Assembly (NCBI GenBank): GCA_965240325.2
Contig: OZ251222.1
Coordinates: 3,720,001 to 3,784,000 of the forward strand
DNA: 64,000 nt
Direction: 5' to 3'
Source: Rebecca billardiae RCC1528
Lineage: Eukaryota > Protista > Haptophyta
Part shown: one piece after another, positions 1 through 64,000 of the stretch
Position numbering within the stretch: position 1 is the stretch's first letter
Layout: the number at the start of each line of letters is the position of its first letter
Notes under the pieces: model-generated
Database searches by the model: none
The model's input: the letters and a program-made list of their open reading frames with translations, nothing else
Told to the model about the DNA's origin: nothing
Program-made: the position numbers and the translations under genes

Positions 1-1884
1 AGGGCGAGGGCGGCGGCGGAGGGCTCGGCGGCGGCGGCGGCGGCGGCGGCGGCGGGCTCGGCGGCGGGAGCGGCGGCGGCGGCGGTGAGGGCGAGGGCGG
101 CGGCGGAGGGCTCGGCGGCGGCGGCGGCGGCGGCGGCAGCGGGCTCGGCGGCGGGCTCGGCGGCGGCGGCGGTGAGGGCGAGGGCGGCGGTGGCGGCAGC
201 GGCGGCGGTGGCGAGGGCGAGGGCGGCGGCGGTGAGGGCGAGGGCGGCGGTGGCGGCGGCGGGCTCGGCGGCGGCAGCGGCGGCGGCGGCGGCGAGGGCG
301 AGGGCGGCGGTGGCGGCAGCGGCGGCGGTGACGAGAGCGAGGGCGGCGAGGGCGGCGGCGAGGGCGAGGGCGGCGGCGGCGAGGGCGAGGGCTTCACGGG
401 GCTGTCGGGCGGCGGCGGGCTTGGTGGGGGCATCGGCGGCGGCGGCGGCGAGGGCGAGGGCGGCGGCGGTGGGAACGGCGGCGGCGGCGGCGGCGGGCTC
501 GGCGGCGGAATGGGCGGCGGCGGCGGTGAGGGCGAGGGCGGCGGCGGAGGGTTGGGCGGCGGCGGCGGCGGCGGCGGCGGCGGGCTCGGCGGCGGGACGG
601 GCGGCGGCGGCGGCGAGGGCGAGGGCGGCGGCGGCGGAGGGCTCTGCGGCCGCGGCGGAGACGGCGGAGGGCTCTGCGGCCGCGGCGGCTGCGGCGGAGA
701 GGGCGGAGGGCTCTTGGGCCGCGGCGGCGGCGGCGGCGGCGAGGGCGAGGGCGGCGGCGGCGGGAACGGCGGCGGCGGCGAGGGCGAGGGCGGCGGCGGC
801 ACCGGCCCCGCGGGCGGCGAGCACGACCGAGCGACGGCGTGGCAGTTGTGCTTGCGGTTGCACTGCACGCGGCAGCAGCCGCAGCTGCACAGGTTGAGCT
901 GCGCGCCCTGCGGGTCGGTGTACCCCCACCTAGTAGCGCACTTGTTGGCGCCGTACCGCGTGCAGCGGTGCCGCTGGCACATGCCGCACGTCCACGTCCA
1001 CGCGCTCGAGGGCGGCGACGGCGGCGGCGGCGGCGTGGTCACGTCGTACGGCCCGGCGCGGCAGGTGTGGATGCGGCGGCACTGGTGCTTGCAGCAGCCG
1101 CACGCGCACTGCGCGGCCTGCTCGCCCTGCGGCGCAGTGTAGCCCATGCGAGTCGCGCACTTGTTAGCGCCGTACAGCGTGCACCGGTGCCGCTTGCACT
1201 GCGCGCACAGCGGGCGCGGGCGCGGCGGGAGGGCGCGGCGCGCGTGAGGGCGCGGCGCGCGTGAGGGCGCGAGACGGAGGGGCGCGGAGCGGGCGACTCG
1301 CACGCACGCCGCGCGCGCGCGCGCGGGCGGGCCGCGCGGGGGGGGGGGGGACGCACCATCCCGCACGACCAGCGCCACGCCTCGCCTTCGGTGACCGGGC
1401 CACAGCCGTCGCCGGGGTCGGGGCCGCCGCCGGCGAGCGGGGGCGGCGGGCTCGGCGTCGGCGGCGGCGGCGGCGGCGCGTTCGGCGACGGCGGCGGCGG
1501 CGACGGCTGCGGGGGCGGCGGCGGCGGGGCCGAGGGCGGCGGCGGCGGGGTCGGCGGCGGCGAGTACCGGCAGAGATCCTTCTTCCGCTTCCGGCTCATC
1601 CTGCCGTGCGTCGCCGTCGAGTCGTAGTTCCAAGCGCCCGGGTCGGTGCAGCCGAAGTAGACGCACGCGGACGGGTCGTGCACGACCGCGTCCGGGTCGT
1701 AGTTGTCCGCGTGCGAGTCGGCGCAGCCGGTGGGCGGCGGCGGGCTGGGCGGCGGCGCCGGGGGCGGCGAGGGCGGCGGCGGGGTGGGCGGCGGGCTGGG
1801 CGGCGGCGGCGACGGCGGCTTGCTTGGCGGCGGCGGCGACGGCGGCGGCGGCGGGGTGGGCGGCGGGCTCGGCGGCGGGCTGGG

Positions 1885-1917
<33 letters not shown>

Positions 1918-3993
1918 GGGCGGCGAGGCGGGCGGCGCCGACGGCGGCGCGGAGGGAGGCGAGGGCGGCGGCGGGCTGGGCGGCGCGGCGGGCGGGCTGG
2001 GCGGCGGCGAGTACCGGCAGAGCTGCTTCTTCCGCTTCCGGCTCATCGGAAGATCGTGCGTCGCGGTCGAGTCGTAGTTCCACGCGTTCGGGTCGGTGCA
2101 GCCGTAGAAGATGCACGCGGACGGGTCGTGCACGACCGCGTCCGGGTCGTAGTTGTCCGCGTTCGACTCGGCGCAGCCGGTGGGCGGCGGCGGGCTGGGC
2201 GGCGGCGAGGGCAGCGGCGGCGAGGGCGGTGGCTGGCTCGGCGGCGGGCTCGGCGGCAGCGCGGGCGGCGAGCTCGGCGGCGCCGACGGCGGCGGCGCGT
2301 CGCCGAGCGGGCAGGGCAGCCCGGCGTTGAGCTCCTCGAAGAAGTCGGCGAGCTCGGCGACGTCGGCGCGGTACACTTCGGGCGGGAGGCGCATCACGTT
2401 GTGCACCATCGTGAGTATCTGGTTCTTCGTGAGCGGGTAGTTCACGTCGGGGTGCTCGGTGTTGATCACAGCCGCGACCGCGGCCTTTGAGAGCCGCCAC
2501 CAGTCATCGCCGTTGGCGTTGTACGTGCGCGCGGCGTCGTACAGCACGGAGCTGAGCGTCCACTCGTTCGTCGTGGAGCGGGAGCGCGCGCCCGACCTGC
2601 TGGTGTGCGCCTCCCACCCGGACTGCTCCTTGCTCACCATGAAGAAGTCGTTGAACGCGATGCGCGGCGGCTGGTGCGCGGCAAAGAAGCGCGCGAGCTG
2701 CCCGCGGTAGTAGTCTGCCGTGCACCCCTCGAACCCGCGCCGGATCAGCTCCTCGAGCAGCGGCGGGAGCAGCGGCGGGATGAGGGGCGGGAGCGTCCCC
2801 GGGGGGAAGATGTCGTCGACCGGGCACGGCGTGCGCGTGCTCTGCCCCGCGAAGAAGATGTTGCGCCTGCGCATGGGAGAGGCGGCGGCGGCGCGTGAGG
2901 CGCGCCGCCTGGCGCGGCGCCGCGCGGCGCGGCCGCGCGGCGGCGGGGAGCAGGACGCACCCTCCGATCGGATCGCACTTGCTCTGGGCACGGGCGGGGG
3001 CAGGGCGCGCGGCATGCGCGCACGCGCGCGTCAGCACGCGCCGCGCAGCGCCGCGCAGCGTGCGCCCGCGCGCGTCTCGGCGCGCAGGCGGCCGCTCGCT
3101 CGCGCGGCGCCTCGCGCCCGCCGCCCGGGCCGCACCTTTGTGCACGGCGTGAACATGGAGAAGTGGATGCGGTCGATGCCGCTGGCGTTGTGCCACGTGA
3201 GCGTGATCGCCGATTGCAACTGCACCGGCTCGAGGACGTACTGCCCCACCGTCGGGTTGGGCGTGTCCGTCGCCTCGGACTTGGTCACGTACATCTCGCC
3301 CACGCGGCAGTCGGTGATGTTGGGGTACGCGCTCTCGTCCGGCACGCCCGGCTCCCGCACCTTGACGCGCAGCAGCGTGTCCTCGGTCACCAGGCCCGGG
3401 TGCGCCGGGTTCGGCCCGCCCATCAGGTTGCGCGTGGAGAAGCACAGGATCTCGGTGTTCTGCACCGGGTCGCCCGTGCGCTCCTCGAGGTTGTCAATGT
3501 CGAAGATGGTGAGCGAGAGCGTGGGCACGTCGAGCACCGGGTAGAAGTGGCCGTCAAACGTGCCGTCGACCTTGCCCACGCGCCCCACCTGCATCTCGTA
3601 CACCGTGCGCACGCGGCCGGCGTTCTGCGCCTTGTTCCGGTCGAAGGTCTGCTGGTTGAGCGAGCCGTACGGCGCGATGGCGTCGCTGCCGTCATCGAGC
3701 GGGAACTTGCCGTTCTTCTTCGTGTTGTGCGCCACGTAATCGGTGAGCGCGGTGAGGCGCAGGCCGAGCTTCTGCCCGCCCCAGCTGAGGATGTCGTCCC
3801 AGATCATGAAGCCCTCGCCCACCATGCAGTTCTGCGGCGGGCAGCTCTCCGACCCGCTGCTGCTCAGGTCGATCGGGATCTTGGCCGCGAGCCAGTCGAA
3901 CCGAGGGTGCGCGAGCGGCGTGCAGCTCGGGAACTGCGCGCGCGCGCGCGCCGCGGCGGCGAGCACGAGCAGCGCGCGAGCTCGCCACGCCAT
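1..3993 (-). CDS. Secreted Pro-rich (extensin/HRGP-like) protein with Cys-rich repeats; 3'-partial. Inferred exons 3993-3136, 2983-2961, 2866-1357, 1198-<1
   Basis: Signal-peptide-like start MAWRARALLVLAAAARARA-QF. GTGCG...CAG introns at 3135-2984, 2960-2867 and 1356-1199 join ORF 3031..3993, a 23-nt exon and ORF 1039..3015 in frame. The spliced WSCGM|CKRHRC matches an unspliced second copy WTCGMCQRHRC. Two GC(A/T)D..A.NYD..A..D repeat pairs and SPPP tracts are present. Confidence 0.8.
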
Positions 3994-6289
3994 CGCCGTC
4001 GGCCCTGGGCAGTGTCCTCGCTAACCTCGCGGCCTCGTCCGACGAGCAGGCGGTCACTTTTCGCTGCTGATTACTTACGACTGACGGCAAACTTACGGCA
4101 ATAATAAGCCCAGGGCGGGAATCAGTGAATCATCTGCCGAAGATGCACCGTAATAGCCTCTGCACCCGTGCCGGTCCGGGGTGGCCTCCGTGACGTGCCC
4201 GGCCCGCGGCCGGCTCAATTTTCGATTCACCCTCCGTACGTCTCAGACTCGTGAGACGGAGGGTGTCGTCTCGCCACGCAGCGCAGTACCGACGACGGGT
4301 GGCGCGTAGCAGGAGGCCGTGACCACTCCGCTGCCGGCCGTGCCGCCGATTGGTGCTACGACCCAGCGCTTGTGAAGGTGGCGGGGCGGCAATAGCGTGC
4401 CGTTGAGGGCCCAGCGGCGAATTGCGCGGGACATCAACGCCCGTCGGTGACATCTCTCGCGCTCGACGCGGTCTGCCACCTCCACCCTGGTTCGTTCTGA
4501 CTAGTGTCTCGTTCGATCGCCAAGGGCTCGACGGCGGCGCCGTCAGCCAGCGAGCCAGCCCTTCTGCCTCCTTGCCAGCCAGGGGCCCAGCTGCGGGTCG
4601 CGCCACACCAGGGCGGCAGCAGCGCCGCCAGCCACCCGGCTGCGCAGCCGCGCGACGAACATGAGCGGCTCAACGAGCGCCAGCTTGATGCCGCGAGGCA
4701 TCGCGCCCAAATGTGCAGCACGCGCCTGCCGGCGCCACGGTGCTCGGGGTCGAGCACTCGAGCAGCGCAGCGACGCAGAGGCGTGCGCCAGCGACGCAGG
4801 GAGCGACGAGCGCTCCGGCGTGAGGCCGAGGTGAGTCCCCCACGGCGGAGCGCGTCGCCACGGCGGAGCGCCATCGCCACCACCGGTGCGCGCGGGCAGC
4901 ATCTGCCCGAGATCATCTGGTGGCACGGACGGCAATTCAACGCGCGACCGCTGCGCTAGCCGACTGCGAAGCTCCTGCGGCCGCACCTGCTCGTGCGCTT
5001 AGCGGCACTCTCGCGCGACCAGTCACTGTGTCAGCGGTGCGGGCGGCGGTGTCGGGCGCCGCCCACAACTCGGAGAGCGCGATCGGGCCGGCGCCCTCCA
5101 ATTGCGGCGGCAAAAGTCGTCAGGACTCTGAGACCTCGACTATCTCAGCCAGCGGCGTGGCCGAAGCCGCTGACAGCGCTGTCACTGCCAGCCAGCGCTG
5201 GCCGCTCGGCGGGCCGCCGTCCGCCAGTCCGGGTCGCATCGCGTCTTTGTCCGCGTCCCGTCAGCTGGAGGCGGCGTCAGCGCAGACACTCTGTGGCGGT
5301 AGCGGGGATCAGCCGCTCAGCGGCGGCATACTTGTGCCGTCGCCAGGCGCCGCCGGCAGCGGCGGCGCTGCAACGGCCTAATTATTTATAATATATATAT
5401 GTGTCACGAGCACAAGCAAAGAACGCAGAGGAGATGGCTGGACCTCGGGCTTTGCAGATGCGCAGGCCGAAGCAGGGGCTGCCGAGAGATGAGCAGCTCG
5501 GCCCGAAAGGTCGTGTAACCGATGATCGAGCGAGCTCTGCCTAGGTGGGCTGCTTGATATGAACTTTGGTAAGTTGCCACGCCGACTTAAGATGACTTTG
5601 GATATGATCTCGAGCGCCGGATAGTGGAGAGGAGCGGGTACTTACAGAGGAGCCAGTGTGGTTGGCCGATATGAAAGGACCAGCGCCCGCCATGATGATG
5701 ATAAAGGATAGCTCAGTGGCCGATGAGCTCCGGAAATCGACTGCAACTACCTGCAGGACCTAGAAGACGATGGCGGCCCTTGTCCACCAGCTGCGCGTTG
5801 CCTTTCCAGCCTCCCGACACACTCGGTTATAACTCCGTTATAACGCCACATATAAGAAATATAGTATAAGAATCATGCACGACGTCCGGACCGGCGCGAG
5901 CGCATCGCCATCGGCAAAGTGTTCAGACTAGAGTGATGGCTTGCAACGGCAACGGCGGCCGGCGGCCGCGGCGCGCAGGCGCCGCGCTGCCGCGCGGCTC
6001 TGGAAGCTAGTACTCTGTCTAAATGGCTCAGAACTCAAGGGCCGCGGCTTACGACGTGGCGACTTGCAGTTGCAAGGCAGGCGCCGTTGACTCGCAGACT
6101 GCTACGCGTGCTACGAGTCAGTCTGAAGACTAGTCGAAGCTCCATACACAAGCTCCATACACCTGCGGCTCTCGACCGGCACCGCCGAGTCCCACCACTG
6201 ACTGACTCACTGAAGCAAGGCCCGCGATCTGTTCCATGGCCGCGCGCGGGCTCGAGAGTATAATCCGGCCACATAAACACCCGGGGAGT

Positions 6290-6370
6290 GCGGAGATGCC
6301 CGAGCGGTTAAGGGGGCAGCCTCGAAAGCTGTTGTGCATGCACGCGTAGGTTCGAGTCCTACTCTCCGCG
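6290..6370 (+). tRNA. tRNA-Ser(CGA)
   Basis: Acceptor stem GCGGAGA/TCTCCGC, discriminator G, anticodon arm GCAGC-CTCGAAA-GCTGT, long variable arm, T-loop GTTCGAGTC. Confidence 0.93.
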
Positions 6371-6373
6371 GCC

Positions 6374-6379
6374 TTTTTT
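6374..6379 (+). terminator. Pol III oligo-T terminator of tRNA-Ser(CGA)
   Basis: TTTTTT 3 nt downstream of the tRNA 3' end. Confidence 0.7.
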
Positions 6380-6808
6380 GCCAAGGGATCCTTAGCCGCG
6401 CATCAGCATCGGCTCGACGATATCTTTTTCTTGACGAGCAAGCGCGACTGTGCGAGTGACCGCACTGCACGCCCGGCGGGACGGCACGATCGGGCGATGG
6501 CGCGCACGCTGGTCGCCGGGCCGCCCAGCCGTGCGGCCCGGGTCGCCCGACCGTCAGGCGGTCCGCGGGGTCCCCCACGTTGCCTGGCGGCGCCGCATGC
6601 CGGCGGCGCCGCATGCCGCGCGCGACGCGGCACGCCCGCGCGTCGAGGCTGGCCGACCGGTCCGCAAATTCGGTCAAGTGCCCATAGTTCATAGGATACG
6701 TGTTACTCAGAGCACGACGGTATCACGCCGGGCGCACTCGTATGCGGGGGACAGAGCGGCAAAAACGAAAAGGAAAAGGAGCGTCCAGCAGGCGGAGCGC
6801 CTAACCTG

Positions 6809-6891
6809 CGACGCCAGCAGGATTCGAACCTGCGCGTGACATGCACAAAGGATTTCTAGTCCTCCCCCTTAACCAACTTGGGTATGGCGTC
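6809..6891 (-). tRNA. tRNA-Ser(AGA)
   Basis: Minus strand GACGCCA...TGGCGTC-G acceptor stem, anticodon arm GAGGA-CTAGAAA-TCCTT, long variable arm, GGTTCGAATCC T-arm. Confidence 0.93.
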
Positions 6892-7208
6892 GAACACCGA
6901 TCACGTCGGATCAGCTGGATAAAATCACAGGGACTTCTATGAGCGATCCCGCATCCACAGCTCACCAGCGCCCTTGGCTGACCAGCGCTTCGTGACTTCG
7001 TCAATATAAGGATTCTCCCCACGCGGCGTGGACGCGTGGTACATAGAACACATAGAAACCCGCGCGGCGTAACAGCCGGCCAAAATCGCGCCGAAAAGTT
7101 GGCGGCCAACCACGCACCGGGCGCGGCTGGCGGAGCTCCCAGCTGGCCAGCTCTTCCACCACCAGCCGGCAAGCAGCTCGGCATGCAGCCTCGCATCGCG
7201 CGCCCCGC

Positions 7209-8261
7209 ATGAGCCGGCGCCCCCGCCGCGCCGGCGCCGCCGCCGGCGCCCTCCGCAGCCGATCAACAGCGGCGAACCTCCTCGTCGCCGCGGCGCTCGC
7301 CCTCGCCCGCGCGCCCGCCGCGCGCGCCACGCTGTGCGCGCGCATCCACCGCGTGTACAAGCTGCGCGGCACGTGCGCGCTCGCCGTCGACGCGGGCGCG
7401 GCGAGCGCGGCGGCGGACGCGGCGGGCGTGAGCGTCGGCGCGTGGCTGTCAGAGACCGACGACGCCGTCTACAAGGGCGACGGCGGCGACGGCCTCTCCG
7501 TCCGCGTGCGCGACGCGTTTGCGTACGGCAGGTACCGCACAGTGCTCTCCGACCTGCCCTTCTCGCACGCCCTCGCGTGCGTCGACGAGGCGCGCGACGG
7601 CGCGTGCGGCTGCGTCGCGCGCGCGACGGACGAGGAGGCCGTCCTGCCCGACGCCTCGGCGCTCGCCGCCTTCGGCGCCTCCTCCGCCGCCGCCGCGTCC
7701 GCCGCCGAGCCCGGCGCGTTTGCGTGGCCGAGCTACTGGATCAGCGCCTCGCCGATCGCGTTTGCGCTCGCGCTCGCCGCGCCCACGCTCGCGGTGCTCG
7801 TGTGCCTGCTGTGCGCGCGGCGCGCGGTGCGCACGGCCATCGAGGAGGAGGAGCGCGAGAAGGTGGTCGACGCGCTCGCCGACGCGGACGAGGCGGACGA
7901 GGCGGCAGCGCGCGAGCGCGCCGCGGCGGACGGCGACGCCGACTCCGCCTCCGCCGCCGCCGCCGCTGCCGTGACGTCGCGTGAGGCGGGCGCGAGCTCC
8001 GCCGACGCCGAGCGTGCCGAGCTGCACGACGACGACGGCGGGATTGACGACGCCGCCGACGACGCTGCCGTCGCCGCCGGCTCGGCGGACGCGCCGCCGC
8101 GGCCCGCGGAGCGCTCCGCCGCGGTGGCGCGCTCGCCGCGGCCCGAGCCAGTGCAGGCCGCGCCGCCGCCGCCGCCGCCGCCGATCGCAGCGTCCGCCTC
8201 GGCCGAGCTGCGCGACGCGTCCGCGCGCGAGACGGCGCGCGCGCCCGAGTCGTGCCGCAGC

Positions 8262-8296
<35 letters not shown>

Positions 8297-9266
8297 GCCC
8301 GCGGCCGACGCGCCGGCGTCGGCGCCGCCGCCCGCCTCGGGCGGCGAGCGCGCGCCGTTGGCCGCCGCCGCCGCCGACGACGCCAACGAGGGCGGTGCGG
8401 ACGACGCGCCGCCGACCCCGCGCTCCCCGCCCGGTAGCCGCGGGAGGAGAAGCGGCGTGTCGAGCCCTCGCGGCGCGTCGAGCCCGCGCGGCGCGTGCTC
8501 GGCGCGCGCCACGCCGCGCTCGCCGCGCCTCGGCGGCGGCGGTGCCGACGGCCCGGGCTCGCCGCGCGCCGCGGCTGCGCCCGCGCCCGCGCCGCCGCCG
8601 CCGCCACCGCCGCCGCCGCTCAGCCTCTCGGGCGTGCGCCCGATCCGCCGGCCCGGCGTGCCGCGCGAGCGCTCCGGCGTCCCTGCGCAGGACGCGCCGC
8701 CGCCGCCGCCGCCGCCCGGCGCCGCGTCGGCGCGCGAGCCGGCGGGTGCGCAGCACGCGTGCGACGCGGAGGTGGAGGCGCTGGTGGGCGGCGCGTGCGC
8801 GCACCGCGACCCGCCCACGCCGCCCGGCCCGCCGGCGGCGCCGCGCGGCGCGGCGGCGCGGCCGCGCACGCCGAGCGAGCGCACCGTCTTCCAGCGCGTC
8901 GGCTCCTTCTTCCACGCCGCCGAGCCGGTCGACCTCGACGGCGGCCCCGCCACGCCGCGCGGCACCGTGCGCCGCGGCCCGCCCAACGCGCGCATGGTGC
9001 TGCGGCTCTGGCAGCAGCGCGAGCACGACGACCTCGAGGCGGCGGCGGCGGCGAGCACGGACCGCTCGTCCACGGCGTCGTCGCCCGTGCACTCCGCGCG
9101 CCCGAGCCCGCGCGACGACGGCGCGCCGCCGGGCACCGTGCGCGCCGCGGCGGGCCGGATGATGGCGGGCCTGCTCTCGTCGCGCGCCAGCGGCGGCGGC
9201 GGCGGGCCGCGGGCGTCGTGGATGAGTAGCAGTCGTGATGATGATGCGCCGGCGGACGACACCTAG
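7209..9266 (+). CDS. Hypothetical single-pass membrane protein with Pro-rich cytoplasmic tail (685 aa)
   Basis: N-terminal hydrophobic stretch (LLVAAALALA), small Cys-containing ectodomain, TM IAFALALAAPTLAVLVCLLC followed by ARR, then acidic/poly-Pro low-complexity tail. AT-rich sequence follows the stop. Confidence 0.6.
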
Positions 9267-9531
9267 CTGTCGCCGCTTGTTGCTGATGTCCGAGATTCGC
9301 ATTCGCGTCGTCGGTTACGACGATGACGATAATAATATAATATTAATGCCTACTATACTATAATGATCCGAAACTTGAGAATTATATGTATTCAGCTCAG
9401 ACGAGATATGATCAATATGATGACGAGTAACTAGCGCGCTTATTAGTATTCACTGGCAATACTGGCATGACATGCTGCGCAATAATATATACTACTACTG
9501 CGCTAATAATAATTTATATATATATGATATT

Positions 9532-9627
9532 TGACAAATCGGATGAAAACCCGTTTGTCCGACTGAGCTATCGGCTTGCGCAAGCCGATAGCTCAGTCGG
9601 ACAAACGGGTTTTCATCCGATTTGTCA
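9532..9627. repeat. Perfect 96-bp palindrome (copy 1)
   Basis: TGACAAATCGGATGAAAACCCGTTTGTCCGACTGAGCTATCGGCTTGC|GCAAGCCGATAGCTCAGTCGGACAAACGGGTTTTCATCCGATTTGTCA, no spacer. Confidence 0.97.
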
Positions 9628-10075
9628 TAACCGAGGTCACCTGGGGACACCCCGCGAGGGGCTGTAGTCCGTCCCAGTCTACCGACTCCGGATTTGTTGA
9701 CGAGGTTGTTCCTTCCCCGCCCGGTCTGTCCCGGGTGTCCGCCCTGCGTGCTCGTCTGCGCTGTGTGGCTTCGTAGAGGCTCCGGCTTCTGTGTGTGTGT
9801 GGGCGGTGAGCCTTTCTGCGGCTGTGGCTTCTTGAGGCTCGTTGTTGTAACGTTGTTGTTGACCCGGGTGTGACTCGCCCGGGGGCTGCGCTTCTCGTGG
9901 AGCCGTGCTCGTCGTGTGTCGGCGGTGGGTCGTTGTCCGATTTCTGTTCGATTCTTCGTCGTCTCCGGCTCGTCTTCCTCCCCCCGGGCCGTAAGGCTCT
10001 CGCGGGGAGCCGGAGAGTGGGCAAGAACTTTTTGTGGCACGTCGGTAGTGGGATTCGAACAGGCGACTTTAGTCC

Positions 10076-10126
10076 TGACAAATCGGATGAAAACCCGTTT
10101 GTCCGACTGAGCTATCGGCTTGCGCA
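10076..10126. repeat. Half copy of the 96-bp palindrome, ending just past the dyad axis
   Basis: TGACAAATCGG...GGCTTGCGCA followed directly by Copia pol coding sequence. Confidence 0.95.
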
Positions 10127-11857
10127 GTCGGAGACGCTGACGACGACGCCGCCGGCGCCGAGGACTCCCTCGATGTCGGCAACGCGCTCAACGACGACGA
10201 CCCGCCCTCATCTCGCACGCGCGCGCGCGCGCACGCCAACTCGGTCGCGTCGCCAACTTACTCAACGCTGCCGCGCATCTACGCGCTCCTGCTCTCCATC
10301 GGACTCTCGGACACGCCGACGGCGGTGCAAGCACTCAACGGCCCGCATGCGACGCAGTTCGCCGCCGCTCTCGACGCCGAGTACGCCTCCATCCTGGCCA
10401 ACAACACGTGGGTGGAGGTGCCGCGCAAGCCGGGGATGCGCACGCTGAAGGCGGCGCCCGTGTTCAACATCAAGCGCGACAAGAAGGGCAACGTCAAGCG
10501 GTTCAAGGCCCGCGTCGTGGGCAAGGGCTTCACGCAGATCGAGGGCATCGACTACGACGAGACGTTCTCCTCGGTCGTTCGCTACGAGACCCTCAAGATG
10601 ATCATCGCCATCGCCGCGGCCAAGCAGCGCCGCCTCTTCCACGGCGACTTCACGACGGCGTACCTCAACGCGCCGATCGACTACGAGATCTACCTCGAGC
10701 TGCCGCTCGGGTACAAGCCGAAGGCGAAGGGTGACGTCGTGCTGCGCCTCCTCAAGAGCCTCTACGGTCTCAAGCAGTCCGGCCGCAACTGGCGTCTCAT
10801 GATCGACGACTGGATGAAGGAGTACGGGTTCGCGCAGAGCCAGGCCGACCCGTGCCTCTATGTCCTCAACACGCAGTCGGGCATCATCGCCGTGTGCATC
10901 TACGTGGACGACATGCTCATCCTCGATGACAGCGACGACCCGACCGCCTGCGACAACTTCATCTCGAAGATCACATCCTCGTACAAGATGACCATCACGG
11001 CCGACATCGACGGCTACCTGTCGGCCACGCTCACGCGCTCCAAGGACGGCATCATGGTGACCGTCACCAAGAACATCCTCGAGCTCCTCGAGAAGACGGG
11101 CTTCATGAACTGCAACACGTCCGACACGCCGATGACCGAGGGCCTCAAGCTCGGCCCGTGCTCCGAGTCGGACGCGCTCGACGCGGAGACGACGACGTTC
11201 TTCCGCTCAGTGGTCGGCTCGCTCATCCACATCACGCAGTTCCGCCCGGACATCGCCTACGCCGTCGGCACGCTCACCCACTTCATGTCAAAGCCGGGCA
11301 AGAAGCACCTCGAGGCTGCCAAGCGCATCATCCGCTACCTCGCCGGTACGCCGAACCTCGGCCTCTTCTTCCGCTCGGGCTCGGACGTCACGCTCATCGC
11401 GTACGTGGACGCCGACTACGCCAACGACCTCCACGACGAGCGCAAGTCTGTCACCGGCTACGTGATGCACCTCTGCGGCTCGACGGTGAGCGGCCGCCGC
11501 GAGAAGCAGCGCACGACGGCTCTGAGCTCGACCGAGGCTGAGTACATGGCCGTCACCTCCGCCGGCAAGGAGATCATGTTCATGCGCAAGCTGCTCACCG
11601 ACCTCGGCTACCCGCAGCTCGCGCCGACCAAGCTCTTCGAGGACAACAAGGCTGTGGTGGACCTCACGGACAACGAGAAGTACCACAACCGCACCAAGCA
11701 CATCGACGTCCAGTACCACTGGAACCGTCAGCACGCCCGCGCCGGCACCTTCAAGCTCTTCTTGATCCCCGGCACCGAGAACCCGGCCGACATCATGACC
11801 AAGCCGCTCGGCCCGGCCGCCTTCCTCAAACTTCGTGCTCAGCTCCTGGGCATGTAA
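10127..11857 (+). pseudogene. Ty1/Copia pol fragment: reverse transcriptase + RNase H; gag, protease and integrase missing
   Basis: KRFKARVVGKGFTQIEGIDYDETFS, LLKSLYGLKQS, YVDD, RNase H YVDADYA...EAEY...EDN...HIDVQYH...NPADIMTK. The frame is open from 10127, i.e. truncated in the IN-RT linker. Confidence 0.92.
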
Positions 11858-12114
11858 GGCCTCGCCGCACACACGAAGTCCCAGTGCTACATCGGTCGCC
11901 GCTCGTCGGACGCACATTGACCTCGCGCTGTCTCTTCTGAACGGAGACGCTGCTGGCACCGACTCGCCCGACTTCTACATCGTCTACTCGGACAACCGCT
12001 CCGACGCATGCATCCCATACGGCAACATCGCATCATCTACAATCACACGACGGTCACACGTCTACACCCAGTCCCTTCGGGTCGACCAGGTTTCGTACGA
12101 CCACCGCTGCGATT

Positions 12115-12123
12115 GGGTGGGGG
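12115..12123 (+). promoter_or_regulatory. Polypurine tract (PPT)
   Basis: GGGTGGGGG immediately before the TG start of the LTR. Confidence 0.65.
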
Positions 12124-12452
12124 TGTCAAGATCCAACGTTACCGGACTCGCTCTCCTGTGCGTACACACCCGGATCACCAACCGTCACTGGACACCACAT
12201 ACGCCGACTCTCATTATCAGGTCGGCATCACACTTACTCCCGTCATGGTTCATTTCACGACTTACCCGTTGATGGCTATCAGTGCCTCCTATTCACGGTC
12301 CTAGGACTGTCGGATGCCCCCCTAGTGACCGGCTCGTTCAGTTCATACCGCTTCGCATTGCATCAGTCGAACCTCCGTCTCTCGGGGCATCCTCGCCCCC
12401 CTCGTCACGCTCTCGGGCCTCACTGCCCTGTCGCTCTTTTCACCCTTTGACA
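12124..12452 (+). repeat. Copia LTR (329 bp)
   Basis: Begins TGTCAA and ends TTGACA. Preceded by a PPT and followed by a PBS. Confidence 0.75.
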
Positions 12453-12480
12453 TGGTGGAGCCGCGGGGTGTCGAACTCCG
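12453..12480 (+). promoter_or_regulatory. Primer-binding site complementary to a tRNA 3' end (Ala-like)
   Basis: TGGTGGAGCCGCGGGGTGTCGAACTCCG; reverse complement reads ...GTTCGACACCCCGCGGCTCCACCA. Confidence 0.7.
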
Positions 12481-12936
12481 TACCTAGTCGCCTGTTCGAA
12501 TCCCACTACCGACGTGCCACAAAAAGTTCTTGCCCACTCTCCGGCTCCCCGCGAGAGCCTTACGGCCCGGGGGGAGGAAGACGAGCCGGAGACGACGAAG
12601 AATCGAACAGAAATCGGACAACGACCCACCGCCGACAGAAGACGAGCACGGCTCACAAGAAGCGCAGCCCCCGGGCGAGTCACACCCGGGTCAACAACAA
12701 CGCTACAACAACGAGCCTCAAGAAGCCACAGCAGCAGAAGGGCTCACCGCCCACACACACACAGAAGCCGGAGCCTCTACGAAGCCACACAGCGCAGACG
12801 AGCACGCAGGGCGGACACCCGGGACAGACCGGGCGGGGAAGGAACAACCTCGTCAACAAATCCGGAGTCGGACGTCTGTCGGTAGACTGGGACGGACTAC
12901 AGCCCCTCGCGGGGTGTCCCCAGGTGACCTCGGTTA

Positions 12937-13029
12937 TGACAAATCGGATGAAAACCCGTTTGTCCGACTGAGCTATCGGCTTGCGCAAGCCGATAGCTCA
13001 GTCGGACAAACGGGTTTTCATCCGATTTG

Positions 13030-13032
<3 letters not shown>
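12937..13032. repeat. Perfect 96-bp palindrome (copy 2)
   Basis: Identical to 9532-9627. Confidence 0.97.

Positions 13033-13094
<62 letters not shown>
13032..13094. repeat. (ATT)21 microsatellite
   Basis: Direct reading. (TA)n tracts also lie near 9515, 13118 and 13539. Confidence 0.95.
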
Positions 13095-14922
13095 TTCGGC
13101 GGCCGGATATTGTACAGTATATATATATATATCGAGCTTCCGCTCGGCGATGGAGTGATGGGCGACTACGAGGGGGGGAGGGACGACGGCGAGGAGCGCT
13201 GATCCTGGTGTTTGTCTCTGCTGCTCGATCTGCTGCACTACACCTACAGCTTGCTGACTCTGACGCCTGCCCGTTGCATACCACGTCCGGTTAATAATAT
13301 TAAACGACGTGGTATGCAACCGGCAAGCGTCAGGCTCAGAGTGCAGCAGACACATATAGAATGCGTCCGCGCCTTCCGACCAGGTCAGGCAGTGCGCCAC
13401 CCGCAGCCCTGCCCCCCTACGGGAGCGGGGCCGGGATGGAGCACCGCCTCGGCCTGGGGCACGCGGCGGCGACGGCAGATGCCGCCGCGGCCGAGCGCCT
13501 TCCGGAGCACTTGGATGAGGGTGAGGTCGTAGTCAATGTATATATATATATATATATATATAGATTGATGGGCCACGCGGTCGTCCTACCTGTGTCGTTA
13601 AATCATAGACTACTTCTCATAGAATGGGTCCGAGTCGCCGTGGCGGCGCGCCGGCGCGGCTTCGTCGGTCACATCCGACATCGGCCCGGACCGGCTCCGC
13701 CGGCAGACTGACCCAGGGCCAGGGCCAGGGCCAGTCCCACGCGTCCGACGCTGAGCGCCAGTATAGTTCTGTAGATGGATATACGACGCGACGCAAGTGC
13801 TACTACAACTATAGCGCTGCTCTACCGACTCTCCGAGTCTCCGGACACAATGCCGAATGCGGAAATGGCGGCGGCGGGCGGCCACGCGCGCGCACGAATT
13901 GAGTGTCAGCAACACCGCTTGCTCGCGCTCAGCGCGAAAGCATGTTTGCTCTCTCGGCGTCTGGCGGATCTAAGCAGGCTACCAGCCGTGGTATTAGACT
14001 ATTAGAGTTTAGACGTTGCAGCAGATAGATGGGGTGGACCGTGGACGGCTCGACCACGCGGCAAGGGCATGAGCGTGACCGCAACCTCCGCCGCGCCTGC
14101 GTCCGCGAGGGGGCTTAGCACCTTGACCTTGCGCGTCGCCCTGGCTCTTCGTTGGCTCAGATGTATCTACCCTACCCCCAGCGTCGCGCGCGGGCTCTGA
14201 GCCTGACGGGTGGACGTCTCATCGGCCTCCTCGTCTGCGCAGTTCGGTACTTCGGTCGCCATCATCGACGGAATCACGACTGTCGGCCAGATCGTCGAGC
14301 TCAAGCGGGCCAAGTTCGTCCTCAGATGGCATCGGGTCAATCGTCTACCTCGTCACCCATACCGATCGTACCAACCCTTCCGCTCGCCACCCTGAGCCGT
14401 GCGCTGTCGTCAAAGCTCGTGCACACGGGCGCTATCAAGAGACGAGAGACGCACGCTCGCACTCGCAGTGTCGATCGGCCTATCAATCGATCTCCGATAG
14501 CAATGTTCTGAATGTGTGTGTTACGACCGAATTTACGACCACATCGACGAGGCCGCATTGGGCGGCCGCCCCAATTCTTTCAATTGATGAGCCGCCTGAG
14601 TTTCGTCGCAGATCGCTTTATCGGCACTGCCGCTGACGAATCAAGCAGGAAAGTAATAGAGCGGGTATGATACAGGTACAGATATCATTCAGCAATAAAT
14701 CGGCATATGCTTTTTTCGAGACCGCCTCATCACCAGGATGAATATCGCACTGCCCATAGAAGGGACTTTCATGATTAGATGATTACGGAACCTGCAGCGC
14801 CGTCATAATGCCGAATCGTACTTTATGCGCCTATGCGGGAGGGCGCCGCTTATGATAGATCATATCTGCTCAAGTCGCGTGGTGGACCCACCAAACAGTG
14901 GACCCACGGCGCCCCCGCGCGC

Positions 14923-17900
14923 ATGGCAGCTGGGGTCGCCCTCCTCGTGCTCACCGCGGCCCCAGCAATAAATCCGGTGCTGCTGGGGCTCGCGCTCCCC
15001 GCCAGTCCGACGCTTCTCGTGACCGGCGAGCGGCACACGTGCCTCCTCTACGTCAACGCGGAGCTCAAGTGGTGCGCACGCGGCGACGCGGCAGCGCCGC
15101 CGGCGCGGCGATGCGCCACCCGCCGCTGCGGTCGCCCCGATCCGAGGCGGCGGTGCGCCCCCCGGCCCGGCGCGCGTCCCCGCAGCTTCGGATTGAACGA
15201 CAAGGGGCAGCTGGGCCAGGACGACACAGAGAACCGTGGCGACGAGCCCGGGGAGCTCGGCACCGCCCTGCCGTACATCAATCTCCCGACCGGGCTGACC
15301 GTCAACGACTGCAGCGCAGGCCAGAAGCACACGTGCGCGTTGCTCACGGACTCGGGCGTGCGATGGTGCGCGCGGCGCGGCGCGGGTGGATCGCGCCGCC
15401 GTCCCCCGCCAGCGAGTGCACCCGCGCACCCACCCGCCGTGCCGCCGCCCGTGCCCGCTGCCGTGCCCACTGCCGCCGCCGCCGCGCCGCGCCGCCGCGA
15501 CGCAGCTGGGGCCCCTCGCAGGATGGGAGGCTGGGCGGCGGGAACGCCATCGACGTGGGCGACGGTGTCGGCGGCTCGATCAGCATGGGTGACCCGCTCG
15601 TCGCCGTCAACCTCGGCGCCAACGCGACCGCGGCCTCGGTGCGCGCCAGCCTGAAGGGCGCGTGCGCGCTCGTCACGCAGGGCGCGACCACCGGCCTCAA
15701 GTGCTGGGGCCGGAACGACAAGGGGCAGCTCGGGTACGGCGACAGCACGAGCAGAGGGCAGGCCGCGAGCGACATGGGCGACGCCCTGCCCTTCGTCAAC
15801 CTCGGCGCCGGCCTCACCGTCACCCACTACTCGATGCACCAGGCTTCACACGCGTGCGCTGTGCTGAGCAACGGCAGCGTCAAGTGGTGCGCGCGGGCGC
15901 GCGCGCGAGCACAGCGCGCCGCGGGGCGAGGGGCGGGCGCGCGCGCGCCGCCCGCCTCGCCAGCCCGCCGCCACGCCCCGCGCTCCGCGCGTGCGGCGTG
16001 CGCTTGCGCGCGGCGGGCTCACGGCGCCGCCGCACGCGCCGGCGCGCCCCCGTCCGTCCGACCGCTCCCCGCGTACGGCGCAGCTGGGGCAGCGGCGCGA
16101 AGGGCCAGCTGGGCAGCGGCGGCACCGGTGATCTGGGCGACGTCGCCGGCCAGATGGGCGACGCGCTCGCGCCCGTCAGCCTCGGCAGCGGCGTGCTCGC
16201 CTCGAAGGTCGCGGCGGGCCTCGAGGCGACGTGCGTGCTGAGCACCACAGGGCGCGTCAAGTGCTTTGGCGACGCGGGCGCCGGCGGCACGCTCGGGCTG
16301 GGGGACACGGACAGCAGGATCACGGCGGCGGAGCTCGGCGACAAGCTCCCCTTCGTCGACCTCGGCGCAAACCGCACCGTCGTCAACCTGCAGGTGGGCA
16401 ACGACCACGCGTGCGCGCTCTTCGACACCGGCAAAGTCAAGTGGTGCGCGCCGCGCGAGCCTGCCGCCTCCCGTGCGCGCCGAGCCGCCACCGTTGAGCG
16501 TCGGGCGCCGCCGCGCGCGCCGCGCCGCGCCGCGCGCAGCTGGGGCGACGCCAGCCATGGCGAGCTCGGCCAGGGCGACTCCGACTCGCGCGGTGGCAAC
16601 GCGGGCGAGATGGGCGACGCGCTGCCCGACGTCGACCTGGGCACGGGGCAGAGCGCGACGCAGGTGAGCGCAGGCCGCTCTCTCACGTGCGCGCTGCTCG
16701 CCAGCGGATCGATGAAGTGGTGCGCGCAGCGCGCCGCAGCGCGCCGCCGCTCGCGACGTCGCGGCGCCGAGCGGGCGGCCCGAGCGGCGCGCGACGCGCG
16801 CGGCGCTCACGCCGGCCGGCGCGGCGGCGGTGCGCCCGGACCCCGCCCGGCGCGCTGCCCGCGTGCCCCACAGCTTTGGCGAGGCGAACAAGGGGCAGCT
16901 CGGCCTGGGCAGCAAGGACAGGGTGGGGGACGAGCCCGGCCAGATGGGCGACGCCCTGCCGGAGGTGGCGCTGCCGCAGACGCCGCCGTCACCGCCGCCG
17001 AGCCCGCCACCGACCCCTCCGCCGAGCCCGCCGCCACCGAGCCCGCCGCCGAGCCCGCCGCCGAGCCCGCCGCCGCCGAGCCCGCCGCCGAGCCCGCCGC
17101 CGAGCCCGCCGCCACCCTCGCCGCCGCCGAGCCCGCCGCCGCCGAGCCCGCCGCCCTCGCCGCCGCCGTCACCCCCGCCGAGCCCGCCACCGAGCCCGCC
17201 GCCCTCGCCGCCGCCGAGCCCGCCGCCGCCGAGCCCGCCGCCCTCGCCGCCGCCCAGCCCACCGCCGAGCCCGCCGCCCTCGCCACCGCCCAGCCCGCCG
17301 CCCAGCCCGCCGCCCAGCCCACCGCCCTCACCACCGCCGTCTCCACCGCCCTCGCCGCCGCCCTCGCCACCACCATCGCCACCGCCGCCCTCACCCCCGC
17401 CGTCGCCGCCGCCCTCGCCACCACCGTCACCACCGCCCAGCCCGCCGCCCTCACCGCCTCCGCCGTCACCACCTCCCAGCCCACCGCCGTCGCCGCCGCC
17501 CTCACCGCCACCGTCGCCGCCACCGAGCCCGCCACCGCCCAGCCCACCGCCCAGCCCGCCGCCGTCACCGCCGCCGAGCCCGCCGCCCAGCCCACCGCCG
17601 TCGCCACCGCCCTCGCCCCCACCGAGCCCGCCACCGAGCCCGCCGCCGTCGCCGCCACCGTCGCCACCACCTTCGCCGCCGCCGTCGCCGCCGCCGAGCC
17701 CGCCGCCTCCGAGCCCACCGCCGTCGCCGCCGCCCTCACCGCCGCCGAGCCCGCCACCCTCACCACCGCCGAGCCCGCCACCCTCGCCGCCGCCGAGCCC
17801 GCCGCCGAGTCCACCTCCGCCGAGCCCGCCACCCTCGCCGCCGCCGAGCCCGCCACCGAGCCCGCCACCGAGCCCGCCGCCGTCACCTCCACCGAGCCCA

Positions 17901-20900
17901 CCGCCGAGCCCGCCGCCGTCGCCGCCTCCGAGCCCGCCTCCGTCGCCGCCGCCGAGCCCGCCCCCCAGCCCGCCGCCGCCGTCGCCACCGCCGTCGCCGC
18001 CGCCGTCGCCGCCGCCGAGTCCGCCTCCCTCGCCACCGCCGTCACCGCCTCCGAGCCCGCCGCCCAGCCCACCGCCGTCGCCACCGCCCTCGCCACCGCC
18101 CTCGCCGCCGCCGAGCCCGCCGCCATCGCCGCCACCGTCGCCACCACCATCGCCGCCGCCCTCGCCGCCACCGAGCCCGCCGCCTCCGAGCCCGCCGCCG
18201 TCGCCACCACCCTCTCCGCCGCCGAGCCCGCCACCCTCACCGCCGCCGAGCCCACCACCCTCGCCGCCGCCGAGCCCGCCGCCCTCGCCGCCGCCCTCGC
18301 CGCCACCGTCGCCACCGCCGTCGCCGCCGCCGAGCCCGCCCCCGCCGAGCCCGCCGCCGTCCCCGCCACCGTCACCGCCACCGAGCCCGCCGCCGAGCCC
18401 GCCGCCGTCACCGCCGCCGTCACCGCCGCCAAGCCCGCCGCCGTCGCCACCGCCGAGCCCGCCACCATCGCCGCCGCCGAGCCCGCCCCCCAGCCCACCG
18501 CCGCCGTCGCCGCCGCCATCGCCGCCGCCGTCGCCACCGCCGAGCCCGCCACCATCACCGCCGCCGTCACCGCCTCCGAGCCCGCCGCCCAGCCCACCGC
18601 CGTCGCCACCGCCGTCGCCACCGCCCTCGCCGCCACCGAGCCCGCCGCCATCGCCGCCTCCGTCGCCGCCACCTTCGCCGCCGCCGTCGCCTCCGCCCAG
18701 CCCACCGCCGCCAAGCCCGCCACCATCACCGCCGCCCTCACCGCCGCCCTCGCCGCCGCCCTCGCCGCCACCGAGCCCGCCACCGTCGCCACCCCCGAGC
18801 CCGCCGCCGTCGCCGCCGCCGTCCCCGCCACCCAGCCCGCCGCCGTCGCCGCCGCCGAGCCCGCCCCCGCCGAGTCCACCGCCGAGCCCGCCGCCGAGCC
18901 CGCCGCCGAGCCCACCGCCGAGCCCGCCGCCGAGCCCGCCGCCATCCCCGCCGCCCAGCCCGCCGCCGTCCCCACCACCAAGCCCACCACCTTCGCCGCC
19001 GCCGAGCCCACCGCCGAGCCCGCCGCCGAGCCCGCCGCCATCCCCGCCGCCCAGCCCGCCGCCGTCCCCACCACCAAGCCCACCACCTTCGCCGCCGCCG
19101 AGCCCGCCGCCGAGCCCGCCGCCACCGTCGCCGCCGCCGTCGCCACCACCGTCGCCGCCGCCGAGCCCACCACCATCACCACCGCCGTCGCCACCGCCAT
19201 CGCCGCCGCCGAGCCCGCCGCCCAGCCCACCGCCGCCCAGCCCTCCACCATCACCGCCGCCCTCACCGCCGCCCTCGCCGCCGCCCTCGCCGCCACCGAG
19301 CCCGCCACCGTCGCCACCCCCGAGCCCGCCGCCGTCGCCGCCGCCGTCCCCGCCACCCAGCCCGCCGCCGTCGCCGCCGCCGAGCCCGCCCCCGCCGAGC
19401 CCACCGCCGAGCCCGCCGCCGAGCCCGCCGCCGAGCCCGCCGCCGAGCCCGCCGCCGAGCCCGCCGCCATCCCCGCCGCCCAGCCCGCCGCCGTCCCCAC
19501 CACCAAGCCCACCACCTTCGCCGCCGCCGAGCCCGCCGCCGAGCCCGCCGCCACCGTCGCCGCCGCCATCGCCACCACCGTCGCCGCCGCCGAGCCCACC
19601 ACCATCACCACCGCCGTCGCCACCGCCATCGCCGCCGCCGAGCCCGCCGCCCAGCCCACCGCCGCCCAGCCCGCCACCATCACCGCCACCCTCACCGCCG
19701 CCCTCACCGCCGCCCTCGCCGCCACCGAGCCCGCCACCGTCGCCACCTCCGAGCCCGCCGCCGTCGCCGCCGCCGTCCCCGCCACCCAGCCCGCCGCCGT
19801 CGCCTCCGCCGAGCCCGCCGCCCCCGAGCCCGCCGCCGAGCCCGCCGCCGAGCCCGCCGCCGAGCCCGCCGCCGAGCCCGCCGCCGTCACCGCCGCCGTC
19901 GCCGCCCCCGAGCCCACCACCATCACCACCGCCGTCGCCACCGCCATCGCCGCCGCCGAGCCCGCCGCCGTCGCCGCCGCCATCGCCACCACCATCACCG
20001 CCGCCGTCACCACCACCCAGCCCGCCGCCGCCAAGCCCACCGCCCTCGCCGCCGCCCTCGCCGCCGCCGAGCCCGCCGCCGTCGCCGCCGCCATCGCCGC
20101 CACCATCACCGCCGCCGTCACCACCACCCAGCCCACCGCCGACAAGCCCACCGCCATCGCCGCCGCCCGTGCCGCCGCCGAGCCCGCCACCCTCGCCGCC
20201 GCCGAGCCCGCCGCCGTCACCGCCCCCGAGCCCGCCACCGTCACCGCCGCCGTCCCCGCCACCCAGACCGCCGCCGTCGCCGCCGCCGAGCCCCCCGCCG
20301 CCGAGCCCGCCGCCGAGCCCGCCGCCGAGCCCGCCGCCGAGCCCGCCGCCGAGCCCGCCGCCGAGTCCGCCGCCGTCGCCGCCTCCCAGCCCGCCGCCGT
20401 TTCCGCCGCCGTCGCCGCCACCCAGCCCGCCGCCGTCGCCGCCGCCGAGCCCGCCGCCGAGACCGCCGCCGAGCCCGCCGCCATCCCCGCCGCCTTCCCC
20501 GCCTCCCAGCCCGCCGCCGAGCCCGCCGCCGTCCCCGCCGCCGAGCCCACCACCGTCGCCGCCACCGATCCCGCCGCCGAGCCCGCCGCCGCCGTCGCCG
20601 CCGCCGTCGCCGCCGCCGTCGCCGCCGCCCAGCCCGCCACCATCACCGCCGCCATCGCCGCCGCCGTCGCCGCCGCCGAGCCCGCCGCCGTCGCCGCCAC
20701 CGTCACCGCCACCGTCACCGCCGCCGTCACCACCACCCAGCCCGCCGCCGCCAAGCCCACCACCATCGCCGCCGCCCTCACCGCCGCCCTCGCCGCCGCC
20801 GTCGCCGCCGCCGAGCCCGCCGCCGTCGCCGCCCCCGAGCCCGCCGCCGTCGCCGCCGCCCTCGCCGCCACCCAACCCGCCGCCCTCGCCGCCGCCGAGC

Positions 20901-21708
20901 CCGCCGCCCCCGAGCCCGCCACCGTCGCCGCCGCCGAGCCCGCCGCCGAGCCCGCCGCCGAGCCCGCCGCCTTCACCACCGCCATCACCGCCGCCCAGCC
21001 CACCGCCGAGCCCGCCACCGTCACCGCCACCGAGCCCGCCACCGTCACCGCCTCCGAGCCCGCCTCCGAGCCCGCCTCCGCCGTCGCCGCCGCCGTCACC
21101 CCCACCGAGTCCGCCGCCGAGCCCGCCTCCATCACCGCCGCCCTCGCCACCGCCATCGCCGCCGCCCTCGCCTCCACCCAGTCCGCCGCCCCCGAGCCCG
21201 CCACCCAGCCCGCCGCCCTCGCCGCCGCCCTCACCGCCGCCTTCGCCGCCGCCGAGCCCGCCGCCCTCGCCGCCCCCGAGCCCGCCGCCGTCGCCGCCGC
21301 CGTCCCCGCCACCCAGTCCGCCGCCCTCGCCGCCGCCGAGTCCACCCCCCCCCAGCCCGCCGCCGTCACCACCGCCGTCACCGCCGCCGTCGCCACCGCC
21401 CAGCCCGCCGCCCTCGCCGCCCCCCAGCCCGCCGCCCAGTCCGCCGCCATCCCCGCCACCCAGTCCGCCACCGTCGCCGCCACCGAGCCCACCACCGAGT
21501 CCGCCGCCGCCGTCGCCGCCGCCATCGCCACCGCCCTCTCCTCCGCCGAGCCCGCCTCCGTCGCCGCCGCCCCTCCCCCCACCGAGCCCACCGCCGAGCC
21601 CACCACCGTCGCCGCCGCAGTCGCCCCCCCCATCGCCGCCGCCGTCGCCACCACCAAGCCCGCCGCCTCCGAGCCCGCCGCCAAGCCCACCGCCCTCGCC
21701 GCCACCCA
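14923..21708 (+). CDS. Giant surface protein, 5' part: signal peptide + RCC1/BLIP-II-like repeats + start of SPPP stalk. Exons 14923-15071, 15186-15365, 15506-15886, 16084-16443, 16540-16719, 16874-
   Basis: MAAGVALLVLTAAPA start. Repeats of H(T/A)CA.....VKC(W/F)G.N..GQLG.G....RG...G.MGD.LP.V.LG. Five GTGCGC...CAG introns restore the frame. Confidence 0.88.
16983..21708 (+). repeat. Coding (Ser-Pro-Pro-Pro)n tract, part 1
   Basis: 12-bp units with synonymous variation and near-pure SPPP translation. Confidence 0.97.
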
Positions 21709-21791
21709 GTGTGTGGGAGTATACGGTGCCGCCGCCCCAGCTCTCTCCTCCGAGCCTACGACTCGTCATCCCCGATTCTCAGTCGAGCCAC
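21709..21791 (+). repeat. PLV left TIR (83 bp), followed by TCGAGCCACA subterminal repeats
   Basis: GTGTGTGGGAGTATACGGTGCC...CAGTCGAGCCAC is the exact reverse complement of 37870-37952. Confidence 0.97.
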
Positions 21792-21932
21792 ATCGAGCCA
21801 CATCGAGCCACATCGAGCCACGACGACCCACGAGCCACCATCCCACCACCGCCCGCCACCAACCGCCGCCGCCACGCCGCCGCCGCGTTTATTTCGGCGC
21901 AATATAAAATCTTACGCACGTGTATAATACTG

Positions 21933-22583
21933 ATGCCTTGGCGTGTGACTTGCGATGCACGCACCGGAGCGCCCGGCTTCGCCGAGAGCGAGGAATACGA
22001 ATCACGCTGGTATGTGGACCTGACGGACGCCATTCGTCACTTGCTCAATTTCAGCCCCTCGGAGCGGTTTCATTGCGTCCGCCACGCCACGGTACACTTC
22101 GAGTACTCGGGCGGTCGGGCATGCGAATTTCGGGATGGCCTGATTTTCTACGGCAATAGCCTCAGGGACTTAGGCGTGAGCGAGCGCACCTTTGATGACG
22201 CGTTCGAACAGGCGCTCGGCATCAAGCCGGTCACGCTGGAGCGGGTGAAGAACGTGTATGTCCCCATCGACACGAATGTTTCCTCCGGCCGCCATCGCCT
22301 CACGCAAGAGACCATCAAGCAAAAATCAAGGCGCTTACTTCCTCCGGAGGAAGAGTTGGAGGCGCACAGAGAGGAGAACATCGAGTGCTCCGAATGCCGC
22401 CGCGAGGTGCCATTCGAGCTCTTCGCCTTCCGCCGCCGCCGAGGCGGCAGCGTGACACGCACGATGAACTGCTACGAGTGCCACCTCGAGCAGGTGCGCA
22501 TCCGCCGGGCGCGCTTCGTGAGCAAGGGCGCATCCTCGGTGGAGCGCGACGCTCAAATAAAATCGGCGATTCGCGCCACCTAG
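21933..22583 (+). CDS. PLV hypothetical protein (216 aa) with C-terminal CxxC..CxxC zinc finger
   Basis: ATG at 21933 after an AAAATC motif; CSEC...CYEC. Same frame as the upstream host SPPP ORF. Confidence 0.7.
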   Translation: MPWRVTCDARTGAPGFAESEEYESRWYVDLTDAIRHLLNFSPSERFHCVRHATVHFEYSGGRACEFRDGLIFYGNSLRDLGVSERTFDDAFEQALGIKPVTLERVKNVYVPIDTNVSSGRHRLTQETIKQKSRRLLPPEEELEAHREENIECSECRREVPFELFAFRRRRGGSVTRTMNCYECHLEQVRIRRARFVSKGASSVERDAQIKSAIRAT

Positions 22584-22661
22584 AGAAATCGGGGGGCGCG
22601 TTATTCTAGCGCCAAATAAAAATGTCAACCACCATCATAACACAAAATCCACGTTTGTAGT

Positions 22662-25600
22662 ATGATGAACGTTGATGCCCTCATCCGAAATGCCCGCGCG
22701 CGCCTCAACGAGCGCACTCCTCGCATCGAAATTCCAATCACGAGTCGCCTGGGCGCTACCGCAGCGGCTCGTCGCGCTACTAGTCGTACTAGTGGAAACA
22801 CGAACCCCATCGCCAGAGCGTTCCAGTCTCCGCCGGGCAGCCCACCCGCCGGCTCGACGCCAGCCACCGGCCTTCGCCCCATCAGCCGCTCGCTCAGCCA
22901 ATACACGCGGGAGCAGCTCGTGCGCATCCGCCAATTCCAAGACGCATTCGAGGGCTTCGGCATGAGCGCGCCGCAAGTCCTCGCCGGCATGCTTTATCAA
23001 GATCCGTGGAGCGAACAGCGGCGCAAGATCCCCTCCACTAGCAGACAGCTCGACGCCCTCGCCGAGCGCGTCGCCAGCAAGATCTCCGGCCCCGCGCCCC
23101 GCCGCCGCCGCCGCGCGCCCGCCCGCGCGCCCGACCGCGAGCGCGCCGCGAGCCTCCTCCAGCGCTTCAATCGCTCCCACCGCTGGACTGACACCCAGCG
23201 CACGCAACTGGAAGTCGACCGGAACCTCGCCATGCTCTCCACAAGCATGCAGGATCGGTATTTTGAGTTCATCGACCGCAAGCGCTTCATCATGCCGCTC
23301 AAATGGATTCTACGCGAGAATCTTGGGTTGCTCCTGGAGCAGCAGCTGAATTACACGCCGAGCCAGCATCACCTCGGGGCGATTCTCCAGACGATTAATG
23401 CGACTATTGACGCTCGCTTGCAGGAGATACCGTACAGCCGGCTTTCGATGCACATTCGACTCGAATCGATATTCGCGCACGCCAAGGTGACGATTAGCAA
23501 ATCCAACAAGAACGGAAAGTCCGTCGAGACGTCCGATTTCACCTGGGAGGCGGACCCCTTCGCGGTGACCATGCACGAGGTCGCTCAGCTCAAGACCCGC
23601 GAGGAGATTATGCTCCACGCGCGCGCCTTCAAAAACGAGAATGACAAGTATAATCCGACCGCCCTCAACAAGGGCTTCTACGAATTCGGTGTGGTCACCG
23701 CGGGCGCGAAGGAGCTCGACAATTCGACGACGCGCCTGGTCATCGACAAAGGCAATCCCGAGGATGTGCAGCAGGCCAAGACCAAAATCGCGGAGATGCT
23801 TGCGCTCGTCACCTCCACGAGCAATCCGCAGTACAGTGCGCGGCGATTTGTGGGCCTCCTCAGTTTTGATGTGGATACCTACCCGATCAATGCCGTCCGC
23901 CAGCAGGGCTCGTCCTACGTCAAGCTCCCGCAGAAGTTCGGTGGTGGGAGCAAGGGGCTGATCAACCCGGAGAACAAGACCGACAACAAGTGTTTTCTGT
24001 GGGCCTCGCTCATGCACTTTGCCAGCGCAGATGGAGCCAAGAAGCTGGAGCGCACCAGCACGCTCAAGCGCTACGAGTCGATGATCGTCTGGCCGGAGGA
24101 GGTCAAGTTCCCGTTCGACTGCACCGACATCCCGAGCCTCGAGGAGGCCAACCCCACCCTCACCTGGAACGTCTTCTCACTCGAGCAGATCAAGCGCACC
24201 GCAGAGGATCATCATGAGCACCCCGAAGATACCGACGAGTCCAAGTACCCCATCGTGCCGATTCACACGACCACGCCGGAGAAATACCGCGAGCGCACGC
24301 TCATCAACATCCTCGCGTACGAGAGCCACTACGTCTTCATCAAGGACCTCGACAAGCTCCTCAGCGAGCGTGCGCACAACTGCGCGCACTGCCCCATCTG
24401 CACGCGCCGCTTCAGGACCAAGGCAAACCGCGATCAGCACACAGCGCAGTGCAACGCCAATTGGCGTCACCTCTTCCAGCCGTGGACGCTCGACGAGATT
24501 AAGAGCCAGGCGAGGACACCTCAGGAGCTCAAACGCACCGAGACGGACATCACCTACTCGCAAGATACTTCCGTCGTGTGGAAGCCGGTGGTAGCGGTGG
24601 CTGACTTCGAGGCGGTCAACACCACGCAGGTCAACGGGCAGACGCACCAGAAGGCGCAATCGGTAAGCCTCAAGTTTGATTTTCAGGACGGCATGGAGGT
24701 TCCTAACATCGATTGCAGCTTTATGGGTCCGGATGCGGGCGTGCGGTTTTTGCATGCGCTGCTCGATGCTACCCCAAAGATCCGCGATGCATGCTCGCGC
24801 TATAAGGGCAACTTTTCAAAGGTCACCGCGGCCGACCGCGAGCACTTTGAGGCGAGCGAGACGTGCCACTTTTGCGGTGAGGCTGCCTTCTCCTCAAACG
24901 CGGAGATTGCTCGCGCCGAGGCGGAGTATGAGCTCAAAGCGAAACTCGCGGTGGATGCGGACGAAAAGGATTCGCTGAAGGGCGCGCTCGAGGAGGTTCG
25001 GGCCCAGCGCAAGGTCCTCGACCACTGTCACTGCACGGGCCTCTACCGCGGCGCGGCGCACTCGCGGTGCAACCTCAAGCACGGCACGCCGAGCCTCATC
25101 AGCAGCATTCCGGTCTACTTCCACAACATGTCCTATGATAGCCAGCTCATCATGCAGGCGCTCTCCGACGTGAGCGTTCAGGCGCGCATCAAGGAGCACA
25201 AAGTCCGAATGAACGCCATGGTGATCAACTCCGAGCGTTTCAAGACGCTCGAGATTGGGCCCTTCCGCATCCTCGACTCGATGACTTTTCTGGGCGGAAG
25301 CTTGGCGGAATCTCTGAAGAATCTGCCTTCAGAGGCCAAGCACTCGCTCCGCCAGGCGGCCAACGAGCACGCAGAGCGCTTCGGCAAGGACCCAAGTGCA
25401 GTGTTCGAGGCCTTCAAGCACAAGCAGGTCTTCCCGTACGAGTTCGACTGGCATCAACACCTCGACGAATTCATCAGCGCAGACCCTCAGCTCTTCAGCT
25501 CCAAGCTCTGTGAAGGCTACGGCAAGACCGACGAGGAGCTGGAGGAGCGCCTGGAGGCCGAGCAAGAGGAGCTTGAGAAGAGCCTGCCCGAGCGCATGAG

Positions 25601-27287
25601 CCGCCTGCAGGAGGCGACCGGCATCGTCACGTGGCGCGACCTCCACGATCTGTACCTCAGCATTGATGTCTGCGGGCTCCAAGATTGCATGCGCGCATTC
25701 CGCAAGACCTCGATGAACACGTACGGCCTCGACCCGGCCTATTGCATCTCCAACTCGCAGTTCGCGTGGAAGGCCATGCTCAAGCTTACGGGCGTGAGGC
25801 TCGAGAGCATCCCGACGAGCGGACTGTACGAGCACGCCGAGTCCGGGCTCCGCGGAGGCATGTCGATGGCGCGAAACCGCATCGCACACGCCAATCACCC
25901 AGATCTCCCCGAATTTGATCCCACCAAAGAATTTTCGGCCATTCACGATTTTGATGCCAACGCGCTTTATGCCTCGGTGATGTCGTGGAAGCTACCGACG
26001 GGCGGGTATAAGGACGTCGATCCGGAGCGCTTCGATGCCAACGATCCGCGCTACGGTGGGCTCCCGACGCGACCGAATCAGCCGTGTGAAGAATGGCAGG
26101 GCGACGTGGGGGCGCTCGTGACAGTGGACATCGACTACCCAGACCGGCTGCACGACCTTCACAGCGACTACCCGCTGCTCCCTGAGGTGATGGAAGTACC
26201 CGACGAGATGCTCTCCCCTGCGCAGCAGGGCAAGCGCGCCGTCAAGACCACCAAGCTGATTGCGCACCTTGGCTCCCGCAAAAATTACACGCTCAACGTC
26301 ACGATGCTCAAGTTTGCGCTGGCGCAGGGGCTCGTGCTCACCAAGGTGCACCGAGTCGTCGAGTTCGAGCAAAGTCCGTGGCTGCGCCCGTGGGTGGACC
26401 TCAACACGCGGCTGCGCAAGCAGGGCAAGAACGCCTTCGAGGAGGGGTATTTCAAGCTCATGGTGAACGCATGCTTCGGCAAGACCATGGAGCGAATCTA
26501 CCACCACACGCAGGCTCGATTCATTGATAACCGTGCTGCATTCACTCGGGCCATGACGAGTCACCGGGCGCTCACGTACAAGCCTATCGCACCCGAGTTT
26601 GCGCTCGTGACGATGAGCAAGCGCGAGTACGTGCGTGACAAGCCCATCTTCGTGGGTGCCTCGATCCTCGACTTTTCGAAATTGTGGATGTATACGTTTT
26701 TGTATAATGTGGTCTACCCCACCTTCGGTCCGAAGAATGCCCGCCTGCTCGGGACGGATACCGACTCGCTGATTATGAATTTCCGAGCGCCCTCGCACGA
26801 GGCCTATTTGGAGAAAATGCTCAGCATCCGCGATGAATGGCTGGACACGAGCAAATTTCCGGAGGGGCACCCGCTCTTCACGGACGACAACCGCAAGACG
26901 CCGGGGTTTTTCAAGGACGAGCTCGGCGATAATCTGGCGGTGGCAGTGGCCTTTGTGCGGGCGAAGACGTACTCAATCAAGACGCGCAAGAGCCTCGAGG
27001 GCGAGCTTGAGGACGTCCACCGAGCCAAGGGGGCTCCCTCCCGCTGCGTGCAAAATAGCCTCACGCACGACGACTACGAGACGACGATTTTAGATAATTC
27101 GAGCGTCAGCGCACAGTATCACGATTTGCAATACAAAAATCACAACATAGTTTTCAGTCGCCGCGTGAAGAAGGTGCTCGACTGGGTCGACGATAAGGGC
27201 TATCATCTCTCGGCCGAGCGCACCATCGCCCTCAATCACTGGCGCATCAAGGCCGGTGGTCACGCTCTCGCGGCGGTAATGGACTAG
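22662..27287 (+). CDS. polB: Protein-primed family B DNA polymerase with N-terminal extension and endonuclease VII-like insertion
   Basis: Exo VADFE, YFHNMSYD, YLSID; Pol DFDANALYASVM, KLMVNACFGK, TDTDS, KTY; DNKCFLWA...HY; CHFC...DHCHCTGLYRGAAHSRCN. Confidence 0.96.
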   Translation: MMNVDALIRNARARLNERTPRIEIPITSRLGATAAARRATSRTSGNTNPIARAFQSPPGSPPAGSTPATGLRPISRSLSQYTREQLVRIRQFQDAFEGFGMSAPQVLAGMLYQDPWSEQRRKIPSTSRQLDALAERVASKISGPAPRRRRRAPARAPDRERAASLLQRFNRSHRWTDTQRTQLEVDRNLAMLSTSMQDRYFEFIDRKRFIMPLKWILRENLGLLLEQQLNYTPSQHHLGAILQTINATIDARLQEIPYSRLSMHIRLESIFAHAKVTISKSNKNGKSVETSDFTWEADPFAVTMHEVAQLKTREEIMLHARAFKNENDKYNPTALNKGFYEFGVVTAGAKELDNSTTRLVIDKGNPEDVQQAKTKIAEMLALVTSTSNPQYSARRFVGLLSFDVDTYPINAVRQQGSSYVKLPQKFGGGSKGLINPENKTDNKCFLWASLMHFASADGAKKLERTSTLKRYESMIVWPEEVKFPFDCTDIPSLEEANPTLTWNVFSLEQIKRTAEDHHEHPEDTDESKYPIVPIHTTTPEKYRERTLINILAYESHYVFIKDLDKLLSERAHNCAHCPICTRRFRTKANRDQHTAQCNANWRHLFQPWTLDEIKSQARTPQELKRTETDITYSQDTSVVWKPVVAVADFEAVNTTQVNGQTHQKAQSVSLKFDFQDGMEVPNIDCSFMGPDAGVRFLHALLDATPKIRDACSRYKGNFSKVTAADREHFEASETCHFCGEAAFSSNAEIARAEAEYELKAKLAVDADEKDSLKGALEEVRAQRKVLDHCHCTGLYRGAAHSRCNLKHGTPSLISSIPVYFHNMSYDSQLIMQALSDVSVQARIKEHKVRMNAMVINSERFKTLEIGPFRILDSMTFLGGSLAESLKNLPSEAKHSLRQAANEHAERFGKDPSAVFEAFKHKQVFPYEFDWHQHLDEFISADPQLFSSKLCEGYGKTDEELEERLEAEQEELEKSLPERMSRLQEATGIVTWRDLHDLYLSIDVCGLQDCMRAFRKTSMNTYGLDPAYCISNSQFAWKAMLKLTGVRLESIPTSGLYEHAESGLRGGMSMARNRIAHANHPDLPEFDPTKEFSAIHDFDANALYASVMSWKLPTGGYKDVDPERFDANDPRYGGLPTRPNQPCEEWQGDVGALVTVDIDYPDRLHDLHSDYPLLPEVMEVPDEMLSPAQQGKRAVKTTKLIAHLGSRKNYTLNVTMLKFALAQGLVLTKVHRVVEFEQSPWLRPWVDLNTRLRKQGKNAFEEGYFKLMVNACFGKTMERIYHHTQARFIDNRAAFTRAMTSHRALTYKPIAPEFALVTMSKREYVRDKPIFVGASILDFSKLWMYTFLYNVVYPTFGPKNARLLGTDTDSLIMNFRAPSHEAYLEKMLSIRDEWLDTSKFPEGHPLFTDDNRKTPGFFKDELGDNLAVAVAFVRAKTYSIKTRKSLEGELEDVHRAKGAPSRCVQNSLTHDDYETTILDNSSVSAQYHDLQYKNHNIVFSRRVKKVLDWVDDKGYHLSAERTIALNHWRIKAGGHALAAVMD

Positions 27288-27352
27288 CGCGTTTTTCTTG
27301 GCTCAAATAATTTTCTCACTCACTAGTAGAAAACTGGAAAACTAGTAAAACT

Positions 27353-27856
27353 ATGGCCCCCTGCGATTTTGACGTTTCCGCTCGCCGCGATTGCCGTGAG
27401 ATGCGCACCGAGTTCGAGGCCCTCAAGGAGCGCGTGGTGGCTCTCGAGCGTGTCTTCGCCGCGCCGCCCGAGCCGAGCGCACGCCCCGGGTCGCTCACGG
27501 CGGCATCATTAAATGCGATCAAGACTCACTTTAGTGGTATCGAAGTGGTCGGCGCCAAGTTCTTCAATGAGCATTGTGTTGTGGGCAAGCTCAGCGAGCC
27601 CTTCGTGAAGGGTCACACTGTACCGCAATCGTTCAAGATTACCCGCAAAATTACCGCCGTCAGTGAGGCGTACTGTGAGCCGGGTCGAGCGCCGATCTCT
27701 CAGTCGGCTACGCCCTCAACCCTTCGGGACGTACTGTGGCCGCGACGTGACTCGTGGTCACGTCAGCGAGGCGGAGCTTCGCTAAGCGCGCCCGCCGCGC
27801 CTCCCGCTGATTCGTGTGATCAACCGATGTTCGCTGATTCTGATGGTGAGGACTGA
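27353..27856 (+). CDS. PLV hypothetical protein (167 aa)
   Basis: Fills the gap after polB, AT-rich leader, short coiled coil EFEALKERVVALE. Confidence 0.6.
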   Translation: MAPCDFDVSARRDCREMRTEFEALKERVVALERVFAAPPEPSARPGSLTAASLNAIKTHFSGIEVVGAKFFNEHCVVGKLSEPFVKGHTVPQSFKITRKITAVSEAYCEPGRAPISQSATPSTLRDVLWPRRDSWSRQRGGASLSAPAAPPADSCDQPMFADSDGED

Positions 27857-27953
27857 GCGCAACGCCATCACACAATTTGGAAGGATCAAAAACACTCGAA
27901 GGCGCTCGCTCGGAGCGCTTCCGAGTCTTAGGGGGCATGATACTATTTCGATA

Positions 27954-28604
27954 CTATTTTGAGGGGTTCTTTTTTCGAGCGGACGGTCGCGCGGACGGCC
28001 GCAGTAGCCGGATACCCTCGCTGCGGATACCGGTGATAGGGCCCGTGAATCGCGCGGTGATGACCTGCGCACGGCGATTGGCGTTCGCCCGCGTGGTCAC
28101 GTTCGCGCCGGCGGGGATGACGTTGTGCTGCTCGACGTCTGGCTCGCGCCCGCCTTGGCGCACGATTTTCCCTGCCTTATCAAACACGTAATACTTGCCG
28201 TCGACGGGCCGGCGCGCGCGCGCCAGTAGCCGAGCGACGTTCTCCTCGAGCATTGCCGGGTTGCTGATTTGCCTCCACTCTTTATCGAGCGGCGGCTTGA
28301 CGAAGCCAAAGCCGGGGTTTGTGAGCGCGAGCAGGCGCTTCTCGGCGGGGAAGACCAAATTCGAAGACACAACCAAAAACCCGACTAGCCTGAACGAATT
28401 ACCGGGTTTGACGTAGGGCATCATATGACGATAGCCTTTGAAGGTTCGACTCACAATATTGGCGGTGAGGCCCATTTTGAACAAACGGTTAGAAGTGTCC
28501 CACCCGGGGGCGATCACATATAGGCCCGCCGCCGGCTTCCCTTCCGGGGTGCGCTTCAGCAAATTCGCGTTTTGCATGGCCTTTTCAAACTGCGATGATT
28601 TCAT
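27954..28604 (-). CDS. GIY-YIG superfamily (T5orf172/MUG113-like) nuclease with basic C-terminal tail
   Basis: GLYVI...LFKMGLTANIVSR...AEKRLL...EW fits the Y-[VI]...K-x-G-x-[TS]...R...E pattern. Confidence 0.7.
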   Translation of the reverse strand: MKSSQFEKAMQNANLLKRTPEGKPAAGLYVIAPGWDTSNRLFKMGLTANIVSRTFKGYRHMMPYVKPGNSFRLVGFLVVSSNLVFPAEKRLLALTNPGFGFVKPPLDKEWRQISNPAMLEENVARLLARARRPVDGKYYVFDKAGKIVRQGGREPDVEQHNVIPAGANVTTRANANRRAQVITARFTGPITGIRSEGIRLLRPSARPSARKKNPSK

Positions 28605-28749
28605 GGCTTAGCTAATTGTTACTCCGATTTTACTCGCATTAGCCGCCAAAGTGGAGTGTCGGTCGGCCACCCGGCAAAGTCATCATGTGCCGGCGACGAA
28701 TCGCTTACCGATTCATATCTCATGCCCTTATTAAAGAGGCCCTTGATTA

Positions 28750-30918
28750 ATGTCGTCGATTTTTGGCGACTCGCCAAGCATCTCTGCTGCTATCGATGGC
28801 TCCGTCCAGGCGCTCGGGAGCGGACCGGCAGTCTCTTGGACGGGCAACATCGAGACCTTCCCGCTGAATCCGTCTGGATTATACGCCACTTTTTCTCCAG
28901 GGCTGCCCACGAGCGGCGTACTGCGGGTGCGCATCTCGCATCCAACCCATTATTTTGACGTGACATCGCTCGCGCTCACCAGCGCAGATATGACCATCGC
29001 GTGGACAGCGGCAAGCTGGGAAAGTAACAGCGTGGTATATGACGAAGAATTCAAGCCGCATTTCCAGATTTGGTCCGACGAGACGTATCTGACCTCATTT
29101 GATTACACCGGCAGTTTGTACACGGAATCGATCAGTTTTGAAGGCACACTGATTCAGGCGGCGGCGCGCAACACCCCAGTCCTCCACATGCCTCTGGCGG
29201 GCGACTTGATTGATACCGTCCGCGGGCAGGCTATGGTGCCCTCTGGTACCACTTCGTTTACAGACAAATCCATCGTGATGAACTCGGCGAGCGGTGCGTT
29301 CACCATCACCAACCCTGGTCATGACTGGCGCGACTTTACGCTATGCGCGTTCATGCGCGGCCCCTCCGGCGCCGGCGTGATGGATCTGCGCGTGGGGCAG
29401 ACTGACACCAGTGTTATCGTCTCGCTATCACCCACCGCGAATGTCGAGATCACCACGCTCAAAGATAGCTCTTCACTGATAACAAACGTAGATGAAGATA
29501 CACGCCAAACGTGGTTCCACGTGGCAGTGCAGCAGAACGCCACCCACGTGGATGTCTACATCGATCAAGTGCTTGCGCACAGCCGCGATCTCGACCCAGC
29601 GCTCGACCCCGACCCCGATCGGGTCTCTTTGCGCTATCCCGTAGTATTTAATGCCGATCTGGCAAGCGAATTGGCCCATGTGACAATCTACCCATACGCA
29701 CTCGATACCACCGATCGACTGGCGCACGCCGAAAGCTGGTCTGGGTACGTCCCACCGCCGGCGCTCGTGCTGCACCTGCCTCTGAGCGCCGACCACACCG
29801 CGGTTGTGGGCACAACTCCAGCCGTATTGCCGCCGGGATCCGGATCCTTTGCAGGCGGGTATTTGACCATGGATACCGTTTATTCGTTCGAGACACCGTC
29901 CGACACGTTCTCCGCCACGAATGGTTTCACGATGTGCGCTTGGATGCGCTCTGCGGCAGGGTGGCAGCCGGGCGATTACGTTCGCTTCCGCGTGTTTGAG
30001 GGTAATTTCACGACCAATTCCAAGGCAGAGCTGGACCTCGAATCCGGTCATGTGTGGAGTCGTCACGAGCAAGTCACAGGACTCTCCGCAGGCCAATGGT
30101 ATCACTTGGCGTGGCGCTGGCGGCCGAACGATAATCTGCAAGAACTGCTCGTGGACGGCGTCGTCTCTGCCAGCAGCATCCAGCCCGGCCAATTCACGAC
30201 GTATCAATCGTGGCGCGTCCAAAACAATGCGGCAGACGCTGCGTTGATGCACTTGCAAGTGTGGGACGGCTACGTCGACGACATTGCGCAGGTCATGATT
30301 GACTACCCACTACCAGAGGCAATAAGTCCATTTGCCAGCTGGCCGATGACGGCGAATTTGACCGACGATGTGGGTAGCTATGCCTTTACGGTGTCGACTG
30401 GGACCGCAACGCACACGAATGGCTATGCGGACCTCAGTAGCGGTCTGGTGATGACTGCACCGGTACCGACTCAGACGATGACGGCTTTCGGGTTCTCTGG
30501 ATGGGTCTACGTGGATGACATCCAGGGCTCATTAAAATTCGAATGGCGTAATACAGGCTCGAAGGTCGTGCATTTCTACATCTATCGCAACGGCGTGGGT
30601 AATACCGCATTCGGCTTCGATATTACAGGGCAGTCTGGCAACTTGTATGATCGTGTGGATGTGCTGCCGCTGAATACCTGGTACCACATTGCCTGGTCTT
30701 ATACAGTCGGAGGCAACCTGGAGGCCTGGCTGAACAAGGTGTCCCTCGGCGCGGAGGCCATGAGCGCCACCGCAGTGGGCGATATCAACGAAATTTATGT
30801 CAGCACGCCTCCAAGCGGCGGTCCTTTCAAGTGCGCGGCCGTTCGCTTTTATACCGACGGTGCGCTCACCCAGGCCGAAGTAGATAGCGACTATGACCTC
30901 TTCACGCCACCGCCATAG
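28750..30918 (+). CDS. Protein with three LamG/concanavalin A-like domains; putative fibre or receptor-binding protein
   Basis: Three repeats of (H/W)(M/L)PL..D...FT.(C/S).W...W(Y/F)H(V/L/I)A...(Y/W).(D/N). Confidence 0.75.
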   Translation: MSSIFGDSPSISAAIDGSVQALGSGPAVSWTGNIETFPLNPSGLYATFSPGLPTSGVLRVRISHPTHYFDVTSLALTSADMTIAWTAASWESNSVVYDEEFKPHFQIWSDETYLTSFDYTGSLYTESISFEGTLIQAAARNTPVLHMPLAGDLIDTVRGQAMVPSGTTSFTDKSIVMNSASGAFTITNPGHDWRDFTLCAFMRGPSGAGVMDLRVGQTDTSVIVSLSPTANVEITTLKDSSSLITNVDEDTRQTWFHVAVQQNATHVDVYIDQVLAHSRDLDPALDPDPDRVSLRYPVVFNADLASELAHVTIYPYALDTTDRLAHAESWSGYVPPPALVLHLPLSADHTAVVGTTPAVLPPGSGSFAGGYLTMDTVYSFETPSDTFSATNGFTMCAWMRSAAGWQPGDYVRFRVFEGNFTTNSKAELDLESGHVWSRHEQVTGLSAGQWYHLAWRWRPNDNLQELLVDGVVSASSIQPGQFTTYQSWRVQNNAADAALMHLQVWDGYVDDIAQVMIDYPLPEAISPFASWPMTANLTDDVGSYAFTVSTGTATHTNGYADLSSGLVMTAPVPTQTMTAFGFSGWVYVDDIQGSLKFEWRNTGSKVVHFYIYRNGVGNTAFGFDITGQSGNLYDRVDVLPLNTWYHIAWSYTVGGNLEAWLNKVSLGAEAMSATAVGDINEIYVSTPPSGGPFKCAAVRFYTDGALTQAEVDSDYDLFTPPP

Positions 30919-30952
30919 ACAGCCAAAAATCCGTGGTACCGGTACCATAACA

Positions 30953-31621
30953 ATGCGAGCCGTACCTACGGTATCAACCGCCGAAGGCGAAGCGCGCGTC
31001 GCGACCGGCGCCAAAGCGGCGTGGGATGCCGGCCACACCCTGGAGAACGACCACCGTAATCTGTTGCGCGCATCGTACGACGATTTGCCTCGTGCGCAGC
31101 ACCGCTTGCACTCGCTCGGGTACGATATGGATGCCGATTTGAGCACGGACGAGGCCAAAGTCGCCGTCCACCGGGCGTCTGGCAGGCCACTGGTGCTGCA
31201 TCGCGGATCGACCACCTCCGCTGATTGGCTGGTGAGCGATGCGCTCATCGCCGCCGGCCGAGCTGATGCGCACGACCCCCGCCACGCGCGCGCGCGCAAG
31301 ATCACCGAAATTACCCGGCGCAAATATGGACAACCGGTGTCGGCCATCGGGCACTCGCTCGGCGGCAGGCTGGCGGCACAATCCGGTGCAAAAGGACGCA
31401 TTCTCGGCGTCGACCCAGCGGTCGGCATCGGGGATGCATTTAAGAGGCGTGGCGACAATCACACGGTGATCAGATCGCCTGATGATGTGGTCAGCGCGCT
31501 CGGCGTGACGCAGCGCGGTGGGCAGGTCAAACACAAGCGCGGCTATGCTAAAAAAGGCAGCGCCGCGGACTTTTTATTGGGAGGGCTACCGATCAACCCG
31601 ATCGAGGCCCACCGTTTTTAA
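30953..31621 (+). CDS. Lipase (class 3-like alpha/beta hydrolase)
   Basis: HRGS...DW, GHSLGG nucleophile elbow, D-VVS, C-terminal His; common in PLVs and virophages. Confidence 0.85.
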   Translation: MRAVPTVSTAEGEARVATGAKAAWDAGHTLENDHRNLLRASYDDLPRAQHRLHSLGYDMDADLSTDEAKVAVHRASGRPLVLHRGSTTSADWLVSDALIAAGRADAHDPRHARARKITEITRRKYGQPVSAIGHSLGGRLAAQSGAKGRILGVDPAVGIGDAFKRRGDNHTVIRSPDDVVSALGVTQRGGQVKHKRGYAKKGSAADFLLGGLPINPIEAHRF

Positions 31622-31906
31622 TCAGTACCCGACGGTGCGCGCAGCGCGGTCCGCAACGTCCACCGCCTCGGTGGCTCGCTCGATCGCGCGGCGCCCCGCC
31701 GCCGTGAACGGCGCAGCTACGTCGCCCAGGCCGGGAGTCTTATCAATTTCTGAAGTCACCTGTTTTAGGTCTTTTCCGATTTTGTGAACGCACGGTTTGG
31801 CGTCGTGGATGGCGCGTGCGAGCGGCCGGCCGATGCGCTGCGCATGACTCGCGAGGCGCCCTAGGCGGCGCTTTCCTTGATTGATGAGGCGCCCGAGGAA
31901 GCTCAT
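31622..31906 (-). CDS. Small basic protein with N-terminal amphipathic helix (putative virion core or membrane-penetration protein)
   Basis: MSFLGRLINQGKRRLGRLA; lies directly after MCP and has its own AAAAATCCG leader. Confidence 0.6.
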   Translation of the reverse strand: MSFLGRLINQGKRRLGRLASHAQRIGRPLARAIHDAKPCVHKIGKDLKQVTSEIDKTPGLGDVAAPFTAAGRRAIERATEAVDVADRAARTVGY

Positions 31907-31929
31907 ACTAGTATTCGTAGATCGGATTT

Positions 31930-33183
31930 TTACTCGGAGAACGACACGATGCCGTCAGACACCTCCAGCAGCATGTCCGCCTGGCAGAAGAAATCAACGA
32001 TAATAGAGACGCCAGCTTTCGTGTCACACACGAATTGCACGGCCTCATCGCGGAGCACGCGACCGTCACTCAGTATATCACTCAGACCGAACGCCGACAG
32101 TGAGAGCCCCATCACAAAGCCCTCCTCATCATATACTGCAGACGAGAGCGTGCTGGGCGCGTCAGCCATGTCGACGCTCTGAAGGGCCTTCATCAGCTCC
32201 ATACGCCCCTCGGCGGCACCGTTCGCAAGTGAGATGCGCTCCTGCGGTACGTTGTGCGCCCCGATCTTCAGGTAAAAATAGCTGGCGTCGGCACGCGTGC
32301 GCAAGTTGCCGTGCACCGCCGCCGACTCGACGCTCGAATCCGCGCGAATAATCGCGAAGATAGCGTTTGCCGAAGCCATCTTCCAGGGTAGCGTGAAATT
32401 GATTGAGCCGCTTTGGACTGTGGTCTGGGCATGATGCCAATTCGACGTGGGGATAATGATGCGCGGAATCGAGCGGACGAGCGCCTGCTCAACCGAGTCG
32501 GCGAGCTGCACGAGCGACATTTGATACTTGACATTATCGAGCTTGAAGCTGCCGGTTGACAGCCCATTACCAGTCACGCCCCATTTGGGCAGCGGTGCGA
32601 CCTTGACCTCGACGCGCAGGCCATCGCGGATCACGCCCAGTGGGATGGACTTCTGCGCGAGCGAGCCGAGGCAATATGGGAGCGGAAGGCAGACCGTCTT
32701 GCGCTCGCCGGCTTCGATTCGCGCACCATCGCGGCTGTAGTAGGCATCGACCGCATCCAAGATGACATTGCCACTAATAGGGAGATAATCCGACGAGCCC
32801 ATGATCGTGTTGGTTGTCATGCGGCTGCTAGTGGAGGCCTGCGTATCCATGAGCATCTGGCACAGCTCGCCGAACTGATCATTCGAGGCCACGTGGGTTG
32901 ATCCGAAATACGTGTCGATCGACTGAATGCACGAGTGCGCCGTACCAGTGAGCGTCAGGGAAGTGGTGCTGTTGTTGAAAACGTCAAACTGCAAGTACGA
33001 CTCTGACGTGTTCCAATGAGTGCCCGGCGAGCCCGTCGGGAGCTGGAAGATCATCTTCGTGCCTGGGCCGAATTCGTTGCTGGGGCCTGGGACGACAGAC
33101 GAGCGAATCGACTGAGCGGGCACTGCGAGATCCTTGGGCTTGGCATAGTTATAGCTGGCCGGGACAGTCGGCGTCGAATCCAT
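31930..33183 (-). CDS. Major capsid protein (double jelly-roll, PLV type)
   Basis: 417 aa, beta-rich. N-terminal P..FGPG..MIFQLP....SYLQFDV and C-terminal FVMGLSL...DMLLEV patterns are typical of PLV MCPs. Adjacent to mCP and ATPase. Confidence 0.85.
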   Translation of the reverse strand: MDSTPTVPASYNYAKPKDLAVPAQSIRSSVVPGPSNEFGPGTKMIFQLPTGSPGTHWNTSESYLQFDVFNNSTTSLTLTGTAHSCIQSIDTYFGSTHVASNDQFGELCQMLMDTQASTSSRMTTNTIMGSSDYLPISGNVILDAVDAYYSRDGARIEAGERKTVCLPLPYCLGSLAQKSIPLGVIRDGLRVEVKVAPLPKWGVTGNGLSTGSFKLDNVKYQMSLVQLADSVEQALVRSIPRIIIPTSNWHHAQTTVQSGSINFTLPWKMASANAIFAIIRADSSVESAAVHGNLRTRADASYFYLKIGAHNVPQERISLANGAAEGRMELMKALQSVDMADAPSTLSSAVYDEEGFVMGLSLSAFGLSDILSDGRVLRDEAVQFVCDTKAGVSIIVDFFCQADMLLEVSDGIVSFSE

Positions 33184-33226
33184 TTATTAAGGTGTGAGAG
33201 GATGCGACATTTTATTTTGCCACGTC

Positions 33227-33988
33227 TTAGACGACGTCGAGTCGGAGTCGGAGCGTCCACTGAGCTCCGTTGAGATTAAGTGGCTCCATCGTATTTGAAT
33301 CGAGTAGCTGGAATTCCAATGTGCTAATACTGCGGCGGCCGACTTCGCGTACGGTGTCCGTCTGATTGAGCCATGTTTGGACTTGCCCGAAGCCTACGTT
33401 GAAGAGCACCTCGCCTAGAACATTCGTCGTGGAGCCGCCGCCAGTGGAATCGCGCGTGCGCAGCTCGAGGCTCTCGCACGCCACCAGCGCACCGCGGCGT
33501 AGCATGTCGGCGACGCCCGGCGGCGAGGCGGAGCCGCCAGCAGGCACCGTTAGGTTCGATCCGAGCAACCCGATCACGCGAGCGATGGGCGATGAGGCCC
33601 ACACGGTGTCATCCGTACCCAAGCTGTTCGCGAAGACGAATTTGCCGAGCTGCTCGTCAAAAGTAACCGTCAAATGACTCGCACCGCCCGCCGTCAGCTT
33701 TGAAGTAAGCTCGGTGGCCAGCTGCGAAGCGGTGTAATTTTTGATATCGGGATAGACGTGCACATCACCCCAGTTACCGCCCACATACAAGTCGTTATTC
33801 GTGGCGTCGATTGCATACGATGTATTTGGCAAGCAAACGCTGATTAAATTGCAGAATATGTTCTCGCTGCTGTCTGCCACTATGGGCTCCGACAGATCAA
33901 ATACGACGTGGTCGGTGCGGTTAGAGCCGCTCGGGAAACGGTCAGCCTGCGCAGTGCTCAAATACAGGTCACTCAGCGCAAACGTCAT
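33227..33988 (-). CDS. Minor capsid (penton) protein
   Basis: LYLST..., LPNTSYAID..NN.L, NY...QLA..L, C-terminal LEFQLLD....LNLNG..W.L.L motif. Confidence 0.82.
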   Translation of the reverse strand: MTFALSDLYLSTAQADRFPSGSNRTDHVVFDLSEPIVADSSENIFCNLISVCLPNTSYAIDATNNDLYVGGNWGDVHVYPDIKNYTASQLATELTSKLTAGGASHLTVTFDEQLGKFVFANSLGTDDTVWASSPIARVIGLLGSNLTVPAGGSASPPGVADMLRRGALVACESLELRTRDSTGGGSTTNVLGEVLFNVGFGQVQTWLNQTDTVREVGRRSISTLEFQLLDSNTMEPLNLNGAQWTLRLRLDVV

Positions 33989-34134
33989 TGTGGTCGTCAC
34001 GCGGATTTTTAAGCGTCGCTTTTAGAGCTGGCGGTGGGTGGTTTTGAGCGAGCTCTTCGAAGACTTCGTCGGGGAGGCACGCGGGCAGCTTCGAGCGCCA
34101 GTAGATTTCGGCGTAGTCTCTGTAACAAATATCC

Positions 34135-34683
34135 ATGGTGCTCTTAACTATGACCAAGAAAAAAGTAGTGGTCATTGAGGCCGGTAATCACCTCGATGCT
34201 CGGCCTGGCGCCGGCGATAGCATCGGTGATAGCAGGGGTTCTCCTGGGGAACTGTCTGTGGGAAGCGATGCTGCCTCCGCGAGTGAGCCCGCCTCACTCG
34301 TGGTGGAACCCCCTCCAATTGTGCGAGCAGAGCCTATATATGCAACTCCTGTCACCGTCATAAAGAAGCGAGTGCTGAGCGACAAGGCCCGCAAGGCGCT
34401 CGATCGAGGGCGACTCCAGCGTATGCGCGATGAATACGGCCGCCAAATCGCTAACTATACAAAGCTAGCCAAAGAGCTCGATGAGCGCCTCGCAACCCTC
34501 GATCCTGCAGGGCCAACCCCAGAGCCACGAGCGCTCAAGCGCACCGATATGGTCATCGTAGACGAGCCCCCGGCTCGACCGACGGAGAGCCAGCCGCCCG
34601 CGCCGACGCCCGCGCCGACGCCCGCGCCGGTTCGCCCGCCGTTGCGCTATGCGCCTGCATCGCGTGCCTTCAAATTCGCCTAA
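34135..34683 (+). CDS. PLV hypothetical protein upstream of the ATPase
   Basis: KKRVLSDKARKALDRGR basic helix, coiled coil, Pro-rich tail; the start may be 34150. Confidence 0.65.
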   Translation: MVLLTMTKKKVVVIEAGNHLDARPGAGDSIGDSRGSPGELSVGSDAASASEPASLVVEPPPIVRAEPIYATPVTVIKKRVLSDKARKALDRGRLQRMRDEYGRQIANYTKLAKELDERLATLDPAGPTPEPRALKRTDMVIVDEPPARPTESQPPAPTPAPTPAPVRPPLRYAPASRAFKFA

Positions 34684-34703
34684 AAATACCAAGGCCCCTA
34701 CTA

Positions 34704-35414
34704 ATGGTGACCATCGAGGAGACGCCCCCTGAAAAGGTGATCGAACTGGTGATGCCTGCCATGCTCGTCGACGGGAAGCTATCGGACAGCATACCAGAGC
34801 CACTGCCAAATCAAGCCAGTTTTTGGGGATTCTTTGGGCCGCCCCGCTCGGGAAAGAGCTCGGCGGTAATCGCGCTGCTGACGGGCCATTATCGCCAAGT
34901 GTTTCACAACGTGATATATATCGTGCCGGCGTCGAGCTTTGCGAGCGTGCGGGACAATCCGCTTGCGCAAGTGAAACATGTGTACCACGAATTCGACGCC
35001 GAAACGCTCGATGATGTGATGGATATCGTCAAAGCGTCATCGAAGAAGGGTCATCACACCCTCGTTTTAGTCGACGATTTCATGACCGCTCTCAAAGACG
35101 CGCCGCTGCGCAGGCAATTCGAAAAACTGGTAGCCAACCGCCGCCACCTGCGCACGAGTTTGTGGGTCATCTCACAAAACTATATTGCGCTGCCGTTGAG
35201 CACGCGGAAGCTTCTGAGTCACACGCTGTTTTTTCGACCTAATAATTTGCGTGAAACGGAGTCGTTCCGCAGCGAGCTCTTCCCTATGAGCCGGCACGAT
35301 TTCCAGGTGATTTTTAATCACGTGTTTGCGAGCGGCAACAAGCACGATTTTATGTTTGTCGACGTGGATGCGGGTGAGATCCACAAGAAATGGACTAGAC
35401 TTCGAATCGTCTAG
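34704..35414 (+). CDS. A32-like (FtsK/HerA) genome-packaging ATPase
   Basis: Walker A GPPRSGKS, Walker B LVLVDD, RRH....ISQ motif. Confidence 0.92.
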   Translation: MVTIEETPPEKVIELVMPAMLVDGKLSDSIPEPLPNQASFWGFFGPPRSGKSSAVIALLTGHYRQVFHNVIYIVPASSFASVRDNPLAQVKHVYHEFDAETLDDVMDIVKASSKKGHHTLVLVDDFMTALKDAPLRRQFEKLVANRRHLRTSLWVISQNYIALPLSTRKLLSHTLFFRPNNLRETESFRSELFPMSRHDFQVIFNHVFASGNKHDFMFVDVDAGEIHKKWTRLRIV

Positions 35415-35454
35415 ACCGACGACGAATAAATCTAGGCATCACTCACAGATCACG

Positions 35455-36255
35455 ATGGGCGAGGCAGTACACCACGAGCGTCTCGAAATCAATGAAAAAA
35501 CGACTCATTTTTCGCTAAACGGCGAGCCCTACGATGGACCCAAGCACCGTAAGTGGCCAAAATACGAGTGGTGGACTGGCGTGATCCCAACGAACGCTAG
35601 CGAGAAGCTCGTCTACCACAATCGCGCGCTGCTAATGGAGGGCCAGGATGATGACCCGTCAGCGCCTTTCAAGATCATGTCGACGCTCGAGTCACACGGC
35701 GAGCATAGCGGTGAAATCGTCAATTTTGAGACGATGGCGCGCGACCCGCAGACGGACGAGCGCATCCGTCTCTCTAAAATGAATTTCCCCCCACGCAATA
35801 TGTTTGCAGGCAAACGCGGCGGTTTTTCGCACGTGGTCGAGCAGCGCCTGCCCGAAAGCAAACCAGTGAGGCCACAGACGCCTCCAGAGGAGGCGCCAGT
35901 GCCTGCAACCCCCATGAAGCCCGCGCCAAGTCGATCACCTGCACCCATGTCAATGACCAGGGTCATGCCCGAGCCGGTAACGGGTCAGCCTATGGATGCT
36001 ACACCCCTTCTAGTTGACGGTCTGCCTATGTTTGTTGGTGAACTTCGAACCAGTGTCAGACGTACAGCTCAAAATCGCATTGATGTATTCTTTAATCGTT
36101 TCTTGGTGAGATCTTATGAGGACGGCTGGAGCAATGATCATTTGGAAAATAAGCTCGCGTCGCATCTGAAGATAAAATTACCGCTTGTGCGCATACTCGT
36201 CAATGAAAAGGTTGCCCGGGGTGGTCCTCGACGGCAGCCAGCGCTACTACCTTAG
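35455..36255 (+). CDS. PLV hypothetical protein (266 aa)
   Basis: ATG at 35455 after the ATPase stop; two globular parts joined by a Pro-rich linker; no recognisable motif. Confidence 0.6.
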   Translation: MGEAVHHERLEINEKTTHFSLNGEPYDGPKHRKWPKYEWWTGVIPTNASEKLVYHNRALLMEGQDDDPSAPFKIMSTLESHGEHSGEIVNFETMARDPQTDERIRLSKMNFPPRNMFAGKRGGFSHVVEQRLPESKPVRPQTPPEEAPVPATPMKPAPSRSPAPMSMTRVMPEPVTGQPMDATPLLVDGLPMFVGELRTSVRRTAQNRIDVFFNRFLVRSYEDGWSNDHLENKLASHLKIKLPLVRILVNEKVARGGPRRQPALLP

Positions 36256-36575
36256 CCGACAAAGTGGTACACGATTACCTTTCCCTTAATGGCCATGCAG
36301 CGCACCGCATCGGCTATCTCGAACACAGGCGTATCGTGCATTTTGATGTAGGCCTCAGCATCGAGCAGCTCGATGTCGATGAGATCAAAAGTGCGAGTGC
36401 GCTGGAGGCGCTTGCTCAGGTAGCCGTCGCGAAGCGTGATGGTCGTCTTGATCTTCTTGTTGCGCAGATCGCTCATGTACTTACCAGATGGCTTGCGCAC
36501 CTCCGTGCGCCGGCCCTCGTCGAGCATTTCGAAGAAATCACGGTCGAGCGGGAGCGAGACCGTTGGAGTCACCAT
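36252..36575 (-). CDS. ASCH/PUA-like domain protein
   Basis: LPL...FFEML..GRRTEVR...ITLRDGY resembles the ASCH GxKxxExR...GY signature. Confidence 0.55.
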   Translation of the reverse strand: MVTPTVSLPLDRDFFEMLDEGRRTEVRKPSGKYMSDLRNKKIKTTITLRDGYLSKRLQRTRTFDLIDIELLDAEAYIKMHDTPVFEIADAVRCMAIKGKVIVYHFVG

Positions 36576-36604
36576 CGTGCGGGCACTAGTCCGGATTTTG
36601 ATTT

Positions 36605-37552
36605 TTAAGAAGCCTTGAAGCGCTTCGGGAGATCCGGGTAGCGAGCGCCTGGAGCGCCCGTGTCGAGCTCCTCGGAAGTGTAGGTCTCGTTCACGTCAAC
36701 GACGATCATCCGCTTGCGCTGGTTGATCACCTCGACGTCCGGCGTAAAGTTCGCCGCGACGATCACCCACGGCTTGCGGATGCGCTTGAACGGGATCTTC
36801 GACGTGCCCGGCACCTTCCCGCCCGCCAGGTTCTCGAGCAGGCCCCAGAACCAGCTCGGCACGCCCACCAAAGTCGTGATCTTCGTCAGGTCGAAGAAAA
36901 CGTGATCGATGGGGCCGTTGCGGAGGCGTGCGACGATGATCGCTCGCGTGCTGCCTGGGATGTCGTAGTACTCGATGAGGGGGAGCAGGCCCGTGGACAT
37001 AGGCTGCTCAGATATGAAGTCGCACATCATCGACTTGCCGATCTGACCAGTCTTGTCGCTCGCGAACCAAACCGTGTTCGCCGTCGCCTCCTGCGGGAAG
37101 GGCTTGGCAAAAGCCTCCATCCACTCTTTCTGCATCAAGTTGGGCTCGAAGAGAAGCGGTGGTGGGAGTGAGCTCATCGAGGGCGAGGCGAACGTAGACG
37201 TCTGCAGCGCGTCGATTCGCCCTAGCAGCTTCGCCTCGCGCTGCGCAAAGTACTCCGCGCACGGCGTGTCGAATCCGTACTTGATCTTGGCAAAGGCAGT
37301 GCCAAACTTGAGGGAGGGCATGCGCACCTCGCCGTTGATCTCCTGCACGCGGCACGAGCGGCGGTAGTCGAGTGTGAGGACGAGCGTGATGCCCTCGTGC
37401 GTGCTCGCCGACGTCAGCCGGCCGTGCTTCCCGCCCTCGAGCGTGTCGAGCGTCCTCGTCTTCACGTGCTCGTGCAGGACGTCGTGCTCATCGCAGTCCG
37501 CAAAAACGAACTCCCAGTGCGATCGCGCTAGCGGAGCGTGCTTGGATGGCAT
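36605..37552 (-). CDS. CRESS-virus Rep-like protein: SF3 helicase with a degenerate HUH-like N-terminus
   Basis: VWFASDKTGQIGKS (Walker A), VFFD (Walker B), LENLAGG, PWVIVAANFTPD (motif C), as in nanovirus/alphasatellite-type Rep helicases. Confidence 0.75.
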   Translation of the reverse strand: MPSKHAPLARSHWEFVFADCDEHDVLHEHVKTRTLDTLEGGKHGRLTSASTHEGITLVLTLDYRRSCRVQEINGEVRMPSLKFGTAFAKIKYGFDTPCAEYFAQREAKLLGRIDALQTSTFASPSMSSLPPPLLFEPNLMQKEWMEAFAKPFPQEATANTVWFASDKTGQIGKSMMCDFISEQPMSTGLLPLIEYYDIPGSTRAIIVARLRNGPIDHVFFDLTKITTLVGVPSWFWGLLENLAGGKVPGTSKIPFKRIRKPWVIVAANFTPDVEVINQRKRMIVVDVNETYTSEELDTGAPGARYPDLPKRFKAS

Positions 37553-37869
37553 ATTGCGCTTCGGTCGCTTTTCACCTAAGCCGCTTGTCTTTAACTACGA
37601 GCCGCACGGGCTTCGTGGGGCTTCGTGGTGGTGCTGTAGTAGTGGGATCGCTTCTCTTTAACTACATATGAGTCCGGATGCTCAAAAATGAGTTCAGTAC
37701 GGTGGGGCTTCGGGGGCTTCGTGGGGCTTCGTGGGACGAGTCGGACGAGTCGTAGACTCGTGGTGGGTCGGAGACTCGTCGTAGACTCGTGGGATGGCGA
37801 TTGGGGGAGGCTCTGCGGAGGCTCGATGCGGCTCGATGTGGCTCGACGTGGCGGCGGGTGGCGGGCGTC

Positions 37870-37952
37870 GTGGCTCGACTGAGAATCGGGGATGACGAGT
37901 CGTAGGCTCGGAGGAGAGAGCTGGGGCGGCGGCACCGTATACTCCCACACAC
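37870..37952 (-). repeat. PLV right TIR (83 bp)
   Basis: Exact reverse complement of 21709-21791; ends ...ATACTCCCACACAC. Confidence 0.97.
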
Positions 37953-38707
37953 GCCCACCGCCCTCGCCGCCGCCCAGCCCGCCGCCCTCGCCGCCGCCGA
38001 GCCCGCCGCCTTTTCCACCCCCTTCGCCGCCTCCTAGCCCGCCACCGTCGCCGCCGCCAAGCCCGCCGCCACCGAGTCCGCCGCCGTCTCCGCCGCCGTC
38101 CCCGCCGCCTAGCCCACCGCCTTCGCCGCCACCGTCACCGCCGCCCAGCCCGCCGCCAAGCCCGCCGCCGTCACCGCCACCGAGCCCACCACCGTCACCA
38201 CCGCCGAGCCCTCCACCGAGCCCGCCTCCGCCGTCGCCGCCACCGTCGCCACCACCGTCGCCCCCGCCGAGCCCGCCACCATCACCGCCGCCGACGCCAC
38301 CGCCATCACCACCGCCGAGCCCACCGCCGTCGCCGCCACCGTCGCCGCCGCCATCGCCGCCGCCGTCGCCACCTCCGAGCCCGCCGCCCCCGAGCCCGCC
38401 GCCCTCACCGCCGCCCTCACCGCCGCCGAGCCCGCCGCCCTCGCCGCCGCCGTCCCCGCCACCCAGCCCGCCGCCGTCCCCGCCGCCGAGCCCGCCCCCA
38501 CCAAGCCCGCCGCCATCACCGCCGCCAAGCCCGCCGCCCAGCCCACCACCGTCACCGCCGCCGTCCCCGCCTCCCAGCCCGCCACCGAGCCCGCCGCCGA
38601 GCCCGCCACCGAGCCCACCACCGTCGCCGCCGCCGAGCCCGCCACCGAGCCCGCCGCCGCCGTCGCCGCCGCCGTCGCCGCCGCCGTCACCGCCGCCGTC
38701 ACCGCCG

Positions 38708-38740
<33 letters not shown>

Positions 38741-41700
38741 CCGCCGAGCCCGCCGCCATCGCCGCCGCCATCGCCGCCACCATCACCGCCGCCGTCACCA
38801 CCACCCAGCCCGCCGCCGCCAAGCCCACCACCATCGCCGCCGCCCTCACCGCCGCCGTCACCCCCGCCCTCGCCACCGCCGAGTCCGCCGCCGTCACCGC
38901 CCCCGAGCCCGCCGCCATTGCCGCCGCCGTCACCGCCACCCAGTCCGCCGCCCTCGCCGCCGCCGAGCCCGCCGCCACCCAGTCCGCCGCCATCGCCGCC
39001 CCCGAGCCCGCCGCCGAGACCACCGCCGAGCCCGCCACCCTCACCGCCACCCAGCCCACCGCCAAGCCCTCCGCCAAGCCCGCCACCGAGCCCGCCACCG
39101 TCGCCACCACCGAGCCCGCCTCCGAGTCCGCCTCCGCCGTCGCCGCCACCGTCGCCACCGCCGTCACCTCCGCCGAGCCCGCCTCCGTCGCCGCCACCGT
39201 CACCACCGCCCAGCCCGCCACCCAGCCCGCCGCCGTCGCCGCCGCCGTCGCCACCACCGTCACCTCCGCCGAGCCCGCCTCCGTCGCCGCCACCGTCACC
39301 ACCGCCCAGCCCGCCACCCAGCCCGCCGCCGTCGCCGCCGCCGTCGCCACCACCGTCGCCGCCACCATCGCCACCGCCCAGCCCACCGCCGCCAAGCCCC
39401 CCACCCAGCCCGCCGCCCTCTCCACCGCCCTCTCCGCCGCCATCGCCTCCCCCGTCACCACCGCCCAGCCCGCCGCCGTCGCCGCCACCGTCGCCGCCGC
39501 CTTCGCCGCCACCGAGCCCGCCGCCGTCGCCGCCGCCTAGCCCGCCCCCGCCGAGCCCGCCGCCGTCACCGCCACCGTCTCCGCCGCCGAGCCCACCGCC
39601 GAGCCCGCCGCCGTCACCGCCGCCGAGCCCGCCGCCAAGCCCGCCGCCATCGCCACCACCGAGCCCGCCACCGTCGCCGCCACCGAGCCCGCCGCCGAGC
39701 CCACCTCCGCCGTCACCGCCGCCGTCGCCACCGCCATCACCTCCGCCGAGCCCGCCACCATCACCACCGCCTTCACCACCGCCGAGCCCGCCGCCCAGCC
39801 CACCGCCGTCGCCACCACCATCGCCACCACCCTCACCCCCGCCGTCACCACCACCCAGCCCGCCGCCTCCAAGCCCGCCACCATCGCCGCCACCGTCACC
39901 GCCGCCCTCGCCGCCGCCCTCGCCACCGCCGAGCCCACCGCCCTCGCCGCCGCCGTCCCCGCCGCCGAGCCCGCCCCCACCAAGCCCGCCGCCGTCTCCG
40001 CCGCCGTCTCCGCCTCCAAGCCCACCGCCATCACCGCCTCCGTCACCGCCGCCTAGCCCACCACCGAGCCCGCCACCATCGCCGCCGCCGAGTCCACCGC
40101 CATCGCCACCGCCGAGCCCGCCACCGAGCCCGCCGCCCCCATCGCCGCCGCCGTCACCCCCGCCAAGCCCGCCACCGAGCCCACCGCCGTCACCACCGCC
40201 GTCGCCACCACCCTCCCCACCGCCCTCACCACCACCCAGCCCGCCGCCACCGAGCCCGCCACCATCCCCGCCACCGTCACCGCCGCCCTCACCGCCGCCC
40301 TCGCCGCCGCCGAGCCCGCCGCCTTCTCCGCCACCGTCGCCGCCACCGTCGCCGCCACCGTCGCCGCCCCCAAGCCCGCCGCCGTCGCCGCCACCGAGCC
40401 CGCCCCCACCGAGTCCACCGCCATCGCCGCCGCCGTCACCGCCGCCGAGCCCCCCGCCGAGCCCGCCACCGTCACCGCCACCCAGCCCGCCGCCAAGCCC
40501 TCCGCCGAGCCCGCCTCCGAGCCCGCCGCCGTCGCCGCCACCGAGCCCCCCACCGAGCCCACCTCCGCCGTCCCCGCCGCCATCGCCACCGCCGTTGCCT
40601 CCGCCGAGCCCGCCACCGTCGCCGCCGCCTTCACCACCGCCGAGCCCGCCACCCAGTCCGCCGCCGTCGCCACCGCCATCGCCACCACCATCCCCACCGC
40701 CTTCACCACCACCCAGCCCACCGCCACCGAGCCCACCGCCATCACCGCCGCCCTCGCCACCCCCAAGTCCGCCGCCCAGCCCGCCGCCATCCCCGCCGCC
40801 TTCCCCGCCTCCCAACCCGCCGCCATCCCCGCCGCCCAGCCCGCCGCCCAGCCCGCCACCATCACCGCCGCCGAGCCCACCGCCTCCTAGCCCGCCTCCG
40901 TCGCCGCCGCCGAGCCCACCGCCGAGCCCACCTCCTTCACCGCCGCCCTCGCCTCCACCAAGTCCACCGCCCAGCCCGCCGCCATCACCGCCACCGAGCC
41001 CGCCACCATCCCCGCCACCGAGTCCGCCGCCGAGCCCGCCGCCGCCATCGCCGCCGCCATCGCCACCGCCGTCTCCTCCCCCAAGCCCGCCCCCGTCGCC
41101 GCCGCCGTCACCACCACCCAGCCCGCCACCCAGCCCGCCACCTTCGCCGCCGCCGTCGCCACCACCGTCGCCGCCGCCGTCACCACCGCCCAGTCCGCCG
41201 CCGCCAAGCCCGCCACCATCGCCGCCGCCCTCACCGCCGCCCTCACCGCCACCCTCGCCACCGCCGTCACCTCCACCGAGCCCACCACCGAGCCCGCCGC
41301 CGTCGCCGCCGCCGTCACCGCCACCGAGCCCGCCACCGTCGCCGCCGCCCAGCCCACCGCCACCAAGCCCACCGCCGTCTCCGCCACCCAGCCCGCCGCC
41401 GAGCCCGCCGCCTTCACCACCTCCGTCGCCGCCACCAAGCCCTCCGCCGTCGCCGCCGCCCTCACCGCCACCGAGCCCACCACCATCGCCGCCACCGAGC
41501 CCGCCTCCCAGCCCGCCGCCGCCGTCGCCGCCGCCGTCACCACCGCCGTCGCCTCCTCCGAGCCCTCCACCGAGCCCGCCGCCGTCTCCACCTCCGAGCC
41601 CGCCACCCAGCCCGCCACAGTCGCCGCCCCCGTCACCACCACCATCACCGCCGCCGTCACCACCGCCCAGCCCGCCGCCGCCAAGCCCACCTCCATCGCC

Positions 41701-44700
41701 GCCACCCTCACCGCCGCCGTCACCGCCGCCCTCGCCACCGCCGTCACCTCCACCGAGCCCACCGCCGAGCCCGCCTCCGTCACCGCCGCCCTCACCGCCA
41801 CCGAGCCCGCCACCGTCGCCCCCGCCCAGCCCACCGCCCCCGAGCCCACCGCCGTCTCCACCGCCCAGCCCGCCGCCCAGCCCGCCGCCATCGCCACCAC
41901 CGAGTCCACCACCGTCGCCGCCACCCAGCCCGCCACCGAGCCCACCTCCGCCGAGCCCGCCGCCGTCGCCGCCGCCGTCGCCTCCGCCGAGCCCGCCTCC
42001 ATCGCCGCCGCCGTCACCACCGCCATCGCCGCCACCGTCGCCACCTCCAAGCCCACCGCCGCCCAGCCCGCCGCCTTCACCGCCGCCCTCACCACCCCCG
42101 AGCCCGCCGCCGTCACCGCCGCCCAGCCCGCCACCGAGCCCGCCTCCTAGCCCGCCGCCGTCCCCGCCGCCCTCGCCGCCACCGAGCCCGCCGCCGTCGC
42201 CGCCGCCGAGCCCGCCACCGCCGAGCCCGCCGCCGTCACCGCCTCCCAGCCCGCCACCAAGCCCGCCGCCATCACCGCCACCGAGCCCACCTCCTTCGCC
42301 GCCACCGAGTCCGCCACCGAGCCCGCCGCCGCCGTCGCCGCCGCCATCGCCACCGCCGTCTCCTCCCCCGAGCCCGCCCCCGTCGCCGCCGCCGTCACCA
42401 CCACCGAGCCCGCCACCCAGCCCGCCACCGTCGCCGCCGCCGTCGCCACCACCGTCGCCGCCGCCGTCACCACCGCCCAGTCCGCCGCCGCCAAGCCCAC
42501 CACCATCGCCGCCACCCTCACCGCCGCCGTCACCGCCACCCTCGCCACCGCCGTCACCTCCACCGAGCCCACCGCCGAGCCCGCCGCCGTCGCCGCCGCC
42601 GTCACCGCCACCGAGCCCGCCACCGTCGCCGCCGCCCAGCCCACCGCCACCAAGCCCACCGCCGTCTCCGCCACCCAGCCCGCCGCCGAGCCCGCCGCCT
42701 TTACCACCTCCGTCGCCGCCACCAAGCCCTCCGCCGTCGCCGCCGCCCTCACCGCCACCGAGCCCACCACCATCGCCGCCACCGAGCCCGCCTCCCAGCC
42801 CGCCGCCGCCGTCGCCGCCGCCGTCACCACCGCCGTCGCCTCCTCCGAGCCCTCCACCGAGCCCGCCGCCGTCTCCACCTCCGAGCCCGCCACCCAGCCC
42901 GCCACCGTCGCCGCCCCCGTCACCACCACCATCACCGCCGCCGTCACCACCGCCCAGCCCGCCGCCGCCAAGCCCACCTCCATCGCCACCACCCTCACCG
43001 CGGCCGTCACCGCCGCCCTCGCCACCGCCGTCACCTCCACCGAGCCCACCGCCGAGCCCGCCTCCGTCACCGCCGCCCTCACCGCCACCGAGCCCGCCAC
43101 CGTCGCCCCCGCCCAGCCCACCGCCCCCGAGCCCACCGCCGTCTCCGCCGCCCAGCCCGCCGCCCAGCCCGCCGCCATCGCCACCACCGAGTCCACCACC
43201 GTCGCCGCCGCCCAGCCCGCCACCGAGCCCACCTCCGCCGAGCCCGCCGCCGTCGCCGCCACCGTCTCCTCCGCCGAGCCCGCCTCCATCGCCGCCGCCG
43301 TCACCACCACCATCGCCGCCACCGTCGCCACCTCCAAGCCCACCGCCGCCCAGCCCGCCGCCTTCACCGCCGCCCTCACCACCCCCGAGCCCGCCGCCGT
43401 CACCGCCGCCCAGCCCGCCACCGAGCCCGCCTCCTAGCCCGCCGCCGTCCCCGCCGCCCTCGCCGCCACCGAGCCCGCCGCCGTCGCCGCCGCCGAGCCC
43501 GCCACCGCCGAGCCCGCCGCCATCACCGCCTCCCAGCCCGCCACCAAGCCCGCCGCCATCACCGCCACCGAGCCCACCTCCTTCGCCGCCACCGAGTCCG
43601 CCACCCAGCCCGCCGCCGCCGTCGCCGCCGCCGTCACCACCGCCGTCGCCTCCTCCAAGCCCTCCACCGAGCCCGCCGCCGTCTCCACCTCCGAGCCCGC
43701 CACCCAGCCCGCCACCGTCGCCGCCGCCGTCGCCACCACCATCACCGCCGCCGTCACCACCGCCCAGCCCGCCGCCGCCAAGCCCACCTCCATCGCCGCC
43801 ACCCTCACCACCGCCGTCACCGCCACCATCGCCACCGCCATCACCTCCACCGAGCCCACCGCCGAGCCAGCCGCCGTCGCCACCGCCGTCACCGCCGCCG
43901 AGCCCGCCGCCGTCGCCGCCGCCCAGCCCACCGCCACCGAGCCCACCGCCGTCTCCGCCGCCCAGCCCGCCGCCGAGCCCACCGCCGTCACCGCCACCGT
44001 CGCCGCCGCCCAGCCCGCCGCCAAGCCCGCCGCCATCACCGCCACCGAGCCCACCTCCCTCGCCGCCACCGAGTCCGCCGCCGAGCCCGCCGCCGCCATC
44101 GCCACCGCCATCGCCACCGCCGTCGCCTCCACCGAGCCCGCCTCCGTCACCGCCGCCGTCTCCACCACCGAGCCCGCCACCCAGCCCGCCACCGTCGCCG
44201 CCGCCTTCGCCGCCACCGTCTCCGCCGCCGTCACCACCGCCCAGCCCGCCGCCACCGAGCCCGCCACCGTCGCCGCCACCGTCGCCCCCGCCGTCGCCGC
44301 CACCATCGCCTCCGCCATCACCTCCACCGAGCCCACCGCCGAGCCCGCCGCCCTCGCCGCCGCCGTCACCGCCACCGAGCCCGCCACCGTCGCCGCCGCC
44401 AAGCCCACCTCCACCAAGCCCACCGCCGTCTCCGCCACCCAGCCCGCCGCCGAGCCCGCCGCCTTCACCACCTCCGTCACCGCCACCAAGCCCTCCGCCG
44501 TCGCCGCCGCCCTCACCGCCACCGAGCCCACCACCATCGCCGCCACCGAGTCCGCCACCCAGCCCGCCGCCGCCGTCGCCGCCGCCGTCACCACCGCCGT
44601 CGCCTCCTCCGAGCCCTCCACCGAGCCCGCCGCCGTCTCCACCTCCGAGCCCGCCACCCAGCCCGCCACCGTCGCCGCCCCCGTCACCACCACCATCACC

Positions 44701-47700
44701 GCCGCCGTCGCCACCGCCCAGCCCGCCGCCGCCAAGCCCACCACCATCGCCGCCACCCTCACCGCCGCCGTCACCGCCACCATCGCCACCGCCATCCCCT
44801 CCACCGAGCCCACCGCCGAGCCCGCCTCCGTCACCGCCGCCATCACCGCCACCGAGCCCGCCACCGTCGCCCCCGCCCAGCCCACCGCCACCGAGCCCAC
44901 CGCCGTCTCCGCCGCCCAGCCCGCCGCCCAGCCCGCCGCCAACGCCACCACCGAGTCCACCACCGTCGCCGCCACCCAGCCCGCCACCGAGCCCACCTCC
45001 GCCGAGCCCGCCGCCGTCGCCGCCGCCGTCGCCTCCGCCGAGCCCGCCTCCATCGCCGCCACCGTCACCACCACCATCACCGCCGCCGTCACCACCTCCA
45101 AGCCCGCCGCCGCCAAGCCCACCTCCATCGCCGCCACCCTCACCGCCGCCGTCACCGCCACCATCGCCACCGCCATCACCTCCACCGAGCCCACCGCCGA
45201 GCCCGCCGCCGTCGCCACCGCCGTCACCGCCACCGAGCCCGCCGCCGTCGCCGCCGCCCAGCCCACCGCCACCGAGCCCACCGCCGTCTCCGCCGCCCAG
45301 CCCGCCGCCGAGCCCACCGCCGTCACCGCCACCGTCACCGCCGCCCAGCCCGCCGCCAAGCCCGCCGCCATCACCGCCACCGAGTCCACCTCCCTCGCCG
45401 CCACCGAGTCCGCCACCCAGCCCGCCGCCGCCATCGCCGCCGCCATCGCCACCGCCGTCGCCTCCCCCGAGCCCGCCCCCGTCGCCGCCGCCGTCTCCAC
45501 CTCCGATCCCGCCACCCAGCCCGCCACCGTCGCCGCCGCCGTCGCCACCACCGTCGCCGCCGCCGTCACCACCGCCCAGCCCGCCGCCGCCAAGCCCACC
45601 TCCATCGCCGCCACCCTCACCGCCGCCGTCACCGCCACCATCGCCACCGCCATCACCTCCACCGAGCCCACCGCCGAGCCCGCCGCCGTCGCCGCCGCCG
45701 TCACCGCCACCGAGCCCGCCGCCGTCGCCGCCGCCAAGCCCACCGCCTCCGAGCCCACCGCCGTCTCCACCGCCCAGCCCACCGCCGAGCCCACCGCCGT
45801 CACCGCCACCGTCGCCGCCGCCCAGCCCGCCACCAAGCCCGCCGCCATCACCGCCACCGAGCCCACCTCCCTCGCCGCCACCGAGTCCGCCACCCAGCCC
45901 GCCCCCGCCGTCGCCACCGCCATCGCCACCGCCGTCGCCTCCTCCGAGCCCTCCTCCGTCACCGCCGCCATCGCCACCTCCGAGCCCGCCACCCAGCCCG
46001 CCACCGTCGCCGCCCCCGTCACCACCACCATCACCGCCGCCGTCACCACCACCCAGCCCGCCGCCGCCAAGCCCACCACCATCGCCGCCACCCTCACCGC
46101 CGCCGTCACCGCCACCATCGCCACCGCCATCACCTCCACCGAGCCCACCGCCGAGCCCGCCGCCGTCGCCGCCGCCCTCGCCGCCACCGAGCCCGCCGCC
46201 GTCGCCGCCGCCCAGCCCACCGCCACCGAGCCCACCGCCGTCTCCACCGCCCAGCCCGCCGCCGAGCCCACCGCCGTCACCGCCACCGTCACCGCCGCCC
46301 AGCCCGCCACCAAGCCCGCCGCCATCACCGCCACCGAGCCCACCTCCCTTGCCGCCACCGAGTCCGCCACCCAGCCCGCCCCCGCCTTCGCCACCGCCAT
46401 CGCCACCGCCGTCGCCTCCACCGAGCCCGCCTCCGTCACCGCCGCCGTCTCCACCACCGAGCCCGCCACCCAGCCCGCCACCGTCGCCGCCCCCGTCACC
46501 ACCACCGTCGCCGCCGCCGTCACCACCGCCCAGCCCGCCGCCGCCAAGCCCACCACCATCGCCGCCACCCTCACCGCCGCCGTCACCGCCACCATCGCCA
46601 CCGCCATCACCTCCACCGAGCCCACCGCCGAGCCCGCCGCCGTCGCCGCCGCCCTCGCCGCCACCGAGCCCGCCGCCGTCGCCGCCACCCAGCCCACCGC
46701 CTCCGAGCCCACCGCCGTCTCCGCCGCCCAGCCCGCCGCCGAGCCCACCGCCGTCACCGCCACCGTCACCGCCGCCCAGCCCGCCGCCAAGCCCGCCGCC
46801 ATCACCGCCACCGAGCCCACCTCCCTCGCCGCCACCGAGTCCGCCACCCAGCCCGCCCCCGCCTTCGCCACCGCCATCGCCACCGCCGTCGCCTCCACCG
46901 AGCCCGCCTCCGTCACCGCCGCCGTCTCCACCACCGAGCCCGCCACCCAGCCCGCCACCGTCGCCGCCCCCGTCACCACCACCGTCGCCGCCGCCGTCAC
47001 CACCGCCCAGCCCGCCGCCGCCAAGCCCACCTCCATCGCCGCCACCCTCACCGCCGCCGTCACCGCCACCATCGCCACCGCCATCACCTCCACCGAGCCC
47101 ACCGCCGAGCCCGCCGCCGTCGCCACCGCCGTCACCGCCACCGAGCCTGCCGCCGTCGCCGCCGCCCAGCCCACCGCCACCGAGCCCACCGCCGTCTCCG
47201 CCGCCCAGCCCGCCGCCGAGCCCACCGCCGTCACCGCCACCGTCACCGCCGCCCAGCCCGCCACCAAGCCCGCCGCCATCACCGCCACCAAGCCCACCTC
47301 CCTCGCCGCCACCGAGTCCGCCACCCAGCCCGCCCCCGCCGTCGCCACCGCCATCGCCACCGCCGTCGCCTCCTCCGAGCCCGCCTCCGTCACCGCCGCC
47401 GTCTCCACCACCGAGCCCGCCACCCAGCCCGCCACCGTCGCCGCCCCCGTCACCACCACCATCACCGCCGCCGTCACCACCGCCCAGCCCGCCGCCGCCA
47501 AGCCCACCTCCATCGCCGCCACCCTCACCGCCGCCGTCACCGCCACCATCGCCACCGCCATCACCTCCACCGAGCCCACCGCCGAGCCCGCCGCCGTCGC
47601 CACCGCCGTCACCGCCACCGAGCCCGCCGCCGTCGCCGCCACCCAGCCCACCGCCACCGAGCCCACCGCCGTCTCCACCGCCCAGCCCGCCTCCGAGCCC

Positions 47701-50700
47701 ACCGCCGTCACCGCCACCGTCACCGCCGCCCAGCCCGCCACCAAGCCCGCCGCCATCACCGCCACCGAGCCCACCTCCCTCGCCGCCACCGAGTCCGCCA
47801 CCCAGCCCGCCCCCGCCTTCGCCACCGCCATCGCCACCGCCGTCGCCTCCACCGAGCCCGCCTCCGTCACCGCCGCCGTCTCCACCACCGAGCCCGCCAC
47901 CCAGCCCGCCACCGTCACCGCCCCCGTCACCACCACCGTCGCCGCCGCCGTCACCACCGCCCAGCCCGCCGCCGCCAAGCCCACCACCATCGCCGCCACC
48001 CTCACCGCCGCCGTCACCGCCACCATCGCCACCGCCATCACCTCCACCGAGCCCACCGCCGAGCCCGCCGCCGTCGCCGCAGCCCTCGCCGCCACCGAGC
48101 CCGCCGCCGTCGCCGCCACCCAGCCCACCGCCTCCGAGCCCACCGCCGTCTCCGCCGCCCAGCCCGCCGCCGAGCCCACCGCCGTCACCGCCACCGTCAC
48201 CGCCGCCCAGCCCGCCGCCAAGCCCGCCGCCATCACCGCCACCAAGCCCACCTCCCTCGCCGCCACCGAGTCCGCCACCCAGCCCGCCCCCGCCGTCGCC
48301 GCCGCCATCGCCACCGCCGTCGCCTCCTCCGAGCCCGCCTCCGTCACCGCCGCCTTCGCCACCTCCGAGCCCGCCACCCAGCCCGCCACCGTCGCCGCCC
48401 CCGTCACCACCACCATCACCGCCGCCGTCACCACCTCCAAGCCCGCCGCCGCCAAGCCCACCTCCATCGCCGCCACCCTCACCGCCGCCGTCACCGCCAC
48501 CATCGCCACCGCCATCACCTCCACCGAGCCCACCGCCGAGCCCGCCGCCGTCGCCACCGCCGTCTCCGCCACCGAGCCCACCACCGTCGCCGCCACCCAG
48601 CCCACCGCCACCGAGCCCACCGCCGTCTCCACCGCCCAGCCCGCCGCCGAGCCCACCGCCGTCACCGCCACCGTCACCGCCGCCCAGCCCGCCACCAAGC
48701 CCGCCGCCATCACCGCCACCGAGCCCACCTCCCTTGCCGCCACCGAGTCCGCCACCCAGCCCGCCCCCGCCTTCGCCACCGCCATCGCCACCGCCGTCGC
48801 CTCCACCGAGCCCGCCTCCGTCACCGCCGCCGTCTCCACCACCGAGCCCGCCACCCAGCCCCCCACCGTCGCCGCCCCCGTCACCACCACCGTCGCCGCC
48901 GCCGTCACCACCACCCAGCCCGCCGCCGCCAAGCCCACCACCATCGCCGCCACCCTCACCGCCGCCGTCACCGCCACCATCGCCACCGCCATCACCTCCA
49001 CCGAGCCCACCGCCGAGCCCGCCGCCGTCGCCGCCGCCCTCGCCGCCACCGAGCCCGCCGCCGTCGCCGCCACCCAGCCCACCGCCACCGAGCCCACCGC
49101 CGTCTCCGCCGCCCAGCCCGCCGCCGAGCCCACCGCCGTCACCGCCACCGTCACCGCCGCCCAGCCCGCCACCAAGCCCGCCGCCATCACCGCCACCGAG
49201 CCCACCTCCCTTGCCGCCACCGAGTCCGCCACCCAGCCCGCCCCCGCCTTCGCCACCGCCATCGCCACCGCCGTCGCCTCCACCGAGCCCGCCTCCGTCA
49301 CCGCCGCCGTCTCCACCACCGAGCCCGCCACCCAGCCCGCCACCGTCGCCGCCCCCGTCACCACCACCATCACCGCCGCCGTCACCACCACCCAGCCCGC
49401 CGCCGCCAAGCCCACCACCATCGCCGCCACCCTCACCGCCGCCGTCACCGCCACCATCGCCACCGCCGTCGCCTCCACCGAGCCCACCGCCGAGCCCGCC
49501 GCCGTCGCCGCCGCCGTCTCCGCCACCGAGCCCGCCGCCGTCGCCGCCGCCCAGCCCACCGCCACCGAGCCCACCGCCGTCTCCGCCGCCCAGCCCGCCG
49601 CCAAGCCCACCGCCGTCACCGCCACCGTCACCGCCGCCCAGCCCGCCACCAAGCCCGCCGCCATCACCGCCACCAAGCCCACCTCCCTCGCCGCCACCGA
49701 GTCCGCCACCCAGCCCGCCGCCGCCGTCGCCACCGCCATCGCCACCGCCGTCGCCTCCTCCGAGCCCGCCTCCGTCACCGCCGCCATCGCCACCTCCGAG
49801 CCCGCCACCCAGCCCGCCACCGTCGCCGCCCCCGTCACCACCACCATCACCGCCGCCGTCACCACCACCCAGCCCGCCGCCGCCAAGCCCACCACCATCG
49901 CCGCCACCCTCACCGCCGCCGTCACCGCCACCATCGCCACCGCCGTCGCCTCCACCGAGCCCACCGCCGAGCCCGCCGCCGTCGCCGCCGCCGTCTCCGC
50001 CACCGAGCCCGCCGCCGTCGCCGCCGCCCAGCCCACCGCCACCGAGCCCACCGCCGTCTCCGCCGCCCAGCCCGCCGCCAAGCCCACCGCCGTCACCGCC
50101 ACCGTCACCGCCGCCCAGCCCGCCACCAAGCCCGCCGCCATCACCGCCACCAAGCCCACCTCCCTCGCCGCCACCGAGTCCGCCACCCAGCCCGCCCCCG
50201 CCGTCGCCACCGCCATCGCCACCGCCGTCGCCTCCTCCGAGCCCGCCTCCGTCACCGCCGCCATCGCCACCTCCGAGCCCGCCACCCAGCCCGCCACCGT
50301 CGCCGCCCCCGTCACCACCACCATCACCGCCGCCGTCACCACCACCCAGCCCGCCGCCGCCAAGCCCACCACCATCGCCGCCACCCTCACCGCCGCCGTC
50401 ACCGCCACCATCGCCACCGCCGTCGCCTCCACCGAGCCCACCGCCGAGCCCGCCGCCGTCGCCGCCGCCGTCTCCGCCACCGAGCCCGCCGCCGTCGCCG
50501 CCGCCCAGCCCACCGCCACCGAGCCCACCGCCGTCTCCGCCGCCCAGCCCGCCGCCGAGCCCACCGCCGTCACCGCCACCGTCACCGCCGCCCAGCCCGC
50601 CACCAAGCCCGCCGCCATCACCGCCACCAAGCCCACCTCCCTCGCCGCCACCGAGTCCGCCACCCAGCCCGCCGCCGCCGTCGCCACCGCCATCGCCACC

Positions 50701-53700
50701 GCCGTCGCCTCCTCCGAGCCCGCCTCCGTCACCGCCGCCATCGCCACCTCCGAGCCCGCCACCCAGCCCGCCACCGTCGCCGCCCCCGTCACCACCACCA
50801 TCACCGCCGCCGTCACCACCACCCAGCCCGCCGCCGCCAAGTCCACCACCATCGCCGCCACCCTCACCGCCGCCGTCACAGCCACCATCGCCACCGCCAT
50901 CACCTCCACCGAGCCCACCGCCGAGCCCGCCGCCGTCGCCGCCGCCCTCGCCGCCACCGAGCCCGCCGCCGTCGCCGCCGCCCAGCCCACCGCCACCGAG
51001 CCCACCGCCGTCACCGCCGCCCAGCCCGCCGCCGAGCCCACCGCCGTCGCCGCCACCGTCACCGCCGCCCAGCCCGCCACCAAGCCCGCCGCCATCACCG
51101 CCACCGAGCCCACCTCCCTCGCCGCCACCGAGCCCGCCACCGAGCCCGCCACCGCCGTCGCCACCGCCATCGCCACCGCCGTCTCCTCCCCCGAGCCCGC
51201 CCCCCTCGCCGCCCCCGTCACCGCCACCGTCGCCGCCACCCAGCTCGCCACCGTCGCCTCCGCCGTCGCCGCCACCATCGCCGCCGCCGTCACCACCACC
51301 CAGCCCGCCGCCACCGAGCCCGCCACCGTCGCCGCCACCCTCACCTCCGCCATCGCCGCCGCCCTCGCCACCACCGTCACCGCCACCGAGCCCGCCGCCG
51401 TCGCCGCCGCCAAGCCCACCGCCTTCTCCACCACCCAGCCCGCCGCCCAGCCCGCCGCCATCGCCACCACCGAGTCCACCACTGTCGCCGCCGCCCAGCC
51501 CGCCACCGAGCCCACCTCCGCCCAGCCCGCCGCCGTCGCCGCCGCCGTCGCCTCCGCCGAGCCCGCCCCCATCGCCGCCGCCGTCACCACCACCATCGCC
51601 GCCGCCGTCGCCGCCGCCAAGCTCACCGCCGTCTCCACCACCCAGCCCGCCGCCCAGCCCGCCGCCATCGCCACCACCGAGTCCACCACCGTCGCCGCCG
51701 CCCAGCCCGCCACCGAGCCCACCTCCGCCGAGCCCGCCGCCGTCACCGCCGCCCTCGCCGCCACCGAGCCCGCCGCCGTCGCCGCCGCCGAGCCCGCCAC
51801 CGCCAAGCCCGCCGCCGTCACCGCCGCCCAGCCCGCCGCCAAGCCCACCGCCGTCACCGCCACCGTCACCGCCACCCAGCCCGCCACCAAGCCCGCCGCC
51901 ATCACCGCCACCGAGCCCACCTCCCTCGCCGCCACCGAGTCCGCCACCGAGCCCGCCCCCGCCTTCGCCACCGCCATCGCCACCGCCGTCGCCTCCACCG
52001 AGCCCGCCTCCGTCACCGCCGCCATCGCCACCTCCGAGCCCGCCACCCAGCCCGCCACCGTCGCCGCCGCCGTCGCCACCACCCTTGCCGCCGCCGTCAC
52101 CACCGCCCAGCCCGCCCCCTCCACGCCCACCACCATCGCCGCCACCCTCACCGCCGCCGTCACCGCCACCATCGCCTCCGCCGTCACCACCTCCGTCACC
52201 ACCGCCGAGCCCGCCGCCGTCGCCGCCGCCCTCGCCACCACCGAGCCGGCCGCCGTCGCCGCCGCCCAGCCCACCGCCTCCGAGCCCACCGCCGTCGCCG
52301 CCGCCGAGTCCGCCGCCGAGTCCACCGCCGTCACCACCACCGTCACCGCCGCCCAGCCCGCCCCCATCTCCGCCACCGTCCCCGCCACCGAGCCCGCCAC
52401 CATCGCCGCCACCGAGCCCGCCACCGAGCCCACCTCCGCCGTCTCCACCTCCATTGCCACCGCCGTCTCCTCCTCCCAGCCCGCCTCCGTCACCGCCGCC
52501 GTCTCCACCTCCGTCGCCTCCTCCCAGCCCGCCACCATCGCCGCCACCATCGCCACCGCCGAGTCCCCCGCCTAGTCCACCGCCATCGCCGCCACCGTCG
52601 CCGCCACCGAGCCCGCCGCCATCGCCACCACCCAGCCCGCCACCGCCCAGCCCGCCACCCTCACCGCCGCCCAGCCCGCCGCCCAGCCCGCCGCCCTCGC
52701 CTCCACCGTCACCACCACCGAGCCCACCGCCGAGCCCGCCACCGTCACCGCCGCCGTCACCGCCACCCAGCCCGCCTCCATCGCCGCCTCCGAGCCCGCC
52801 ACCACCGAGCCCGCCTCCTTCGCCGCCGCCGAGCCCGCCACCGTCACCGCCGCCGTCACCGCCGCCGTCACCGCCACCGAGCCCGCCGCCGTCGCCGCCG
52901 CCAAGCCCACCGCCTCCGAGCCCACCGCCGTCTCCGCCGCCCAGCCCGCCGCCGAGCCCACCGCCGTCCCCGCCGCCGTCGCCGCCACCTTCGCCGCCGC
53001 CTTCGCCACCACCGAGCCCTCCGCCGCCGAGCCCGCCACCGTCACCGCCACCGTCACCGCCGCCTTCACCACCACCGAGCCCGCCGCCCAGCCCTCCGCC
53101 GTCACCACCGCCGAGCCCACCGCCATCGCCGCCGCCCTCGCCGCCACCCAGCCCGCCTCCATCACCGCCTCCGAGCCCGCCCCCACCAAGCCCGCCGCCG
53201 TCGCCGCCGCCGAGCCCGCCGCCCAGCCCGCCGCCTTCACCGCCGCCGGTGCCGCCACCAAGCCCGCCGCCCAGCCCGCCGCCGTCGCCGCCACCGAGCC
53301 CGCCGCCGTCGCCGCCACCGAGCCCACCGCCGAGCCCGCCGCCGCCATCTCCGCCGCCGTCCCCACCGCCGTCGCCTCCGCCGAGCTCGCCTCCATCGCC
53401 GCCTCCGTTGCCACCGCCCAGCCCGCCGCCCAGCCCGCCACCGTCGCCGCCCCCATCGCCACCACCCTCACCGCCGCCGTCACCGCCACCGAGTCCCCCA
53501 CCGCCGAGCCTGCCGCCCTCGCCGCCGCCGTCTCCGCCACCGAGCCCGCCGCCCACGCCGCCGCCCAGCCCGCCACCGTCACCGCCGCCGAGCCCGCCAC
53601 CGTCGCCGCCGCCCTCGCCGCCACCAAGCCCCCCGCCATCGCCGCCGCCGAGCCCGCCTCCACCGAGCCCGCCGCCGTCTCCGCCGCCGTCTCCGCCGCC

Positions 53701-56700
53701 AAGCCCACCGCCTTCCCCGCCACCGTTACCGCCACCCAGCCCGCCGCCCAGCCCACCGCCGTCACCCCCACCGAGCCCTCCGCCGTCGCCGCCACCGAGC
53801 CCGCCACCGAGCCCGCCTCCTCCGTCGCCGCCTCCATCGCCACCGCCGTCGCCTCCGCCGAGCCCACCACCGTCGCCGCCGCCGTCGCCGCCACCATCGC
53901 CGCCGCCGTCGCCACCACCGAGCCCGCCCCCTCCAAGCCCGCCGCCATCACCACCACCGTCACCACCGCCATCACCGCCGCCGTCGCCGCCGCCCAATCC
54001 GCCGCCGTCACCGCCTCCCAGCCCGCCGCCATCGCCTCCGCCATTACCACCGCCCAGCCCTCCGCCGTCGCCACCGCCGAGCCCGCCACCTCCAAGCCCG
54101 CCGCCGTCACCGCCGCCGAGTCCCCCGCCGTCACCGCCGCCGTCACCGCCACCGTCGCCACCACCCAGCCCGCCGCCCAGCCTACCGCCGTCACCCCCAC
54201 CGAGCCCGCCGCCGTCACCGCCACCGAGCCCGCCACCGAGCCCGCCTCCGCCATCGCCGCCGCCATCACCACCGCCGTCGCCGCCGCCGCTGCAGCCTCC
54301 GTCGCCGCCGCCGTCACCACCGCCGAGCCCACCGCCGAGCCCACTGCCTTCACCACCGCCATCGCCGCCACCGTCGTCGCCGCCTTCGCCACCACCAAGC
54401 CCACCTCCTCCGAACCCGCCGCCCTCACCGCCGCCCTCGCCGCCGCCTTCACCGCCGCCCTTGCCGCCGCCCAGCCCACCGCCCTCGCCACCGCCGACCC
54501 CGCCGCCGTCGCCACCGCCGTCTCCGCCACCCAGCCCGCCACCGTCACCGCCGCCGTCACCGCCACCGAGCCCGCCACCATCGCCGCCACCGAGCCCACC
54601 GCCGAGCCCGCCTCCGCCGTCGCCGCCGCCGTCACCACCACCGTCGCCTCCGCCGAGCCCGCCTCCGTCACCGCCGCCGTCACCACCGCCAAGCCCGCCG
54701 CCATCGCCACCACCAAGCCCGCCGCCTCCGAGCCCGCCGCCCTCGCCGCCGCCCTCGCCGCCGCCGAGCCCGCCGCCCTCACCGCCGCCGAGCCCGCCGC
54801 CCTCACCACCGCCGAACCCGCCGCCGTCGCCGCCCCCATCGCCGCCGCCGAGCCCACCGCCGTCGCCACCGCCTAGTCTGCCGCCGCCAAGCCCGCCGCC
54901 GTCACCGCCGCCAAGCCCACCGCCCAGCCCACCGCCACCGCCGCCACCGTCACCGCCACCCAGCCCGCCGCCAGGCCCGCCACCAAGCCCGCCGCCCAGC
55001 CCGCCACCGTCGCCACCGCCGAGCCCACCACCAAGCCCGCCGCCGCCGTCGCCTCCGCCATCGCCTCCGCCGTCGCCTCCGCCGAGCCCACCTCCGATGC
55101 TGCCGCCGTCACCACCGCCGAGCCCACCACCGAGCCCACCGCCTTCACCGCCGCCGTCGCCTCCACCGTCACCTCCGCCCTCACCACCGCCAAGCCCACC
55201 GCCCCCGAACCCGCCACCCAGCCCGCCGCCCTCGCCGCCGCCTTTACCGCCGCCCTCACCGCCACCCAGCCCGCCACCGGTGCCACCGCCGAGCCCGCCG
55301 CCGTCACCGCCGCCGTCGCCGCCACCCAGCCCGCCGCCAGGCCCGCCACCAAGCCCGCCGCCCAGCCCGCCACCGTCGCCACCACCGAGCCCGCCACCAC
55401 GCCCGCCGCCGCCGTCGCCGCCGCCGTCGCCACCGCCATCACCTCCGCCACGCCCACCTCCATCGCCACCGCCATCCCCACCGCCGACGCCGCCGCCGAC
55501 CCCATCCCCGTCGCCGCCACCGTCACCGCCACCGTCACCTCCGCCGTCGCCACCACCGAGCCTGCCACCTCCGAGGCCGCCGCCCAGCCCACCACCCTCA
55601 CCGCCGCTGAGCCCACCGCCCTCACCGCCGCCCAACCCGCCACCCTCACCACCGCCGAGACCGCCGCCATCGCCGCCGCCCTCACCGCCGCCGAGCCCGC
55701 CGCCGTCGCCGCCGCCGAGCCCGCCGCCACCGAGCCCACCGCCCAGCCCGCCACCCTCGCCGCTGCCTTCACAGCCACCTTCGCCGCCGCCCACACCCCC
55801 GCCCTCGCCGCCGCCGACTCCGCTGCCGTCGCCGCCGCCCACTCCGCCACCCTCACCGCCGCCGTCACCTCCTCCGTCACCGCCACCGAGCCCGCCACCA
55901 AGCCCACCGCCGAGCCCGCCACCGTCGCCGCCACCCAGCCCGCCACCCGGCCCACCGCCCTTCCCGCCACCGAGCCCGCCACCCTCGCCACCACCGAGTC
56001 CGCCACCGCGCCCGCCGCCCCCGTTGTCGGCGCCGTCGCCACCGCCGTCACCTCCGCCAAGCCCGCCCCCGTCACCACCGCCATCACCACCGCCGATCCC
56101 ATCACCCAGCCCGCCGCCATCGCCGCCTCCAACGCCGCCCCCGTCACCACCGCCATCACCACCGCCGATCCCATCACCCAGCCCGCCCCCATCGCCGCCT
56201 CCAACGCCGCCGCCGTCACCACCGCCATCACCACCGCCGATCCCATCACCCAGCCCGCCGCCATCGCCGCCTCCAACGCCGCCGCCGTCGCCGCCGCCAT
56301 CGCCGCCGCCGAGCCCGCCGCCTCCAAGCCCACCACCCAGCCCGCCACCAGTGCCGCCGCCCTCCGCGCCGCCCTCACCGCCACCCTCGCCGCCGCCGGT
56401 GCCACCGCCGAGCCCGCCTCCTCTTCCGCCGCCGTCGCCGCCACCGAGCTCGCCACCCTCGCCACCGCCGAGCCCTCCACCCAGCCCGCCGCCGTCGCCG
56501 CTGCCAAGCCTGCCGCCGAGCCCACCGCCGAGCCCGCCACCGTCGCCGCCACCCAGCCCGCCTCCCAGCCCGCCGCCGCCACCGCCGCGCTCAGCGCCGC
56601 CGAGCCCGCCGCCCTTGCCGCCGCCGAGCCCGCCACCGCCGAGCCCGCCGCCGTCACCGCCGCCGCGCGCGCCGCCGAGCCCACCGCCTTCACCGCCGCC

Positions 56701-57013
56701 GTCACCGCCGCCCGGCCCGCCACCCAGCCCGCCGCCGTCGCCGCCACCGGGCCCGCCGCCGGCATCGCCACCGAGCCCGCCACCGAGCCCGTCTCCGCCG
56801 TCGCCGCCGCCGTCACCACCGCCGTCGACTCCGCCGAGTCCGCCTCCATCGCCGCCGCCAACGCCGCCACCGTCGAAGCCCCCATCTCGACCCCCGTCGC
56901 CGCCTCCGAGCCCGCCACCCATCCTCCCACCGAGCCCGCCGCCGAGCCCGCCGCCGAGCCCGCCGCCACGCGCGCCGCCCACGCCGCCCCCCTCGCCGCC
57001 ACCGAGCCCGCCG
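37953..57013 (+). repeat. Coding (Ser-Pro-Pro-Pro)n tract, part 2 (~19 kb) with higher-order 477-bp and 1287-bp repeats
   Basis: Continuous SPPP frame. The marker GAGTCCGCCACCCAG recurs exactly every 477 bp from 45406 to 50653. Confidence 0.97.
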
Positions 57014-57599
57014 CTGCTCGCTCGCGTGGCGACGCCCTCCGCCGCCGCGAGCAGCAGCGTGCTGTTGCTCGCGGCGCTGCCCTCCGCGCTGCCCGTCGCG
57101 CCGCGCGGCGCGGCGCCGGGCGCGAGCGCGGCCGGCGGCAGCACGCTGCTGCTCCGCGGGCTGGGCTTCTTCGCTGGCCGGCCGCCGAGCGGCGCCGCCA
57201 ACGGCACCGCCAACGCGTCGGTGTGCGCGCTCTACGCCGCCACGCCGGGCGGAGGCCCTTCGGACGCGGAGCTGCTCGGCGGCGCGGTGCCGGCCGCGAC
57301 CTCTGCCGCGACAGTGTGGGCGGACGACGCGGCGGCGTGCGCGCTGCCCGCGGCGGCCGGTGCGGGCGAGTACCGCGTCGCGCTGTGGCTGGACGGGCGC
57401 GTCGCGCCCACGCTCTTCGGCCCGCCCGCGCTGCGCGTCTTCGACCCGGCCGCGCTGCACGTGGCCGCGCTGCTGCCGCCCGCCGGCCCAACGCGCGGCG
57501 ACACGCACGTGACGCTTGAGGGGCGCGGCTTCGACCTGCGTGGCGAGGGCGTGGGGCTGTGCTGCGTGCTGGCCGCGCCGACGTGGGCGAACGGCACGT

Positions 57600-57630
<31 letters not shown>

Positions 57631-60600
57631 GCAGCTGGGCGGCGGCTGCGTCGCGAACGCGACGCTGCTGCCGCCGCGCAACGGCACGGCGCGGGCGGCG
57701 TGCTCAGTGCCGCCCGCGCCGGGCGGCGGCGCGGCGGCGTACGCTCTTGAGATTGGGGCGTGGGCGGAGGCGCTCGAGGTGCCGGGCGCGCGCGCGGGCG
57801 GCTGGCGCGCCGCGAGCGCCTCGACGCGGCCGTTCCACTACTACGACGAGCCGTCCGTCCTCGGCGTGAGCCCGGCGGTCGGGCACGCCCGGCTGACGGC
57901 CGTGACCGTGCACGGCGCCGGCTTCGACGCCCTCGCGGCCGCGGGGCACGGCGCGCTGCTGCGCTTTGCGTTTGGGCGCGCGGCGGCGGCGACGGCGCCG
58001 CTGGCGTCGCCCGCGCCCAACGGCTCGTCCGCCGTCGCGCTCGCCACGTACGCCACGCCCGGCCCCGCGCAGGTCTTCGTCTCGCTCAACGGCCGGCAGT
58101 TCGCGCCACATCCGGCGGCGGGCGGCGCGGGCGCGGGCGCGCCTGTCTTCTTCGAGTTTGGCGAGCTGCCGCGCGAGCCCGAGCTGGAGCGCGCGCGTTT
58201 TGGCGCGAGCGCGGGCTCGGCGGGCGGCGTGGGCGTCGAGCTCCTCTTCCTCGAGTTCGACCCGGGCCAGGCCACCGACCAGGCGGGCATGGGCGGCGCG
58301 GTGCGCGCGTGCGGCGCCGTGCTCGACGACCGCTCGCTGCAGCTCGTGCGGGCCGCGGCCGCGGGCGCGCCGCCGCCCACGTGCTACTGGCCCGACGCGT
58401 TCACGCTCGCCGTGCGGCTGGGCGCGGGCGCGGCGGTGCGCCCGGGCGATCGCGTCGGCGTGCGCGCCGCCGCCGTGCGCCCGGCCGCGTGCGCCGCCGC
58501 CGCCGCCGCGCTCACGAGCGCCGCGCTCCGCGCCGCGTGCGCCGGCCTCGAGCTGGGCGCGCTGAGCGTGGACATCGACGTGGACGCGCCGTGCGGCGCT
58601 GAGCGCGCGTGCCCCGTGCCCACGGCGGTGCTCGGCGGCCCGTCCGCCGTCTCGTCGTGCGAGGGCGCGGCGATCGAGCTCGACGGCGCCGCCTCCGCCG
58701 GCGGCGGCGGCGCGTTCGAGCTCTCCTACGAGTGGCGGCTCGCGCGAGCGCTGAGCGACGGGGGCGCGCGCGCGGACGCGCTCGACGCGGCGCTGCGCGC
58801 GGCGCCGCCTGACTCGCCGACGCTGCGGCTGGCGGGGCTGCCCGCCGTGCCGGGCGGCGGCGGCTCGCGGGGGTACACGTTCGCCATGCGCGTGCGCGCC
58901 GCCGCGCTCTTCGGCGCCGCCTCGGACGACGAGGGCTGGTCGGCGCCCGCGTGGCTGAGCGTGCGCCGCGCGCCGGGCGCGCCGCCGATCGTCGCCATTG
59001 AGGGGCCCGCGGCGCGCTCGGCGCGGGCGGAGGACGCGCTGCTGCTCTCGGCGCGCGTCGAGCTCGCGCCGTGCTGGCCCGCGAACGCGTCGGCGGGCGT
59101 GCGCTTCAGCTGGCGCCTGCTCCGCGCCGCCGACGCGGCCGCCGAGCCGGCGGGCGGCGGCGCGCCGGACGAGCCGGACGAGGCGGACGCGGCGCTCGGC
59201 GCGGCGCTCGCGAGCGCGCGCAGCTCGGTCCTCGCGCTGCCGCCGTGGTCGCTGCGCGCGGGGCGCGCGTACGCGCTCGAGCTGAGCGCGCGCATGGCGG
59301 ACGGCGCGTCCGCGCGCGCCACCGCGCGCGCCACCGTCACCGTCGTGCCGCAGCCGCTGCGCCTCGCGCTCGCCGGCGGCGACCGGCGCGCCGACAGCTC
59401 GGCCGAGCTGCGGATCGACGCGCGCGCGAGCGCGGACCCCAACGAGCCGCCGGCTGAGCCGGAGGCGGCGGGGCTGGCGTTCGAGTGGCGGGTGGAGGCG
59501 GGTGCGAACGCGAGCGGCGCGGGGCAGCTCGCGCCGCCGCGCCTCGCCGCGGCCGGCGGCCCCGTGCTCCGCGTGCCCGCGGGCGCGCTGCCCCCGGGCG
59601 AGTGGGTCGTGCGCGTGCGGCTGACCAAGCCGGGCCGCCAGGGCGCGGAGGGCGCGCTGCGCGTGCAGCTGGTGAACGGCAGCGCGCACGCGGCGGACGG
59701 GCTGCTGCCGATGCCGGCCGTGCGGCTCGAGCCGCTGCGGGTGCCCGTCGGCAGCCCGAGCTGGGCGCCCGGCGCGTCCGCCGCGCGCGTCGCGCTGCGC
59801 GCCGCGCTGGACGACGCGTCGCGCGCGCGCGCCGCCTCGGGCGCCGAGGCCTTTGCGTGGGCGTGGCGCGCGTCCGTGCTGCGGCCGGGCGGCGCGCGCT
59901 TCGACGCGGGCCTCGCGCTGGACGACGCGGAGCGCGTGACGGTGGCGGGCGCGGCGCTGCCCACGCTCGCGTTCCGCGACGGCGCGCTCACTGGCGGCGA
60001 GTCCTACCTCTTCGAGCTGCGCGTGCGCGGCAGCCGCTCGGCCGAGGCCCTCGTCTCCGCGGCCGTGCGCGTGGGCCGCCCCCCGTACGGCGGCGCGCTG
60101 CGCGTGCGCCCGCGGGCGGGGTACGCGCTGAGCACGCGCTTCGAGCTGCGCGCGACGGGCTGGCTCGACGACGGCGGCGGCGACGACGACGACGCGGGCG
60201 CGCTGCCGCTCTCCTACGCGTACGCGCACGCGCTCGAGGGCGCGCCCCTGGCCGACGCGGCGTCGCTCGGCGGCGGCGGCGCGGGCGTGTCCACGCTTCG
60301 CGGCGCGCGGCTGCCGGGCGGCAACCGCACCGCGCTCGTGCGCGTGAGCGACGCGTGGGGCGGCGCGGCGAGCGCGTGGGCGCGCGTCGAGGTGCGCGCG
60401 CCCTCTCGCGCGCAGCTGCTCGCGCGCGCGCCGCCGTCCGAGCGCGCCGCCGACCTCGATCTCGAGCTCGATCTCCGCCTCGGAGATCTCGATCTCGCGC
60501 CGCCGCCCGCCGCCAACGGCAGCGCCGTCGTCGACGACGCGCGCGCGGCGGGCTGGCTCGGGCTCGGCGCCGCGTGCGCCTCGCTGCTGCTCGAGGCGCG

Positions 60601-61400
60601 GCTGGCCGTGGAGGTGGGCGACTCGGCCGCGGCGCTGCAGCTGGTGGGCGTGCTGGGCTGGCTGCTCGAGTTCGCCGTCGCGGACGAGGCCGCCGCCCTC
60701 GCCGAGCGGAGCGGCGACGAGGCGGCGGGCGGCGTGCGCGGCGCCGCCGCCCTCGTGGGTGCTGTGCTCAACGTGACGGCGGCGGCGGCCGAGCTCGCGC
60801 CGCCCACCGCCGACGCGCGCGCGCAGTGGGCGGCGGCGCTCCGGCGCGCACCCGGCGGGCAGCGCGGCGCGGGGCTGGCGTGCGCGTCGCGCGCGCTCGC
60901 CATCGCCCAGGCCTCGCAGCTCGTCGGCGCCGCCGCGCTCGGCGGCGACGGGCTGGACGCGCGCACGGCGCGCGCCGCGTTTGCCGCGCTCGGCGCCGCG
61001 CTGGACGGCACCGAGCGCGCGTGCGCCGACGAGCCCGCGGGGGGCGCCGGTGTGCGCGAGGCGGCGAGCGGTGCCGCGACCGAGCTGGCGCGCGCCGCCC
61101 TCGCCCTCGCCCTCCCCGCCGAGCCGCCGCTCCTCCTCCTCAGCCCCGCGCTCGGCCTGAGCGCGGCGCGGCTGGACGTGGGGGCGCAGCTGACGGGCGG
61201 CGCGCCGCTGTGGCTGCCGGGCGCGGGCGGGAGCGGCGGTGCGCTCATGCCTCCCTCGCTCGGCGCGAGGCTCGGCGCGCTGGGCGCGGGGCTCGCGGTG
61301 GACGTGGTGCTGCTCAGCGCCGACGCGGGCGCGCGCGACGCCCTCGCGCTCCCCGCGGGCGCGAACGCCAGCAGCACCGCCTCCGCCTCCGCCTCCGCCG

Positions 61401-61434
<34 letters not shown>

Positions 61435-64000
61435 GCAGAGCGCGCGCGTGGCCACGGCCCTGTTGACGCTCGGCCTGTGGCAGCCGCTTGCTCCGGGGAG
61501 TCCGGGCGCGGGGGGGTCGGGGCTGGAGGGGCACGCGCAGTACGCGGTGCGCGAGCTGCCCGACGCGATCCTCCTCGCGCTGCCCCCGCCCCTCGCCGCC
61601 TCCAACCGCTCCGCCTCGGCCGCGCCCCCGCAGCCGCTGGGGCCGGCCGCGTGCCACTTCTGGGACGAGGCGGCGGGGCTGTGGTCGACGGAGGGCGTGG
61701 CGGCAGCGGGCGCGCCCCCGCCCGAGCTGCTGCCGCCCGGCGCGCTGGACGGGACGGCGGTGGCGCTGTTCTGCGCGACGCAGCACCTCACGCAGTTCGC
61801 CGGACTCTCGACGCCGCCGCGCGCGCCGCCGCCCAGCCCGCCGCGCCCGCCGGCCGACGGCGGCGGCGCGCTCGGCCTCCGCGTCGCGGCGGGCGTCGGC
61901 GTGAGCACCGGCCCGGCGGGCGGCTCGCTCGGCGGCGCCAAGCTGCTGCTGCTGGTGTACGCGCTGTCGGGCGCGTACGCGCTCGCGCTCGCGCTCGCGC
62001 TGGGCGCCGACACGCGCCGGCGGAAGGCGCACGCGCGCTGGCGCGCCTCCGAGCTGGGCGCCATCAGCCCGGACCCCCCGGACTCTCTGGCCGCGTCGGG
62101 CGCGTCGGGTGCGTCGGCCGCGTCGGCCAGCGGCGCGGGAGGCCTGCGCGGCCGCGCGCGCGTGCGCACGCGCGCCGCCGCCGAGCGCGCCGCCGCCGCC
62201 GAGGCGACGTTCGGCGCGGCGGCGTGGCGGAAGGGCGCGCCGCTCGACGCGCCGCCCAAGCCGCGCGGCTGCACGGACGGCGCGTGCAGCTTCGCCACCT
62301 CCGAGTCCTCCCTCGGTGGCAGCCTGAGCCTGAGTGTGCGCGCGAGCGCGAGCGCGCGCGGCGTGGCGCGCGAGCGCGCGCGCACCGGCGGAGCGCGCGG
62401 GGGCCGCACGCTGCCGACGCGCACGGCGCCGACTGCGGCGCGCGGCGCGCCCGGCGCCGAGCCAGTGCCGCCACCGGCCGCCACGCCGCCGTCGCCGCCG
62501 CCCAGCCCGCCGCCGCCACGCGCACCGCCGCCGCCGCCGCGCGCCGCGCACCGCACCGCGCCCGCCGCCGCGCTCAGCTGGTGGCGTGACGAGCACCCGC
62601 TGGGCGCGCTGCTCGGCTGGCAGCGCGCGGCGCTCGCGCCGGGCGCGGCGGAGCTGACGAGCTGCGTGTTTGGAGCGCTCGCGCTGCAGCTCGCGTGCAG
62701 CGCGGCGCTGGCGCGCGGCGGCGGCGCGGCGGGCGCCGAGGCGGCGGCGGGTGCCGAGTCGCGGGCTGCTGCGCTGCTGCTGCGCGCCGCGCTGTGCGCC
62801 GCGCTGGGCACGCCCGCGCGCGTCGCGCTCAGCGCCGTCTGGGCGCTCGCGCACGCGGGCGCGCGGCGCACGCCGAGCGCGCGGCTGCGCCGCGCCGTCG
62901 CCGAGCTGCTGGGTGAGGCGCAGCGCGGCGGCGGCGGCGGCGAGGCGGCGGCGCGCTCGGCACACGGCAGCGGCGCGCGCCCGTCGGCGGCGCGGCGGCG
63001 CACGCCCGCCGCCGCGGCGCCGCGGCCGCCGCAGCAGGACGGGCGCATGTCGCGCGTCGATGAGCTCGGCGGCGCCAAGCCCGGCGGCGCGGCGGGCGCC
63101 GAGCCGCCGCTGGGCGTGCTGGCACGCGTGGCGGGCGCGTGGCTCGGCGGCGCGCACGCGGCTGATTCCAAGGGCCGCGCCGCCGCGGAGTGCGCCCTCT
63201 CGCCCCCCTCGCCCTTCAGACTGGCGCAGGTCAGGCCGACCGAGCTCACGGCCGGCCGTGCGGACAGCGAGGGCGAGGACGAGGCGGCGGGCGGCGGCGC
63301 GCGCGAGGCGCCGAGCCCGCGCGGCAGGCTGATGGCGCCCAGCCGGCACAGCGCCGACGCCCCATCCGGCCGCAGCCCGACGGATCACGGCTCGGTGGCC
63401 GAGGGCGGCGACGTGGCGGGCGCGTGCGCGTGCGTGACGCCGGCGGGTGTGGCGGCCGAGCGCGGCCGCGCGCGCGCCGGGCCGTGGCACGCGGAGCGGC
63501 TCGAGGCGGCGAGCGCGCGCGCCGCGCGCGCCGAGCCGAGCGCGAGCGCCGCATCGCGCGAGGGCAGCGTGCGCGTGCGCGTCGCCGCGCGCTCGCGGCC
63601 ATGCAGCCCGCGCGCCGGGCTGACCGCGCCATTTGGGCTGGTGGAGCCGCGCCCGCCCTCGGCGCCGCAGGGCCGGGCGGCGTCCCCGCGCGCGCGGCAG
63701 GCCGAGGCGCCCGCCTCGAGCGCGCCGCGCGCCGCGCTGCCGGCGCGGGGCTGCGCCGAGGCGACCGCGCCGTGCGGCCTGTTCCAGCCCATGCTGGCGC
63801 GCACGCAGAGCGGAGGCGGCGGCGGCTGCGGCGGCGGCGGCGGCTGCAGCTTCAGCGCGGGGCGCGTGGTGCCGCTGGCGCGCTCCGGCACGGCGGCGGC
63901 GGCTGCGCCCGCGCCGCCGCCGCCGCCGCCCGAGCCGGCGGCGGGCGACGACGTTCCCACGTGGTGCCGCGCGCGCTGCGACCCGTCGGCGGCGGCTGGC
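37953..64000 (+). CDS. Giant surface protein, 3' part (partial): SPPP stalk, IPT/TIG domains, REJ/PKD-like module, GPS site and TM segments; polycystin-1/REJ-like
   Basis: One frame (codons starting at 37955) with no stop seen. PAGPTRGDTHVTLEGRGF and SPAVG..VTVHGAGF (IPT); LRIDARASADP..FEW and PPYGG.L.V.P..G.AL.T.F.L...GW.D..LPLSY (REJ-like); CHFWDEAAGLWSTEG...CATQHLTQFA (GPS, 61652-61801); hydrophobic LLLLVYALSGAYALALALAL. Confidence 0.85.

Follow-up and report, generated by a model that had tools for sequence, protein, structure and literature searches.

Within the 64-kb window, by which we mean the whole stretch of DNA analysed, a 16,244-bp element (21709..37952) with intact-looking genes interrupts a coding sequence of a probably algal host and resembles an integrated Polinton-like virus (PLV). 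The host exons, the direct repeats at the junctions, the terminal inverted repeats (TIRs) and the open reading frames (ORFs) are as follows.

16944..21708, + strand: host exon left of the insertion, a Ser-Pro-Pro-Pro (SPPP) array; RCC1-repeat exons precede it (RCC1 Pfam matches)
21685..21708, + strand: direct repeat, left copy, 24 bp, abutting the element; 23/24 identical to 37953-37976
21709..21791, + strand: left TIR, 83 bp, beginning with a GT dinucleotide run
21782..21830, + strand: candidate protein-binding iterons, short 10-mers in tandem, partly within the left TIR and partly just interior to it, proposed from repeat counts
21933..22583, + strand: ORF1, 216 aa, C-terminal zinc-finger region like endonuclease VII/HNH (phrog_1035, E=6.8e-5, residues 129-194)
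22662..27287, + strand: pPolB (PF03175, E=2.9e-6, above cut-off; PF02945, E=0.006); exonuclease and polymerase motifs aligned
27353..27856, + strand: ORF3, 167 aa; no family match in Pfam, PHROGs, NCBIfam or PDB
27954..28604, - strand: ORF4, 216 aa, putative GIY-YIG-like protein
28750..30918, + strand: 722-aa protein with three LamG/concanavalin-like domains (PF13385, E=3.9e-17)
30893..31621, + strand: alpha/beta hydrolase, lipase-like, 242 aa (PF12697, E=0.021; NF047388, E=3.9e-5)
31622..31906, - strand: basic 94-aa ORF with a weak phrog_11531 match
31930..33183, - strand: putative major capsid protein (MCP), 417 aa
33227..33988, - strand: putative minor capsid protein, 253 aa (DUF5901, E=0.018, below cut-off)
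33969..34175, - strand: 68-aa ORF; no match in Pfam, PHROGs or NCBIfam
34135..34683, + strand: 182-aa ORF; no match in Pfam, PHROGs or NCBIfam
34704..35414, + strand: A32-type packaging ATPase, 236 aa (PF04665, E=2.1e-4; phrog_2666, E=3.7e-11)
35368..36255, + strand: ORF13, 295 aa; no match in Pfam, PHROGs, NCBIfam, PDB or ESM Atlas
36252..36575, - strand: 107-aa ORF, putative ASCH/PUA-like protein (phrog_625, E=0.023)
36605..37552, - strand: 315-aa protein; SF3 helicase domain of CRESS-virus type (ESM Atlas and helicase HMM), no HUH nickase motifs detectable in the N-terminal domain
37870..37952, - strand: right TIR, 83 bp
37953..37976, + strand: direct repeat, right copy, 24 bp, abutting the element; 23/24 identical to the left copy
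37953..64000, + strand: host exon right of the insertion, an SPPP array that extends to about 57000 and is followed by TIG and REJ domains (Pfam matches PF02010, E=3.6e-24, and PF01833, E=6e-4); 0 in-frame stops

The two TIR arms (83 nt each) are 100% complementary, and an 18-nt terminal sequence occurs twice in the window, against no occurrence in 100 shuffles. The first-pass annotation regarded both TIRs as full length, which their symmetry suggests. Repeats in the interior of the right end (37590-37870) are related to the left-end 10-mers but rearranged. Coding density is 93% and the longest intergenic gap 400 nt, and the ORFs are open and look intact, as had been noted, although a recount gave 15 packed ORFs rather than 13. 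With identical TIRs and open ORFs the copy looks young, and its GC content is lower than that of the host.

In length and in its perfect TIRs the element falls within the 14-40-kb, TIR-bounded range that characterizes PLVs. It encodes the pPolB expected of Polintons, with intact motifs, and the ATPase expected of PLVs, the PF04665 score of which (21.3 bits) is just under the cut-off of 22.8. The polymerase has 302 relatives at E<=1e-20 and is about 30% identical to many Polinton and adintovirus polymerases. The 722-aa LamG protein is likely a fibre or attachment protein. We label the 417-aa protein a putative MCP on the basis of gene context and a presumed resemblance to PLV capsids; it has one metagenomic relative (51% identical), its size and context fit, and it has no match in Pfam or PDB. 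The Sputnik/mavirus-type MCP profiles PF21915/PF22031 match a virophage control locus, L058, but neither the 417-aa protein nor its relative, and the 417-aa protein shows no similarity to the L058 MCP. Minor capsid protein for the 253-aa ORF and ASCH/PUA-like for the 107-aa ORF are likewise our presumptive labels, as is the GIY-YIG likeness of ORF4, which is suggested by a motif and received no confirmation from Pfam, PHROG, NCBIfam or PDB. No Ulp1/adenain maturation protease was matched among the 15 ORFs by Pfam, PHROGs or NCBIfam; a divergent one may lie among the unassigned ORFs.

The interrupted host gene is predicted to encode a giant repetitive surface protein. Excising 21709-37952 in silico fuses A|GC to a Ser codon and leaves 0 stops in 10,271 codons to the end of the window; the host SPPP frame thus reopens on removal of the element, as originally described. 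The accompanying claim that the insertion lacks a target-site duplication (TSD) stands in part. A Polinton-type TSD of 5-8 bp is absent: a length of 5 breaks the host frame, and lengths of 6, 7 and 8 leave 4, 4 and 3 mismatches. No exact duplication exceeding 2 nt was found at the junction when lengths of 2-11 bp were tried. We rejected a 5-bp duplication with one mismatch because the host gene would end up out of frame, and alternative TG...CA ends, one base shorter per side, because they give neither a duplication nor an in-frame join. However, the 24-bp direct repeat abuts the element on both sides and restores the frame too. When duplication lengths of 0-30 were tried, only 0 and 24 kept the SPPP register with a Ser across the junction and <=1 mismatch. 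Because the coding-repeat frame limits the junction in this way, two options remain, blunt insertion or a 24-bp duplication. The repeat may be a long TSD, or a tandem unit that arose in the host array by chance; in that array such 24-bp repeats occur at a background of 1-3% (258 of 23,585 array positions; 153 of 4,939 nearby). With a flanking match of 23/24, and because loss of whole repeat units would be invisible, we could not confirm that no base was gained or lost.

That the element carries no recognisable rve integrase or tyrosine recombinase held up. Neither family was matched in 15 of 15 ORFs (Pfam, PHROGs, NCBIfam, E<=0.1), one short PHROG match aside, or in 51 further six-frame segments (Pfam, E<=0.01), and motif regex scans of 136 six-frame segments returned scattered chance matches only. 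The sole exception, a 37-residue match of the 94-aa ORF to a PHROG ‘integrase’ (phrog_11531, E=0.073), is too short for the catalytic domain of a tyrosine recombinase. There is no gap longer than 400 nt in which an integrase gene could be hidden. The largest remaining candidate for a hidden integrase is ORF13. The EndoVII domain of pPolB had been put forward as one possible integration enzyme; an EndoVII-like motif is present in 117 of 120 related polymerases, one named adintovirus PolB among them, and is thus ordinary in this pPolB group. Together with the lack of an HUH signal in the Rep-like 315-aa protein (see below), this indicates that neither protein looks like a special integrase.

Searches for other copies yielded little to compare. 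Three loci matched the 18-nt end, one among viral and two among metagenome contigs; similarity stops at the end itself, and we regard all three as chance matches. No related loci were found with the MCP, pPolB or the helicase alignment. One further search gave 3 loci, the best of which, the virophage L058, is too distant (28% pPolB identity) to be informative.

Our leading reading, held tentatively and for a single copy, is that this is an endogenous PLV without a recognisable integrase, which host end-joining inserted as an entire linear genome at a break in the host SPPP gene. The free form would be linear, protein-capped DNA copied by its own pPolB from the GT-repeat ends, and the CRESS-type SF3 helicase encoded beside the right end would help to unwind this DNA and not to nick it. 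If the 24-kb GC-rich repeat array was broken, either spontaneously or by one of the putative nucleases of the element, the viral genome could have been captured there, with blunt joints or with staggered ends of 24 nt filled in. For reactivation, the element would have to be excised via the paired TIRs. The lack of an integrase match in all ORFs and segments, with no gap above 400 nt, favours host repair, and the 5- and 6-bp duplications, which break the frame or mismatch, argue against an rve integrase in cis or trans.

Other observations count against host repair. The two junctions coincide in their terminal base, and no scar is visible on the host side; a dedicated recombinase leaves such joints more typically than does end joining of protein-capped DNA. 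The 24-bp flanking repeat, which has a background of 1-3%, could be an enzyme-made duplication, and five ORFs (167, 94, 68, 182 and 295 aa) and the N-terminal domain of the helicase are without assignment. In addition, pPolB is reported to correlate strongly with DDE transposases across polisuviruses (10.64898/2026.10.13.758929). A recombinase acting in trans and a cryptic recombinase are close rivals to host repair.

Integrated PLVs without a detectable integrase have already been published (PMC11296320; PMC12220804), and how they enter host genomes is described as an open point (PMC11296320). Integrase-less integration of PLVs is therefore not new. There is precedent for an integrated PLV that encodes PolB but no detectable integrase (PMC11296320) and, in mavirus, for a stand-alone S3H gene beside pPolB (PMC11161782); both count in favour of our leading reading. 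The earlier proposal of an undescribed blunt route survives insofar as host repair and an enzyme in trans still lead, but bluntness is not established in view of the 24-bp repeat, and the situation has published counterparts. Among the closest are Ca_PLV1 of Cetonia aurata and AHEV_PLV1 (Barth et al. 2024, PMC11296320): both are described as PolB-encoding PLVs with terminal repeats, an A32 ATPase and no detectable integration gene, and Ca_PLV1 is integrated. They differ from the present element in their insect host and cysteine protease, and no CRESS-type helicase is reported for them. The phrase ‘target site’ appears nowhere in the paper.

Somewhat unlikely, yet foremost among the alternatives, is that a related element sharing these ends provided the recombinase in trans, whether of tyrosine type or another enzyme that makes no short duplication, or else that the present copy once encoded such an enzyme and has cleanly lost the gene. 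The clean, symmetric ends are consistent with this, as are reports that tyrosine-recombinase PLVs generally lack TSDs, a few having 7-23-bp repeats (PMC12220804), and the proposal by the authors of the Ca_PLV1 study of cryptic or trans integration functions (PMC11296320). In the Pavlovales strain CCMP2436, moreover, a contig of 143 kb carries a related pPolB (KAJ1622068.1), so that the lineage has integrated elsewhere. Against it, the window contains no helper element, the missing 5-6-bp duplication excludes an rve helper, and tyrosine recombinases are reported to pair with PolA/AEP rather than pPolB replicases (10.64898/2026.10.13.758929).

Slightly less probable still is an unrecognised integrase among ORF13, ORF3, ORF1 or the N-terminal domain of the helicase, perhaps one that nicks 24 nt apart and so produces a long duplication. 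The symmetric ends and the 23/24 direct repeat, the left copy of which is unique in the 24-kb array at <=1 mismatch, would fit such an enzyme; ORF13 remains a candidate, having no relative in ESM Atlas, and the helicase gene adjoins the TIR, a frequent place of integration genes (PMC11296320). However, neither profiles nor ESM Atlas support a recombinase. The 83-bp TIRs match perfectly, but there is one mismatch between the two 24-mers, and the host array, which contains 6 clusters of non-periodic 24-mers, itself generates such tandem units.

The Rep-like protein had also been suggested as the integration enzyme. As an active HUH nickase it could integrate by single-strand transfer without duplications, as in Replitrons, Helitrons and IS91, and HUH transposons are reported usually to leave none (PMC10288648). 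The 315-aa protein matches Cressdnaviricota Reps (ESM Atlas, 0.97) and a CRESS-type SF3 helicase HMM (E=3e-8, residues 154-291), with Walker A, Walker B and motif C aligned to that helicase, and one MAFFT run placed E39, H52 and Y92 in Rep catalytic columns. The register of that alignment shifts once relatives are added, and of the two relatives found, one full-length, the latter lacks H52, Y92 and Y101. HUH/HUQ motif II and YxxK motif III were undetectable in the N-terminal domain by a test that finds 19 of 19 control Reps. Shuffles of the N-terminal 125 residues scored as high as the sequence itself in 86 of 100 cases against a 19-sequence HUH profile and in 40 of 60 against a two-sequence profile. 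The N-terminal domain was modelled with low confidence (mean pLDDT 47) as a beta meander rather than an HUH arrangement; fold searches with this model gave no match at E<=0.001, and the best Z among 48,161 chains was 3.7. Matches of that model to an intasome (Z 2.9) and the Hermes transposase (Z 2.8) are at noise level. A single-sequence model of the whole protein reached a pLDDT of 32.5. No CRESS-type nonanucleotide hairpin is present at the element ends, helicase tblastn against plasmids and phages gave no match, and a word-based homolog search gave 0 of 1,783 candidates. Gulliviroviridae virophages are reported to carry circovirus Rep-like nickases (10.64898/2026.10.13.758929), whereas the helicase described here has no detectable nickase motifs. 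We therefore consider an active HUH nickase very improbable; the negative test, given its controls, supports host repair. The protein seems to be a helicase of ssDNA-virus type whose nickase was lost or swapped. It shares the SF3 helicase motifs with CRESS Reps and Replitrons, but differs in lacking detectable HUH motifs II and III and in being encoded by a linear dsDNA element with TIRs. Its gene lies next to the right TIR.

Least probable of all is an assembly artefact that placed a free viral genome within host repeats. The flanks are indeed highly repetitive, but both joints are base-exact at the TIR ends with the host frame continuous, which a mis-join rarely gives, and three element proteins occur, identical, on short-read contigs, which backs the element sequence though not the junctions.

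A broader and doubtful possibility is that the element represents a haptophyte-associated pPolB lineage with its own integration route outside the known integrase classes. Such a route might combine a new recombinase among the orphan ORFs with the nickase-replaced CRESS-virus helicase, the ends being joined precisely, either at nicks staggered by 24 nt or at a blunt cut. If true, a dedicated new recombinase would be a third PLV integration system beside rve and tyrosine recombinases. The element offers a clean case for testing how integrase-less PLVs get in, and the insertion, which interrupts a predicted giant surface protein, could be relevant to contact between host and virus.

Like Polintons/Mavericks and adintoviruses (Polintoviricetes), the element has TIRs, a full-length pPolB with an EndoVII/HNH-like insert and an ATPase, and its size is near the Polinton range of 13-25 kb (10.1101/2023.08.22.554363). 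Unlike Polintons it lacks a recognisable rve integrase, a 5-8-bp TSD and a detected maturation protease, and its 83-bp TIR is shorter than the 100-1500 bp quoted for them. Mavirus also has pPolB and a separate S3H gene, but carries an rve integrase and a truncated exonuclease. Virophages (Virophaviricetes) differ in their Sputnik-type MCP, for which the element gave no match. Algal endogenous PLVs of cryptophytes (PMC12220804) and of the haptophyte PgVV-group (10.1101/2022.07.28.501842) are, as described there, similarly TIR-flanked, lower in GC than the host and equipped with lipase and nuclease-like accessory genes. Many cryptophyte copies are reported to lack a TSD, and cluster C4 includes rve in 94 of 183 and a tyrosine recombinase in 6 (PMC12220804). 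Algal endogenous PLVs mostly use one of these two enzymes (PMC12220804), neither of which was found in the element. The PgVV-group has a TVpol helicase and Yrec (10.1101/2022.07.28.501842), whereas the element pairs a full pPolB with an ssDNA-virus-type helicase and adds modestly to the picture of mosaic evolution in PLVs.

The first-pass annotation had placed a complete Polinton-like virus (PLV) at 21709-37952, and our analysis bore out that position. The terminal inverted repeats (TIRs; 21709-21791 and 37870-37952) span 83 nt and are 100% complementary; inward of them both ends are still alike, yet rearranged. GC content is 0.59 within the element versus 0.81-0.85 in the flanks, and its 15 ORFs make 93% of the length coding, with all gaps ≤400 nt. 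The host gene carries RCC1 repeats upstream, a Ser-Pro-Pro-Pro (SPPP) array of ~7,900 codons, and then TIG and REJ domains; excising 21709-37952 in silico restored a Ser codon and a frame that is stop-free for 10,271 codons to the window end. The element is genuine: an endogenous PLV that looks intact and in which no integrase is recognisable. Its principal features are as follows.

21933..22583 (+), ORF1, 216 aa, EndoVII/HNH-like finger by profile match
22662..27287 (+), pPolB, profile match to PF03175
27954..28604 (-), ORF4, presumed GIY-YIG protein
31622..31906 (-), 94-aa ORF
31930..33183 (-), major capsid candidate, 417 aa
33227..33988 (-), minor capsid candidate, 253 aa
35368..36255 (+), ORF13, 295 aa
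36605..37552 (-), Rep-like protein, 315 aa
elsewhere in the element, a LamG-domain protein, an alpha/beta hydrolase and an A32-type ATPase, each by profile match

Exonuclease and polymerase motifs are kept in pPolB (alignment with six relatives), whose nearest named relative among the matches listed, from Pavlovales sp. CCMP2436, shares 43% identity and lies on a 143-kb contig; this relationship suggests a haptophyte host. For the two capsid candidates and for ORF4 (GIY-YIG), the names given are ones we presume from resemblance and gene context, and they found no confirmation in Pfam, PHROGs, NCBIfam or PDB; a Sputnik-type assignment of the major capsid candidate was rejected on profile and sequence comparison. 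Identical copies of the major capsid candidate, the ATPase and ORF13 occur on short-read contigs of 2.5-2.8 kb, and 8 of the 10 element proteins looked up were absent from the sequence collection. A separate viral contig, L058 (15.9 kb), represents a virophage: its major and minor capsid genes are of the Sputnik type, and its pPolB shares 28% identity with that of the element. The 6-bp palindromic motif ACTAGT, a possible promoter element, is repeated just upstream of several viral ORFs (27288-27352, 31907-31929 and 36576-36604).

Searches of all 15 ORFs against Pfam, PHROGs and NCBIfam gave no rve or tyrosine-recombinase family match at E ≤ 0.1, bar one weak PHROG match over 37 residues of the 94-aa ORF (E = 0.073). 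A six-frame scan produced 56 segments, five of which were main ORFs scanned already; none of the other 51 (≥100 aa) had any Pfam match at E ≤ 0.01, and ORF13 had no usable ESM Atlas match. The element thus encodes no recognisable integrase, although five ORFs and one domain lack an assignment; the earlier claim that it lacks both enzyme types holds at the level of recognisable families in the three libraries.

Of the duplication lengths from 0 to 30, just two, 0 and 24, keep the SPPP register with a Ser codon at the junction and ≤1 mismatch. A 5-bp repeat with one mismatch is present, yet as a duplication it would throw the host gene out of frame, and candidates of 6-8 bp carry 3-4 mismatches. 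The 5-6-bp duplication expected of rve is therefore excluded. The further claim that no base was gained or lost stands as to frame restoration and is otherwise unproven, because a blunt insertion and a 24-bp duplication both fit: the 24 nt flanking left and right are identical at 23 of 24 positions. Flanking repeats of 20-60 nt with ≤1 mismatch occur by background at 258 of 23,585 array positions (153 of 4,939 within 2.5 kb) and non-periodic 24-mers at 54 of 23,646, while the left 24-mer has no further near-copy anywhere in the array. If the insertion was blunt, the register needs no further explanation, but the flanking repeat is then a 1-3% coincidence; a long duplication would have to be of a length that preserves the register and to have acquired one mutation, against none in the TIRs. 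The repeat is thus not decisive. By judgement rather than calculation, we consider the insertion probably blunt, a 24-bp duplication possible but doubtful, and loss of whole repeat units improbable.

The locus combines symmetric precise ends with no known integrase and no short duplication. Our leading, still tentative, explanation is that a free, linear, protein-primed genome would be joined whole by host repair into a break arising in the long GC-rich repeat; the clean ends are its chief weakness. A non-rve recombinase acting in trans, or since lost, is a somewhat less likely rival, and a cryptic integrase in cis is only slightly less likely than that. The proposed blunt, undescribed route gains from the missing integrase and 5-6-bp duplication, and is possible; bluntness is unproven from one copy, and integrase-less PLVs are published: PMC11296320 describes Ca_PLV1, like our element, as integrated without a detectable integration gene. 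PMC12220804 reports many TIR-flanked cryptophyte PLVs without duplications, 7-23-bp repeats in some tyrosine-recombinase copies, and, for cluster C4, 94 of 183 with rve and 6 with a tyrosine recombinase. According to PMC10120064, most but not all protist elements encode an integrase, and its supplement has at least three MCP entries for one Diacronema assembly. Searches of openly available full-text literature brought up no description of the element, or of any integrase-less PLV that joins pPolB to a CRESS-type helicase lacking its nickase; supplements of the 2026 mosaicism and PgVV preprints may list it.

Integration by an active HUH Rep is highly improbable. The Rep-like protein adjoins CRESS-virus Reps in the ESM Atlas (0.97), and its helicase part matches a Rep profile (residues 154-291, E = 3e-8). 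One MAFFT alignment set E39, H52 and Y92 on the catalytic columns of Reps, Gly standing where Gln is expected, but the register shifted once relatives were added. Two relatives emerged from 1.84 billion representatives searched, and none of H52, Y92 and Y101 is kept in the full-length one. From 54 viral loci we aligned 22 ORFs of 230-420 aa and kept 19 after dropping three partial ones; against this profile, the score of the N-terminal 125 residues was equalled by 86 of 100 shuffles when aligned locally and by 41 of 100 when aligned globally (40 of 60 against a two-sequence profile), whereas the same kind of test, leave-one-out, detected the HUH domain in 19 of 19 controls. The N-terminal model is a beta meander (mean pLDDT 47) with nothing significant in fold searches. 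The protein is thus most likely a helicase, its nickase lost or replaced, accessory to pPolB, and it does not look like a dedicated integration enzyme. Mavirus likewise pairs pPolB with a separate helicase gene, S3H (PMC11161782). In 10.64898/2026.10.13.758929, circovirus Rep-like nickases are described from Gulliviroviridae and DDE transposases as the usual partner of pPolB, and PMC10288648 has duplications mostly absent from HUH transposons. Mis-assembly is hardly credible.

The EndoVII domain of pPolB, also put forward as a special integration enzyme, fares no better: the motif is common to 117 of 120 pPolB relatives among the matches listed, including the named Corynactis adintovirus PolB. 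Adintoviruses encode rve by definition (PMC11071296), and Polinton pPolBs with an insert of the HNH type have been described before (10.1101/2023.08.22.554363). Judged by sequence, the motif is no mark of integrase-less elements.

The host array (16944-56990) is almost without non-S/P residues across much of its length, such codons being commoner near the right flank of the insertion and at the far end. On the forward strand the frame of the host SPPP exon stays open across the left TIR and continues into ORF1 (16944-22583), giving a 1,879-aa host-virus fusion ORF that may be chance. Part of the TIR (21728-21759) weakly resembles host SPPP-coding DNA lying ~120-145 nt to the left of the junction, with a score that 3 of 200 shuffled TIRs also reached; GC-rich repeats may be the cause. 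A second, hairpin-ended insertion of 3.5 kb (9532-13032) lies at an AT-rich site with no obvious duplication; a perfect 96-bp palindrome terminates each of its inverted arms (~550-600 bp, 97-100% complementary), which enclose a Copia-type reverse transcriptase ORF (10436-11857; RVT_2, E = 9e-52). Some 10 kb upstream, the serine-rich gene is preceded by two tRNA-Ser genes (6289-6373 and 6808-6891; CGA and AGA anticodons).

Follow-up and report, generated by a model that had tools for sequence, protein, structure and literature searches.

The last gene of a Polinton-like virus (PLV) element in the genome of the haptophyte Rebecca billardiae RCC1528 is a real, highly divergent derivative of a CRESS-virus Rep, and it shares that element with a protein-primed family B DNA polymerase (pPolB). 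On balance we consider it probable that its product, a CRESS-type SF3 helicase joined to a likely HUH-derived domain without the His pair, is a non-nicking helicase that would bind the ends of the element on behalf of pPolB. The gene is a further case of gene flow from ssDNA viruses to the small dsDNA viruses of protists, and a mirror image of the bidnavirus origin in that a Rep entered a Polinton-like backbone.

The element and its Rep-like gene

The window analyzed is a stretch of 64,000 nucleotides of contig OZ251222.1, and all positions are counted from its first letter. Within it, the element occupies 21709-37952, has a GC content of about 58% and is surrounded by proline-repeat host DNA of about 81% GC. 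Its features are as follows.

21709..21836, plus strand: left terminal inverted repeat (TIR), with four 10-bp-spaced repeats at 21783-21821
21933..22583, plus strand: 216-aa ORF containing a zinc-finger stretch that resembles endonuclease VII/HNH (phrog_1035, E 6.8e-5, residues 129-194 only)
22662..27287, plus strand: pPolB, 1541 aa (PF03175, E 2.9e-6, above cut-off)
27954..28604, minus strand: 216-aa ORF, presumed to resemble T5orf172/GIY-YIG endonucleases (no Pfam or PHROG match)
28750..30918, plus strand: laminin-G repeat protein, 722 aa (PF13385, E 4e-17)
30893..31621, plus strand: alpha/beta hydrolase, lipase-like (PF12697, E 0.021, weak)
31930..33183, minus strand: probable PLV major capsid protein, 417 aa, presumed from a sequence pattern like that of PLV capsids, its size and the gene order (no Pfam, PHROG, PDB or IMG/VR match)
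33227..33988, minus strand: probable minor capsid protein, 253 aa, a presumed label (weak DUF5901 match, E 0.018)
34704..35414, plus strand: A32-like packaging ATPase (PF04665, E 2e-4, below cut-off)
36252..36575, minus strand: 107-aa ORF, downstream of the Rep-like gene and separated from it by 29 bp (phrog_625, of unknown function, matches weakly over the full length, E 0.023)
36605..37552, minus strand: Rep-like gene, 315 aa, intact ORF from ATG to TAA
36683..37126, minus strand: CRESS-type SF3 helicase, residues 143-290 (profile scores, motifs)
37193..37552, minus strand: probable degenerate HUH domain, residues 1-120 (ESM Atlas, residue inventory; profile signal absent)
37553..37819, unstranded: spacer from the Rep-like start codon to the right TIR, with short direct repeats as candidate binding sites (repeat search)
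37820..37952, minus strand: right TIR (inverted-repeat comparison)

Among the marks of a Polinton-like virus, the element has TIRs, a length of 16,244 bp (the range being 15-25 kb), a pPolB replicase and a weakly matching A32 ATPase. The TIRs are identical over 83 nt and 88% alike over about 130 nt. In a junction test of 36 pairs, only 21709/37952, with a one-base ambiguity, restored the host repeat unit, six copies of which are found elsewhere in the window. The insertion is therefore exact and without a target-site duplication (TSD), as had been claimed from the sequence at the outset. None of the 94 open frames of at least 75 aa matched an integrase family (Pfam, E<=0.01); Pfam is insensitive on this element: the capsid and Rep-like genes escaped it too, and a divergent recombinase could have done the same.

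The host sequence interrupted by the element is a proline-serine repeat reading frame of about 24 kb in all (16944-21708 plus 37953-56900), which comes after an RCC1-like repeat region. This frame runs on through the left TIR and the adjoining 216-aa ORF, with no stop until 22583.

The predicted Rep-like frame was recovered at its coordinates, and its start codon faces the right TIR across the spacer. Among 14 genes it agrees best in codon usage with the remainder of the element (0.779, pPolB reaching 0.755), and its GC3 is 0.86; on the strength of that agreement, the gene is a settled part of the element. A nested mobile insertion was considered and rejected, as no repeats flank the gene beyond the short repeats of the spacer and TIR and its codon usage is that of the element. 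Direct searches with the protein found no Pfam family even at E<=10, no NCBIfam match, no meaningful PHROG or PDB match and no phage record.

A HMMER search of 1.84 billion representatives returned two matches, P0001 (E 3e-16, query residues 129-293) and P0002 (E 2e-10, query residues 68-276); a third protein, P0003, is a close relative of the P0002 N-terminus. All three are encoded on contigs of 1.2-1.4 kb without gene context, so that the pairing of this family with pPolB rests on one element. Word-based searches for homologues confirmed none of 1783 candidates, a second search of 7996 yielded P0002 and P0003, and a search from P0001 found only P0001 itself among 25. Pattern searches of loci for relatives confirmed 0 of 2, 0 of 52 and 0 of 481 matches, and a capsid pattern search 0 of 10. 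The three viral and seven metagenome loci found by family-specific motif scans were ordinary CRESS Reps or chance matches, none belonging to the Rep-like family.

The helicase half

The C-terminal half had been predicted to follow nanovirus/alphasatellite-type Rep helicases rather than D5-like ones. Residues 143-290 scored 35.5 bits on a CRESS helicase profile built from 41 Reps and 0.1 bits on a profile of 60 non-redundant D5-like helicases, the best of 500 shuffled controls reaching 5.2 and 5.6 bits, respectively. The CRESS set was drawn from a Walker A pattern scan of IMG/VR that gave 93 loci, 13 of which were excluded as large contigs or chance matches; 47 proteins with enough flanking sequence were kept (two from another motif scan), most of them with Viral_Rep or Gemini_AL1 domains, and these were reduced to 41. 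A second scan supplied the D5 set (120 loci, 115 usable, 60 non-redundant), which is mostly phage-like and lacks direct sampling of PLV-specific SF3 families. Because the CRESS set had been picked by a motif like that of the query, the comparison was repeated with Walker A masked: the query retained 19.1 bits with the CRESS profile and 0.1 with that of D5, while a D5-like control (L083) fell from 35.6 to 1.3. TIGR01613 of NCBIfam does not match the query and matches a D5 control at E 7e-16. The helicase motifs are present (Walker A G172-K173-S174, Walker B D221, E240 and motif C N268), with R279/R281 at the arginine-finger position. In the ESM Atlas, the nearest clusters to the whole protein are cressdnavirus Reps (0.97), and all neighbors are cressdnaviral.

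A maximum-likelihood tree of 67 helicase sequences, computed over 153 columns, unites the query with P0001 and P0002 (100/99) and sets this clade on the CRESS side of a long D5 branch (99/94), with no resolved place among the CRESS Reps. The tree alone is not decisive, since the query branch is long (2.39) and the AU test rejects neither a grouping with core D5 helicases (p 0.22) nor one with the virophage Reps described below. Profile scores and Atlas neighbors thus uphold the prediction of a CRESS rather than a D5-like helicase, though not its narrower assignment to the nanovirus/alphasatellite type, and the derivation of this half from a CRESS Rep is supported by its sequence.

The N-terminal half

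The overall length and domain order of the protein are those of a full Rep. Submitted alone to the ESM Atlas, residues 1-125 matched Rep_OBD at 0.92, Viral_Rep clusters at 0.91 (16 of 30 matches) and Gemini_AL1 at 0.89-0.90, on a scale where 0.9 is attained by 4-10 of every 100 shuffled proteins and which is not calibrated for protein parts; the match has 168 of 256 features in common, slightly short of the 170 usual for genuine members of a family. Against this, hhalign gave the N-terminus a probability of 0.1-0.3%, below shuffled controls, with three HUH profiles made from circo/nano-like Reps, gemini-like Reps (6, then 24 sequences) and virophage N-termini. Two AlphaFold models are of low confidence (pLDDT 35.6 and 37.6), and Foldseek and VIA-align gave no clear structural match with them (best Z 5.9), a result that at pLDDT below 38 counts neither for nor against the fold. 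The HUH fold that had been suggested for this region thus finds its support in the Atlas and not in the profile comparison, and we regard the N-terminus as likely HUH-derived.

The residues expected of a nuclease are another matter. The first 130 residues of the query contain no His-hydrophobic-His/Gln motif (HUH/HUQ), nor do those of P0002 and P0003; all 30 CRESS controls carry H-x-H/Q together with the motif III Tyr. A residue inventory of positions 1-120 left only H52-E53 and Y101 as candidate catalytic residues, and H43 is common to all three N-termini in one alignment. By the motif II test, therefore, the protein is not an active Rep, as far as its residues can tell.

Three words had been proposed as Rep motifs, and all three were located in the protein: HWEFVF at residues 12-17, THEGITL at 51-57 and EYFAQRE at 100-106. 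The assignments of the first to motif I and of the second to motif II were not confirmed. Strand G54-L61 and its counterparts in P0002 and P0003 correspond by eye to the strand that carries motif II in gemini-like Reps, and THEG would therefore be the end of the preceding strand, where by eye it fits the 'AHE.G' that ends the strand before motif II in those Reps; as motif II itself THEG was rejected, having no second His or Gln. The Tyr of EYFAQRE is present as Y101, but across three MAFFT modes its register is ambiguous: it falls either, loosely, in the column of the catalytic Tyr or some two turns ahead of that column, and neither P0001 nor P0002 has a Tyr in the helix matching motif III. 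Compared by themselves, the query and P0002 N-termini show no significant similarity (215 of 2000 shuffles reach as high a score), so that the non-conservation of Y101 rests on collinearity.

A captured Rep as a probable end-binding helicase, and the alternatives

Since its likely cutting domain has lost its cutting residues, the captured Rep is probably a DNA-unwinding helper. A whole Rep gene may have been captured from a cressdnavirus present in the same host during a co-infection; with protein priming, nicking would have become unnecessary, and the nuclease residues would for that reason have decayed. The N-terminal domain would then bind short repeats within or beside the TIRs and load the helicase ring, whose task would be to unwind the duplex ends in front of pPolB. 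Another agent, such as a tyrosine recombinase from another element or host break repair, would carry out the insertion. One 9-mer, 10-bp-spaced, has six copies, all within the TIRs, against 0.88 expected; an 8-mer has five of its seven window copies in 37608-37731, its window total being not above chance (mean 6.0). A point against this reading is that pPolB elements for the most part do without a gene of this sort. Repeated units in PLV TIRs have also been described for Gezel-14T (10.1101/2022.07.28.501842).

The original prediction had offered two models, an inactivated-HUH helicase paired with pPolB and a divergent active HUH enzyme. The first agrees with the absence of HUH/HUQ and with the pPolB of the same element, its HUH fold being likely rather than proven; the second is at odds with the missing His pair. 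The missing TSD had been cited as a pointer to HUH transposition. HUH transposases (Helitron, IS91, IS200/605, Replitron) have an active HUH-Y1/Y2 site and asymmetric ends, whereas the element has symmetrical TIRs and its Rep-like protein lacks the HUH motif. The pointer is a weak one, and the missing TSD was set aside as evidence for HUH integration, because cryptophyte PLVs with a tyrosine recombinase mostly lack TSDs as well (PMC12220804). No CRESS-type nonamer was found near the Rep-like gene or in the TIRs; the single NANTATTAC match in the element, at 28196, is 8 kb from the gene and inside another ORF.

Four other accounts of the protein were weighed. An unrelated DNA-binding domain swapped onto a CRESS-derived helicase would suit the shuffling of replicase domains that is reported as common in polisuviruses (10.64898/2026.10.13.758929), along with the missing HUH profile signal and the low-confidence models. 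We nevertheless think a swap unlikely: the N-terminus alone retrieves HUH Rep clusters in the Atlas, its length and position match a Rep, and MAFFT matches P0002 and P0003 with gemini-like Reps at the strand of motif II and the helix of motif III. Likewise of low probability is the exaptation of the Rep for a non-replicative role, against a helper giant virus or competing ssDNA viruses, in which only DNA binding and ATPase activity would be used. In its favor, pPolB may displace strands without a helicase. Such a role has also been proposed for the avipoxvirus apvReps and HHV-6 U94, which have the same pattern of a dead nuclease and a live helicase (PMC10193959). The position of the gene next to the TIR and its pPolB-like codon usage argue the other way, as does the recognized pairing of a stand-alone SF3 helicase with pPolB (10.64898/2026.10.13.758929, Fig. 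5 legend).

We consider it improbable that the protein is an active, non-canonical HUH enzyme, with H52/E53 or H43 binding the metal and Y101 as the nucleophile, which either nicks the ends for replication or brings about the TSD-free insertion of the element. The precise insertion and the lack of an integrase match would fit such an enzyme, EYFA resembles motif III and is placed with its Tyr against the catalytic column by MAFFT auto and L-INS-i, and H43 recurs in the three N-termini; but HUH/HUQ is absent in every register, the Tyr is missing from the helix of P0001 and P0002, the nonamer is lacking, the symmetrical TIR ends suit protein priming, PLVs with a tyrosine recombinase lack TSDs too, and a divergent recombinase may have escaped Pfam. 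The bolder proposal that a PLV without a conventional integrase uses a captured Rep with a rebuilt site (H52/E53 or H43, Y101) as integrase or end-nicking enzyme is in our view decidedly improbable; if true, it would join protein-primed replication to HUH strand transfer and yield exact insertions without target duplication. It would surprise us greatly if the helicase were instead a very divergent ordinary PLV (D5-like) SF3 helicase, resembling CRESS Reps by chance or through long-branch effects. The AU test leaves a core-D5 grouping standing, the query branch is long and the CRESS set was picked by a similar Walker A pattern; against these stand the 0.1 bits on the D5 profile (made mostly from phage-like proteins), the absent TIGR01613 match, the CRESS signal that outlasts Walker A masking and the wholly cressdnaviral Atlas neighbors. 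We thus retain the end-binding, non-nicking helicase as the preferred reading.

Comparison with known systems

The pattern is already in print, in virophage Rep-like genes and inactivated avipoxvirus Reps, to which the element adds a variant; given these precedents (10.64898/2026.10.13.758929; PMC10193959), the gene is not a new kind. The protein is like the Reps of Cressdnaviricota in size, domain order, helicase motifs and nearest Atlas clusters, and unlike them in having no HUH/HUQ, a doubtful motif III and no nonamer origin beside the gene, which sits in a 16-kb TIR-bounded element with pPolB and not in a small circular genome.

'Circovirus Rep-like nickases' have been reported in Gulliviroviridae virophages (10.64898/2026.10.13.758929), and genomes that possess a replicase as well as a replication initiator are mentioned in the Fig. 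2 legend of the same work. Like the element, the virophages are small dsDNA viruses with a CRESS-type Rep, and both belong to one subphylum; they differ from it in their virophage capsid and in an HUH domain that is still detectable. Six of the 93 IMG/VR loci are 24-30 kb contigs encoding Rep-like proteins of 366-440 aa (L004:873-2171(-), L037, L061, L067, L073 and L035, with fragments in L082 and L092). The capsid gene of a related contig, L097, matches Sputnik MCP families (E 3e-34), and we infer that the six contigs belong to Gulliviroviridae; no pPolB was seen in 21-kb stretches of the virophage Rep contigs. The N-termini of these Reps are clearly HUH-derived (hhalign 97%). Their motif II reads E-F-H/Q/V-G, the first His being replaced by Glu in all six, and their motif III stretch has no Tyr in five, the sixth having one only at its start; from these motifs, they look catalytically dead. 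As five of the six are closely related, they represent about two lineages and not six events. The loss of motifs calls into question the label of 'nickase', and with it rolling-circle replication in these viruses (10.64898/2026.10.13.758929). One origin for the virophage Reps and the Rep-like family is not rejected by the AU test (p 0.15), whereas the maximum-likelihood tree separates them.

Another Rep-like ORF, from a metagenome contig of 4 kb (L224:377-1123(+)), clusters with the virophage Reps together with four CRESS Reps (98/91). The open frame shows no HUH domain; it is a possible link to the donor lineage.

Avipoxvirus apvReps (apvRep-2) and HHV-6 U94 are captured ssDNA-virus Reps with an inactivated HUH domain and intact Walker motifs (PMC10193959). 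They resemble the present case as ssDNA-virus Reps residing in dsDNA viruses with the nuclease lost and the Walker motifs retained; their hosts differ, being large animal viruses with full replication machinery, whereas in the small element described here no helicase was detected besides the Rep-like gene. Taken with the virophage, avipoxvirus and HHV-6 cases, the gene suggests, by analogy, that captured Reps have more than once given up nicking while being retained as DNA-binding helicases.

Bidnaviruses combine pPolB with a parvoviral helicase whose endonuclease domain has been lost altogether (PMC4061559). The parallel that had been drawn with them holds for the pairing of pPolB with an ssDNA-virus-derived SF3 helicase, in the presence of TIRs; it is a loose one, as their helicase is of parvovirus origin, their endonuclease was lost and not kept, their genome is ssDNA and their capsid is of parvovirus type, and as the direction here is that of a Rep moving into a Polinton-like backbone. 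HUH genes also occur in the 20-45 kb dsDNA viruses of protists, namely mriyaviruses (PMC11253617) and the PLV-sized relatives Zora/VC218 (10.64898/2026.06.19.733378). The mriyavirus HUH protein differs in that its motifs are kept, it is closest to SIRV1-type proteins and it is separate from the helicase, and mriyaviruses lack a DNA polymerase (PMC11253617).

In the accessible parts of PMC11071308, PMC11296320, PMC10120064 and PMC8547959, and in a term search of 10.64898/2026.05.28.728513, nothing on Rep capture was found. The literature, covered mostly at the level of titles, gave no description of an endogenous PLV in which pPolB is accompanied by a CRESS-type Rep whose nuclease is degenerate; the supplements and figures of 10.64898/2026.10.13.758929 may hold genomes with both pPolB and Rep.

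Other observations in the window

An A-rich word of 14-15 nt is common to the upstream regions of pPolB (22612-22626) and of the probable capsid gene (33206-33220 region), and an A-run lies upstream of most element genes. These are possibly a promoter of giant-virus type, which would suit a virophage lifestyle. A separate 3.2-kb element at 9675-12878 has inverted repeats of 225 nt that are 97% alike. It contains an ORF (10436-11857) that we take to be a copia-like reverse transcriptase/RNase H, and the flanking of this copia pol fragment by inverted and not direct repeats is unusual.
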